From Lingula anatina (Eukaryota; Animalia; Brachiopoda), in assembly GCA_051362555.1 (NCBI GenBank), contig CM120641.1:32246401-32310400 (forward strand): a stretch of 64,000 nt of DNA. The letters are read 5' to 3'. This document shows positions 1 through 64,000 of this stretch, one piece after another. Position 1 is the first letter of the stretch, and every line of letters starts with the position of its first letter. Below the pieces are notes generated by a model. The model was not told where the DNA came from. It made no database searches and was given only the letters and a program-made list of their open reading frames with translations. Both the position numbers and the translations under genes were made by a program.

Positions 1-1
1 C

Positions 2-3000
2 CTGGTGACGGACATATCCGAGCCATCACTCCGCGATATTCTTACTCTTCTTCGCTCTAAAGCTATTTTTACAGTAAATGATTATGATACAGTACTCAGT
101 GAACACACACAGTCTGCCAAGGCCGAGAAAATGTTAGATCTACTGACGACCAAGGGTTCAGAGGCTTTGCACGTATTTAAAATTGGTCTTAGGAATGCCA
201 ATCTTCCATTTTTGGCGGACCTTCTCGAAGACGTCGAGGATGAGGATGAACGAGGTACAATAATTATCATACTACATATCATAGTTTCAATATAACAAAA
301 AGCGAGAGAAAGAGAGGGAAAGGGTATCATGTAATATAGGCTACTGTATGAAAGAAGGGGACTGTATAATATAATAATTATATTTAAACTATTAAATTAT
401 ATTTAATTATAATTAAATTATTATGATTGAATTATCTGATTTTGCTGAGGATTTATGTATTATATAATTTTTTACTTCTAGAGAACTCCAAAACTTTCAC
501 TGGTAACAACATTCCTTGGCAGCCGATGCCCGATTATCTCTTTGTGGGTCGGTCAGACGAAATGCTGATACTTGAGCAGAATATGACAGAAAATACAGCT
601 GGCTGTTTGGTGACTATATCGGCCATGGCAGGATGCGGAAAATCATGTCTTGCTGCCCAATATGCTTGGAAACACGACAAGTGGTATAAGGACGGGATAT
701 TTTGGATATATTCAGCCTCGGAAGAAACACTAGAGGAAGAGTTTGCAAAACTTTGTAAGTGGGTCCTGTAAATGTATAAGGCAACTTATACTTTACAAGC
801 TTATAAAAAGTACCCTTGAATTACATATGCACTGAACTGTTTTACTTATTTTTATACTTTTGCTCGTTTCAGATGATGTTATCAAGCAGGGTAAGGGGTT
901 TGCCAAGGAGAAAGAAGACATTAAAAAGAAAAGGATTCAGGAAGTGAAGAAGTGGCTGAACGATAAAACGAAGTGGTTGATGGTTTTCGACAGCGCTGAT
1001 GATGACAGTTTTCTGCGAAGTATTCCTAGAAATTATCTTCCAAAGAAATTCTTCGGTCATGTTATTATCACAACGCGACTTGAAATCGTTCAACTCCGCC
1101 GACTACTTGTGCAGTACAAGGACACGGTGAAGCTAAAGAGGTTAAGCACAGACGATTCCATCACGTTCTTAACCAGATACACGGCCAGAAAAGACCAGTC
1201 CGAGGAGGAGACAGAAGCTATGAAGGATGTCGTGAATAACATAGCAGGAGGGCTTCCCTTAGCCCTTGCTGAAATGGCTGCCTACGTGAATGAAAAAAAC
1301 TACACCTTTAAACAGTACTGGGAAACCTGGAAGAAGCTCAAGGATGATCCGACCCAGTTCAAACGGCTTATGACCCAAGTTGAAGATGACAAAGCAATTT
1401 CAACCGTCTTTAATGCAAGTTTCCGGTACATCGCGGAGAGGTTTCCATCTGGGCATTACGCTCTCCAGACAGCGGCGTTTTGTAACGCTGGTACCAGCAT
1501 CCCCTTGAAACTGTTCATTCTAGGCCAAGATCAGCTTCAAGAGGATATCCCAGAGGAGGAACAATTAAAACGTATGTTAAAAGATTCCGCCGAACAAGAA
1601 ATCAACCTCCGTGAATTGGTGTCAGCAATAAGAAAACATCAGCTGATATCTGTGCAAGACGATGATGATCTCCACAACCTGACCTTTGTTTGGAATCCAT
1701 TTGTTCAAGATCAAATGAGAGAGTCAATGAGTGATGAAAATAAAATGAAGTGCTTGCGCACCCTTACCCGGATGATGACGGCCATATACCAGCATGGGGA
1801 ACACGACCACATGGACGTGCAGACGATGCTTCTCCCTCACGCAAAAGCCTGCGTCGCCTACCTGGAGACTAAGCGCATTGGTCACGATGGCGAAGAAAGT
1901 ACAAATTTTATCAGCTTGCAATTACATATTGGTGCCTGCTATTCCAGAGTGAATAAATTTGAAGACGCCGACAAATGCTTTCAAAAATGCAGAGAGCTTC
2001 TCTCCGATCTCGAGAAGAAAATACCAAATAACCTAGAGGCAGCATTGACTCTTGAACGCGGAATACTCGAGCGAAGAAAGGGTTGTGAAATTCTGGCCAT
2101 AGATTTGCTGGAGTCTAGCTACGGAATGCACAAGCAGCTTGAACAAACCAGTCTCAGGATAAAGTCGGCTACGGCAGAGGCATTAGAAGCATTAATATTT
2201 GCCTATGTGGACTGTGGAAATTTTGTTGAGTTAGAGCGAAAACAGTACGTCGCACAGCTAGAAGACACCTTGAAGACAATATCCGCCAACGACAACATCA
2301 ACTGTAATTTGATAGCACACCTTTACGGAACGCTTGGGCGGTATTATCAAAGTAATCACGCAAAGAAGGATTTTGACCGGGCATTGAAATACTACAACAG
2401 GGCGTGTGACCTGAACAAAGGCTCCTATCGCAAGCCCATATACAACACTTGTGTGGCGGAGCTCATGTTTCTCACGGCGGACCCAAGTGATACGAGAACC
2501 ATCATGGAAGCCAAAGAACGCTGCTTGGAATCCAAAAAGATGTTGGACGAATGGAACGCTCCGAAGCACAGATATCACGCGTGGAATGCGGTCATTCTGG
2601 CTGAAATACAACTGGCACTGGGCTATTTGAAGGCAGCGCTGGAGACCATAAAAGAAGGGGAAGACCTTCACGAGCAGGTCTATGCTGGGAGCTGTAACCT
2701 GGAGCTTGCTAAACACTTCCGCATTAAAGGTATTTTTAGTTAAGTTAGAAAGAGTTAACTAAAGTAAAGGTTTTAATCAAAGTGCCATACAGTATTTTGT
2801 TCAGTTACCACTACACAATTTTTCAGAAAAAATATTTATGTCATATTTTTTTAAATCATTAGCTGCTGTCTTGAAGAAACTATCATAGTAAAGAAAGTGT
2901 TGCTGCCATGTATTGGTTCTTAGTTTAATATCTTTTTCGAAGTCAGACAAGTTTAGATGCATTTTTAAATGCATATGATTAAGAAATATATCATTAAGAA

Positions 3001-3249
3001 AACCATTTGTAAGGGCAGTGTGATTATGATCAAGTGTCAGATTTTGATTAAAAAATTTCTCATATGAACCTACTGTTTTTAGGTCACATATTGAAAACGA
3101 TGGCCAAAGACGCATCTGAAGTTGCAGAATCTATGTACCTGAAGTACAAGTACACAAAGGAAGAAATAGAAGAAGAAGAAACTAGATTGGACAAATTTGT
3201 TCAGAAACGCTCGAAAGTAAATGAGAAGGTCGTGATTGTAGACAAGTAA
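2..3249 (+). CDS. CARD - NB-ARC (STAND ATPase) - TPR protein, NLR/Apaf-like; 5' end outside window. Exons <1-254, 482-754, 873-2729, 3083-3249 (>=849 aa)
   Basis: Three GT-AG introns, all phase 1, join the frames without a stop. Exon 1 has a CARD-like pattern (ILTLL..KAEKMLDLLTTKG..FLADLL). NB-ARC motifs: FVGR, Walker A AMAGCGKS, Walker B WLMVFDSAD, GHVIITTR, GGLPLAL. C-terminal TPR-like helical repeats (LYGTLGRYY..ALKYYNRA). Confidence 0.9.
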
Positions 3250-4559
3250 GAAAGATAAAATAAAAAACGTTTGAAGAGCTAGGCGTGCATATTCCAACCT
3301 AATATTGCACAGTAGGTTGCAAGTTATTTTATAAAAGAGTTTCACACGAAATGAATTTGAGTTTTAAACACATTTTTCAATGCTGTGAACTGCCTATAGA
3401 CATTTGTTATTACTGTTGTTGTTATCGCATCTTAGTCTGAAGTGCATTTCTTAAAAGATACATATAAGTACTGTATATTTATCACATCCAACTAGGTTCA
3501 ATTGAGACAAAGTTACGAATTCAAAGGTAATTTTAAATGATAAATAGAATTAGTAGGGTCAGTTGTGAGTGTGTGTGTATTCTAACCAATATGTTACAAA
3601 TAAAAATGAAAAAGCATTAATGGTAAGTAAAGTTCATTTAAATGTGGCATTTACTGTAGATACATTTACTGTATATAGTGTGTTATCTAGTGGTCGGTGG
3701 AATGGATGGTATCATGTTGTAGAGTAAATAATTGCCCACAAGCTTTAGGGAGAAAATAGTTGAATAGTTTATAAATGATACAGACCTTGAATAAAGTGGA
3801 CAAATAATGTGCATAGAAAATGTTAAGTTGGTAAATAAAGATAGAATAGTACAACAAAGACGTCTGGCCATTTTGTTGGAGAACAACTTTAAAGTTGAAA
3901 AATACTTGGAAATGCTTGTAGAAGTGTTAGCTAAGATAAATGATATGATTTAATACGACTGTTTCATTGCAAAGGTTATTGTTAATGAAATTATGTTTCA
4001 GATAATAAGCAGTGAATAATATGGCTTGCCTGTAAAATAAATTTGCACAGCTAAGACGTTTTGATCAAGGACAAGGCTTTATTTTTATTTTTTTTCTTAT
4101 TTTTTTTATTATTTATTTATTTATTATTTTTTTTTTGTGAAAACGGTGCCAGGAACCATTCAAATTGGTTAGAAAAGCTTGCAGCGGCTTGGCTTGGAGG
4201 CTGGCTGCCTTTTATGCTGTCACAATCTATGTACCTTTGCAAATTTATATAAAATGCGATTTGTAAGCAAATAATTATGAATTTCAGAAAGACAAGAAAG
4301 AGAATTCAAAAAAAGAATAAATGTGGTGCCCATTTTTATCATTTAAAGGTTGAGTTTTGTAAAATGCACAGCGTGCGTCGGACGGCTCACCAAATTGGGG
4401 CATAAGTTAGGTCAGCACCTGTGCTAATTTTTTGGGCACATTTAGGATGAAGAAAGCCAAGATAAGTAGTTACTCCGTACACATATTATTTTTAATGTAG
4501 GTCTACTATTTGTAAAAGAGATAAAAAATACGAGGATTATCTATGCTTACTTCCGGTTT

Positions 4560-5048
4560 GAGAGTTCAACCCTTGTATTATTTTTAAAAGCGATCCATAC
4601 ACAAAGACCAATCTATTTATCTGATCTTATCTATTTTAACTCACCACGGCAGTCCACACGCTTTCATACTGAGAATGACCTTATATTAGAACATTCTGTA
4701 TGAGAGAAGGGGTCTCTCAAAAGTTATGGTGATCGGGCTTTTACAATTTACGCCCCCAAAGGGTGGAATGCGTTACCAAATTCTATTAGAACAGCAGACG
4801 ACTTTGACAGTTTTAAATATCTTCTATAGACCCACATTTTTAAATCTGTGTATTGCTCTTAAATTTTTTTTATATATTTTAATAGGATTGAGTTTTTAGT
4901 AGTATTAATTTTAAATGGTTCTGATGAGTGTTTTAAATTTAAATATTGTAGTAATTTTAATGATTTTAGTTATGTTAACCATTGTAAGGAGCCTTGAGAT
5001 AGTATGTAAGGCGCCATATAAGAAACTTATTATTACTATTATTATTAA
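4560..5048 (+). mobile_element. Degraded 3' end of an L2/CR1-group LINE
   Basis: Translates to YGDRAFTIYAPKGWNALPNSIR..FK.LL*THIF, a typical L2-clade ORF2 C-terminus. It is followed by a TGTAAGG..CTTGAG..AAGGCGCCATATAAG tail and (TAT)n. The left boundary is approximate. Confidence 0.75.
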
Positions 5049-5224
5049 AATCGTTCTTAATTTGCAGCCAACTCTCTTGATAAAAGGCAACCTACATGTA
5101 ATATGTAGTATCGTTTTTATCAATTAAAATATATGCATTTATTGCTTGATTTCAAGCCCTAAAGGACTACTAGGCATTGAGCAGGGAAACCATTCGTGGA
5201 TACTAAAATATCATATGACCAAAG

Positions 5225-5440
5225 CAGAGGCGGATCCAGGTTTATTTGAAGGGGGGTCCGTTTTTTTTTTTTTTAGGAACGACAGGCCTCGGATGTGAAG
5301 CCGACCCTCGCCCCCTCCTCCACCCCCTTGACGTGGGGTTCGGGGCCCGCTGAAGGGCACCGTAAAATTTTAGTATTTTAGAGGGCGAACGGTGCCATTT
5401 GCTATGGTCTAGAAATATGATTAAGCTAGTCAAAATTCTA
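5225..5440. mobile_element. Partial MITE of the CAG(A/G)GGCGGATCCAG family
   Basis: Terminus and internal sequence resemble the copies at 13261-13540 and 61112-61348. No second TIR is seen. Confidence 0.6.
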
Positions 5441-5830
5441 ATATCAAGAGAGGAGTATTGGTATCGGTATTGGTATTTTTATAGCCCGCGCTCCGACTGC
5501 CTTGGGCAGCTGTATTTTGAATTAAGCCATTGATGTTGTGATTTTGTCATGTAAACCAAATATTGGTCTTCAAAATGGAAGATAGACTGCCTTGTATGAA
5601 TAAAATTAACAAACCTAGGCGGGACTAGTCTCTATAGTAGCCAGCGTATGGAGTATTGCTCTCTACAAAAATTGCCCCGTTCATGAGAAGACGCGTTACT
5701 GTCTACCATTAAAAGACCCAGTTCAGTAGAAAATGGAACGACTTTTTATATCAACCCTGTATCAATTTCTGGTTCCCCATCGAGTAAATTCTGAATCATT
5801 TTTACGTATATAGAGATTAAAATAGATTAA

Positions 5831-8150
5831 AACTAGAGGATCAGAGAGGCTATACCGCCTCCGAATATTGTACCACCAGCTGGAGTAAGCGCATTCATAT
5901 AGACTCCCCCACACACAAAAAAAGGGACACCACCACCAGTCTTGTGCTTGACAAGCTGTAAAAATGCAATCAACAAGAATTTTCAAAATATGCAAAAAAT
6001 ATGTATAACTAAAAATGGTACAATCAAAGTTTAGTTCATCGTAAGGTAGGTCAAAGGTCAATTTCAAGGTCACAGTAAATTGCCAGTATATGACTTCCTA
6101 TTCAACTTCAATAGTAACTATGGACCTATCTCTGCCAGGTTTGGAGTTAAAAGAGAAAGAAATTAGCAGAGTTCAGTTCATGATAAAAAGTAGTTCAAAG
6201 GTCAACTTCAAGGTCACACTTAGATTGCCAGTATATGACTTCCTATTCAAGTTCAATAGTAACTATGGACCTATCTCTGCCAGTTTTGGAGATAAAAGGG
6301 AACCAAAATTTGCAAAGTTCAATTCATGATAAAAAGTAGGTCAAAGGTCAATTTCAAGGTCACATTTAGATTGCCAGTATATGACTTCCCATTCAAGTTC
6401 AATAGTAACTATGGACCTATCTCTGCCGGTTTTGGAGATAAAAGGGAACCAAAATTTGCAAAGTTCAGGTCATGGTGAAAAGTAGGTCAAAGGTCAATTT
6501 TAAGGTCACAGTAAATTGCCTCTAATGACTTTCTATTCAAATTCAATAGTAACTATGGGCATATCTTTGCCAGTTTTGAAAGTGTAAGCATAACAAAAGT
6601 TGCAAAGTTTAGTTTATGGTGTAAAGTAGGTCAAAGGTCAATTTCAAGGTCACTGTAAGATTACCAGTATATGACTTTCCATTCAAGTTCAATAGTAACT
6701 ATGGACCTATCTCTGCCAGTTTTGGAGATAAAAGGGAACCAAAATTTGCAAAGTTCAGTTTATGGTGTAAAGTAGGTCAAAGGTCAATTTCAAGGTCACA
6801 TTTAGATTGCCAGTATATGACTTCCCATTCAAGTTCAATAGTAACTATGGACCTATCTCTGCCAGTTTTGGAGATAAAAGGGAACCAAAATTTGCAAAGT
6901 TCAGTTTATGGTGTAAAGTAGGTCAAAGGTCAATTTCAAGGTCACATTTAGATTGCCAGTATATGACTTCCTATTCAAGTTCAATGGTAACTATGGACCT
7001 ATCTCTGCCAGTTTTGGAGATAAAAGGGAACCAAAATTTGCAAAGTTCAATTCATGATGAAAAGTAGGTCAAATGTCAATTTCAAGGTCACATATAGATT
7101 GCCAGTATATGACTTCCTATTCAACTTCAATAGTAACTATGGACCTATCTCTGCCAGTTTTGGAGATATAAGGGACTAAATGTTATAATTTTGGAGTTAC
7201 AATAATGTGCCATAAATTTCCTACAGAAAAAATTTATTAAAATAAAGAAAAGGTCATTTTGGTCAAAATTCTTGAAATGGGAGGTGCTCTGTAGTTCCAG
7301 ATGTTCAAATTTGATGAAATAATGTCATTTTTGACCACAAGTTGTCTGCCTCGCCAATCCTTATGTTTTATTTTTCGGGGGTTCAAAATTTATTATCCAT
7401 TACCGTACTGCACATTTTGCTTTCACCACCAATATGTACTTTTCGATACAGCGTAACTCGAAAACCGTATGGAATACAAAAAAAAACGGAGACCACTTTC
7501 ACTGTTGGGCTTTACATGCTCTACAAAATGCAAAAAAGAATGGGTCTCTAGCGTTAACGGTTCCCGAATTAGAGACAGTTTTCAGTTTCGGTATCTTATG
7601 GCCGCTTCTCCCGTGAAAATGCACTGATTGACCCCAAATTCACGGCGATGAAAGATGACCCGAAGGGTAACACTTTCCAATAATATTATTGGTTAAGTCT
7701 GTGTGGTGTCTGAATAACAGCGCAAATAATTTTTTTTTCGTAAAAAATTTCGTTTTTTTGAAAATTTTGGCCCGTTTGACCTTGAAATAAAGGTCAAAGG
7801 TCAAATCCAAGGGCATATTTGAAATCTACACATATGACTTTTGGAAAGCTGTCTGTAGAAATTTTTCCCAAAATTCCCTCCGTAGGGTAGATAATTAGCA
7901 TTTAATTTTGCCATTTTTGGACAAGGGTGCATTGCAATGAGTGCCACACCTAGACCCCAATACCGACAAAGCCCAAATTTTACGTGGAACGAGTTGAGAT
8001 TATAGGTGACCTAAATCCAAGAGATGGGTATGGAGGCCCTTACCGTCTAGGAGGAGAAGCGGTAACAGTAATCTGTAGGCGGAGCCGGCGGAACGATCTG
8101 GACGGGACTAAAACCATGTGTACCGCCAGCGCTAACGCTGGTGGTACAAT
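5831..8150 (-). mobile_element. Non-autonomous Helentron-type element (HINE/DINE-1-like) carrying a 146-bp satellite array
   Basis: Starts AACTAGAG..TATACCGCC and ends with the hairpin TACCGCCAGCG-CTAA-CGCTGGTGGTA next to an A-rich site. Subterminal inverted repeats and an internal tandem array are present; no TSD. The same end recurs at ~30480-30538. Confidence 0.7.
6025..7175. repeat. Tandem array, ~8 units of 144-146 bp
   Basis: AGGTCAAAGGTCA-type motif recurs at 6048, 6192, 6338, 6484, 6628, 6774, 6920 and 7066. Confidence 0.95.
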
Positions 8151-8651
8151 AAATGAAGAGAGGGAGAGAAAGAGAGAGAGAGAGGTTGAACAATAAGCAT
8201 TTCGGTACTGAGTTTACTTGTGAATGACCCTTAAATCGGGGCTTAAGTAAGCTCAGTATCTGTGGGTATTTCTAAGGGCAAATTTGGGACAAAGGAAGCC
8301 AAGATGAGAAGATGCCTCGTACTCAATTTTTTGAGTGCACTTCTTTTGTTTACGTACTAAAAAAGAGGAATGTCAAGATTTGCCTACCGCCCCCGGTTCC
8401 TCTGTTTAAACCTCTTTGACTTATCTGCTGACAAACCGACTTTTCTCGACCTGAGCTCAAAACTACGGAAGATTTTTACCTACCCGGTAATCTGGGTTAT
8501 AGAAACAAGTTAAAGATGTTTCTCTATGATAGATTAGTTTAAAAAATTACCGAGAGAAAAAAGCTTCAATTTTAGTGCCACTTGCGGTATGAAATATTCA
8601 TATACTGCACGTAGAATGTTAACTGCAAAAAGCATGCCAGGAAATCTATTA

Positions 8652-9097
8652 GGCCACACTTTTTTATTTTTATGGATGACATCCTCTGGGGACCCCAAAA
8701 TCGGTGTGAGCGGGCGAAAAAAAAAAAAAAACAGTCCAAAAAAAAAATGCTTAAGAAAAGTTATGTTTTCAGAACACAGCTGGAAACACTAATTTACCAC
8801 AGAAACACGTATCAAACTAACAACATGTCTTTATCCATGCTCTCAAAATATTAAAGCATTGTGAATATGGCCTACTTCGTAGAAAGGTAAAAAGTCATGA
8901 ATATATATGCTGCATATTACCAAATCTATTTTAGGTTATTTCATGCATTCTGTTGGTATAACAATCAATAAAACAAATATCAAATAAACAGCGTGTCTTT
9001 ATTTGTACTCGCAGAAAATTAAAGCATTGTAAACACTTCACAGAATTGTTAAAAAAATGAAGCAAAGATAGGCCTATCCTTCCTACTACCAAATCTA
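8652..9097 (+). mobile_element. Left end of a non-autonomous DNA transposon (TTA|GGCCACAC.. terminus; Zator-like, tentative)
   Basis: ~440 bp nearly identical to 59331-59790. Both start TTA|GGCCACACTTTTTTATTTTTATGGATGACATCC. A TWA target site with a GG terminus fits Zator (Harbinger is also TWA). Confidence 0.7.
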
Positions 9098-9520
9098 AAA
9101 AAAGTAATTTCGGTCGATGCCATTTGGCTTCTTCGACTTACACGTAGCAGCCAACTATCGGGTGGCCTGTCCGACCTTCAGTCCACCAAATACCACGACG
9201 CTCTTGTCGACCCTTTTTTCGCTACAAAAAAACCTGAGGGATTAGATTGCTTTCTCTCCTCTGCATTATCTTAGCTTATTATTATTTTTACTCTGACGTA
9301 ATTTCACAATGTCAACAATTTTGGCTTAGATCTAATCTAATCTAACAACGATCGAATCACAGTGAAAGCAATATTGGAAAATTTTATCTGCAACGTTACT
9401 TTCAAATGTGTCGTCGATGCAACGTAACGAATTATTATGTTATGTTGATGCGCTACATAATGATTCGTTACGTTGCATTCACGACGTTTGGCATTTATGT
9501 CGTTGGCTAGTTGCCAAATG

Positions 9521-9830
9521 CTGACGTCAGTTGGTGACGTTTTTGGCACATTGCCAGTATTTTTGTTTTGGCAACAGACCTAAGCACGTCATTTTTCAAT
9601 AATTTTGAAACTCGGAGGAACATGGAATCCACTATTGAATTGATGGTCAGAATAGCGATTTTAACTCAACAAAATTAATTCTATTGTCTTACCTATTTTT
9701 CATTAGGTGAATATATACGAAATTGAAAGTAAATCTAAACACTACTTTGTTTTTCGGATATCGTCAAGGCAACTGACAGATCATTACGCCATAGTATATA
9801 AAGCGAGCACGCTTCGCGAGCGACAGTTGA
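9521..9830 (+). promoter_or_regulatory. Pol II core promoter: CRE palindrome, TATA box and Inr
   Basis: CTGACGTCAG at 9521-9530; TATATAAA at 9795-9802; ACAGTT Inr-like motif ~30 nt downstream. A non-coding exon ends at the donor TTG|GTGAGT (9960/9961). Confidence 0.65.
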
Positions 9831-10138
9831 CAACGAGCTTGCACAGTGAGCAGACTTTACGTCACTTCACAGCGAATTTCTCAGCATTTTCAACTGTCAG
9901 TAGCCCCAGGCTTTCACCCTTTCTACATTATTTTGCCACTGTATCTTGAAAAAGATATTGGTGAGTCATTCTGCATATTATGTATTCAAATTTGCAATTT
10001 TAATAAATCTTTTTTTTTTTAGATTTTTGGCATTTCATTTTTGAAAACTTTTATCTATCGAAAACACTTTTGTGGAATTATGCATTAAATTTACTTTTGT
10101 ATGTTTAATTATTCGTTTTCCCATTTTTATTAATTAAT

Positions 10139-10177
<39 letters not shown>

Positions 10178-10387
10178 TTTGTGTGAAACAATATATTTTC
10201 TTTTCAAAGAAAGTTGCCGTAGTTCGGCCACGTTTCTAAAGATTTTTTTTTGCTGAGAACTTAATAAAAATTCCTACAATTATCCCCATGCTACACCTCA
10301 GATGCATGCTTCTGTACACTGACTATGACTTAAAATTCTACACACACCCAGTTATGTACAACAAAAATAATTTTGCTCCTTTCAGAC

Positions 10388-11038
10388 ATGTGTAGTACAA
10401 CTGTATCCACACGTAGTGGAGTCCACTACCACGCATATTATTGCCCATGTGGATGTGGTGGCATCTTTAGAACTAAAACTAAGGTACCAAATACAGTGTT
10501 AGCCACTATGGCTTCAACTCTGTTTACCTTTGCCATGAATACACTTAAGAATGTCTTTGGAAGCACCACTTTTAAGTCTAGAATCCCTATAGCAGTTAAC
10601 GGGTGCCTCCGTTCTACTGAGAGGGCACACTGCCCAGCGGTTGTAATCCAAAGAATACCTAAACCTAGTCGTATTCCTGTTGCTACTAAAGCTTTGTATG
10701 GTGGTGGTGAGGGGAGAAACGATAGGGGGGAAATTATTGTGGCTGATCCTCTGTGGAGGATGAGGGGTAGGCGTGCTCGTAAAACACCTATGCCTAGATC
10801 TCTTCTGCGTTCTCCTTGGCACCTTATCAGCTCTAGGCACACTTCCAGAAGTGTTGCCGATGCTTTGAGGAAGACACAACTACATGGTCGCTCTAAGTTT
10901 TGTGGTGATGAGTTTACTCCTTGTAGTCGCAATGTAAGAGTTAAAAACAACGCATTGGTATCAGAAGTGATACGCACTTCTACAAGGCGTTCATCGTTAA
11001 CTGGCTCTGTATTGAGAATGTTCTGTTTGGGGTGGTAG
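10388..11038 (+). CDS. Orphan basic 216-aa protein (Cys/His-rich N-terminus, two SRIP motifs)
   Basis: ATG lies 2 nt after the acceptor TTTCAG (10385). Upstream TATA and 5'UTR exon; AATAAA at 11987 and ~12054. No family recognised. Confidence 0.55.
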   Translation: MCSTTVSTRSGVHYHAYYCPCGCGGIFRTKTKVPNTVLATMASTLFTFAMNTLKNVFGSTTFKSRIPIAVNGCLRSTERAHCPAVVIQRIPKPSRIPVATKALYGGGEGRNDRGEIIVADPLWRMRGRRARKTPMPRSLLRSPWHLISSRHTSRSVADALRKTQLHGRSKFCGDEFTPCSRNVRVKNNALVSEVIRTSTRRSSLTGSVLRMFCLGW

Positions 11039-11525
11039 CTCAGTACTTGTGCCCCTGGTTGTATATATTTCATATTGTTTATGATATGGCATTCAGTTCT
11101 TCAGATAGCATCTGCAAATTTTCATTGTTAATTTTAATAGTTTTTGCATTCTATACAGAAGTATTTCTTACAACCTTTTTACAACCTGATTTACATTGAA
11201 TAGCACTTGCTTTGTAAGCACTATGATGACTGTGTGGAAGATGCTAAGTTTTAGATAATGTCAAATTAATTAATTTATTATTTAATTCGATTTGGACACT
11301 TTGTGTGGAAATTTCAACTATTTTAATTATAAAGGTAAAAATAACATGAATTTAACAAATTTAAACCAAATTTATCTGCATTAGGCCTATATTTATTTTG
11401 GATGAAATCTATAAAACCTCTTTTTTCATATAGTTAATAGTTTTCATGCATGAAATCAATACATAGAAATGTTTCTGTTTCATCAAGGCAATCTTTATTG
11501 ATAATAATTTTTGCAGTATTTATTT

Positions 11526-11784
11526 TATAACTGGTTGTCATTGACTACATACTCATTAGAATATCTCTGAGGAGGATCATGTTCTTGTTGGTGCTGGCCA
11601 CACTGACAGGAACATTTGGAAAGTTCATGATCAACCCTTATTGATTTTGGCCAAATCTGTAAGGACATTGGTCATGATCTTTTCACCATAGCATGTGTTT
11701 GTGTTGATATAGGGCCCCATCAACACCAACACTGCTATGTTCCTCTGGAAGTGTGAGTATGTAGGTCTATCATAACCAGTTATA
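11526..11784 (+). other. ~260-nt imperfect fold-back (long hairpin) in the putative 3' UTR
   Basis: TATAACTGGTT/AACCAGTTATA and CTACATACTCA/TGAGTATGTAG are perfect 11-bp pairs. TGTTGGTG/CACCAACA pairs further in. An inner ~30-bp stem with G-U pairs closes a TGGCC loop. Confidence 0.8.
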
Positions 11785-12097
11785 TCATTTACTCTGAAAA
11801 AAATAGGAGAAAACTAATCAATATTTGAAGGATAAGATTCTTTCTAAAAGTTTATTTTTTAAAATCTTACTTTGCCATGACAGGGTTATATGCTCTATTT
11901 TAAGTATACTTCTAAATTTTGTCGTTTTCTGATGTATCTTCCACGCAGTCATTCCCTTTCAACTTGTACATATATGCAGTCGTGTTAATAAAAAATATTA
12001 CATTTAAACATAAGTACTTGTCAATTTTGATGTAAAATCATATTCAAATAAGAAATAAAAAACTTTTTTATCCACTACATCTTGTAGTTGTGGTTTG

Positions 12098-12098
<1 letters not shown>

Positions 12099-12149
<51 letters not shown>
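12099..12149. repeat. (CT)n microsatellite
   Basis: About 25 uninterrupted CT units. Confidence 0.95.
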
Positions 12150-12151
<2 letters not shown>

Positions 12152-13260
12152 ACGCATAATAAATATTTAAATAATAAAACACAAGATTTAATAAAGAAAT
12201 ATATTTATTTAGAGTCTAAAATCCAAAAAATCTTTTCTGTAGACGTTTCAAATAAAATACAATACAAATACAATTAAAACACGAAGTTAAAAGGATTAAT
12301 TTAGAGTAATAAGTTATGGTGTTAAGAGCGGTGTCCCTAAATTGCGCAAAACACCGCAATACAGCGCAACACAGCGCAAGAGTGGAATATTAACCTTCAA
12401 AATAAATCACCCTGGCAACCATTATTGTACGGAGGAGCAGGATGAAATACACTGGTGTTAGACAAAATGACGTGAAATACAGTTGCCAAACTAGCTGTTT
12501 TAAACAGGATTCGGGTTTGTTTAATATCTGCCAGTAGAAAATAACTGCAACAACCTGTCGCCAATGATGAAAGTCTAACAGCCAGTGGGCAGACCACTGA
12601 ATGATATTATAAATTTATAAAACTGACATAATTATGATTTTGTCAGACGAGAATGAACATATTCTGAACAAAAAATGAGTCAAAAGTAGGCTACTTCATT
12701 AGGTACTGCACGGACTATACTACAGTACTAAACTTTAGCGGGGAGTAACGGTGTAAATTTGATATTGCTTTTCTGCAATTAAATTATCAATTTTAAACAC
12801 AACACTGCAAGGAAAATAAATGTTTGCATTTGATTGATACAGTTTACAGCTTCCAACGTCACAAAATCACTGAAAGCCATTGTAATTTTAGTGTAGTTTT
12901 ATATGATTGGTTTAATGCCAAATTCAGCAATTACGTTACACATTTGGGAATGTGTGTATCCTGTGCAGTGGTGGATTTGTTATTTAAAATTTTAAGGGAG
13001 TTTTATTTTTTTCATTCAGTGTTGTTTCTAATGTTCATGCAATATTCTTTTTTTTTCATTGAATGTTGTATTAAATTTTCATGTAATATTTATTTTTTTC
13101 ATTTAATGTTGGGGGTGGGGGGGGGGAAGAGACTCGTAGCGGAAACACGTAATGGAAACACATACGCTAGCTCCAACACCCACCTTCCCCACCTCGCCCC
13201 CGTGATTTTGCATGTACATTATATCTTTACAGATTCATTATAAAATACACTGGTACAATG

Positions 13261-13540
13261 CAGGGGTGGATCCAGGATTATTTGAAGGGGGGTCCGCGGA
13301 TGCGAAGCAAACCTCCCCCCTCTTGGCGAGGTTTCGGGGCCCGCTGAAAGGTCCCGAAAAAATTGGTTAGAGGGGAAACAGTGCTATTTGGTACGGTCTA
13401 CAACTACATGATCTAGCTAGTCAACATTAAAATTTCAAGAGGGGACCTTTGATGTGTTTTCTTTTTTTTAAACCGAAGGGGGGGGGGGGGGGGGCAGGAC
13501 CCCCCTGACCCCCCCCCCCCCCCCCCTAAATCCGCCTCTG
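13261..13540. mobile_element. MITE with CAGGGG(C/T)GGATCCAG ... AATCCGCCTCTG termini (hAT-like)
   Basis: Imperfect TIRs and poly-G/poly-C internal tracts; related to the copies at 5225 and 61112. Confidence 0.7.
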
Positions 13541-14031
13541 ATTGCAGGCTTTCGTACTTAAAACACAGAAAAAACAGTAAGCAAAGACCATTTTCCAATA
13601 TATCATTTTCGGGAAAAGGTGTTAAAATGGCCATGTAATCGTTGTTGTCTTTCAACGAACCTCTGTCTTTTAAAGCCAACATAATATTTAGAAATGATGG
13701 TATCGAAGTAAAAAAAATTCATGTGTGACCAATACAACTTTGCTCGAGATGACAGTGTTAGCGACCAGTCATATAGAAAGGACCCTTTTGTCCTGCCTAT
13801 ATTAAACTATTTCTACTGATTTGTTTCAGTATATAAAATATTGCGGATCGTGGGTTTAAATTAAGACATAGTCATAAAAACCCTTTATTCGATTATGATT
13901 TTTAAAAGTAGTTTTTGTATTTAAGTAGTATATTTTAACAACAAGTGGACTTCAGTTGTATCAAAAATGTACTGTTTATATTTTGACAGTGAACATTTGC
14001 GAGCAGTTTTAGCGAAAACCTCTCAACCAAA

Positions 14032-14825
14032 ATGGGTCAAATCTGTTCTAATTTGCATAACAATAAGTTGCCCGTCGTGGTGCGAGCTGAATACTCACTC
14101 TGCAGTTGGGCACAGTTGAGTGAAGACGCAACATCATGTGTGGTGAATCCACAAGTTTATGCTTTTGTGAGACGTAGAAGGAAGGAATATGGTAAGTAGC
14201 ACCGCTTCTTAAATAACCTCCCTCAATAACACACAAGTGCAACCAAATGAGAGAAAATTTAATGTAGATATTAGTAGCGCGATTTCTAATATTATGCCCA
14301 TTGTTACTTGTATGTCACTCACAATGTCAGAATATGTTGGTTACAATGCTTTGGGACTACAACTGTACAGGAGAAATGGTGCTTTCAGCTGACCATTGAT
14401 GAAACAATGAGTTTGCTTGAAATCTTCAAACTAGCTATATTTAGTTGTGCACGTGTGAGATTTTTTGTATGACCCCTGGCAATTGAAAAGGCATTTGTGT
14501 CTTAATTTAAAATATTTTCGTGTAATAAACATAACTGCACATAAAAAGACCGATTCATTTAGGTAATATTACTTGTCATAGTTCTTAGTTTTGGATACTA
14601 TGAGAAGTCTGCCCTATCAAGGTGTACATCAAGTCAAGTTTAATTAACATTTCAAACGTCGCTTTTGAAGACAATTACGATGGTTTTCAGCTATTTCTTT
14701 TGGGTTAAATTTATGCACTGTAATGGATTGATCATTTCACCTGGGAAGAATAAGCAATTCTTAAAATACATCATTTCATCCACATAGCTATTAAAGTTCT
14801 CTTACTTGTTTCAGATTACACTTGA
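14032..14825 (+). CDS. Putative 56-aa N-myristoylated microprotein (MGQICS..RRRRKEYDYT). Coding exons 14032-14191, 14815-14825; further exons 15197-15240 and 15621-~16190
   Basis: CAAAATGG start context and an MGxxxS motif with Cys. Canonical splice sites (TTGACAG 13989; G|GTAAGT 14191; TTTCAG 14814; AG|GTAAGT 14876). TATA-like motif at ~13830; AATAAA at ~16185. Confidence 0.4.
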
Positions 14826-15629
14826 GCAATCCATTTATGCTTAAAGATTGACATGCTGTTAAAATCTTTTTGTAAGGTAAGTGTTTTTAATATAATACAA
14901 CACACATTCACGCACATGTCAATTGCTAATAAAGCGATGGTTTACAGATGAAAGCTTTACGCAGGTTGACTATCGTCTCCAGTGTGCCGTATTCTGTTCC
15001 TCCATTACACGACCAACTACATGTATATTAAAACTTGATTGTACTTTCATCCATGTTATGTGTAATTTATTTCATACATTCTTAAAAGAAAGTGTTCAAA
15101 TAAGATGTTTTGCTCTTCTCTAGAATAAGACAAAATGATCTCAATCTGTCAGTTGAATCAAAATTTCTATGCCTTTTTTTTTTTTTTTCATTTCAGAAGC
15201 CCTCGGAGAAACTGTGCAATATGGGCGTTCAAGCCACAAGGTCAATTTCATGTATCTCTTATATCAAATCCGAATAAATATTTCTATAATTCCTCGTTTT
15301 TTTTTCATATTGATATAAAATACACAGGGCAGCAATATTAAAATGGGAAAGGAGAAAGATTACATAGATGTGATAACTGTTTCAAGTTCAATCTGGAAAA
15401 TTGTGTAATTTTTCTTAGGGGGGGGGGGGGAATGACGATTTTCTATGAAACCTGGCGATATTTAAAATTGAAATGGTTTAAAGCTTTGTAATTATGCACA
15501 TTATTTTGTAAATAAAAATTGGACATTAAAGGTCTTACCCGCTGAAAGAATATCTAAATTTCAATATAAAGTACAAATTTACAATCTTGCAATCCATTCA
15601 TAAGGTTTGTTTGTTTATAGCAACATGCA

Positions 15630-16070
15630 TGACACCCCTCAAATGGAATGGAATCATCCCACCCGTCATCCCTCAAATTAATTGAACTCGTCCCACCTGT
15701 CACCCCTCACATGAATTGAACTGGTCCCACCTGTCACCCCTCAAATGGAATGGACTCGTCCCACCTGTCACCCTTCAAATGGAATGAACTCGCCCCACCT
15801 GTCAACCCTCGAATGGAATGGATTCGTTCCACCTGTCACCCCTCAAATGGAATGAACTCGCCCCACCTGACACCCCTCAAATGGAATGGATTAGTCCCAC
15901 CTGACACCCCTCAAATGGAATGGAATCATCCCACCTGTCACCCCTCAAATGAAGTGGACTAGTCCCACCTGTCACCCCTCAAATGGAATGGATTCTTCCC
16001 ACCTGTCACCCCTTAAATGGAGTGAACTCCTCCCACCTTCCACCCCTCAAGTCGAATAGACTCGCCCACT
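15630..16070. repeat. 34-bp minisatellite, ~13 copies (TCCCACCTGTCACCCCTCAAATGGAATGGACTCG)
   Basis: Unit starts at 15691, 15725, 15759 and onward. Confidence 0.95.
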
Positions 16071-18068
16071 CATACCAATGCAGTCATACGAGTATCATTC
16101 ATTTCAATATACAAGCAAAGACCAATTTTTTTAATGTTTTATTTATTATATGACATCTTTTATGACAGAAAACCTCGAAGAAACAATAAAATATTTACTG
16201 GGGGACTCATGTGCTCAAATAAAAAAGATAATAAGGACATAGTACAGTCTTTGAACAGGACATTGGACAAAGAATAGGCCGTCAGGCCATATTAACCGTA
16301 TGAATTTGACCGGAAATGATAAATCTGAAAATTGACACCTACAGAATTTATTCATATTAATAATTCGTGCAATTGTAATGAAACTGCTTTGTGTTAATTT
16401 TAAATTTTTCATTTACAAAATTTAAAAGCACTTTTAGATTTAATCTGGAGAACAAAAAATGCATTCCAAAGAGAGTATAGTATAGGTTCTAAAAATCCAG
16501 TACATATCAACTTTACTTTAATTCTGTGTATTTTAGATTGAATAAAAAACTACCCCCAAAACAGTCATTTATTTTCATTAATTGCTTGTCATTCACAAGT
16601 GTACATATTAACATTAAAAATTGACTTTTAATACAATGCAAATTATAATAATATGATAAGGTAGTTGATTGGCTAAATAAACAATCTTATCCGAGCTTCA
16701 ATATCGTGAAAATTGCATTTTTAATCTCAACTTTGAAATTTGTGATTTGCAAACACGCTGAAAATAACATCATGCCATTTTAAACACTTTAATAATTGCA
16801 CAATTGCATAATGAGATTAATTTAAAAAGAAGCTGGATTGCTTCCAAATAAAATGATGTACATAGCATGCCCTAAGATATAATTTTCAACATATAGCATC
16901 TGCGGTGCCAATGGATCTGGATCTGCGTCTGATTTTAAAATACATCTCGGAGAATACGTCACGTGCACTGTGCAGGATCTCGGCAAAGGCGTTTGCAGTT
17001 CTGAAATATCAAAATAACATTTAAATGGCGATATTTCAATTTTCGAAAGCAGAGAATCCGAATAAAGATTAGATTAACTGAAAATGGAAAAACATATGCT
17101 CATGCCGAAAAAAAGCACACTGACGCTAACTGAACACCAAATTTGAAAGTCGACTAAACGGGGTTTGTATGCAAGATTCAAAGCGTTTACAAGGACAAGA
17201 GACCATTTCCAGACCCCATAGTTTTAAATCAGCACAAAGATGCATTATTGAATAATTAGATAGAGGAAAAACTCATTTTTGGTATCTGGATGTTAATAAA
17301 TATAAGAATCTTATTATTATTATATATTATTATTATCATTACAATAACCTTAAGTCAAAGCTTTAGAGTCTGGACGGCTAACATACACAAACAAGTCATC
17401 GTGAAAAACTAACAGTTTTCTCTCGTTAATGTTCCAATTGAAAATATGGAAATCTTTTTAAAACTAAATGCACTGTTATACTGATCAGTTTGTAATGTAG
17501 GCATCCGAGAAGGTTCACACTAATATATCAACTATGAAAGTGTTTAAAATACGAAATGTGTTCAGTTGGCCTAATTACGTACAGTGAGTGACATTGAATT
17601 GAATTCAAATGTAAAAAAAACTTGAAGCTATTTGTCTGCTTCTGAATAAGTGCTTAGGATTTAACAAAGAAATACATCTCACCCCCCCCCCCCTCCACCA
17701 CCGCCACCTTTGCCCTAATTCCGCTAGCTGTAACTCCCCATTATTTCAACATACCACCCTCAGTTCCAATGTACATTTGAGCCTTGATGTTTTTGTTGTC
17801 ATCAACTGAAAATGTCAATTCAGTTGATTGTCCTTCCATTTTTGTGGTGTCGCATGGGATTTGTGAATTCCGTTTTATGCCTGACACACTGTATTGAGCC
17901 AACTTCTTTCTTTCAATGCATTGTTTCAGACAAATATTTTGAGATAATACGAAAGGTTGCAAAGAATATTTTTTTCATCAAATAGTTACAGTAATAAATT
18001 CATTAGACTCCAGCAAATAATTCATCATTAGATTTCTTCCTGTTATATCTTATGCTCCTATACTTACA

Positions 18069-18236
18069 CAGGGGCGGATTCAGAGTTATTTCCTGACAGT
18101 CTTCCAAATTATCTTTGTTGATCCGTTCTTCATTTTTGACCGTCTTCCGACAGAAAAAAATAGATACCCGCCAATGTAAACTTGAAAATCTGACCGTCTT
18201 CTGAAAGACCCAGAAGACGTCCTAAATCCGCCCCTG
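18069..18236. mobile_element. MITE with CAGGGGCGGAT TIRs and 6-bp TSD (hAT6-like)
   Basis: CTTACA|CAGGGGCGGATT ... AATCCGCCCCTG|CTTACA. Same family as 56963-57122. Confidence 0.8.
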
Positions 18237-18475
18237 CTTACATGAGTCACCCTTTTTAATCTTTTCCAAGCATTCTTCTGAAATAAAAAATAAAAGGGAT
18301 CAGATCTGAAGCTCAAAGTAGTTTAAGGAACTAGAGACTTTTAAAGATTTATATCTTTAGAACAGTGCATTATTATTAATCAATCAGTTTTTTAAGCTCT
18401 AAAATTAAATGGAATGTGCCATATATTATAAAAATAAACCATTATTTATAATTATTAGGGAAAATGCTACCTCAC

Positions 18476-21400
18476 CTGTGCCAAATTCATATTTAGATAT
18501 ACAAAACAATATGGCTGGTTCTATATTTTTATCTGTTTTGTACATAACAAAGAGAAACAGGGATGTAAAGCATATTATATACAACATGCAGTTTAGTATA
18601 AATCAAATGTTCCCATAAAAATATTTTGCAAAATAGATAAATATGCCAAGAAGGAAATAAAATAAAAAGCTGCTGCTGCAGTTTTATTTTAGTTAATGCT
18701 ATCTCATGAATGTTCTGAAATAAGCATTAATTTATATTTATCAGTGTCAACATACAGGAGTACATGTATATGACAATACAGTAGACCCGTCTGGAAATGT
18801 TTACCTTCTATGCTTGGTGCAGCATCTACTTTTTCTTCTCCTGCCTTGAAAGTGTCAGCTGAAATATTATGAAATCTAGAATGCATATGAGAATACAGCT
18901 GACATTTCTACGGTACATGTGAAATATTTTGTTTTTATCTTCTTTTGGATATGTAAATGTTTATAAATTCATATTATGTAACAACTAAAAGTCACTTACG
19001 ATAGCTATTGTGAACTTGGTCAATAATGATTTCTGAAAATATAACATTTGCGTTAATATATCATAATTATATGGTGATCACATATACTATATGGCAAATA
19101 CAGTGAATGTAGTAGTTGTCACTAACAAACCTATTAGTGTCAACATACAAGAGTACATGTATATGACAATACAGTATACCTGTCTGGTAATGCTTACCTT
19201 CTTTGCTTGGTGCAGCATATACTTTTTCCCCCCCTGCTATGAGAGTGTCAGCTGAAATATTATAAATACAGTGAATACAAATACAGTGAATGTAGTAGTT
19301 GTCACTTAGTCACAGCGTTTATTTGGTGTTCCTCAGGGGAGCATTCTTGGCCCTCTAAAATTTTGTGTTTACACTTTACCACTTGGAGCAATTCTGCATT
19401 ATCATAAGATAGGTTACCACTTTTATGTAGATGATACCCAGTTGTACACATCTTGCAACATCCATGATCCAGCATTGTCTGTGAACACCATTGCTGACTG
19501 CATATCAGATCTGAGAGGTTGGCTCATTTCAAACAAATTGAAGATAAATGATGGAAAAACATAACTTTAGTCATTACTGAACCCCACAACAAGGGCCTTG
19601 CTCACAACCTAGCTGCAACTTAGAATTGGAGCTAGTATGGCATTATCTTCCCCCCATGTAAAAAAATTAGGAGTATACTTTGTGATTCTACACTTTCAAT
19701 GGACAAACAGATCTCCAACATTACAAGGTCTTGTTTATACAACATTAGGAACATTGGCACCATAAGGAAATATCTGAATCAATCATCTGCTGCTACTGTA
19801 ATACACTCATTGGTAACTTCCAGGTTGGACTATTGCAATTCTGTATTATATGGATGTCCAGATGATAAGATCAAAAGATTAAAATGCATCCAGAATATCT
19901 CAGCATGGCTTTTCATGCTACAGCCTAGGGATTGCCATATCACTCCAATTTTAAAGCAGTTACATTGGTTACCAGTTAGGGCCAGAACTTTATTTAAGGT
20001 TTTAGTTTTTACACATGCTGCTTTTTATGACCTAACTCCACCAAATATAATTGATCTGGTCAAACGTTATAGTCCTCAAAGATCCCGGAGGTCTGCTGAC
20101 AAACTTTAATTGAAACTTCCCAAATCAAAGTAAAAAAAACATATCATTTTGTGTAGCTGCACCAGTAGAATGGAGTAAGTTACCAATTTTTATTAGACAA
20201 ATAGAATCACAATGATCTTTTTAAAAGGAATTGAAAACTCACATTTTTAAGACATTTTATTCATGAATTTTTAAATTTTACATGAAGGAAACATGAAGGA
20301 TTTACATGAAGGATTTTTTACTTTTAATTACTGTTTATTACAATTTAGTCTAGCTCTGATTTATATAATATATATCTTAATCATTTTTATCTACAAACTT
20401 CTTTGTATTTTGTGTTGTACAGTCTACTGAACATTTTATGGATTTTAGACTTGAAATAAATATATTATTATATTAATATATAGTTCTTTATGTCACTTTT
20501 GTTACATGATACTTAGGAAAATCAAGACTAGATTTATTTTAGAATAAGGGAGGATATAGTTTTAAAAATCCACCATAAATAAATAAAAATAAAAATAAAA
20601 AAACAAAGCAAAATGGTGGTAAAAAGAAGGTCAACATGGTGTTTGTATGTAACCTGCCAGACATCACTTTGGTTATATAAAATTGTTCCATACCGGTAGG
20701 AGTATCAGGACTGGAACTGGTCCACTCTGGAATAAAATATATCACAAGTTTCATTATCATAAAGCATATTTGAGTACAACATTCATTTTCATAAATGAAA
20801 TATAGTGGGTTTAATCCCAATATGTCAAAAATCAAACGTTAAACTTAATGTTATTTTAGAACCAAATCATGAAAAGAATTAGTTTAAATATGATAATGAG
20901 GAATAAATAAAAGCTGCTGTATATGAAAAGCAGCATGCAAAGCTAGAATAAAAGCTAGTTTTAACTAGTTAAAACTTTTTACTAAATTCCAAAGAATCAC
21001 AAAGCAGATGGTTTATTTCTTATACAACTCACCCTCAATCTTCATTTCTGGATCTCCCCATTTGCAAGTGATCTGCATATTTTCTTTAGAGGTGACATGA
21101 ATATGCCTGTTAATGAATGCCCTTGGCTCCCATTCATATCCACTGTCAGGGCAGTTCATCTGGATGAAAAACAATTAAACTGTCTAACAAAACAGTTAAT
21201 CTGGATTACAATACAGTAAATCTACATAACAATACAATTTATTTGTGTAATAATACAGTTTATCTGGATTACCTTGGCACAATACACTTAATCTGCATAA
21301 CAATACATCTGATGAACAAAAAACAGATAAAACAATTAAATATTATAATCTAAATAACATATTATGTAATTTAATCACTCCTTCATGAAGGCATTTCATC

Positions 21401-23469
21401 ATTACATAGATGGCATTACCTTTGCTACTGAATATATTACAAATATAATTACAGCAAGATTCCTTAAGAAATTTTTTGAGTATCAACATCTGTGTAAGGA
21501 AATGCTTGTAATCTACCAAGGCGAACAAAATGTTTATCTCTTTTTTAAGGTTTAATTTTCTTTTTGACCTATCAAGAAGTAAATCAAGCATCAATTCCAA
21601 TAGACAGAAAAAACAAAAAAAAAAAAATGACTAGGAGACGCAACACAGACTTTCATACATTTCTTTAATAGAACCATTTCAATTTGCCATACAATTAGTA
21701 AACTACACACACTGGACAAAAGAAGTGTCACCCCTACTGAGCCAATACTATGGGGGAGATAAATGACTGTGGAATGATATGCTCCTAGTATCATTTTATT
21801 AACATCAAATTTCACAAAAAATCACAAAATGAGAATAAAATATACATTCTACCAAAATATGCAGTTTCAAGTCAAAAATTAGTACTTAGTGGCATAGCCA
21901 CGTGACCTAATAATAGGTGCCAGTCTACGAAGCAAGGATTCATATAAATGTCTGATGCGTTTAGGGCTTATGCTGGCCCAAGCATAAAACACTGAATATA
22001 ACAGAGTTTCTCTGCTGGTTAGACGGGCATTTGTAAAAAGTTTTGACATATCATTCCAAAAATTTTCTATTATGTTTGCATCCGGACTCTGGACAGGCCA
22101 CATCACCCTGCAAATGTCCTGTTGGTCAAACCAATCATCAACTGCTCTGGGCCTGTGACAAGGAGCATTGTCATCCTGGTGAACAAATGGATAATTCCTG
22201 TCACCAAACATGTTAGTAATAGATGGTAGCAAGCCTGACTCTAAAACATCGATACATTTCTAGCGATTCATGTTTCCATTAACCACTATCAATTCGCCCA
22301 AGCCATGGATGCTGATGCAGCCCCACACCATGATGAATATGCTGCTCCGGGTTCGAAAATTCAGTGCATGTGGTGTAAATGCTTTACCAGCAGTTTGCCA
22401 GCATAGTACCTCTGTCATCAGAGGTCACACCAAAGCGACACTCATCAGAAAAAATATATAGGACCAATTGTCATGAACTGTCCAGTTCCAGATCCTGTTG
22501 ACCCTAGTTTACTCTACGTTGCCTGTTTTGTAACGATATAAGAGGTTTCAGTCTTGCTACCCTGCTGTACACTCTATGAGCATGTAACCGACGCCTAGCA
22601 ATTTTCACAGACACATTCTTATGTGTGAAATTGTTCCACTGTGTTGTCAACTGACAAGCAGTGTCGAACTTTGACAACCTGGACATCAAAATCAGTCGTC
22701 GGTCTTTACGGCCAGTATTTTTTCTTGGACGACCCATCAGAGGCAATTTGTCTCTTGATCCAGTGTTTCTATACCGAGACCAGACCCCCTGCACGGTTCT
22801 GACTGAACAATTCAATTGTATCGATATTCTGACATTGCTTACATTCCGCCTCTTCAGGTTAATAACTTGCACCTATAACCGTTAGATAATTGCCTGTATC
22901 TTGCCATATTGGAGGAAGACAGGAATAAAATTTGCTGTACATGTACAAGACCAACAATACAATCCCATGGTATAGCGGTTTTATACTCATTAGTCACATT
23001 ATAAGTAGACCAGGCATTATAAGTACCCAAGATCTGCCTACTTTTATTACTCTGAGTTAGGGGGTGACACTTCTTTTGTCCAGTGTGTGTAGGTATATTA
23101 TACTCACATCTATTTTCTTTATAAATTTAAACTCTGCATTTGAGTTTTTCGGCAACATTATGTTGCAGCTTTGTTGAGGGTCCTGTTGGCTGACCCTCAG
23201 CATCTTGATGCCATTCTGAGGGCACCATCTGCCAAGTGATGGGCAGCTGCCCACTACTTTGGCCTGTAAAGTGTTTTCCCTAAGGATTATTCTGACCTTT
23301 GCCAAATCTGTTAAAAATGAATTATAAAATGAAATTAAAAAATGGAATAAAATTAATACATTCAACTTTTTTTTCATTCATTGGCATAGATACATGAGTG
23401 GTAAAATTTACATAAAATTTAACATATCCTTTTGTTGCACTGAAGATGGCCAATAACTAAATGGATTTT

Positions 23470-23521
<52 letters not shown>

Positions 23522-24038
23522 CAGCTTATATTGAATGCATATGGAGAAATATAATAATGCAGTAGACTCAATAAATTACCACTAAACTTAAAATGAGTAT
23601 TAAAAAAATAATAACAAAATATGGTGTCCATCGTGTTTTTTAAATCTAAAAGTTCATGATAAGATACTGAAACGTGCATGAGCAGTTTGGCAGTACATTG
23701 ATTAGTGCCACATTTACTGAAGGTACATGTATAACATGATTACTAGTAGGGTCCATCAGTTTTTTAAAGATGGTTTATAAGCACGTGGTGCTAGCATGTA
23801 TTGTGCACTCTGTGATTATCTGTTTTGAACCTCAATGGTTGAGATTGTTTCAGTCTACAGTCACAAGCCCTGACATTCATTCTTCTGGTACATACACGCA
23901 CACCAACTTTGAGGAATAAGGGTAAATGTACGTACAAATAAAGGTACAAGTACTACGTGAAATGGAAGTTTGCATGCACGCTTTACCTGTGCTCTTTGGC
24001 TCCGGTTGAATATCACTGCTGGTGGGTGTGTTTTCCAT
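18476..24038 (-). CDS. CBM20 (starch/glycogen-binding) domain protein. Exons 24038-23987, 23307-23108, 21159-21033, 20726-20694, 19251-19198, 19032-19000, 18858-18805, 18532-18476; 3' end uncertain (candidate exons near 18039 and 17000)
   Basis: Spliced translation [57 protein letters not shown] matches the CBM20 signature (VvG..p.LG.W, eyKf, WE...NR). All junctions are GT-AG and in frame. Confidence 0.75.
19310..20475 (+). mobile_element. 5'-truncated, degraded L2/CR1-group LINE (RT domain and C-terminus) in an intron
   Basis: [26 protein letters not shown] and [14 protein letters not shown] motifs, with stops and frameshifts; AATAAA/(TAT)n tail. Confidence 0.9.
21706..23089 (-). mobile_element. 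Tc1-family DNA transposon, full length, transposase disrupted
   Basis: TIRs CACACACTGGACAAAAGAAGTGTCACCCC at both ends with TA TSD. HTH/GRPRK N-terminus and [23 protein letters not shown] catalytic C-terminus are split by stops. Confidence 0.95.
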
Positions 24039-25206
24039 CGTCACCTACAAAAAAAGTTCCCTTTTACTGCTCCTTATTTCTAAAGTTCATAAGGGGAATG
24101 ACTTGCTTACCCACATGATATCTTTTATCAAAAACATCTCCTTGATTGCAAGGCAAGAGTTGACTTAGACTCTAGTCTACTTATAGTTTCCTAAATTACT
24201 GCGCGAGTTCACGCATTGTCGTAAAGTGAATTTTTGTCAAAAAGTATCACATACAGAATAATAATAAAATATATGGATAAATTTCACTTGATTTTCTTTC
24301 ATCTATAAGATTTTTGGAATAGTAGATCCATTTCTGGTAAAAAATTCAACTTACAGCGCTGAATGTATCTAGTTCAGATTTAATCATCTCAAAAACAATC
24401 GAGATTTGTTTACCTAATTTGCATATGCATAGTAAAATAGTTCAAGAAATTTGATTGGGCAGCTCCTTATTGTTCTCAAAACTTTGAACCAATCAAATTT
24501 TCTGTTTTTGATGCGCCAAGTCATTTCTGACAACGTTTGCCCTAATTCACCGTGATCACATGGTTGTGCTCAGGACAGTTTCTTTATTCAATGGCATTTT
24601 GATTATCGAATACTATGTTATCTTCATGGTTATTTTCTTTATGTTTACATGAGCTACGAAGTCTTCCTCATGGAAAAATCATCCAGTAGCTTCCCATATA
24701 CAAGTAAGTGACGTCAAGACGAACTTCCGATTTTCTTGAAATCTTGAAATCATTATTAGGTTTGCACCAAATTTGAGTTCTATTTCAAAATCTACGCAAC
24801 AGTTTGAGTTAAACTTTGTATCGGTATGTAAACTCTTTATATATTGCACCTACATGCAAAATTTGAGAGTTTTAGCTTTCATTGTTTTTCTACAATGCCC
24901 GTTCAAATGTGAAAATAAGCCCCTTTTCGTCCATTTATTGAAGAAAACAATATTTTGAAATAGGAATATGCCACACTTTCAGCTCTACAACTGAAGAGTA
25001 TGAATAAAGAAAGCCGAGGTATTGTCGTGCCTGAGACGTCAAGGCAAAAAAGTATTTAATGTATAAAGTTTCTTATCAGCAGTGTATTGAAATTACTGAT
25101 TCTCATTATTATCTATTTAAAACTTATCCCCACAGAAATAAATCCAAAATAAAAACTTACAGTTTATAACTTTAACAGCATTAACACTTTCTACCAGTAG
25201 CGGAGA

Positions 25207-25384
25207 CCGGTGTCACGAAACTGAGGGTCCTTGTGACAGAAAGTCCGGCCTCCATAGCCTAAAGTTATAATGGTTAGAGTAAGTCTTACCTAAGTGGATC
25301 AAAATCTAGGGCGAGGCTCACCTGTACAAAGTAATGGGAGGCGGACTCTCTGTCACGGGGGACTTTCTGGTACATGAAACGGTG
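25207..25384. repeat. ~170-bp dispersed repeat with CCGGTG-type ends (second copy 38521-38685)
   Basis: Direct similarity between the two loci (GAAACTGAGGGTCC..GGGGACTTTCTGGTACATG). Confidence 0.7.
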
Positions 25385-25460
25385 CTAGTTGGGCCCCGAG
25401 GTTAGTTGCCTCCTCGTCAATTTATGAAAAGTAACTACAAGAAAAAGAAACCACAGAAAA

Positions 25461-25836
25461 AAGAGAAAAGCACGCAGAGAGCGCAGACCTCCGCCAAGGC
25501 AGCAAAGTCTCCATCCAATGCCGTTTCACCCTAAATTTTCGATATTTTTGATTATTGATTGATTGTTGATCCGGAGCACCACCAAAAACTAATCATCTGT
25601 TCCTTGGCCCACTTCTGACAGTTCCTAAAAACATTCATCAAAATCGGTCCATAACTTAGTTTTTTGATTATTGATTTTTGATTTTTGATTGGTGATTGAT
25701 CCGGATCACCACCAAAAACTAATCACTTCTAAGTTAACCCATATCTGACCTACGCTGAAAATTCCATCGAAATTCATCCAAACAACAGGGGTGAGAACAA
25801 ACAGGGGTGAGAACATAACCTCCTTGGCGGAGGTAA
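25461..25836 (-). mobile_element. Short HINE/DINE-1-like non-autonomous Helentron
   Basis: Subterminal inverted repeat ACCTCCGCCAAGG / CCTTGGCGGAGGT, terminal hairpin, and two internal tandem units (GATCCGGA.CACCACCAAAAACTAATCA). Confidence 0.75.
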
Positions 25837-27166
25837 TGAAAACTTGCAGTTTATTACTTAACAGCATTAACACTTTCTACCAGTAGAGGAGACCGAGGCT
25901 AGTTGGGCCCCGAGGTTAGTCAATTTATAAAAAGTAATAACAAGGTAAAAAAATTTAATTACATCATTTTGTGAAGTGATCCCACCGGTATCTAATAATG
26001 CCAAGAACGTTTCGGACGTAAATAAAGTTCTACTTAAGCGGTGGGTCCAAACGAAAGATTTCCAAATCTTAAAGTTACTTTATTAAAAGATTCTTGTATT
26101 CAAATATAGTATATGTTTTGGGCTTCAAAGTGAAGCTAATTGTTTCAAGTTTGACAGAAATGAACCGTAGTCCAATCTAGCACCAGAAATGGCTGCAATT
26201 CTTTAAAATAAAATGTCATTAAAAATGAAGAAAAAAATCTCCTTTTTCCGCAATATATTCGTATTTCTTTCTTATTTTTCAATGCTTATTTTATTTTCTA
26301 ACTTTTATTTCTACTCCTAGGCTTGGTGTAATTTCTTTTAAATCTCTTCCTCAGGCGACGCACGCCTACATGTTGCCCTGTTTAAAATATGTTCATAATA
26401 GTACCTGTAGCGGCTGAGGTCATGTACATGTATGTTGTGGCAGTACTCCGTGCAAACACAGTGGGAGTCAATCGAATACCTGGTTGTAGGTCAAGCTAAC
26501 GCCCAGACAGGTGAAATTTTAATGCAAGTTGACAAGAAGACTATCTATTGCTGGATTATTAAGTTACAGCACTTCCTACAAAGTATACACGACTAAAAGA
26601 CAAAAAGGTTAGTTTACTTAGTTATATTTGATATCCTCTCGAGAGTTGGAATACGTGCAAGTTGTAAAATGCGTTATTTATAAAATTTGCCTGCACGATA
26701 GTGTTTCAAGCTGTTCATGGAGTGACAATGGACACAGAAGAACGTCAACACACCTTATAAAAAGCAAGTATCTTAACAAATCATGTTATATTTGGGTATT
26801 AAGGGCGTCAGGTCGATAATCGGAATGCATTCTTGTTTTCATTTCTGAAAGGTATTAAGAGATCATAGCATCCTAATCACATCTAGTCCATAGGACGCGT
26901 TGACTTATACACCTGTACTCATTCGTATTCATAACGCAACATGTGCCTATCCCGTCATTTCAGAGTTCAAATGACATGGCGAAATTAATGATAATAACAT
27001 AATTCATATTTTATTAATGTTATACTGACGTTAAATTAGGTGTGAGAAATAACCACTAATATGCCTACTATCAATATAGTCGGCCCAGCTCCATCTAATT
27101 GATACGACTCATTTTAATTTTAGATTATTTTCAGATTTTAAAATTGCCTTCCAGAGTTGAATTGAA

Positions 27167-27395
27167 ATGGCTGACATCAAGATTAGTGTGAGTGTAAGCG
27201 TGATCGTCTGCATCATCGTGGGAGAGTTGGTCAGTAGTTTGTGGTACCATTACTCTTCTGTTCGCGTGCCTGGAAGCCCCTCATGTCATACATAACACTC
27301 ACTCACTATGGGACTTCACCTTCCACGCTCTTCACAAGTTCCTTCTTGTCTTCATTGTGCGGCTGGTGATGGACTACTGCGATAAGCACTTCTAG
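27167..27395 (+). pseudogene. Internally deleted small membrane-protein gene, DUF1761-like (tentative)
   Basis: After the acceptor TTTCAG (27134): MADIKISVSVSVIVCIIVGELVSSLWY, then a frame switch to a hydrophobic C-terminus ITLLFACLEAPHVIHN..FTFHALHKFLLVFIV..*. The family call rests only on the hydrophobic-G..LWY pattern. Confidence 0.35.
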
Positions 27396-28445
27396 ACCAC
27401 TGTTCTTCAGGTTTTGTTATGTTAGGCTTTGATATGTCAGAATAGACAACACTGAGAGTCAATTTGCAAGTTAACATTTCTCGAGTAAATACTTTTATAC
27501 AGCGGAAAATATGAGGTTGTCACAGTTAAATTTGATCTTACGTTGGACCTCTACAAATAAAAACGTCAAATTGCCAAATGACTGTTGGATCTCATTTAAA
27601 TTCAGTGATTTTAGTGCTGTTTTATAGATACTGTGCGTATTGAATCTAATAGTACATAACGTCAAATAAAATAGTCAAGTAATTGTCCAGTTTATTTTTT
27701 CTTGCCATATTTACGTATCGAAATCTTTTAAAAATTGTCTTTAGCGTAAAATTATGATACTTTTCTGAAATCATCAGTATCCTTGTAGGCCAAGCAGCAT
27801 CAAAATTTTTCCAAATCGCCGACGGATCTGACACATTTTTAATGCCGATGTAATGCTTTATTTACGAATTTCAGGATGGATGCCTTTTTAAAACAAATCT
27901 TTGAAATCAAATTAAATCAAGTATCTGTGAAAAATATTTACAAAAATATACACATATACATAAATGTAGACACAAAACAGGATAAATTGTTGCAACAAAA
28001 ATTTGAGGGTGAAAAAATTAAGGCTTAAAAATAAACAGATAAATCTTGAAAATCTACGAGTTTACGTCCGCTGGTGTTTTACAAGGACACTGACCAATGC
28101 CCAGTCACCGACTTATCAATCATGTCGCTTGGCGTACTGTTTCTTTGGGCCTTGGTTATGGGTCAAAAATTTGGCTGAATGGAAATGATACAGGTTCATT
28201 CACATTAGGTCGACCTCTATCGCCAGTTACACATCATAAATGTTATCCGCCTCTCATAAATTTTCCACTAGCATTATCGTGGCTTCCAAGAGCAGATGAA
28301 TTTTAAGGCGTCCTTAGGCTCTCGTCGTATTTTGCCAGCATTGGACAACATTTAGTGGTCCGCAAAGATTAGTTATCCGTAGATGTTTAGAAATTAACTT
28401 GAAAAAATCCCAGAGGATTTTGCATAAAAACACAATGTTTACACT

Positions 28446-30007
28446 TTACTCAAAGAAGAAGCCGTGGTGGTCAATGATGGTTTGGACAACAGCCTGGAGT
28501 GAACCCGCGCTAGACGCCATGTCGGTCAAAGAGGCGAACTCTGGCCGTAGTAGTGTTGGCCACCAGCAAATGGCAAGATTGGTACTGGTCATACAGTTAA
28601 CATCACTGAGTGTTGTCACTCTGAAAAGAAAACACCAACCAAATTAAGGAAGAAAAATGTAATGAAGTTTGATAATCATATATTATGAGGATATAAGATA
28701 TAAGGTATTCGCTATTTGCTTCAAAATTTTGATTAAAAATTTTAGCTTAAAAGCAAGTTTTATATTGCCCTCTGTCCTGTATATGTTATGTCTTTATCAT
28801 TTTGCCTTTAATAATGGAAAACCAATTTAGAAAATGAATTTGAAAACAATTTGAGGACTCAGTTGAATTCATTGAAATACTGCAAGCAAGACTGTAAAAT
28901 ACTAGATCATAACTTACTTGTTCAAATGTGTGGCGATAAATTTAAGCACGCGGTAGTTGCCAGCAGGAAGCTTCTGGAGCACTTCTCTCAGAGCTTGAAG
29001 GCGACGTTTTTTATCATGGATACCTGAAGAATGAAAATCATGCCTCAAACGTCTGTAAAAGTGAGGTCAGCAAATCTCTAAATAACTTACCCTTAAATCT
29101 GGAATTTCACGTATAGAAATTCACACAAAATGCATTTGTAACATGCATCCATATGAAAGAAACCGTTTTAAAAAATGAGAAGTAAAAGGCGCCTTAAGTT
29201 CTGCTGTAGTATCTTACCTGCTGCACTTATAAATTCGTTATTAAGTTTGTTAGGGATCAGTGGCTCTTGCAGCTCACGGAAGAAAGTTTTCACAGCTGTC
29301 GCCACATCGTTGACAGAGATTTCCAAATCAGTGAAAACCAAAGTATGATCTGTAAAACAAAATTTGGGGCTAAAAGTCAAAATACAGTCATACCCCATGT
29401 GAAAATAGTCGAAACATTTCTCTCAAGTTTAAATCTTTATTTCTATATTTTATGTTGTATCTATTGTGTGTCCTTTCCTGTGACGCGAATCTTGAGTTAA
29501 GAATTAAGGTAAGAAAAAATAGCTGTCTCGGTTAATAAGGCAAATTAACAGATATTAAGATTCAGAAGATTGATAATTTAGCAGAAAATATATGAAAAAG
29601 AAACTTGAATCGTATCATAGTTTAGTAAACCTTTATAGCAGGAATTCTATACATATTTAATTCCTAGAAATTGAAATAATAAAAAATCACAACCGTACAC
29701 TGGTTAACTCACCTTCATTAAATTTCTGCAGCAGTAATTCTACATGAGCTTTATTTCCAGGTACTCTGTACAGTCCTTCTGAACCGAGACCATTCTCTTC
29801 AATATACACAATGCACTTCTCTACGAACATGGGAAGAATTGCATCACCTTGTAAATAATCGTCCAAGGACATTTTCATGGCGGTCTTTCCGCTAGGAGCA
29901 TTTTTTGGCCTCTTCCTAAATAACTTGGATCTAACGTAGGCCACTGCTCGTGCAATCCTTTGACGCGTATTCCTAGTTTGAAACAAATAAGATAATCCGC
30001 AAGACAT
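28446..30007 (-). CDS. Stand-alone RhoGAP-domain protein, p190RhoGAP (ARHGAP5/35)-like GAP domain, ~235 aa. Exons 30007-29713, 29349-29218, 29023-28918, 28620-28446
   Basis: Intact spliced frame: PMFVEKCIVYIE..EGLYRVPGN (Arg finger), AVKTFFRELQEPL, HLNKV..NCMTSTNLAICWWPTLLRPEF. The start may instead be an acceptor at 29972. Confidence 0.85.
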
Positions 30008-30059
30008 CTTTAGTTGCTATATCTCCAACTTGTCGTGAAGGGTAACCAAAGTTAGTTTT

Positions 30060-30144
30060 TGACGTCATAAAGTTTCATTTTGTGACGTCACAGTCAATTT
30101 TCAAGTTTTAATTCAGTAGACGACACGTTATGTACCGGACGTCA
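30060..30144 (-). promoter_or_regulatory. Cluster of CRE (TGACGTCA) sites upstream of the RhoGAP ATG
   Basis: TGACGTCA at 30060-30067 and 30083-30090; near-match GGACGTCA at 30137-30144. Confidence 0.55.
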
Positions 30145-32284
30145 CAATGGCTTTTATTAACACAGAAAGAACATCTATTGTTAACATTTGCAATAGATTT
30201 ATACTTAGGTACTAGCAGTTTAAAATTGAGTGGATTATAAAACTCCCCAAGCTTATAAGTTTTGCATTGATAATCTTTGCAAAACTATGTTACATTTGAT
30301 ACAAAAAGGCGTCCAGATACATAATTTCGGAATTAAGTAGCCCACTGGCTTCTTTCAGACTGCCGCAAACCAGTCCAGTTGACAGTAATATGTTTAAAAT
30401 CCGATTGGAGCAAACTTCATATTAAATGAGAAACAAATCATTAAATAATGACTTCGCGTTTATCCTGAAATAATAAGAATGAGACGGGACGGGACTAAAA
30501 CCACGTGTCCCGCCAGCGCCGCGCAGGTGGTACAATAAAGTACATTATAATCCACATAATTTGTATTTGTCAAAATAATGTTTTTTTTTTGTTATTAACT
30601 CACAAGAAGTACATATGATGGAGTGAATCTGTCCCAACTCCATGTTTTTATATTAACCCTAGAGAGCAATATCTTTTCAATAAATTTATTTTTCAATTTA
30701 TTTACAAATATGAAGTGAAACGGATTTACATAAAATTCATGTACATGTTTATACATCATATAGTACCCATGTACTACTAATGTGTATAGGGCTCTGTTCT
30801 CACAACTTTTAGATCGATCTATCACCGCGGGGAGTCTCACTAGATTACTGTCAGATAATCCGGCTTAAATGTCCGACCCGCCTACTACAAGCTTTAAGGG
30901 GGTAATTAACTTTCGTGTCCGCCCGGCTGACAGCTATTTAGCGTGAACCCCCAGGGAGTTAGGTCGATCTAAAGTAGATCAAGAAGTTATAACTTAAAAC
31001 TTCTTGAGTAGATCGATCTAATCTCTGGAAATGGGGTCTAGGTTTTCAGGCACATGGACCTCACAAGTAACAATATTTTAATCAATAAAGAACTATTAAT
31101 TTTGACTACCAGACTAAAATCTTAGTAACTCATCCAAACTAGATTAGAATATTATGATAACTAAAAATGACACTACTATAACAAGCAAGGCATAATTTTC
31201 ACACTTCTTGGGAGTAGATTTCATAAGATATGTATGGTCTGATGGAATATTTCATAATAATAATAAAACAAATAATCTAGTGCAAAACTATAAACACTAT
31301 TAATCATGCATGACTTTGCGGTATACTGCTACAGCCTGATAACCCACTAAACGAATATTCAACAAACAAGCTAAATATAATACACTACATAAAATGTCAT
31401 GGAGCAGACACCTTGAAACACTCAAAATGTGTATATTTGTGAGACCCAAAGCTCATTTTCTCACATGTATCAAAAGATTCCTAGGGTGGGAGGAGGAGCA
31501 CATTCCTGTAACACGTATAATGATAACTCAGGGAAGTGATCACATTGACTGAACTGATTTATATCATGAAAATCATTAATTAAACAAGCCTTATATCTGG
31601 GGGTCCTAAAATAACATTCACATCCTATGAAAAGCATGTCTTGTGATCTATATGCTACCTTTTTTTGACTATGGACCTTGGCAATAATTCCAATATATAT
31701 GCTATATAATGAAAACATTAAAATCATATCAGAATACTGAAATAAATTTATTGCAATGTTCTTTTGCGTACTTCTTTGTGTCTGAGAGCTCTATTGCACA
31801 TGATACAAGTTTTTGAGAGGCTTTAAAATAATGTTTTGTGACTGTCGTGACATAAGGATGCACAACTAGACCTAATTACCTTTCAGTTCAATGCACATGA
31901 TTTCTGCTGGCAGTCCAGGTTTTATAACTCTAAAAATGAAACTTTTTAGTCCTATATACAATGGTATGAGAAACATGCTTTACAGTAGATCCAACATCTT
32001 ATAATACTACTGTTACTACATACAATGCTGAATAAGGTGTTCAAATTATCACAAATATCAAGAAGTTTTTAGGTTCATACACATGAATCTTTTGAGAAAG
32101 TTCACTGTATCACATTAATTGTGGCCCCATATACAAACAAGATCAAATATTTTTTTCATTCTACAACAGAATCAAACACAAACAACAATTGCAGTTTGTT
32201 CATGTAAAAGCTTGTACGTTTATTTGGATTTCTTTGATGAGTGTTGAAACAATTTCTTCCTAGAACAGTTTCTTATCATAATGT

Positions 32285-32857
32285 CTAGTGACTCAGTGTC
32301 AAAAATTGACCAACAAAGTTTGCCACTCCAAGGAAGATGATGAAGCTGTGTATGGCTATCATAGGCCAGGTGAATTTGCCATCTTGTTTCAACTTGAGCA
32401 TGTACCGGTATATCAAACATGGCAGTGCAAAAATGAGCGAAACTCCACAAAAAGCGCCAGCAAATCTGTAATAAGAATTATAGAGATACTGCAGTGGTAA
32501 AATATTGGCAGACCACAGGCAGTGACTTCAAATAGTTTTATGACTAAAATATTTTGATTTACAGCAATTTTCTTTTCTGTTCATAACACAAATTACTTAT
32601 GACAAAATATGTTTCACAAAAGTTAAAACAGTTTGCAAAGTTATAAGAAAACAATCAAATATACAGAAAAATATCACAAATGTATTTATTTCATCATATA
32701 TTATTACTTAGATCATCATTTGCAAAAATAAATGTTTAAAATAATTAATTTTTCTGCACTTCATACACAACAGTACTGTAAAGGAACATTCACAATTACA
32801 TTCTTCTACAGTTTGAACACTTTAACTGTGAACCATTCATTCTCCAGAGATAAACCA

Positions 32858-32900
<43 letters not shown>

Positions 32901-33167
32901 AAGCATTGCTTAATATAATCATTACTGATCGACCTCTCTTCTTAACTCAATTACAATGGCAATATGGCAGTGCACAAGTGGGTCTTTAAAATCAAATTCA
33001 TGTACATGTACTCTTCCGACATTCTATGCTGCCAAATTAAGGAATCAAAATTAGAGAGAAAAATGGCAATTCACTACCTTATGATTGTTCCAATCTGGGG
33101 CAGAAATACAGCAAAGAGTATACACATGGCAATCAGAACAACATTGAGTATTATCACATGCTTCAGG
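32285..33167 (-). pseudogene. SLC38A9: Orphaned last two exons of an SLC38A9-like amino-acid transporter (33167-33078, 32465-32285)
   Basis: LKHVIILNVVLIAMCILFAVFLPQIGTIIR|FAGAFCGVSLIFALPCLIY..FTWPMIAIHSFIIFLGVANFVGQF* parallels the SLC38A9 C-terminus (HVLILN..YPNIGGIIRYSGAACG..LTWP..HVFIIILGVANL..QF, from memory). No upstream exons were found in the window. Confidence 0.8.
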
Positions 33168-34148
33168 CTGCAAATAAGAAGTGTCATTTGCTTATAGCAC
33201 TGTGCAAAGGAAATAAGTAAATAAAATTTTCATTTTTATGCTCTCATGCATGTTTTGGCAAACAAAAATTCAGGTCAAAATTACATTACGAATTAAAACA
33301 AGTGTTATAAAATCAATTGACAATTTTTTGTTATAAAAAGCAAAGTGGCAAAAAATGTTTCCAAACACAGCATGTAGCCTGATCATATATGTGATGAGAG
33401 GAAATACTGTGGTCATTTGGAAAAGTAGAAATATTCTGGCAGCAAATGCTAGAGTATCATTGTGGCCGAAATTGTCCAGTAAGTTCTGAAAATAATGGAA
33501 TTTAGTAACTTAAAGGTACATACGAACCGAGCATCGGTGGAGCGTGGATTCCCAGTAACACATGTAAACCACTTCTATTAGTTTCTTATACAACTCTAAT
33601 AAATTCGACATGCCAAGGGATAAACTGAATAAATCACCCGATCAACCATACAAGAGCTTTAGAGTGCTCCTTTCTTTAAATTTTTGGTTGTCAATTTAAC
33701 CTACTTTCGTGACCTACTCTTCTGCCCCATTGACATATAGCATAGAATGCTAGCAGAAAAATCTGTTCAAACATCACTCTCGGGTAAAATTAAATAATGC
33801 CTTTTGGTAATTCTCTTAGTTATAACGGCCCCCGTTCTCTTTATGAATTTAATTGTCGTGTGTTTTGAAATTAATGCTAGAGATGAATTTTACGGCAAAG
33901 CGGCCATATTTCCCATGGTGATAATACGCATGCGCAGAAACCTCATTTTCCGCACTCGGAACTACTCGGATGTCTCCGCAGTCGACAATGATAGTATGGA
34001 GCTTGCGGAATTAGCCGAGGATTGCCGATTGCATTTTCCGGCAAATTCAATAACGACGTTTGCGACAACCGACTTCCTGGGGGGGGGGGGGGATTTTTTT
34101 TTTTTTTTTTTCTTTTTTGGAGAACAGACGAAAATCGGTGCGCGTGCA

Positions 34149-34169
34149 GGATGTCATCCATAAAAATAA
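34149..34169 (-). mobile_element. Inner part of the right-hand TIR of the GGCCAC-ended transposon (outer part at 58958-58971)
   Basis: GGATGTCATCCATAAAAATAA is the reverse complement of the inner part of the TIR seen at 8652 and 59331. Confidence 0.75.
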
Positions 34170-37100
34170 CAAGGCAGCAAAGCTGTCAAATGTACAGACA
34201 AAAAACAGAAAATAAAGATGCAAAATAGGTCATTTTGTCAATTTTGATGCAATAATAAATAATGCTTATAATAGCACTGTCAGTCAACACTGAATTTTAA
34301 TCATGCACAACAGGTAACATGGTCAATAACAGGAGTGGACCCAGAGATATTGCAAAATTTACCTGCATAATTATCACTGCTTCCTTATTATTAATCTAGC
34401 AGACTGGCTTAATCTTTGGGAGTTTACAGGGAAATATCAACAACTGTGCTTTATGTAATCTCATTTAATAACCTATTAATTAGGCAAATGACTTTATAAC
34501 TCTGAACTTAGCTTAGTGATACCCAAGGGAAATTTACAGACTGACCCTCTCAAAGGTCTTTCAGGCCCATAAGTCACATCTTAAGAAAAGCACAAAGTAA
34601 TAATGCACAAAATAGGATGCTGTCAATTCTGATGCAATAATAATATATTACGCTTAACTGCAAGGTCAACATCAAATTTAAATTATGCAAAACAGGTAAT
34701 ACCGATGAAAGTAAAAGCAGGCCCATGAGAGTTCAAGTTCATACTTAGAAAATGCCAGAATGAGAAAAATGAGAATTTCACAAAAAGTTGCGTTAATTCA
34801 ATAAAAAATGATAATCCAATAGAGCTGGTTTTCTTATTTGAGCTGTATGTCAATCCTAAAAATCATTCTTTTAAGCTAAAAAAAATAATAAGTAACACAG
34901 TTTGCTTTTTATCATAACGTTTGTGATGACAGTGCACGAAGTTGGCTTTTTGTCAATTTTGATGCAATATTACATAATGATTAACTATTATTACCACCAT
35001 TTATTTTTATTAATAACGTGGTCATTTAGAAAATTTGATTACCACTGGGCTTCATGACCATGGGAGTTCCAAGTCCCACATTGAAAATGCCAATATATGA
35101 AAGATAACAACTTCACAAACATGTACAACAGAAAAAGAAACCAATTAGATTGCTTTTCCAACACAGGGTGCATTTTAGACCTGTGTTTCTTTCCTGTAAG
35201 TTTTAAGAAGAGTAAGTAACATGGTTTTTCTTTAATGGTCACTATAAAAGCAGTGTCCAAAATAGAGGTTTCTTCATTTTCGTTGCAATATTACATAATG
35301 CATAATGACCATCAATTTTAATAATGAAATAAAATTATCATGGATATTCAGACTAGCAAAGGTCTTCAAACCCATGGAAGTTCAAAGTCACACCTTGAAA
35401 ATGTCGATATGTGAAAAATTTAAGGATGAGTGCAGATAACCATTGGCAAAGTGCCCATCGTCAAATTTTTAAAATAATTTGCTATTATAAAGTTTATGCA
35501 TATATTTGTTGTGTGAAAAAATATTATTTGGTTTGAGGCATCGTTTGAGGCATCGTATTTTTAATGAGTAATATGTGGGGGTGGAGGTAACCAGATTTAC
35601 TTGTTGTATGCAGTCTAATATGAATCAGAGCAAGTTATTTCAGCATATATATTGCATAAATAATTTTTTCTAATGAAACTTGTCTTGTGGTGAAAAAAGG
35701 AGTTATATGTTAAATAATTGCGATGTGGCACAAGTAAATGGGAAAGTAATTTTTTTTGTTTGTTTGTTTGTTTTTTTTAATCCTAGAGAAGAGAGGGAGG
35801 GGTGGTGTATTACAATATTTTCTCACAGACACCATCACTGATTTCACTTAACTGTATAAAAGTCTTGTAACTAGAAAAACTTGTATCAGCGTATTTATTA
35901 ATTTTATATAACTTTTCTCACAGACCAGCATTTGTTGGTCTAAATAATTATATTGTTAACCAATACACATTTTGTACAAAGCCCTATAGAATAGTAAAAA
36001 ATGCTAAAAGCAAAAGGCTGTTACAGTAACACAAAAAAATCATGTGTTAAAGCACTCTAAACACCTATTTGGAATGTTTCCATTAACCATACAATAAACA
36101 AGGTATAAATTGTACCAAAATAATGATAAGGTAAAAGTAAATGAAAATATAGTACACATAATAACAGTAATGGCCAATAATCTGTATGACAATGAAAATA
36201 AATCATCTAAAAAGTACTTCATATATGATAATGTATGTGATAAAGACCTTGTATAGAAAGCAATGCAAGAGTTATTTTATACAAAATATATAAATATGAG
36301 AATAAAAAATGTATAATAAACAATAGATAGTTAATCAGATGTGCTGTCTGAAACACTTTCTGCCTCGCTAATACTCTCACCACTTGATGTTGGTAAATGC
36401 AAGAAGTTATAATGAGACTCTTTATAACTTCTTGGTAAATGTGAGGCATCCTTCCTCCCTACCCCCCCCCCCCCACGCACACACACACAAACACACGCGA
36501 AAGTTTTTTTAAACCATGCCAGTTCTGAACTGTGAATAGGGGAACTATGGGTCGCTGCATGCCATCTTCTTTCAAGCAAATCAAAGAAATGTTAAAATAT
36601 TTAAGCAATTATAAATAGTAACTAAAGCATTTTAATTTAAAAATCACACCAATCATATTATCTTTTCGTTATCCTTTCTCCTTGCAATATCAAAGCAACC
36701 AAAAAAACTGGACAACTCCACATAAATATTAATAGCAAAAATGTATTATCACTTTATCTTTATTGTCATCATCTGTGAAACAAGATATGAAATGAAAGTT
36801 TCTTCAAAGTGCATTGTGGATCAGTGTATATTGTGGATAAGTGTTCCAGTGTACGCGGACAAGGTCGTTCAATGACGGCCTGGGGCAGGTTAGTAAACTT
36901 CAAGTTGATATCATGTCAACAAGATGCAAGGACACTGTCAATCACAATTAGGGGAGAGGCATGCGTGGTTTCCCTTCAAAAACTATTATAGCCTAACATT
37001 GATTCTTCCCTCCGAAGTAAATGTGTGATTTTTTTTTCTTTTTAAACAAAAAAGTTAAGGTATGAAAACGCTGAATGTATTTCAAACGTAGGTGTATATA

Positions 37101-37458
37101 CAATACAAATAATGAAATCTGTGTCTCACTCTCACACGACACCCCCGCGTCCAAACTGACAGGATGGTGGCGACAGCAACGCCCCCAGTCGACAATCTAA
37201 GATTGGAAGTCTATGAGCGATAGAATAATTAATGCCAAATTTCCGCATGACAACGATTTATAGACTCCCGGGAATTATTTTCCCTCAACGCTCTTTGTCG
37301 CGCTGGCGGTCAATGCAGCATTTATTTCAAAACAAGTTGACCGCAAATTAAGCACGATTTTGCACCTTCAAGTTCCGTGTCACGTTTTCATATCATGCAT
37401 CTTTTATTTCTACAAGTATTCTCTGCCCAAAGTGCGTAAAAAAAGAGAGTTATCTTAC

Positions 37459-37572
37459 CAGGTTGTTTAGAAAACTTCTTTTTCCTCCGACTACACGTCT
37501 TCTCTCCCGTTCACCTCCAGGTTAAAATGACCACTCAGCTTCGCTTCTAACACCACTACACGTCACTTCCGG
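37459..37572 (-). promoter_or_regulatory. Housekeeping-type promoter (ETS-CRE composite CCGGAAGTGACGT) and non-coding first exon
   Basis: Motif at 37560-37572; the exon ends at CTG|GTAAGA (37459); local CpG enrichment. Confidence 0.55.
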
Positions 37573-38970
37573 GCACAATCAGTCTTCTCCGATTCCCTTT
37601 ATTAACACACGTAGGAACTGCAAGTCTTCAAAATGGTTGAATAAGTTTAAATCAGTGAAAAGGGATCCAAAAAATATTTTTTCATTTTAATACTTATCAT
37701 TCATCAGCTTTTGCATTTTCCATCTATTTAATCTCAGCTGCTTTTGATAAGTGTTTAAATCATCAATTAATTCTCGTAAAATATAAATAGTTTCAGTCAT
37801 GAATAATCCTTAGATATACACCCAATGCATATTTTCAAAGATGCCAGTGTGTTATTGTGATGTTATACAAGTTGTTATTATTTTAACAAAAGTTAAAAGA
37901 AAATGATAAAAAAACACCAGACTAAGTTATGGGTCCCGTGGCAATCTTCCTTCTACAATTTAAGTGTGAATTACTAGTAACTATGAAAACAGGAACTCAC
38001 AAACAATATTACAATCACCATTTACCGAATCTGTATTAATTATTACTTTCAACCTTAAAACATTTAAGTCAACCATGACACAATCTATAAGAGAATTGAA
38101 TTGTGTTAATGGTATGGCAACTCCTGAGAACATCTTCAGTTATAATATAATGACAGTGTTTCAAAACCACGATACATATTAAATACAGGCTTGCTTAAAT
38201 CTTAAACGGAAAGGAAGTATTATCAAGTGTTGCACCTGCTCAGCAAAGCTGCAAATTTTATTTTGCAGCATCACAATTTCACTAGCACAAATCAGTAATA
38301 ATTGTTAGTATATTTGTAACATATTTAATATTCGTCATTTGCCTCTAATCTTCGCTTAACATTATTAAAATATTACCACACATATTTATGATAAATGTAT
38401 GCATATTTGTAATAACTAAATTTTGTCATTTGCTACGGGAATGGGGGGGGGGGGGTCTTAAAAATAAAAATTTTGGGCCGCAATTCCCACAGCAAATATG
38501 AAGGAGTACCAGTAGATAAGGCCGGTGCCATGAAACTGAGGGTCCGTGTGACAGAAAGTCCGTCCTCCATATAGTTAGGGTTAGTTTGACCTAAGTAGGT
38601 CAAAATCTAGGGCGAGGCTCACTTGTACAAATGAATGGGAAGCGGACTCTCTGTCATGGGGGACTTTCTGGTACATGTCACCGGTGATGGCACAGAAATG
38701 GGAAAATTCTTGGTTTTGTGTAGTTTTGCTTGCATTATACATTTATATAAAATCTGATTCTCAAAATAAATGCAATCGGCAAGTATTATGCTACAGGGAT
38801 GGGAGTGAGGTGTTCTTAAGAATAAAAAAATTGGGCCTTAATTCCCTCAGCAAATATAAAATAGTGCCAGTAGATAAGGACAATAATGGCACAAGGATGG
38901 AAAAAATCTTGGTTTTGTCTAGTTTTGCTTGCTATATGCATTTATATAAAAAAATTGGGCCTCAATTCCC

Positions 38971-39006
<36 letters not shown>

Positions 39007-39204
39007 GTGCCAGTAGATAAGGATAACAATGGCACAGGAATGGGAAAAAATAGTTTTTTTCTCGTTTTACTTGTGTTATAGTCAAGAACATATACATTTA
39101 TAAACAATGTACCCCTTCGTTAACATTAAGAGGTGTTGGGTTCTTAAATCTACAGTGGGATTTATTTAAGTAAGATAGTTACTTCTCTAATTTGACTCAG
39201 GAAA

Positions 39205-39450
39205 GTCTAGGTAACGGCTCGAGTTATTCCTGGGGCTCCGTAACTTAAAAGCATCGCGTATTGCGAACGGCGATATCACATAGAGGCTACAGTGTATTAC
39301 ATGGGGCGAGCATGGGCAAGTAATGGAATCGAGACGCTTGCGCTCGGTCGCAATGCGCGCTGCTTTCGAGTTACAGGGCCCGGGAGCGCAAAGTAACGCA
39401 GCACCACAGCTTTGTATCCAAAAACCAAAATTCAACTCATTACCTGGACA
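39205..39450. other. GC-rich imperfect inverted repeat / fold-back
   Basis: CCTGGGGCTCCGTAACTTAAAAGCATCGCGTATTGCGA pairs with TCGCAATGCGCGCTGCTTTCGAGTTACAGGGCCCGGG. Outer pair GTCTAGGTAA / TTACCTGGAC. Confidence 0.7.
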
Positions 39451-39814
39451 TCGGCTAGTTTTATGGAAGAAATTGGAGTGACAGAAATAGTGACGAGATT
39501 GTAAAAGTTTAAGTGAGAGGCGAAAGAGGATAATTTCTACTAATGATTAAACGAGCATACATGCGAGTCCATTTAAATTTATTTGCAAGTCTCGCTTTTT
39601 TTTAGCGATCTCTACACGACCACTTTTTTACAAAAAAAAAAGAAAAAAGAAAGAAAGAAAATTATAGAATATTTTTTATTCAACTATTATGTACAATTTT
39701 GAATATTTACAGTTGATTTAAAAAGGACTAATAATCGGTAATGAACTACGTAAACGCAATGAATTAATACATAGCAGTATTATCAAAAGTTCTAAGATTT
39801 TCCATCGTCTTCAT

Positions 39815-40033
39815 CTAGCGTCGGAACGCACACAGTCCGATAATGCAGGTCTTGTGGTCGGAAACTGGTACCAGATGCTCTCGGGCCGTGGGGAAAAACC
39901 CGTCTAAACCCTTCGTGGGGAATGCGGGAAAGTGCCCACGCCCGGATAATTCGGTCCTTATAACATGACGAAATCGGTTTCTATTGGCACGGCGCTGCGT
40001 ACAGTTCAAGAATCGTCCCGTTTTAGACAGCAT
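39815..40033 (-). CDS. Possible small TATA-driven single-exon ORF (72 aa, Arg-rich), unknown
   Basis: TATATATA at 40073-40080, ATG at 40033, CpG-rich body, AATAAA at ~39580. No homology recognised. Confidence 0.25.
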   Translation of the reverse strand: MLSKTGRFLNCTQRRANRNRFRHVIRTELSGRGHFPAFPTKGLDGFFPTAREHLVPVSDHKTCIIGLCAFRR

Positions 40034-42689
40034 TGTGTGACGGAATAACCTTTGTGTTGACAAACTATTCTCTATATATACTATACACAAGGTGAGGGAT
40101 AAAAACTTATTAAAGTAATTCTTACAGAAAAAGGCACTGAAGCCAATAAAAAACTAACAAGAGACAACAATTAAACAGAATCATTTTGACTTTATCTTGG
40201 AGAATTAAAACCATAAATAAAGTTAATCATTTTACAACTGCAAGCATCTTTCAAAACTTGATTATAGTTCTCTTTATGATAAAATGCAAACAGATTCAAG
40301 TAATATGATTACAACTCGGGAATATCAATGATTTCAACTAAACTGTGATATATAATTCGACTTAAAATACCAGGTTTCTAAAATGTAACTTTGCACTGAA
40401 ATCGCAACTACCTGCATGATACAAGTACAGAATAAAGCAAGCTTGCTTCAAAATATTTCGGATCTCACATTACACTGTATGACCGCCCATGTAAATTTCA
40501 ATCCAAATTTTTTTGATCCGGAGAAAAGGTGCATATGTGATGAAGTGGATGTATTTGTCAAGTATAACACTTGAGAAAATCTGAATATTAGTAATGTGAT
40601 CTCTATCTTGAGAGATGACAGCATCTCTCAAGAAGAGCAGACTGTACAAAAAATATAATGAAATATTTCATTACAGATTTTGCACAATCTATCAATGTAA
40701 AATCTCTTCATGTAAAAGCGTTTACCTGAAGTCAGATTTTACAAAGATGTGAGGGTTTGTTAGTAAGGTTAGTGTGCAGGTTAAGACCTTTTCAAATGCC
40801 ATACTGACAAACAACTCCACATCATCAAAAGCACAAATTTGAAAAATGACCATCTCAGATTGAAACAAAACACAGACGACCACAAGTGGTGGGAATGTTT
40901 TTGTGAGCAAAAAACTATCTGCATTCAGAATGTGGATAAAGCAACTCTATATTCAAATTTATTAATATAATAATTATAGCAACTGTAGAGGTAGACTTTT
41001 CCTACAGAAGCACACATCTTATTCAATTGATCTTGTATGGAATGAAAAATTATCTTGAACCTCAGTTTTCTCTTCTGTTATTGAAATAAAATGGTTCACT
41101 GCATAAGGCATAAAATACAAATGAAATTTGATGCAATTTCACCTTGACATGTTTGTGACCCATGAACCCCAAATATTCTCAGCATCCAAAAGACTGATAC
41201 ATTATTAGACTGTATTCCCACTACATTCAGTACTGTATATTGCCTTCATTACCATTCCACATTCTTTATATTTGTTTGCAGAACAAGCCGTGTCCTTCAA
41301 CACCAAAACTTGTGGGATGTCCGAGCATCCATGAAAGTGTCCACAGGGCTCCTTGTGCTCCTTGCTAACGCTGTACAGTGTTCAACATCTTGGACATTTG
41401 GTCTTGGGTCGACGTTATGTGACATCATGCAGGCGTAATTATTGGAAAACTCCCAATTCGTAGCCTACAAATGAAATCCAACTTTTACTCAAAAGTATGA
41501 AAAGCTATATCGAAAGCTTGCAGTAACTGCAACAAAGAAAGTATATCACTGGTATTTACACACCGTTAACATTAATGAAAAGCTTGGTTCTTAAAATGAT
41601 CAGAGCGTTATTTCCAAATGTACAGTGAAATATGCTTCCTTTATTGAAATATATATATTAACTTTTTAGAGTAAGTAGACAGCAGTCTTCAAAAAATAAA
41701 TTATTTCAAACATTTGACAAAAAAGTAAGAAAAGATGTTGCTATATTGAATATTGTAATGTTAGCCTACATGTTAAATTGTTGACTGTCTGTGCTACTTC
41801 TAATTCTACTGTTTGTTTACATAGGATATAGTTTTTGATCACTGTCAATAATAAGAAATGCCATAATACACCAATAATAATACTTAAAAAATTCAGAACC
41901 ACTTTTCTTAAGTTGTTGATCCCCAATAACTTACAAAGTTATCTGTATAAAGATCCCTCAATCCTGAAGAAGTGTTTCATCTGGAGGTTTGGTAGTTGCA
42001 ATCTTCATTTTTAGAATCCACCACTTTTGGTAGCCTGCAAATTTAAATTATTACTTCAAAATGTAATAAAAGTCAACCATTTGTATATGAAATGTGTTTT
42101 TAAAGTTTCAGCAGTTTGATGGGAAATAAATATAAAAAGCACTTTTGTCACAAACTTGGAAAAAACATTCAAGCGAAATATTTTGACATGCCACTGGCGA
42201 CCTTCAGACTTAATGTCACAATGGGGTATTGCACAAATTAGTTTTAACGAAGGAAAAGGAACACTAACAGCATTTAAACGACTCTACTCAAAGACAAGCT
42301 TGGTAAAGCCTGAACAATCTAGCTATATAGATCCAGGAGTGTACTAGTATTCCATCAAGTGTTTAATTTGTGAAGGATTTATATGGGAGAGACAAAGAGA
42401 AAGTTGAACGTTAGAGTTAAAGAACACGGGAAGGAATAAGAAAGGGCACCCGAAGAGGGAAAAATACACTACAGCCCAAGGTAGCCTTCTGCTACAACGA
42501 ACCATCACAAAAAAACATTGATTGGGAGAGTGCCAAGATTCTACAAAAAGAAAGTGACTGGAGAACAAGAGGCGTAAAGGGAGGCATATAAACCAGGAAA
42601 ATGCCTAACAATCTGAACAATATAGAGAGATGGAAATAAATACTCACTTCTACGGTGGCCTATTATTACCACAACCACAGCACTGGAGG

Positions 42690-43294
42690 TGGGGGTGGTA
42701 GCTGCTAGTATACAATTTCTGGACCAGTGACAACGTCCCGGAGTCACATTGGTGGTGGGTGTTGGGGGAGGTAGCTCCAAGTAATCTGGACCAGTAACCA
42801 CGCCCTGGAGTCACATTGGTGGTGGTGGGTGGTGCGGGCGGTAGCTCCAAGTAATCTGGACCACTGACCACGCCTCGGAGTCACATTGTTGGTGGTGGGT
42901 GGTGGGGGTGGTAGCTCCAAGTAATCTGGACCATTGACCATGCCCCGGAGTCACATTGGTGGCGGTGGGTGGTGGGGGCCGTAGCTCCAAGTAATCTGGA
43001 CCAGTGACCACGCCCCGGAGTCACATTGGTGGTGGTGGGTGGTGGGGGCGGTAGCTCCAAGTAATCTGGACCAGTGACCACACCTCGGAGTCACATTGGT
43101 GGTGGTGGGTGGTGGGGGCGGTAGCTCCAAGTAATCTAGACCAGTGACCACACCTCGGAGTCACATTGGTGGTGGTGGGTGGTGGGGGCGGTAGCTCCAA
43201 GTAATCTGGACCAGTGACCACGCCCCGGAGTCACATTGGTGGTGGTGGGTGGTGGGGGCGGTAGCTCCAAGTGATCTAGACCATTGACAACGTC
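42690..43294. repeat. 70-bp minisatellite, ~8.5 copies, G-rich on + strand
   Basis: The unit with GGAGTCACATTGGTGGTGGTGGGTGGTGGGGGCGGTAGCTCCAAGTAATCTGGACC recurs at an exact 70-bp period. Confidence 0.95.
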
Positions 43295-44739
43295 CTGCAG
43301 AATATTGAGACTGTTGAGGATCTGAAAGTTGACGAATGGCATGTCAAAATTTGTATGAATGATAAGGTTTTTCCACATCTGTGACAAATTAAAAGAGCTT
43401 TTTACCTGTGAAAAATGAGCTTTGAATTTGCTAGAGTAAATTGTAAATAGAAAACAAATGCCTGCACCGAGTGACAGGTCCCAAAAACAATTGTCTAAGA
43501 CCTTGCACAAAATGCTCAGTTTGTTGGAGTTGCACTGATAAAAGATTTGTATTATCTATACAATGAATGACAATCTAGTTCATTTACTCTTATCCTGTCC
43601 CATAACTTACCTTGAATGCTCTCTAATCACAACTACTGAAGGGCTCTTGAAACACTATATGATATAGCTGACATGGCTTTCTCCATTTTAGCCTTGTTAA
43701 CCTTGTTAAAATGGACCGTCATCAGGACAGGCGCTCGCCAATGCTATCTGCCTCAACTACAGAATAAAAAATTATAAGTCAAAAGTTTCCCTCTTTACTT
43801 CTCCCACCCAAATCCAATCTACTAACCATAAATATCTTAATCCTAGGAGTGGGTCATGGGTAAAAGACATTGCCTTCTGAATGTAAGCTGTCAAATTAAT
43901 GTGGCTAACGGTTTTTAGTTTTTCAAGGTAAGAAAAATCACTTAAGTGTTTTGTTTTCCCCCAAAAACATGAGTGATATGTACCTTTTAAGGCTTGATAG
44001 GTTTCCATCTCTGTGAAACGCCATATGCTTCTGATGCTCCCCCATGCAGCCCCCTAACATACAGACCATGGCAGGACTCAACCATGCACCAAGGATTGAA
44101 TGTGACCCTCTTCTTGCACCTCTTTCAAAAAAGCGGGACTTCATCAGGAATTGCCCTAATTGAGTTCTGTAGATAGAAAGGAAAATTTGATTAGTTTTCA
44201 AAAATTGTATATCAAAAGCAGTCTGCAGCCAGAAAAATTGTTGGAATCGGTAGATTTCCAGAATGTGTCAATTTGGTGACATGGCTGTTAGATTTTTTCT
44301 ATAAGTATGAAGAAGAGCTTTTGATTTATTTTAAATGTAACTGTTACATCATGATTCGAGAAAAATGTCAAGGTCTTGTTAATACAAATATTAATGCAAT
44401 CCAGTCTAGTCCTATTGAACTTTGTATTCGAACCAGTGAATCAAGATTCAGACATCTCTATCTAGTTTTTAGGAAAGAAGGTGGACTGAATGGCCAGTAG
44501 GGTGAAAAGTTTATGGCACAGACTGCTGTTGAAAAATTAATTTTAGTGTATTGTTCTCGCCAGTAACACGGGTTACCTTGCAGGTTTTTCCGCCTCAGTG
44601 AAACACCATATGCTTCAGACGCTTCTCCAATGCAGCCTCTTCAACAGACCGTGGCAGGACTCACTGGCACCAAGGATTGAGGGATGTATCGGAAGTGTGC
44701 ACGTGGCCCTCTTCTCCTTGCAGTTGCCATGAAACGTTG

Positions 44740-45454
44740 GACAGGACTCGCTGGACGCTTCCTAGTGCAGCCACCTCGTAGACAGACCATGGCAGGACTC
44801 GCTGGACGCTTCCCCAGTGCAGCCACCTCTTAGACGGACCATGGCAGGACTCGCTGGACGCTTCCCCAGTGCAGCCACCTCGCAGATAGACCATGGCAGG
44901 ACTCGCTGGACGCTTCCCCAGTGCAGCCACCTCGCAGATAGACCATGGCACGACTCGCCGGACGCTTCCTTAATGCAGCCACCTCGTAGACAGGCCATGA
45001 CAGGACTCGCTGGACGCTTCCCCAGTGCAGCCACATCAAAGAGACAGACCATGGCAGGACTCGCTGGCACCAAGGAATGGTCAAAGTAGCTTAAGTGTAG
45101 ATGTGGGACGTCTCCTTGCAGTTGTGTTCTGTCAACAGAAAGAAAAATGAATTAATGACTTTTCATACTATGTCAGCACTCTGCAGTCAGGCTTACCTTT
45201 AAGTGGTTTCCATCTCATTGAAACACCATATGACAAGACTCGCTGGACGCTTCCCCAGTGCAGCCACCTCGTAGACAGACCATGGCAGGACTCGCTGGAC
45301 GCTTCCCCTGTGCAGCCACCTCGTAGACAGGCCATGGCAGGACTCGCTGGACGCTTCCCCAGTGCAGCCACCTCGTAGACAGACCATGGCAGGACTCGCT
45401 GGACGCTTCCCCAGTGAAGCCACCTTGTAGAGAGACCATGGCAGGACTCGCTGG
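44740..45454. repeat. 52-bp minisatellite in two blocks (~6 and ~4 copies)
   Basis: CCATG(G/A)CA units start at 44787, 44839, 44891, 44943 and 44995; second block at 45235-45454. Confidence 0.95.
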
Positions 45455-45515
45455 CTCCAAGGGATGGTCGAAGTAGCTTAAGTGTAGATGTGGGGTGTCT
45501 CCTTGCAGTTGTGTC

Positions 45516-46685
45516 CTGTAAACAGAAATAAAAACGAGATTAGATTTCTTTTATTTCTTAAACTCCCCTTCCAAAAAGAAAAATAGATTACATACCTTAA
45601 GGAGTGTAGTCGAAGTCCCACAGGTGGCGCCCATCATCTTCTATGTCCTGTAAACAGAAATAAAAATGAGATTAGATTTCTTTCATTTCTCAAACTCCCC
45701 TTCCAAAAAGAAAAAAGATTACATACCTTAAGGAGTGTAGTCGAAGTCCCACAGGTGGCGCCCATCATCTTCTATGTCCTGTAAACAGAATTAAAAACGA
45801 GATTAGATTTCTTTCATTTCTCAAACTCCCCTTCCAAAAAGAAAAAAAATTACATACCTTAAGGAGTGTAGTCGAAGTCCCACAGGTGGCGCCCATCATC
45901 TTCTATGTCCTGTAAACAGAAATAAAAACGAGATTAGATTTCTTTCATTTCTCAAACTCCCCTTCCAAAAAGAAAAAAGATTACATACCTTAAGGAGTGT
46001 AGTCGAAGTCCCACAGGTGGCGCCCATCATCTTCTATGTCCTGTAAACAGAAATAAAAACGAGATCAGATTTCTTTCATTTCTCAAACTTCCCTTCCAAA
46101 AAGAAAAAAGATTACATACCTTTAGGAGTGTAGTCGAAGTCCCACAGGTGACGCCCATCATCTTCTATGTCCTGTAAACAGAAATAAAAACGAGATTAGA
46201 TTTCTTTCATTTCTCAAACCCCCCTTCCAAAAAGAAAAAAAGATTACATACCTTAAGGAGTGTAGTCGAAGTCCCACAGGTGGCGCCCATCATCTTCTAT
46301 GTCCTGTTAACAGAAATAAAAACGAGATTAGATTTCTTTCACTTCTCTAACTCCCCTTCCAAAAAGAAAAAAAAATTACATACCTTAAGGAGTGTAGTCG
46401 AAGTCCCACAGGTGGCGCCCATCATCTTCTATGTCCTGTAAACAGAAATAAAAACGAGATTAGATTTCTTTCATTTCTCAAACTTCCCTTCCAAAAAGAA
46501 AAAAGATTACATACCTTAAGGAGTGTAGTCGAAGTCCCACAGGTGGCGCCCATCATCTTCTATGTCCTGTAAACAGAATTAAAAACGAGATTAGATTTCT
46601 TTCATTTCTCAAACCCCCCTTCCAAAAAGAAAAAAAAGATTACATACCTTAAGGAGTGTAGTCGAAGTCCCACAGGTGGCGCCCA
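45516..46685 (-). repeat. 131-133-bp tandem array; each unit is a 52-nt exon plus a ~79-nt intron
   Basis: Nine AAG|GTATGT donors (CATACC at 45591, 45722, 45853, 45984, 46115, 46247, 46379, 46510, 46643) alternate with TTTCTGTTTACAG| acceptors. Confidence 0.9.
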
Positions 46686-47042
46686 CCAGTTTGCAGTCTG
46701 CTTCCTGGACCTGTAATAAAAAGAAACCTGGAAAGCATGGGAATATGCAATGACACTACGACTCCAGCCCACGACAGCAAAAAGGTGAAGTATCCTGCGA
46801 AGATGACCGAGCGACGATTCCTCGTGGGGAGAAGCGAAGATTTTAGCTGGCCAGCTAAGAGAAACGCCGAATCCACCGTCTAGACGTCCGCGTGTGCAGG
46901 GAACAATATGTCGAAGAGCGATGCGTTGACGTAGGATGAGTAGAAGATTCGGAGAAATGGGAGTCGACTCCCGTGTCCTTTGTGCTTGATACAGGGCGCA
47001 GCACATGGCATCCGTCCTGTTGCTCTAGATCTGTCCGCTGTT

Positions 47043-47103
47043 GAGTGAACGCACTTTTAAAATTTTGCGCTTTTATACCTTTGTTGACGTATAGTCACAT
47101 GAT
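47043..47103 (-). promoter_or_regulatory. Core promoter: E-box, CRE half-site, TATA and Inr
   Basis: On the minus strand: CATGTGAC, ACGTCA, GGTATAAAAG (TATA 47077-47071) and TTCACTC Inr with +1 about 31 nt downstream. Confidence 0.65.
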
Positions 47104-50100
47104 GGCGTTCTTGTTGTCACCAATGGTCAACTTGTTCAAAGGGGATGGCCTTTGATAGTGATGCGCAAAGTTGGTAATAATATCTTATCAACATATACAT
47201 TTTCTTTTATATTTTATATTTTGATTATTCTGCCTGTCAGTTTGTTTATAATAAGAGTAATAAGTTCTAAGCAATGTCTGTGAAATGTGCAGGCAAATTT
47301 GATGAAAATTTCTGAGCAACATACCTTCTCCCTAAAATTTTTATAGGTACGATGTCCGTTAAGCTGGTAGCTGTGAACTTCTCGCAGGCTACTTTAGTGT
47401 GCGTGTATTTGAACACTGATCCAAAATGTGGATAATGTAATTTGGCGTAGGGTGACTGCATTTTTGAGGCAGCCTGAGGGAGTATGGTTGTTCTGATTGT
47501 AGTGAAAAGTAGAGAGACAATTGGAAGTACACTGGACTTAGCATGTTCAGTCACCTAAGTACTCTGAAACACATTTTGTAATCAGCTGACTTGTTATTCT
47601 GAAAAATGAAAAAACAAATTATATTGATTTACAAAACTGGAAGATAGAAGCAGTGGATCATATTACTTATGCCAGGCAGAAGAAACGACTGAATGTATAT
47701 TTTTATATTCAAAACGTCTACTGATTTAGGTAATAATTAATAGCCTGGAAGATAGCAGCAGTGGATCATATTACTAATGCAAGGCAGAAGAAACGAGTGA
47801 ATGTATATGTCTATATTCAAAACGTCTACTGATTTAGGTAATAATTAACAACTGACGTCTCCCTTCATGGCGTCGGGTTATCAATACTCCCACACCAGTA
47901 ACATGAGTTATGAGTTGAGCAGAAACAGAAAAAGATTTTTTATAAAGATAATGCAAGTATATGTGTAGGCCTATTTATCTTTATTTATATTACTAAACGT
48001 AAGAATTGTTTGTCCAAGTGAAACTTTACTTACATCAGCCTAGCAACTAAATCTGACGTTTAAACGTCTCCGAAAATAACTAGAATTTTTTGAATAACGC
48101 AATAATGCGGCCACCTTCGAGGTGTCGCCCGGTTTTTAAAAATTGAAAAAAGAAACTTTTCGGGGCGTCTTTTGTCGCGGGTCATTATTTTCAGTTGTTT
48201 GATGTTTTTTGTAATATTTTAGCCATTGATAGAATCTATAATTCAGTTACATCCACGATTAGCTAGACGAAATGGTGACAGGGAAAAGTCAAATTTTTTA
48301 AACGGCAAAAACTGCATTCTCTTAGAAAGCAATTAGCAAACATTCATTACTGTGAAAAATTCAACCGAAGTTGAAGACAAAATGTGTCAAAAATAAACGT
48401 GCATGTCGTAATACCTATTTAAAGCAGTCTAATTTTTGTTAGTATTAAAAACGTGTAAATATTATCCACATAGGATATTTTTAAAGCCTTCGATATTTAA
48501 AATATTTAAACTTCCCATACTTTGAGGCATGCATGAGTCGGAAAATGTTTGCATAATTACATAAAAAACTAGAATTATCTCTTTATGTGACCACAGTTTA
48601 ATCATGTGCCTTACATCATTCCCTTAAACCCTTTCCCAATATCGATTTCAGATATTTTTGACACATTTTGTCTTCATCTGAATCACGTGAACGTTATCAA
48701 GTGTCATAAGGCGTACATTACGAAAATATTTAGGTCTTGGAACGTGATTTGATGACTTTTTTAAATGCATATATATACAATTATAAATTTATAATTAAGT
48801 TATTTAATATCGAATTATAAGTTCTGACCGAGTTTTAAAATTTATTTTAGGAGGGGTAAAAAACCCCAACCCCATCTAATATATATTGGATACATCCGTA
48901 GGCTTATGTCCTTAGAACTAGGCGTACAAAATGTGTCTTCTAGCTAAAGTTATTATTATGGTGTATGTGTAATTAAAAAAAAAAACTACGTAAGAGTGAC
49001 AATAGGTCATGTGTTTCGAATGCACCCCCACTCTCCGATCAGACATTACTTTTGTATAATTCACAGTCCATCTTCGTTGTAGTTTGTGACTTTACGTCAT
49101 TTCTTAGTGAAGCGGTGTTGTCCTCAATTTACCTTAAATGTCCAAATTACTAAGAAGAAACCACTTGCAAGAATTATAAGGCTTTTTATACTGCTAGGTC
49201 TATAGACGTGATACACACGATATTTTGCAACCCCACAAAATCTGTTTCTTAAAATTTTGGTTCCACCACAAAGCTTAGCACTATCATTCTTTTTTGCTTT
49301 ATTGATATATTTTCAGTACATAAATAACCATTGTCTGTTGCCCAATTTTGCACAAAATTAAGATAATCCCCAAAACCTCATTAATTGTGTTTCCTCCATC
49401 CCAAAAAATATTAAAAATTTCTCCTCATAATTTAGTAGTGCACTGGCATCTACACAGTACATAAATGTATCATTATAATAACATCTTGTTCTTACTGATA
49501 ACATAATTAGCTTAATTCCATAACAATTCTAAAATGTTAATAACAATGAAAATTCAAAGTAGACGGCAAGATTCTTATTGTGCTGATAAAGATAAAATAT
49601 GTAAATTCAATACTGATTAGGTACTGTATACTGGCTCATTGAAAAAAGGGAACCGTTTCACAAAAAAATTAAGCTTAGACTGCTAAATCTGGATAGCCAA
49701 CTATACAAAGTCAACTTTGCGATATTGTCTTACAACTACAATTTTTTAAGAATGATTGGTCCACAGTTGATGAGTAGAATATACATAAATGGGCTACTGA
49801 CACCACTGCAAGTAAAAGACTTGCCAAGACAATCAAAATGTAAATCAAAGGAAAGTGAAAAGAAAGTAAAAAGACTGGAAAAAATGAGGCAAAATTGATA
49901 ACTTGGTTAATGAGCGAACAATACTCTAGTTTTGATTAAATCAGAACTTTTCTTGCACCTTTTCTTGGGGAATAGGGGATTGGTGTAGTGAAAGCCCAAC
50001 CTTAACCTTTGGATGCTATTCTCATTAAACATATGCATAAAAGACAAAATTTAGACCACAAATAGATTCATGCAATCTACCAACCTTTTTTACAGTGAGT

Positions 50101-50999
50101 CATTGCAACTTATCAGTTATTTCTGGCCTAGGCTATCTGTAAGATTCTTACAACTGTGAAGTGCAACTTAGCCAGCTAAGTCTTTATAGGCTCAGATTTT
50201 AGACTACAAACCAGCTTCAAACATTTAGTAAAGCAAGTGCAAGGAATAGTTAGTTTGAAGGCTCTGCCTCCCCATGGGGTGAGAACAAACACAGTCACAC
50301 TGTATGATACATTACAGAAAACATACTCTGGAATTTTACATTTTCACTAGTATAGAATCAATTTGATTTCTAAAACTGACTTATTATAAAAATACTCCTG
50401 TCAATTTAAAACTTTTTCATAAAGCATATCTGAAATACACTGATAAAATGTTATTAAAAATATTAAAATTTGATATTCACAGATAAAATAGGCTCAAGTC
50501 AAAATGATTAAGACAATTATTGAAGCATTATTCAAACCCCAATTTTGATTATTTTCATACAATTAGTGATTCACAAGTTCTTTAACAGAGTTGTACCTAA
50601 TCTGACTACATGATATCTATCAAAATCTCTCTAAAATCAAGTGACAAAAAATGCCCACAGTTTCAAGCACCATAAAATATGGCTTAAGTAAGTAATATCC
50701 TCAATTGTTTCATAATAAACGTCATGTCACTTGAATGTACCATTCTCCAGAAAAAAAGATGAACTTGCAAGGTTTGATAAGTCTGCGTTTACAGGTAGAT
50801 GTCATAGTTTAATATACATGAGGCAGCTTTATATCGTGGTCAACAATATTATATTATATCAGTTTCTCTAGCCTCCATGTCTTATTCGTCATAATATTTT
50901 GATTTTCAAATTCAGGGTCCCCTAGTAAAAGATCTTGCATTTCCTCTTGATCACAGAAGAATCTGAGTTGAGAATACAGTTGAGAATACAGAGTTAAAA

Positions 51000-51737
51000 T
51001 TAGGCCTCTCCTCTCCACTCGGGGTCCTCTTGCAACTGAACCTGGCTGACATCCATGGTTACATCTTTAAAAATAATATATTCCCAAAAAAGTTTAAATG
51101 GTGCAGTAATAATAATAATAATAATAATAATTAAAATCAATAAATCTTGGACACATTACTTGTCGTACGTCTGAATAACATGACAGACAAGAAGAAAATA
51201 GTTGCTCTTGAAAATGGACTTTAAGTAATGAAAATGCAAGATGACAGCTAGTAGATAGTACATGTGCATGCAATTTATTTGAAATTCTGACTTTTCAGTC
51301 CTAATGATTTAGGTTATTTATAGCCAATAATCTGAGAAAATAAAATATTCAACAGAGAAATTGATTGCAATAAATCCTGCTCGTACCTGACTGCTTAATA
51401 TTCACTGCAGCAAACCTCTCTACGACATCGTCGAGCTGATCAGTAGGGTCATCGTAATCACATCCTGTGTACGCTTTTTTCTCGAGGCAGTACTTAAGGA
51501 AACTACACCAAAGAGAAGTTGAAAATAAAGAAAGAATTGCCTACTTTCTTTTGTCTTTCTGTATGGACTTTCATTCACAATAAAAGAAAGAATTGCCTAG
51601 TAGACACTATTTTGTCTGTCAGTTTGGAGTTTAATTTACATGTTTTTTAACTTTCCTTTTTTTTCTATTTTTTTTCATTTAACAGTCTGTCTGAACTAAA
51701 ACATGATAGCTTTCTCTTTTTAATCTTTCTATCCTCT

Positions 51738-51777
<40 letters not shown>

Positions 51778-54282
51778 TCAGTCTGTCTGAACAAACATTA
51801 AAATTTTAATTTATGAACTTTATTAAATCCTTAACATTTCTTTTTTTGTTGGTTTGTCTGTCTGTCTGAACAAGAGTTCTTAGAAACAATGAGATTAAAT
51901 AAAGATTAAATAAAAGAAAAAAAATTTGAACCTAACATGGCTGATTTGTGTTTGGTTTGAAAAGGTCTTATAATTTGATTGAACTTTTTTTGCTTACTGA
52001 TCAAATAAATTAAAATAATTCACTTCACCTGTTCCAATGTTCATCTTGCGAAAGAAGAAACGGATTCCCTACAACAATCAATAGGGCCTTTGCTCTTGTG
52101 ATCGACACATTAAACCTCTGAAAAAAAATTAATCCCACATGTAACTGTATGTGCGGGTGAACACTGAAGACAGTATAGTCTGAGACTAACTGTTCATATC
52201 TCTTCTGTGAATTCCGCATCACATGGCATAGTCTCTGCAGTGCCATAGTGGAAAGAAATGGTGATGAAAATAGTATGGACTATAGCTGTTTAAATAACCT
52301 TACATTTCAAAATATGTGTGTGCACATCCACATGTACAAAGTCTTATGAATTATGTGTTCACGCATATACACATGCCACAGCACAATCATGGTAATGACA
52401 CTATCTTTTCAATGAGCAAAAATTATCAAACTTTCAAATGTATACCTTTATAAACACATAAAGTATATAGTATTAGTGGTACTCTTACTGCACAGATTAG
52501 AACTATAGAGTAGCTTACTTTTTTATTCTGTTGTGACCATCCAATAGGAATTGGGTAGGAGTATTAAAATTTTAAAAATTAATGGCCTAAAAAATACCGC
52601 ATCTGTAAAATTCACGATTTCCCCCCCACTGAAATAAATCAAGTTATTACCATATGCTGAGGTGGCACTAGCAATTTTTTCTTAAGCCAAATTACTACTT
52701 TTTCATCACTTTTTTCTCCAAAATGGTTTTAATTTGACTAAAATAAGTCAAATCAACCCTATTTTGTTTAGCCAATTGAAGTCAGTTTTAGCATTTGGCT
52801 TAATTGGGCAGTGTTAACTCTACCCCAGTTTGTGTGTCCACATGCATAAGTGTACAAATGACTGACCTTTGGGTTCTTTAAAAAGCCCAGCTTGAACTCT
52901 GCGTCCAGAGCCAGCTAATCAGGGTTACTCCTCACGGTGGACACCATGATGACCCGTCTCTCCTGACCCTGAAATTCCTCCACACTGCCCACCTTTAGTC
53001 CCGAAAGTTTTTCTTGAACAGCAGTTGCCTCAGTTTTTGAACCTGTGGAGAGAATAAAAAGGGATGTCTGTGCATTTACAGGCCCGTAACCAGCAATTTC
53101 AAAAGGGGGGTTCTTTTTCTGAAAAAGTGGACCTTTTTCCATAAAAACTTCATGTACCTAGATCAAATTTTACCCACAGTGGACCTTTTCCCAGCAAAAG
53201 TGGCAGTTCTTTAAAACCCCCCTGGCTACGCGCCTGATTTAATACTCATCCGTTACATTCAGCATTTACTTTATCTTTATCTTATGTTACTAGTAGTTAG
53301 CCATAACTCTGAACAGGCTGCATACTGTTAGTACATTACATTATAACCAAGCTCCGGTGGATTAGTAATTGAATTTGCCATGTGAGATGGGAGTGAGCAA
53401 ATTCACCACAATTTTAATTTTAATTTTTTAAATTTTTCTTTATACTTTATCACATGTACGCTTCTGTAGTTAAAGTAGGACTTTTCATAAGCCTAAGAGT
53501 ACCATATCTATAACATACTATTAACTCAGATGTATTGTGGCTGTACTTTAAGGTAAATGGAATGTTGGACCTTTAAAGAATGTTGACTACTGGCTCTTTA
53601 GAGCTACGCCACATTCTTAGAATCTATTGCCCTAACTCAGCAAAAAGGCCCAGTTAATAATTGTAAACAAATTTGCAAAGTTTTACTAGGCAGCTTCAAT
53701 TAATTGGCATTTGGCGTGAAGCCCGATTTGATATTGCAAACTGTTGTTAGTAACTTGAAAAGGGAGAGGGACTGGGGAGGGGTTGCCTGTATTCATCATG
53801 GAATAAGCTCTGTCATATTTCCCTCACTTGTTTTCTGTAGGGGGAAATAATTCCAATTTCATTCTGCAAGACTCGGATGCCTCTGGCCTCCAGTAGCTTC
53901 TCCACATATCCCAACACAGTAGTTGCTTCTTCTGGATTGAAGAATGATGGACTCCTTTCCTCCCTCATGTCCTCCCCAACCACTCCATGGAATACAAAGG
54001 GATACCCCATTTTTGGTAAACCTTCCCAGTTGCAGAGGGACTCCCTGGCAAGTCGGTCAGCACAGGCTTCTAGCTCGTTGTCGTAGAACTGTTCGTTTGG
54101 AAGCTTGAGGATAGCAGGATGTGATCTGTAGTTTTTGAGGAGTTTTGTAAGGAGGAATGGGTTGTAATGGCCTTGACGTTGGTACAGTACATCTTGATCG
54201 TCGTCATCTGAGCCAGGACTCGAACCGCCCCTCTTCTTGTACACATCACAGTAGGTCATGTATTTTTCTAAGAGTGAGAGTC
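51000..54282 (-). pseudogene. MOV10: 5'-truncated, disabled copy of MOV10 RNA helicase (C-terminal five exons: 54282-53828, 53042-52867, 52117-52029, 51502-51387, 51064-51000)
   Basis: UPF1-like motifs [63 protein letters not shown] and a MOV10-type tail EDPEWRGE*. A 1-nt frameshift gives TAA at 52997-52995, and there is an in-frame TAG at 52917-52915. No N-terminal exons in the window. Confidence 0.9.
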
Positions 54283-55039
54283 CTGTAAGACATTAAAATG
54301 ATGAGACATTTCATATACATGTATAAATATATAAATGAAGTTATTCTTTATCAAAGAAACTAAATAACTATGAGGTTCAAAAGGTTTTAATTTCACCATT
54401 ATATGTACAAAAGAGATGAAAGAGACATTTTGTCAATGCTTAAGTACAAAATCTCTACTACCACATGTAAAAGTATTTCAGTGTTTGCAATTTTACCAGA
54501 GCTTATAGAACTACCAAAAAAAAAACTGATCCTTGTCAAAACCTAGTCCTAGTCAAAAGAAAGACTTTCTTTTGTCAAATTTAAAATTATTGAAGGAATA
54601 ATTCTGGGCACATCCATAGCAGTAAAAATGTTCCATTAATTGCATTACCTTTTATTTTACTTAAATCTTAGAAGCAGAAATCACTGGTCAATAAAAAGCT
54701 TTTAGAATAAGTCCTACATGTATATGATTTTACCAGACTCTCAAACACCTTTGTAAATATTATAGTTAATCATAGTACTTTTGTCCACAATTTTCAACTT
54801 CACTTTTCTTTTAGTCATAGTCTTATTTCATTTTTATTTAAGCCCGAGGTAGTAATGTAACTTCCCCTTTTAATGCATTTCATAACACATACACTCACAC
54901 ACACTGGCAGATTAAAACTTTACTATTACTCATATTATCATTTTTATTATAATGGCTGTTGGGGGCATATTATTATAATTTTAATTTAAAAATATATTGA
55001 AAACTATTATAATTATAATTATATATATTAAAAACTTAT

Positions 55040-58000
55040 TTGCAATATAAAACAAAATTTACCTGCATAATTATCACTGCTTCCTTATTATTAATCCAGC
55101 AGAGAGCTTAACCTTTGGGAGTTTACAGGGAAATATCAACAAGTGTGCTTTATGTAATCTCATTTAATGGCCTATTAATTAGGCAAATGACTTTATAACT
55201 TTATAACTTAGCCTAGTGAGACCCAAGGGAAATTTACAGACCGACCCTCTCAAAGGTCTTCAGGCCCATAAGTCACACCCTTAAGAAATGCACAAAACAA
55301 TGATGCACAAAATAGGAGACTATCAATTCTGATACAATAATACATTATGTTTAACTGCACAGTCAACATCAAATGTTTTAAAATTATGCACAACAGGTAA
55401 CACCGACGAAAGTAAAAGCATAAGGCCCATCAGAGTTCAAGTTTATACTTAGAAAGTGCCAAAATGAGAAAAATGAAAATTTCACAAAAAATGCATAAAT
55501 TTAATAAAAGTGATAATCTAATAGAGCTGGTTTTCTAATATGAGCTGTATGTCAATCCTAAGAATCATTCTTGTAAGCATACTAGTTGAAAAATTAGAAA
55601 GTAACAGTTTTCTTTCTATAACGTTAACGGTGGCAGTGTACAAAAGAGGTTTTTTGTCAATTTTGATGCAACATTACATAATGATTAACTGTATAAATAC
55701 CACCAATTTTTAAATATCTACTATTAAAAACATGGACATTAAAAAAAGGTGATTACCACTGGGCTTCATGCCCAAGGGAGCTCTAAGTCCCACATTGAAA
55801 ATTCCAGTATGTGAAAGATAAAAATTTTCACAAAAAACCTCTATAACTTCCAGAAAATTAACTAATGAGACAGATTTTCCAACTGAAGCTGTATTTCAGT
55901 CCTATGTTTCTTTCCTTTAAGTGTAAAAAGAGCAAGTGACATGGTTTTCCTTTCACGGTCACTAAGGAGGCAGTGCCTAAAATAGGGTTTTGTTCAATTT
56001 TGATGCAATATTACATAATGCTTAACAGCATAATAACCATCAGTTTTTTAATGATAAAATAAAACTATCATGGATATTCACAAAATGTGTCTAGCCCATA
56101 GAGTTCAGAAACACTTTGAAAATCCCAAAATCTAAACAAGAGAAACTGTATTAAAAAGAGTTTATTTCCATTTTCAATACCTTTTTTACATGAAAAAAAA
56201 TAATCGATTTACTGTCATTTTTATATGATCAATTAAAATATGTTGTCAAAGGAAAAATATCAATAGAACAAATTTAAATGTCCAACTTGCTCCATTCTGA
56301 GATTCTTAACTTAGTGAATGATTGAATCTGACGAACTTCAATGATATGAGTTCCCTTCCATTTTTGATACTTTATTACAGAATTGCACAATAAAAGGTGT
56401 ACTGTCATTTTTATATAATCAACTAACAATATTTTTAAGAAGCAGAAAATGTCAAAACAACATTTTTACATATCTAATTTGTTCCATATTGAGACTGTTA
56501 ACATGCCTAAGAATTAATCTGAAGAAAAGCCACTTATATGCAAAAAGGCTAATAACTTCATCAAAACTTAACTGATCAAGCTTATTTTCAAACTTGATCT
56601 GTATATTAGTCAGACTGATCACTCCTGTAAGTTTCAAGACAAAAGGCTGATTGGTTTTCCTTAAAATGTGTTATCAGTGTTGCATATATGCTGAATAATG
56701 GAAAAAAAAACAGCATAACTTTAAATTTGTAAAAATAGTCCAATCAAGCCAATTTTCGAACTTGTTCATCAGTTCTGTAAGTTTCAAGCCAAAAGGTAAA
56801 ATGGTTTTCCACTTATCGTGTTATCAGTGCTGCATATATGCTGAGAAAATGCAGAAAATGGTTCATTTTGTTAATTTTGATGCAATAATAAATCATGCCT
56901 ACAATAGCACTGTCAATCAACACTGAATTTTAATCATGCACAACAGGTGACATCGTCAATAACAGGAGCGGATCCAGAGATATATTTTCTGACAGTATTC
57001 CAAATTATTTTTGTTGATCCATCCTACATTTTTGATGGTCTTCCAACAGAAAATAAACAGATACCCATCAATATGAACTTTAAAATCTGAAAGACCCAGA
57101 AGACGGCCTCAATCCACCCCTGCAATAAGATTACAGTTTCAGGACCAAATTCACATAATGAAAATCCCAATATTTGAATAATGATGACAATGCATAAAAT
57201 AATATTACATAATGTTTAAAGACATAAAAACCAATGCAACTGTTTATGTGGAAATACAGAGAATGTGAAGAGCTTCAGGTGGATGGGAGCTGAAAATGCC
57301 AGTGTTTGAAAAATAAATTAAAAAGAAAACACAACAAAAATATCCCATTAAAGCTGCTATTCAAACTTTTAATCTTGCTGTAATAACACTTGGACCTAAA
57401 TAGAGCTATTTAGGTCCAAGAATAACATGATATGAATAACCCCAATGTGTTTGAGGATAATAAGGCACTGTTATTCAAATTTTTTTTTCTTTTGTTAACT
57501 TATTTGCAATATTAAACAACATTTACCTGCATAATTATCACAGATTCCTAATTATGTGACACAGTTAAGAGAGCTTAACCTATGGGACTTTACTGGGAAA
57601 TCTCAACGTGTGTTTTATGTAATCTTATTTAATGGGCACTTGGAAATTAATTAGGCAAATGATTTTATAGCTCTGAATTTAGCTTGTGACTACCCCAAGG
57701 GACAATTACCACCATCCATAAACAGTAGCCCCATATAGCACTCTATAGAGCTGCATTGCTTCCAGAACAGAAAACAATCACTCTGATTTTCCAACACAAA
57801 CTGCACGTCAGTCTTACAAAACTTTTCAGTAAGTTTGAGTATCATAAGTAACATGGTTTTTCCTTAATGGTCATTCCGGCAGCCATTTCCAAAATAGGGT
57901 TTTCTTCAACTTTTATGCAATATAACATAATGACCATCAATTTTTAATAATAAAATAAAAGTATCATGGATATACAGAAAATGTGACATGGAAAGGTCTT

Positions 58001-58900
58001 CAAGGCCATGGAAGTTCAGAGTCACACTTTCAAAATGCCAAAATGTACCTGTATACAAGAGATAACTGTATTGAATTGATTTTCTTCCATTTTCAACACC
58101 TTTTTTTCATATAACAAAGTAATCAATTTACTGTCATTTTTAAATGAACAACTGAGAAAATTGTTGACATAGGAAAAATATCAATAGAACAATTTTAAAT
58201 GTCCAGTTTGCTCCATTCTGAGATCCTGAACATGGTGAATGATTGAATCTGACAAACTGTAAAGATATGAGTTTATTATTATTTCCATTTTTTGACACTT
58301 TATTACACAATTACAGGTTTACCATCTTTTTTATATAATCAACTAACAATATTGTTAAGATGCAGAAAATGTCAATTCACAGATGAGATTGTTAACACGC
58401 CTAAGAATTAAATCAAAGGAAAAAACACTTATATACAAAAAAGGCATAACTTCACCAGAACTGAACCAATGGAGCTTATTTTCGAACTCCATCTGTATTT
58501 CAGTAAGACTGATCACCCCTGTAAATTTCAAGACAATTGGCCAATTGATTTTTCTTGAAATGCGTTATCGGTATTGCATACATGCTAAAAAAAGTGAAAA
58601 AACAGCATAACTTCCATAAAATTAGTCCAATAACGCTGATTTTCAAACTTGACCTGTGTATTATGAATAGTCATCAGTTCTGTAAGTTTCAAGCCAAAAG
58701 GTAAAACGGTTTTTCACTTATCGTGTTATCAGTGTTGCATATATGCTTAAAAAAATGAAAAAAGAGCATAACTTCCATAAAAATGGCCCGATCATGCTGA
58801 TTTTCGAACTTGACCTGCATATTATGAAAGCTCATCAGTTCTGTAAGTTTCAAGCCAAAAGGTAAAACGGTTTTTCACTTATCATGTTATCGGTGGTCAA
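55040..58900. repeat. Diverged long tandem blocks (~2.45 kb period) forming the body of the Helentron-type element; homologous to 34200-35460
   Basis: ATTTACCTGCATAATTATCAC at ~34357, ~55057 and ~57521; 34230-34350 matches 56860-56982. Confidence 0.85.
56963..57122. mobile_element. MITE with 6-bp TSD (hAT6-like), same family as 18069-18236
   Basis: CAATAA|CAGGAGCGGATCC ... AATCCACCCCTG|CAATAA. Confidence 0.75.
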
Positions 58901-58957
58901 AGTGCACGGCGACGACGACAGACGCAGGTGATGGCTATATGTACAGTGTCTGTACAT

Positions 58958-58971
58958 AAAAAAGCGTGGCC
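58958..58971 (-). mobile_element. Outer tip of the right-hand TIR of the GGCCAC-ended transposon
   Basis: AAAAAAGCGTGGCC|TTA is the reverse complement of GGCCAC(A/G)CTTTTTT, with a TTA flank. Confidence 0.7.
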
Positions 58972-58974
58972 TTA

Positions 58975-59226
58975 GGCTTCGTTCACATGCAATGTCTATT
59001 TTCTATTTTCTATTTTCGGTATGTCTTATGATCACGGTCTGTGCACTGAATATCCCGCGGCGTAATTACTGGCAGCGCGAGCCAGTTACTTATAGTAACT
59101 TATAGTAACTGGCTCGCGCTGCCAGTAATTACGCCGCGGGATATTCAGTGCACAGACCGTGATCATAAGACATACCGAAAATAGAAAATAGAAAATAGAA
59201 AATAGACATTGCATGTGAACGAAGCC
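58975..59226. mobile_element. Near-perfect palindromic MITE, PIF/Harbinger-like, TTA TSD
   Basis: TTA|GGCTTCGTTCACATG ... CATGTGAACGAAGCC|TTA. The ~115-bp arms are complementary except for one extra GAAAATA unit. Confidence 0.9.
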
Positions 59227-59330
59227 TTATATTATAATATGCGACTCCGGACAAAAAAATTCATAGAATGTGCTAGATGAGGCAAAACAAAGATGTATGC
59301 TGTTGTGAATGCTGAATTAATTTTGTCTTA

Positions 59331-59790
59331 GGCCACACTTTTTTATTTTTATGGATGACATCCTCTGGGGACCCCAAAATCGGTGCGAGCGGGCGAAAAA
59401 AAAAAAAAAAAAAAACAGTCCAAAAAAAAAAAATGCTTAAGAAAAGTTTTGTTTTCAGTACACAGCTGGAAACACTAATTTACCACAGAAACACGTATCA
59501 AACTAACAGCATGTCTTTATCCATGCTCTCAAAATATTAAAGCGTTGTGAATAGGGCCTACTTCGTAGAAAGGTAAAAAGTCATGAATATATATAGGCCT
59601 ATGCTGCATATTACCAAATCTATTTAAGGTTATTTCATGCATTCTGTTGGTATAGCAATCAATAAAACAAATATCAAATAAACAGCGTGTCTTTATTTGT
59701 ACTCTCAGAAAATTAAAGCATTGTAAACACTTCACAGAATTGTTAAAAAAATGAATCAAAGATAGGCCTATGCTTCCTACTACCAAATCT
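59331..59790 (+). mobile_element. Second left-end copy of the GGCCAC-ended transposon
   Basis: Near-identical to 8652-9097; preceded by TTA. Confidence 0.75.
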
Positions 59791-60116
59791 ATTTAATATT
59801 TAGAAAAAGAATGACAACTGATTTTAGTACAATTAAAAACGCTTGTGAAAGAACCCGGGACTCTTTCACGTTGTTAAATTTCAGTCTCTCGGTTGAAATA
59901 AAGAATCCGGCGTTTTTTAACGCGCTGCTAAAAAAAATAGCATGCCCCCTACCTCCAGAATGTTACGACATGTATTGTTATAGACAGGTATGAATCAAAT
60001 TCAAACAGGCTAATTCAACTTTGATGGAAGCTGTCAGTTTTTTAGACAGTTTTTTTAAACAACCGTCAAACACAATTACTACACTCTTCTCTCCTAACAT
60101 GTAAAACTCCAATATC

Positions 60117-60372
60117 CTTTGATTGACAAGATGCCAATCAAATTCATTAGTTTCGATAGTTGCTGTCAAGAAAGAACAGCTTGATTGGCAGGTTATATAA
60201 ACAAACGTCAATTACAATCATTAAACAGTGGATCACTATAGTCGTCGAACACGTTTAGTTCAAGCTCCCTACACCCTTTGATTGACAAGGTGCCGATCAA
60301 ATTCAGTTAGTTTTGATAGTTGCTGTCAAGTAATAACAGCTTGATTGGCAGGTTATATAAACAAACGTCAAT
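60117..60372. repeat. Direct duplication of a ~95-bp CCAAT-containing segment
   Basis: CCTTTGATTGACAAG..GATTGGCAGGTTATATAAACAAACGTCAAT at ~60117 and ~60275. Confidence 0.8.
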
Positions 60373-61111
60373 CATCGCGCACTATGATTTCTCTCGCTGT
60401 GAAACGGTGAGTACGCCGAAAGAGAGCGCTGAAATCTGAAGTTAGTAATTAATTTGAAAAATATTTTAAGAGAATATATACATGTTTTCAAAACTAGTTC
60501 TCTTTCTGAACCCTTCAGCGTGTCTAATACGACACTCTAGATTACAAATTATTTTGCAAAAAGAAGAATTTAGCAAAAGAAACCAATTTTAAAACAGATT
60601 CAAGTAAAGAAATATGACATTTGACGTTATTCTGGAAGTAGCGCATGTGTCATTTCAAAATTAGTACAACTACAGAGTGTGCCCCAGTATGTGCGTGGAA
60701 GAATGAAGAATAAATGTTTTTGCAATATTATGTGTGGAGCATTGACAGATTCTTTTACTGTCAAAGTCTACTTTCTGCAAACTAAATAAATAAATAAAAA
60801 TAAATAAAATGATGCTAATTCATCTTCATTAAAGGTGACATTCGTGTTGAAGTTGAGGTAAGTGGTTTAATTTTTGCGGGGCTAAATGTTAGCAAGGACC
60901 TTTAATAATAAGTGGATGGGAAACAAAAATATAACTGTAAACAAAAATATTACTATCCTATTTAACAAACAAACCGCTACTTCGCTCTTGTAACTATTTT
61001 GTTAGTTTATTTTACATCAGTAAAGCGTGAATAAAATAGTTCAAAACGCCCTCACAGTGCCGTTGTTTTTGCTACTTTTAAAGCTGCTGGGGTTAGGTGA
61101 AGGAGCGAGGA

Positions 61112-61348
61112 CAGGGGCGGATCCAGGATTATTAGAGAGGGGGGTGTGGGTGTGTCGGGGTGTGGGGTTTGGGGCCTGCTCAACGGCCCCGACAAAAATG
61201 GTGTTTTGGAGAGCAAACAGTGCCCTTTGGTACGGTTTAGAACAATGATTTAGCTTGTCAAATTATAATTTCTAGAGGGGAATATTGGGTGATATATTTT
61301 TCAGAAATCGAAAGAGGGGTCAGGATCCCCCCTCTTAATCTGCCACTG
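61112..61348. mobile_element. MITE of the CAGGGGCGGATCCAG family
   Basis: CAGGGGCGGATCCAGG ... TAATCTGCCACTG termini; internal similarity to 5225 and 13261. Confidence 0.7.
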
Positions 61349-62221
61349 CAAAGGCATAATCTCAGACAATTTTTGTATTGAGGAAATTCTTTAATTTTGA
61401 GTTTCCAATCAAAACTCCAAAATTGAGAAGATCTCTTTAAAATGCATGCGGGCCGTTAATTTTTTATCATTAGCTTCTGTAATATAACGGCTTCAAAAGT
61501 TGGTTCCCGTCTACAAATATATTTACGCGTGCGTGCGTGCGTGCGTGCGTGCGTGTTTTAAAAATTTACGCATATATTAAACTAGGTAAATAAGTACGCA
61601 CTGTTATTATTTCACTCAATTTCCTTTATGTAAAACTACGTGAAGTAACAATGTAATAGAACTTACTTACCATTTATAAAATATTTATGAAATATGGAAA
61701 ATATCGCACCACTGACATTTCAAATGATGACCATGATACTAGTGTTTTTTTTTTTTTTTTTTTTTTTTCGAAAAAATACAACGTGTTGCCTAACTTATGT
61801 GCATTTATGTATAAAAAGAGTATATTGATGCAAATCAAGCCTTCGGTCTGTTGGAAAAATCACTTGTTAAAATCCGTTTCAAGGAGTAAACACAAACGAA
61901 AAGAGCACTAATAATTCATACTCCCTTGATACAAGGAAATCTTGATTATATAATTATGACCTCTTGAAAATATTTGAGACTACTACCTATGATATCAAAG
62001 GCTTCTTAAACAGTATGCAAAATTCAAGTATAAGACATATATTAATTTTGTATCACATTACTAGCGCACCCCGTGGTCCACTACAACACCCTAAAGCCAG
62101 TTACCATTCCTGTCACACTGGTTTTAAAAGTTACAGAAATACTGACGATAACAGGACTAGTTCCCAATTATCTCCTTGTCTGGGATCTTTCTGGGTAACT
62201 GTCACGCGAATGGCAGCGCAT

Positions 62222-63833
62222 TTACTCGGGCTGTGTTTGCATCTTGGTGACTGACACACTTGAACTTCGGCGACAATTGATTTGCTTATAGGTCTTAAGT
62301 TTGTCAACTGAGGCGTCGGCAGCGAAAAGCAAGTCGTAGAGTAGAGCAGCCACCACCCCAGCTAGTAACTGACCAAGCCAGTAGACCTGAAGATATATAT
62401 TATTAGGAAGCATATAAATAGTTAGCTATAGTTTTACTGCGTCCTTAAATATCTTTGTTTCCTATAAATTAATTTCTTTGAAAGAAAAAGCAATTTTCAC
62501 CTACTTATGAATCATTGCTCGATCCGTCCCTACATTTGCATTCTGTTTTACGGCATTTATAATTACATAACTTAGTTCTAAATGACTGCAATGTCTTCTT
62601 GTACATTTAAGAATGAAATATTGACATTAGATACTTTCATTTGAAGGATTTTATTATTTTTATCGTCTAAATAGGGAAAGATAGGGAGCTTTGCAGGATA
62701 TGTAGACACAATATGTGTTTTGGGGACATTTTCAAACGGGGATAGTTTCCCTATAACTGTCCCTGAAACTTACCCAGTGGTTCTCCCATACTGTGGACAC
62801 GTACAATACGGCCGGACCGAAACTGCGGGCAGTGTTCATGCCGGCGCCTGTGTATGGGACCTGGACAATGAATAAACAAATTAATCAATAAAATTTATGA
62901 TCCATTAATTATACCAAGTAACAAGAACATGCATTTAATGACTTAATTGTACCGTTAAATGGTACTGCCGTTCCACAAGTCATTTTAAAAAGTTTTGCAG
63001 GGAAAAAGTTCCCATTCTCAATATTTAATAAGCAAACCGACATTTTAGTTTTAGGCACATATTATTTTTCTGACACAACAGCGCATCATTCCTTAGTTCC
63101 AGAGAACACTGAAAACTCGACTCTCTACTTACGCTTACCTATGACACTGGAAGCGGCAAAAGCACGCCACCACAGTGCACTTACACACACAAACACACAC
63201 ACACTCATCTTCGGGCAAGCCGTCACCGAGGATAGGCCTATCGACAGTGCGCAGGCTTTTACCAAGATTTCATCGACTTACCGCCCACAGATGACCCATG
63301 GCGACGGACAGTCCGATTGCCAGCGGTCCGGAACCATTCAGGTCCTTTCTGTGGGAGTCGCATGTGGCAAACACAGTGAAGACCAACATGAAGGTCGCCA
63401 TGAACTCAATACCAAAGCCCTGCTCTGCTGTGACGCCAGAAGCTAGCTGGGAGGTTCCAAGGGCGGCTTGGTACGCTGTTGGTGTCAGACCCTTCAGAAT
63501 TGCCGCCCCAGCGATCCCTCCCACCATCTGGCTCACAAAGTAGAAAATACCCCTAACAATGGTGATTTTACGGGTCACAAGAAACCCGATGGTGACGGCC
63601 GGGTTGATGTGGCCGCCGCTGACGTTGGCGATGGCCCAGACGATGGTGGCCACGCTGAAACCAAAGCACAGTGAAATTGTGGCGAGGCTTTGCATGTTGT
63701 TAACGTTTGTGGCTGAGCCGCACGATACCAGCACAAGGAACAGGGTCCCCAGGAATTCCGCGAACATCGCCCTGTAGAGTCCAAGAGAACGGACATCTTC
63801 CGCGCTGGTCACGGTTGCCATGGATCCGGACAT
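62222..63833 (-). CDS. Aquaporin (MIP family, AQP4-like classical water channel), ~267 aa. Exons 63833-63282, 62860-62774, 62386-62222
   Basis: AEFLGT, SGGHINPAVT, TGAGMNTARSFGPA and HW|VYW motifs; ar/R residues F-H-A-R; two phase-0 GT-AG introns. Confidence 0.95.
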
Positions 63834-64000
63834 GGTTGTCAAAGATTATTACAGATTTCTTGGGGGGTTCGGTATTTGTGAATTTCTCGTGCGGTGAAAC
63901 TTTTTTGTCGTTTTTTTCGTTTGTTCAGTTAGTCAAACTATTTTTTAAAAAAGTGTCTCTTTTCTTACGGTCTTTGTGAAACGTTGTAGCCTCCTTCGGT

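Follow-up and report, generated by a model that had tools for sequence, protein, structure and literature searches.

A probable 24.8-kb composite element with Helentron-type ends and multicopy cargo in Lingula anatina, likely spread by rolling-circle transposition

How did almost 25 kb of DNA come to lie inside the terminal inverted repeat (TIR) of another transposon? In a 64-kb stretch of the Lingula anatina genome (the window, meaning all of the DNA analysed here), a 33-bp TIR is interrupted within its A-run, and 24,788 bp (34170-58957) separate its two halves. The inner half (34149..34169, plus strand, 21 nt) and the outer half (58958..58971, plus strand, 14 nt, then TTA) belong to the right TIR of a host DNA transposon. 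Intact left TIRs of the same family, each preceded by TTA, occur on the plus strand at 8652..8684 (a possible partner of the split TIR) and at 59331..59363, and the reverse complement is never whole in the window. These positions, first given in an earlier note on this DNA, all check. We think that these 24.8 kb originated, and then multiplied, as a composite rolling-circle element in which HINE termini enclose multicopy, host-derived cargo, and we put the probability of this reading at roughly 70%.

The site of the interruption defines the ends of the inserted DNA. In 64 kb, counting both strands, the chance expectation is 2e-7 for the 21-mer and 0.02 for the 14-mer with one mismatch, and both termini of the element coincide exactly with the interruption. 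The two halves sum to 35 nt rather than 33; once two A's are removed, they match the reverse complement of the TIR at 32 of 33 positions. The element occupies the host TIR's run of six T's (T6), where two T's are extra; these two A/T pairs may be the element's own terminal T's, or else a duplication of 2 bp. Thus, of the proposal that the element entered a T-run with no target site duplication (TSD), the T-run insertion stands, whereas the absence of a TSD is less certain, as a 2-bp duplication would look the same.

Read on the minus strand, the inserted DNA has the parts of HINE/DINE-1 elements in their order: 11-bp subTIRs, a 5' hairpin, a GTC microsatellite, 161-bp central repeats, a 3' palindrome and a T-run target. 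The 5' terminus (58900..58957, minus strand) contains one subTIR (58947-58957), an adjacent inverted repeat with a 9-bp stem (-6.2 kcal/mol by folding) and a short microsatellite of about four GTC units. The 3' terminus (34170..34200, minus strand) contains the other subTIR (34190-34200), a short and weak palindrome (4-bp stem, -2.6 kcal/mol) and then TT. The subTIRs are a perfect pair and occur exactly once per strand in the 64-kb window (34190 and 58947), against a chance expectation of 0.05 for such an 11-mer on both strands. The same features, with subTIRs of 11-15 bp, about 160-bp central repeats, a variable number of T's at the target and no coding capacity, are described for HINE/DINE-1 elements in the available portions of Thomas et al. 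2014 (PMC4067079) and of the account of oyster Cg_HINE (PMC7492417). One difference is that the 3' subTIR lies 20 bp from the end in Lingula and 38-60 bp from the end in mite HINEs, according to the available portion of PMC4067079. The ends are not those of a canonical Helitron (HLE1), a candidate that we rejected: they consist of subTIR and palindrome-TTG between T's, not of a 5' TC, a 3' hairpin with CTRR and an A|T target. The matching subTIRs, the hairpin with its microsatellite, the palindrome (weak as it is) and the Helentron/HINE identity of the ends had each been proposed earlier, and all are upheld.

The element (34170..58957, minus strand) is non-autonomous. Its longest stop-free frame is only 159 aa and is an exon of MOV10, so it contains no Rep/Hel gene, and it was likely moved in trans by a Rep/Hel transposase. 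Reads and contigs with loose ends stop at 34168 (66 contigs in DNA run X3 and 353 reads in RNA run X13, with an agreement of 0.41). The many unrelated flanks mark the 3' end as a genuine boundary of the element; such interspersion, the same terminus beside different flanks, is seen for the 3' end only. A scan of metagenome contigs for the 3' terminus gave 0 matches and is uninformative.

The HINE sequence at the two ends does not come from one copy. Piece 1 (56855..58957, minus strand) is a near-complete monomer with the 161-bp central repeats (58564-58895) and a MITE-like insert (56962-57123) that occurs a second time at 18068-18237; it breaks off some 50 bp before a 3' end would be reached and lacks the 3' subTIR and palindrome. 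Piece 2 (55033..56849, minus strand), an internal partial monomer with no termini, is 74-80% identical to piece 1. Piece 3 (34222..35420, minus strand) is a deleted 3' half with the same read depth as the cargo, and it aligns with piece 2 at 81% identity (1094 bp) and with the end of piece 1 at 91% (129 bp). The 5' end at 58957 belongs to a HINE dimer, and the sole 3' terminus is on the third piece, 19.6 kb downstream. Since the pieces are mutually 19-26% diverged and the upstream two lack a 3' terminus, the element is likely a composite, formed by end-bypass, of separate HINE copies that had already diverged. The blocks at the two ends had been called homologous and satellite-like; they are homologous, but consist of HINE internal sequence in three diverged pieces, and in the left block the homology extends to about 35400-35420 instead of 35460. 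Likewise, the proposal that all 24.8 kb lies within one rolling-circle element gains support from the HINE termini and the multicopy cargo, while a composite fits better than a single swollen HINE.

The 19.6 kb of cargo between the HINE ends, plus a remnant of old HINE on its left, could instead be a large mobile element in its own right, or a mosaic of several, nested in a resident HINE. A simple insertion of this kind should leave contiguous HINE halves, yet the left and right blocks have about 1.1 kb in common, with 81% identity. No TIR, LTR, TSD or other marking repeat was found between the junction zones (only AT-rich 8-10-mers), and the cargo contains no transposase-sized frame (the longest is 159 aa). 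On the other hand, one unit of the cargo has diverged relatives elsewhere in the genome (see below), the depth of the cargo is uneven in DNA run X1, and the read evidence ends before the right side is reached. On balance, we find a nested element quite improbable and favor the composite.

All of the genes in the cargo are on the element's own 5'-3' strand. One is a 3' fragment of MOV10 (51003..54282, minus strand) with introns and five exons (54282-53828, 53042-~52863, ~52117-52030, ~51505-51388 and ~51065-51003), matching aa 813-1112 of the 1112-aa L. anatina protein. The second exon carries a frameshift and a stop, and judging from its sequence the piece is a pseudogene fragment and a dead passenger, which refines the original description of an intron-containing MOV10 3' fragment. 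Two other views of this piece were rejected. It is not a native MOV10 gene with the right HINE block in an intron, because only aa 813-1112 are present, the frame is broken and the region is multicopy, and it is not the element's own transposition helicase, because it is a broken fragment of a host RNA helicase. Downstream of the MOV10 stop, 48936..51003 (minus strand) is transcribed, with a minus-strand RNA depth of 24.6-94.5 in X13. This region is likely the MOV10 3' UTR, and its RNA may have been transcribed from the parent gene. In protein databases, no short Lingula MOV10 fragment appears within the best 120 of 1351 matches, a weak result given that pseudogenes are rarely annotated.

A second part of the cargo is a transcription unit built of repeats (42648..47085, minus strand), with a TATA box at 47077 and a longest spliced ORF of 132 aa. 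It has eight 52-nt micro-exons of identical type in a 131-bp array and further exons made of 52-bp and 70-bp repeats, and its RNA (depth 12.6-25.8 in X13) is on one strand. Splicing, as first suggested, agrees with the splice sites present at the micro-exons; it rests on these sites and on RefSeq models, with 7 RNA joints at repeats left out. At the protein level the unit has 77% identity to two gene models of L. anatina. These relatives belong to two scaffolds, one of 36 kb and one of 687 kb, whereas MOV10 is on a separate scaffold of 1.67 Mb, which counts against a single contiguous capture. Lastly, the interval 37461..37572 (minus strand) contains an ETS-CRE motif (37572) and an exon-like stretch with a GT donor. 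The motif of the proposed ETS-CRE promoter exon is thus present, but the exon has no RNA support in the single RNA run, X13. Rfam gave 0 matches at the gathering score across 34000-52700.

Copy number was estimated for each DNA run as the median depth of eight listed long cargo contigs relative to the native SLC38A9 allele at 33454. The values are 190/12.4 in X4, 1871/126.4 in X3 and 914/84.6 in X1, or about 15, 15 and 11 times single-copy depth; they are per-contig depths (summed depth is no copy number), and single-copy depth was gauged from a single contig at a single site in each run, with residual depths in addition (9.1 in X4 and 80.4 in X3). A single-copy cargo, which the earlier note had named as an outcome against its proposal, is rejected, as the cargo exceeds the native allele 11-15 times in depth across the three runs. 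From contig to contig, depth varies 2-fold in X4 and 6-fold in X1 (564-3464), and parts of the cargo may therefore differ in copy number. The window has 44 mismatches to the X4 cargo contigs in 8,231 bp (about 0.5%).

Depth is alike on either side of the left junction between HINE and cargo: 145 at 35168 and 138 at 35601 in X4, and at these positions 564 and 654 in X1 and 1459 and 2731 in X3. The variant of the left block at 34989-35400 is seen at no depth other than that of the cargo. The flank at 33454, 0.7 kb outside the element, is about single-copy (12.4 in X4, 126 in X3, and 240 for two alleles in X1), so most cargo copies lack this flank, and the left boundary is bracketed between 33454 and 34989.

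This bracket leaves room for a slightly larger amplified unit that includes the host TIR end, i.e., for a cut-and-paste (Zator- or Harbinger-like) composite that moved after the HINE had inserted. The host element may be Zator-like, judging by its 33-bp TIR and by the TTA outside all three TIR ends; TWA targets are also used by PIF/Harbinger. Zator-1 of the amphioxus Branchiostoma belcheri has arms with 33-bp TIRs and TAA/TTA TSDs and carries a gene between loci (PMC12905397), and the host element, with 3-bp TTA/TAA flanks and possible gene cargo between its arms, resembles it by description only: no transposase-like match was found in 13 scanned frames, apart from one Tc1 element. However, the TIR in question was broken by the insertion, with 14 bp remaining at the end, and the single-copy flank at 33454 places the left TIR at 8652 outside the amplified unit. 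Window-type alleles at 33862 and 33915 have the depth of about 1-4 copies, which private mutations could also produce. Movement by cut-and-paste is therefore very doubtful, and a rolling-circle composite remains our preferred reading.

Two further alternatives concern how the cargo was joined to the HINE ends. The left junction is bridged by no read among the 24 listed pieces (of 33,236), and an X1 contig stops at 35400; the read evidence ends before 52901, with the right junction, the fusion point at 56855 and the right terminus beyond. Because both junctions are in repeats, collapsed repeats might have joined two unrelated HINE copies across the cargo. Such a misassembly would not restore both TIR halves to the base, and contigs of up to 3 kb from an independent run cover the cargo and are colinear with the window; we consider it extremely improbable. 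Alternatively, a small HINE dimer could have entered the TIR first, and the cargo with part of the left block could have arrived later by ectopic recombination or gap repair between HINE internal repeats, from a multicopy family amplified otherwise (e.g., as a tandem array). Direct homology of 1.1 kb does flank the cargo, and DINE-1/DNAREP1 repeats are reported at the breakpoints of Drosophila duplicates in the available portion of PMC4067079. Nevertheless, 81% is low for recent recombination into a copy 0.5% from the consensus, the left-block variant is confined to cargo-level depth, and a second mechanism would still be required for 11-15 copies. We regard later recombination as unlikely.

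We postulate that a composite rolling-circle element formed as follows. The transposase would have nicked at the 5' end and, meeting no stop signal in the HINE dimer, would have gone on peeling off the strand, past an intron and the five final exons of MOV10 and into more host DNA, until the hairpin of the third HINE piece terminated displacement downstream. The new unit would then have been copied repeatedly and recently, and one copy would have inserted into the T-run of the host TIR. The capture itself may have been stepwise.

Similar composites are known among canonical Helitrons. Bat HelibatN539 (PMC4224331) and maize cargo Helitrons (PMC6431247), like the Lingula element, join the 5' end of one copy to the 3' end of another in the same orientation and contain captured, intron-containing host gene fragments that were amplified again (for Lingula, presumably so). 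Those of maize reach 39 kb (PMC6431247), and the parent locus of HelibatN539 has been observed (PMC4224331). In contrast to the Lingula element with its HLE2/Helentron ends, both belong to HLE1 (TC...CTRR ends and an A|T target). Captures by Helentrons are smaller: the available portion of PMC4067079 reports 244 and 87 bp of Culex histone genes, 1.7 kb in a proto-Helentron and none in mite HINEs, and oyster Helitron-like elements average 1,092 bp, with gene fragments in 2% (PMC7492417). The Lingula element differs from HINEs in its 24.8-kb length, its 19.6 kb of cargo and its construction from three diverged HINE pieces. In a search of mostly open-access literature, no paper described multi-kilobase cargo in a HINE, and none described Helentrons in Lingula. 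Thus, copying of host DNA as one unit is familiar from plant and bat Helitrons, which limits the surprise, and it is the size that is unusual in this animal subgroup.

We also entertain a broader, unlikely reading, in which 25-kb Helentron composites are still spreading in Lingula, MOV10 is the object of a small-RNA conflict, and the host is a Zator-like element of ~50 kb (8652-58971). The MOV10 helicase restricts transposons, and a gene-capture conflict has reportedly been described in maize. If this reading were true, a young family with its own TATA-driven, spliced transcription unit would have amplified the 3' third of MOV10 to >10 copies, and small RNAs against the element would also target the host MOV10 mRNA. 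A rolling-circle transposon would thereby gain a handle on its own silencing machinery, an animal counterpart of the conflict in maize, and the Zator-like host element would itself carry genes.

Two questions were left unsettled in the available portion of Thomas et al. 2014 (PMC4067079): do HINEs, like canonical Helitrons, pick up host DNA and amplify it, and did transposition give rise to the gene duplicates beside DINE-1? In the Drosophila duplicates discussed there (Kep1, CK2beta-tes, NACbeta-tes and hydra), as in Lingula, HINE-like sequence is at the breakpoints of amplified gene fragments; a role of transposition was left as a possibility, whereas the Lingula element retains both of its termini and its insertion is marked by a split target. 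Together with recently amplified cargo of several kilobases, these features open the question of capture by HINEs to testing in an animal for which an assembly and public reads exist. Large HINE composites would collapse in short-read assemblies and could inflate gene-family counts. Our results suggest that old, diverged HINE relics can pair into new, large mobile units.

The 24,788-bp insert at 34170-58957 (minus strand; longest stop-free frame, 159 aa) is probably a giant composite HINE, a non-autonomous Helentron. It splits the 33-bp TIR of a host DNA transposon. This TIR is intact at 8652 and 59331 in the window sequence, and its reverse complement is present only as two halves, 21 nt ending at 34169 and 14 nt starting at 58958 (chance expectations 2e-7 and 0.02), just where the earlier note had placed them. 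The halves sum to 35 nt; without two A's, 32 of 33 positions match the TIR. An 11-bp subTIR (chance expectation 0.05) occurs once per strand, at both ends of the insert. Read on the minus strand, a T-run precedes the 5' end, which has the subTIR beside an inverted repeat that folds into a 9-bp stem (-6.2 kcal/mol), a microsatellite of about four GTC units, and repeats of 161 bp; at the 3' end the subTIR is followed by a weak palindrome and by TT. Every component of the proposed Helentron/HINE layout (subTIR pair, 5' stem, GTC units, 3' palindrome, T-run) is therefore present. These termini follow the layout described for DINE-1/HINE (PMC4067079) and oyster Cg_HINE (PMC7492417), unlike the TC...CTRR ends described for HLE1 (PMC11417382). 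The ends are HINE-type by each structural test run, and the split-TIR insert is a real feature. At 34168, 66 contigs from DNA run X3 and 353 reads from RNA run X13 end loose with an agreement of 0.41, which indicates many different flanks and thus confirms the 3' boundary by reads. Misassembly is scarcely credible.

The end blocks are homologous, as had been claimed, and consist of three diverged HINE pieces, not two halves of one. On the right, a near-complete monomer without only its 3' terminus (piece 1, 58957-56855) is fused to a second partial monomer (piece 2, 56849-55033), with mutual identity of 74-80%. On the left, piece 3 (~35420-34170) is the 3' half of a third, internally deleted copy, 81% identical to piece 2 over 1094 bp and 91% identical to the end of piece 1 over 129 bp. 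The reading of the blocks as halves of one HINE was ruled out because they overlap instead of abutting. Ectopic recombination or gap repair between HINE repeats could also have produced this arrangement, which we consider unlikely. Somewhat less likely again is that the cargo is an independent nested element; the junction zones, where no separate cargo ends are apparent and only AT-rich 8-10-mers are common to both, argue against this.

Reads were compared over 33000-52900 in three of 12 contig runs (X1, X3, X4) and one of nine RNA runs (X13), with one position, 33454, in one gene (an SLC38A9 exon) as the depth yardstick. The A allele at 33454 gives the isoleucine found in reference SLC38A9, and all 11 RNA reads have it, so it identifies the native exon; contigs with this allele have depths of 12.4 in X4, 126.4 in X3 and 84.6 in X1. 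Cargo depth came from 24 of 33,236 pieces, the eight long contigs listed for each run (one of those from X1 lies in the left HINE block), with medians of 190, 1871 and 914. The ratios, 15.3, 14.8 and 10.8, sum dispersed and tandem copies alike, and listed depths vary 2-fold in X4 and 6-fold in X1. Single-copy cargo, which the earlier note held would count against its claim, is contradicted by this depth of ~11-15 times the native SLC38A9 allele. Between X4 contigs and the window there are 44 differences in 8,231 bases (0.53%), so amplification was recent relative to the 19-26% divergence between HINE pieces. Total depth in X4, X3 and X1 is 12.4, 126 and 240 at 33454, 145, 1459 and 564 in the left HINE block at 35168, and 138, 2731 and 654 just inside the cargo at 35601. 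The low depth at 33454 indicates that the flank is absent from most copies, and comparison with the left block places the amplification boundary in the interval 33454-34989, which contains the HINE 3' end; amplification together with the host TIR is very improbable. None of the 24 listed pieces (of 33,236) bridges the left cargo junction, the X1 contig stopping at 35400.

MOV10 restricts transposons, and the ~19.6 kb of cargo does contain the intron-bearing MOV10 3' fragment recognized earlier. Protein comparison identifies its last five exons, which are separated by introns and cover aa 813-1112 of the 1112-aa protein (identities 145/151; 15/17 plus 40/44; 29/29; 37/39; 20/21), and exon 53819-54277 is 95% identical to Lingula anatina MOV10, the other 119 matches listed being 45-70%. 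A frameshift and a stop interrupt the second exon, there are no upstream MOV10 exons within the 64-kb window, and the stretch is a pseudogene fragment. The best 120 of 1351 database matches include no short Lingula MOV10 fragments. A repeat-built transcription unit has a TATA box at 47077 and eight micro-exons of 52 nt bounded by canonical splice sites; exons made of 52- and 70-bp repeats are also present, and its longest spliced ORF is 132 aa. Its six database matches include two L. anatina gene models (77% identity); their scaffolds measure 36 and 687 kb and that of MOV10 1.67 Mb, so the cargo may be a mosaic of several captures. The spliced transcript proposed for this unit agrees with its splice sites, and X13 RNA covers 42296-46943 (minus-strand depth 12.6-25.8, other strand at most 0.8); this RNA includes reads of any copy and is ambiguous as to source. 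At 45512-46685 is a 131-bp array (unit, 52-nt exon plus 79-nt intron); one X1 contig omits 45537-46745, so array length differs among copies. The ETS-CRE motif is present at 37572, and the promoter proposed there is unsupported, since X13 RNA in its bin comes more from the other strand and is nearly absent from the neighbouring bin. Rfam gave no matches over 34000-52700.

The host may itself be a gene-carrying TIR element of 25 kb, or ~50 kb including the Helentron, because two gene fragments are enclosed by the left TIR at 8652, which follows a TTA, and the split right TIR, which precedes one. One is a 3'-only SLC38A9 duplicate (32288-33485, minus strand; spanning residues 453-589 of 589 apart from deletion of 3 aa and insertion of 2 aa), whose exon 32288-32527 has a single match, L. 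anatina SLC38A9 (93%); the other is an adjoining RhoGAP 3' fragment (28400-29975, minus strand). Together, the MOV10 and SLC38A9 protein matches place the window in Lingula or a near relative. The window allele at 33454 is seen in X1 and absent from X3 and X4, which suggests presence/absence polymorphism. Just inside the 8652 TIR, 9795-11755 (plus strand) contains a TATA-like box and, besides a short first exon, a frame of 216 aa (10388-11035) that opens with a Cys/His-rich stretch; an antisense frame overlapping it has no Pfam match. A near-perfect palindromic MITE, Harbinger-like from its ends, is inserted directly at the host TIR end (58975-59226; 96-bp arms 100% complementary, TTA on both sides). 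A very high-copy repeat end (33515-33825; summed depth 327,000 in X1 at 33719) is truncated at 33824, next to the host TIR end. Elsewhere are a Tc1/mariner element (21703-23092; perfect 32-bp TIRs, HTH and DDE_3 domains across two frames), an NLR/STAND-like gene (836-2743, plus strand; a 635-aa frame matching NB-ARC and TPR), an apparently complete three-exon aquaporin (MIP) gene (62100-63830, minus strand), a 34-bp array (15633-16069, 12.9 copies) and a 146-bp array (6025-7175, 7.9 copies) that may be the centre of a further HINE-type element.

Canonical Helitrons are known to undergo end bypass and composite transposition, as described for bat HelibatN539 (PMC4224331) and for maize elements of up to 39 kb (PMC6431247). 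For Helentrons, the account in PMC4067079 reports small captures and raises composite transposition as a possibility. Reported sizes are a mean of ~1.1 kb for oyster elements (PMC7992393), mainly 2-4 kb for oyster HINE variants (10.64898/2026.02.10.705023) and 0.8-1.9 kb for Fusarium non-autonomous elements (PMC5148889); for Pack-TIR captures in animals the median is 224 bp (PMC8277862), and a fungal Helitron-like element is described as amplifying a whole gene (10.1101/2025.11.13.688278). Our incomplete coverage of the literature found no HINE of 24.8 kb and no Lingula Helentron. We infer read-through past a missing 3' end and joint movement of both ends, and give a probability of roughly 0.7 to a composite HINE formed in this way and then copied. 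Starting from the HINE dimer's 5' end, a Rep/Hel transposase supplied in trans would meet no 3' hairpin there, run on through host DNA and halt where it reached the 3' end of a HINE farther downstream. The resulting composite would have been copied ~10-15 times, with one copy landing in the T-run of the TIR.
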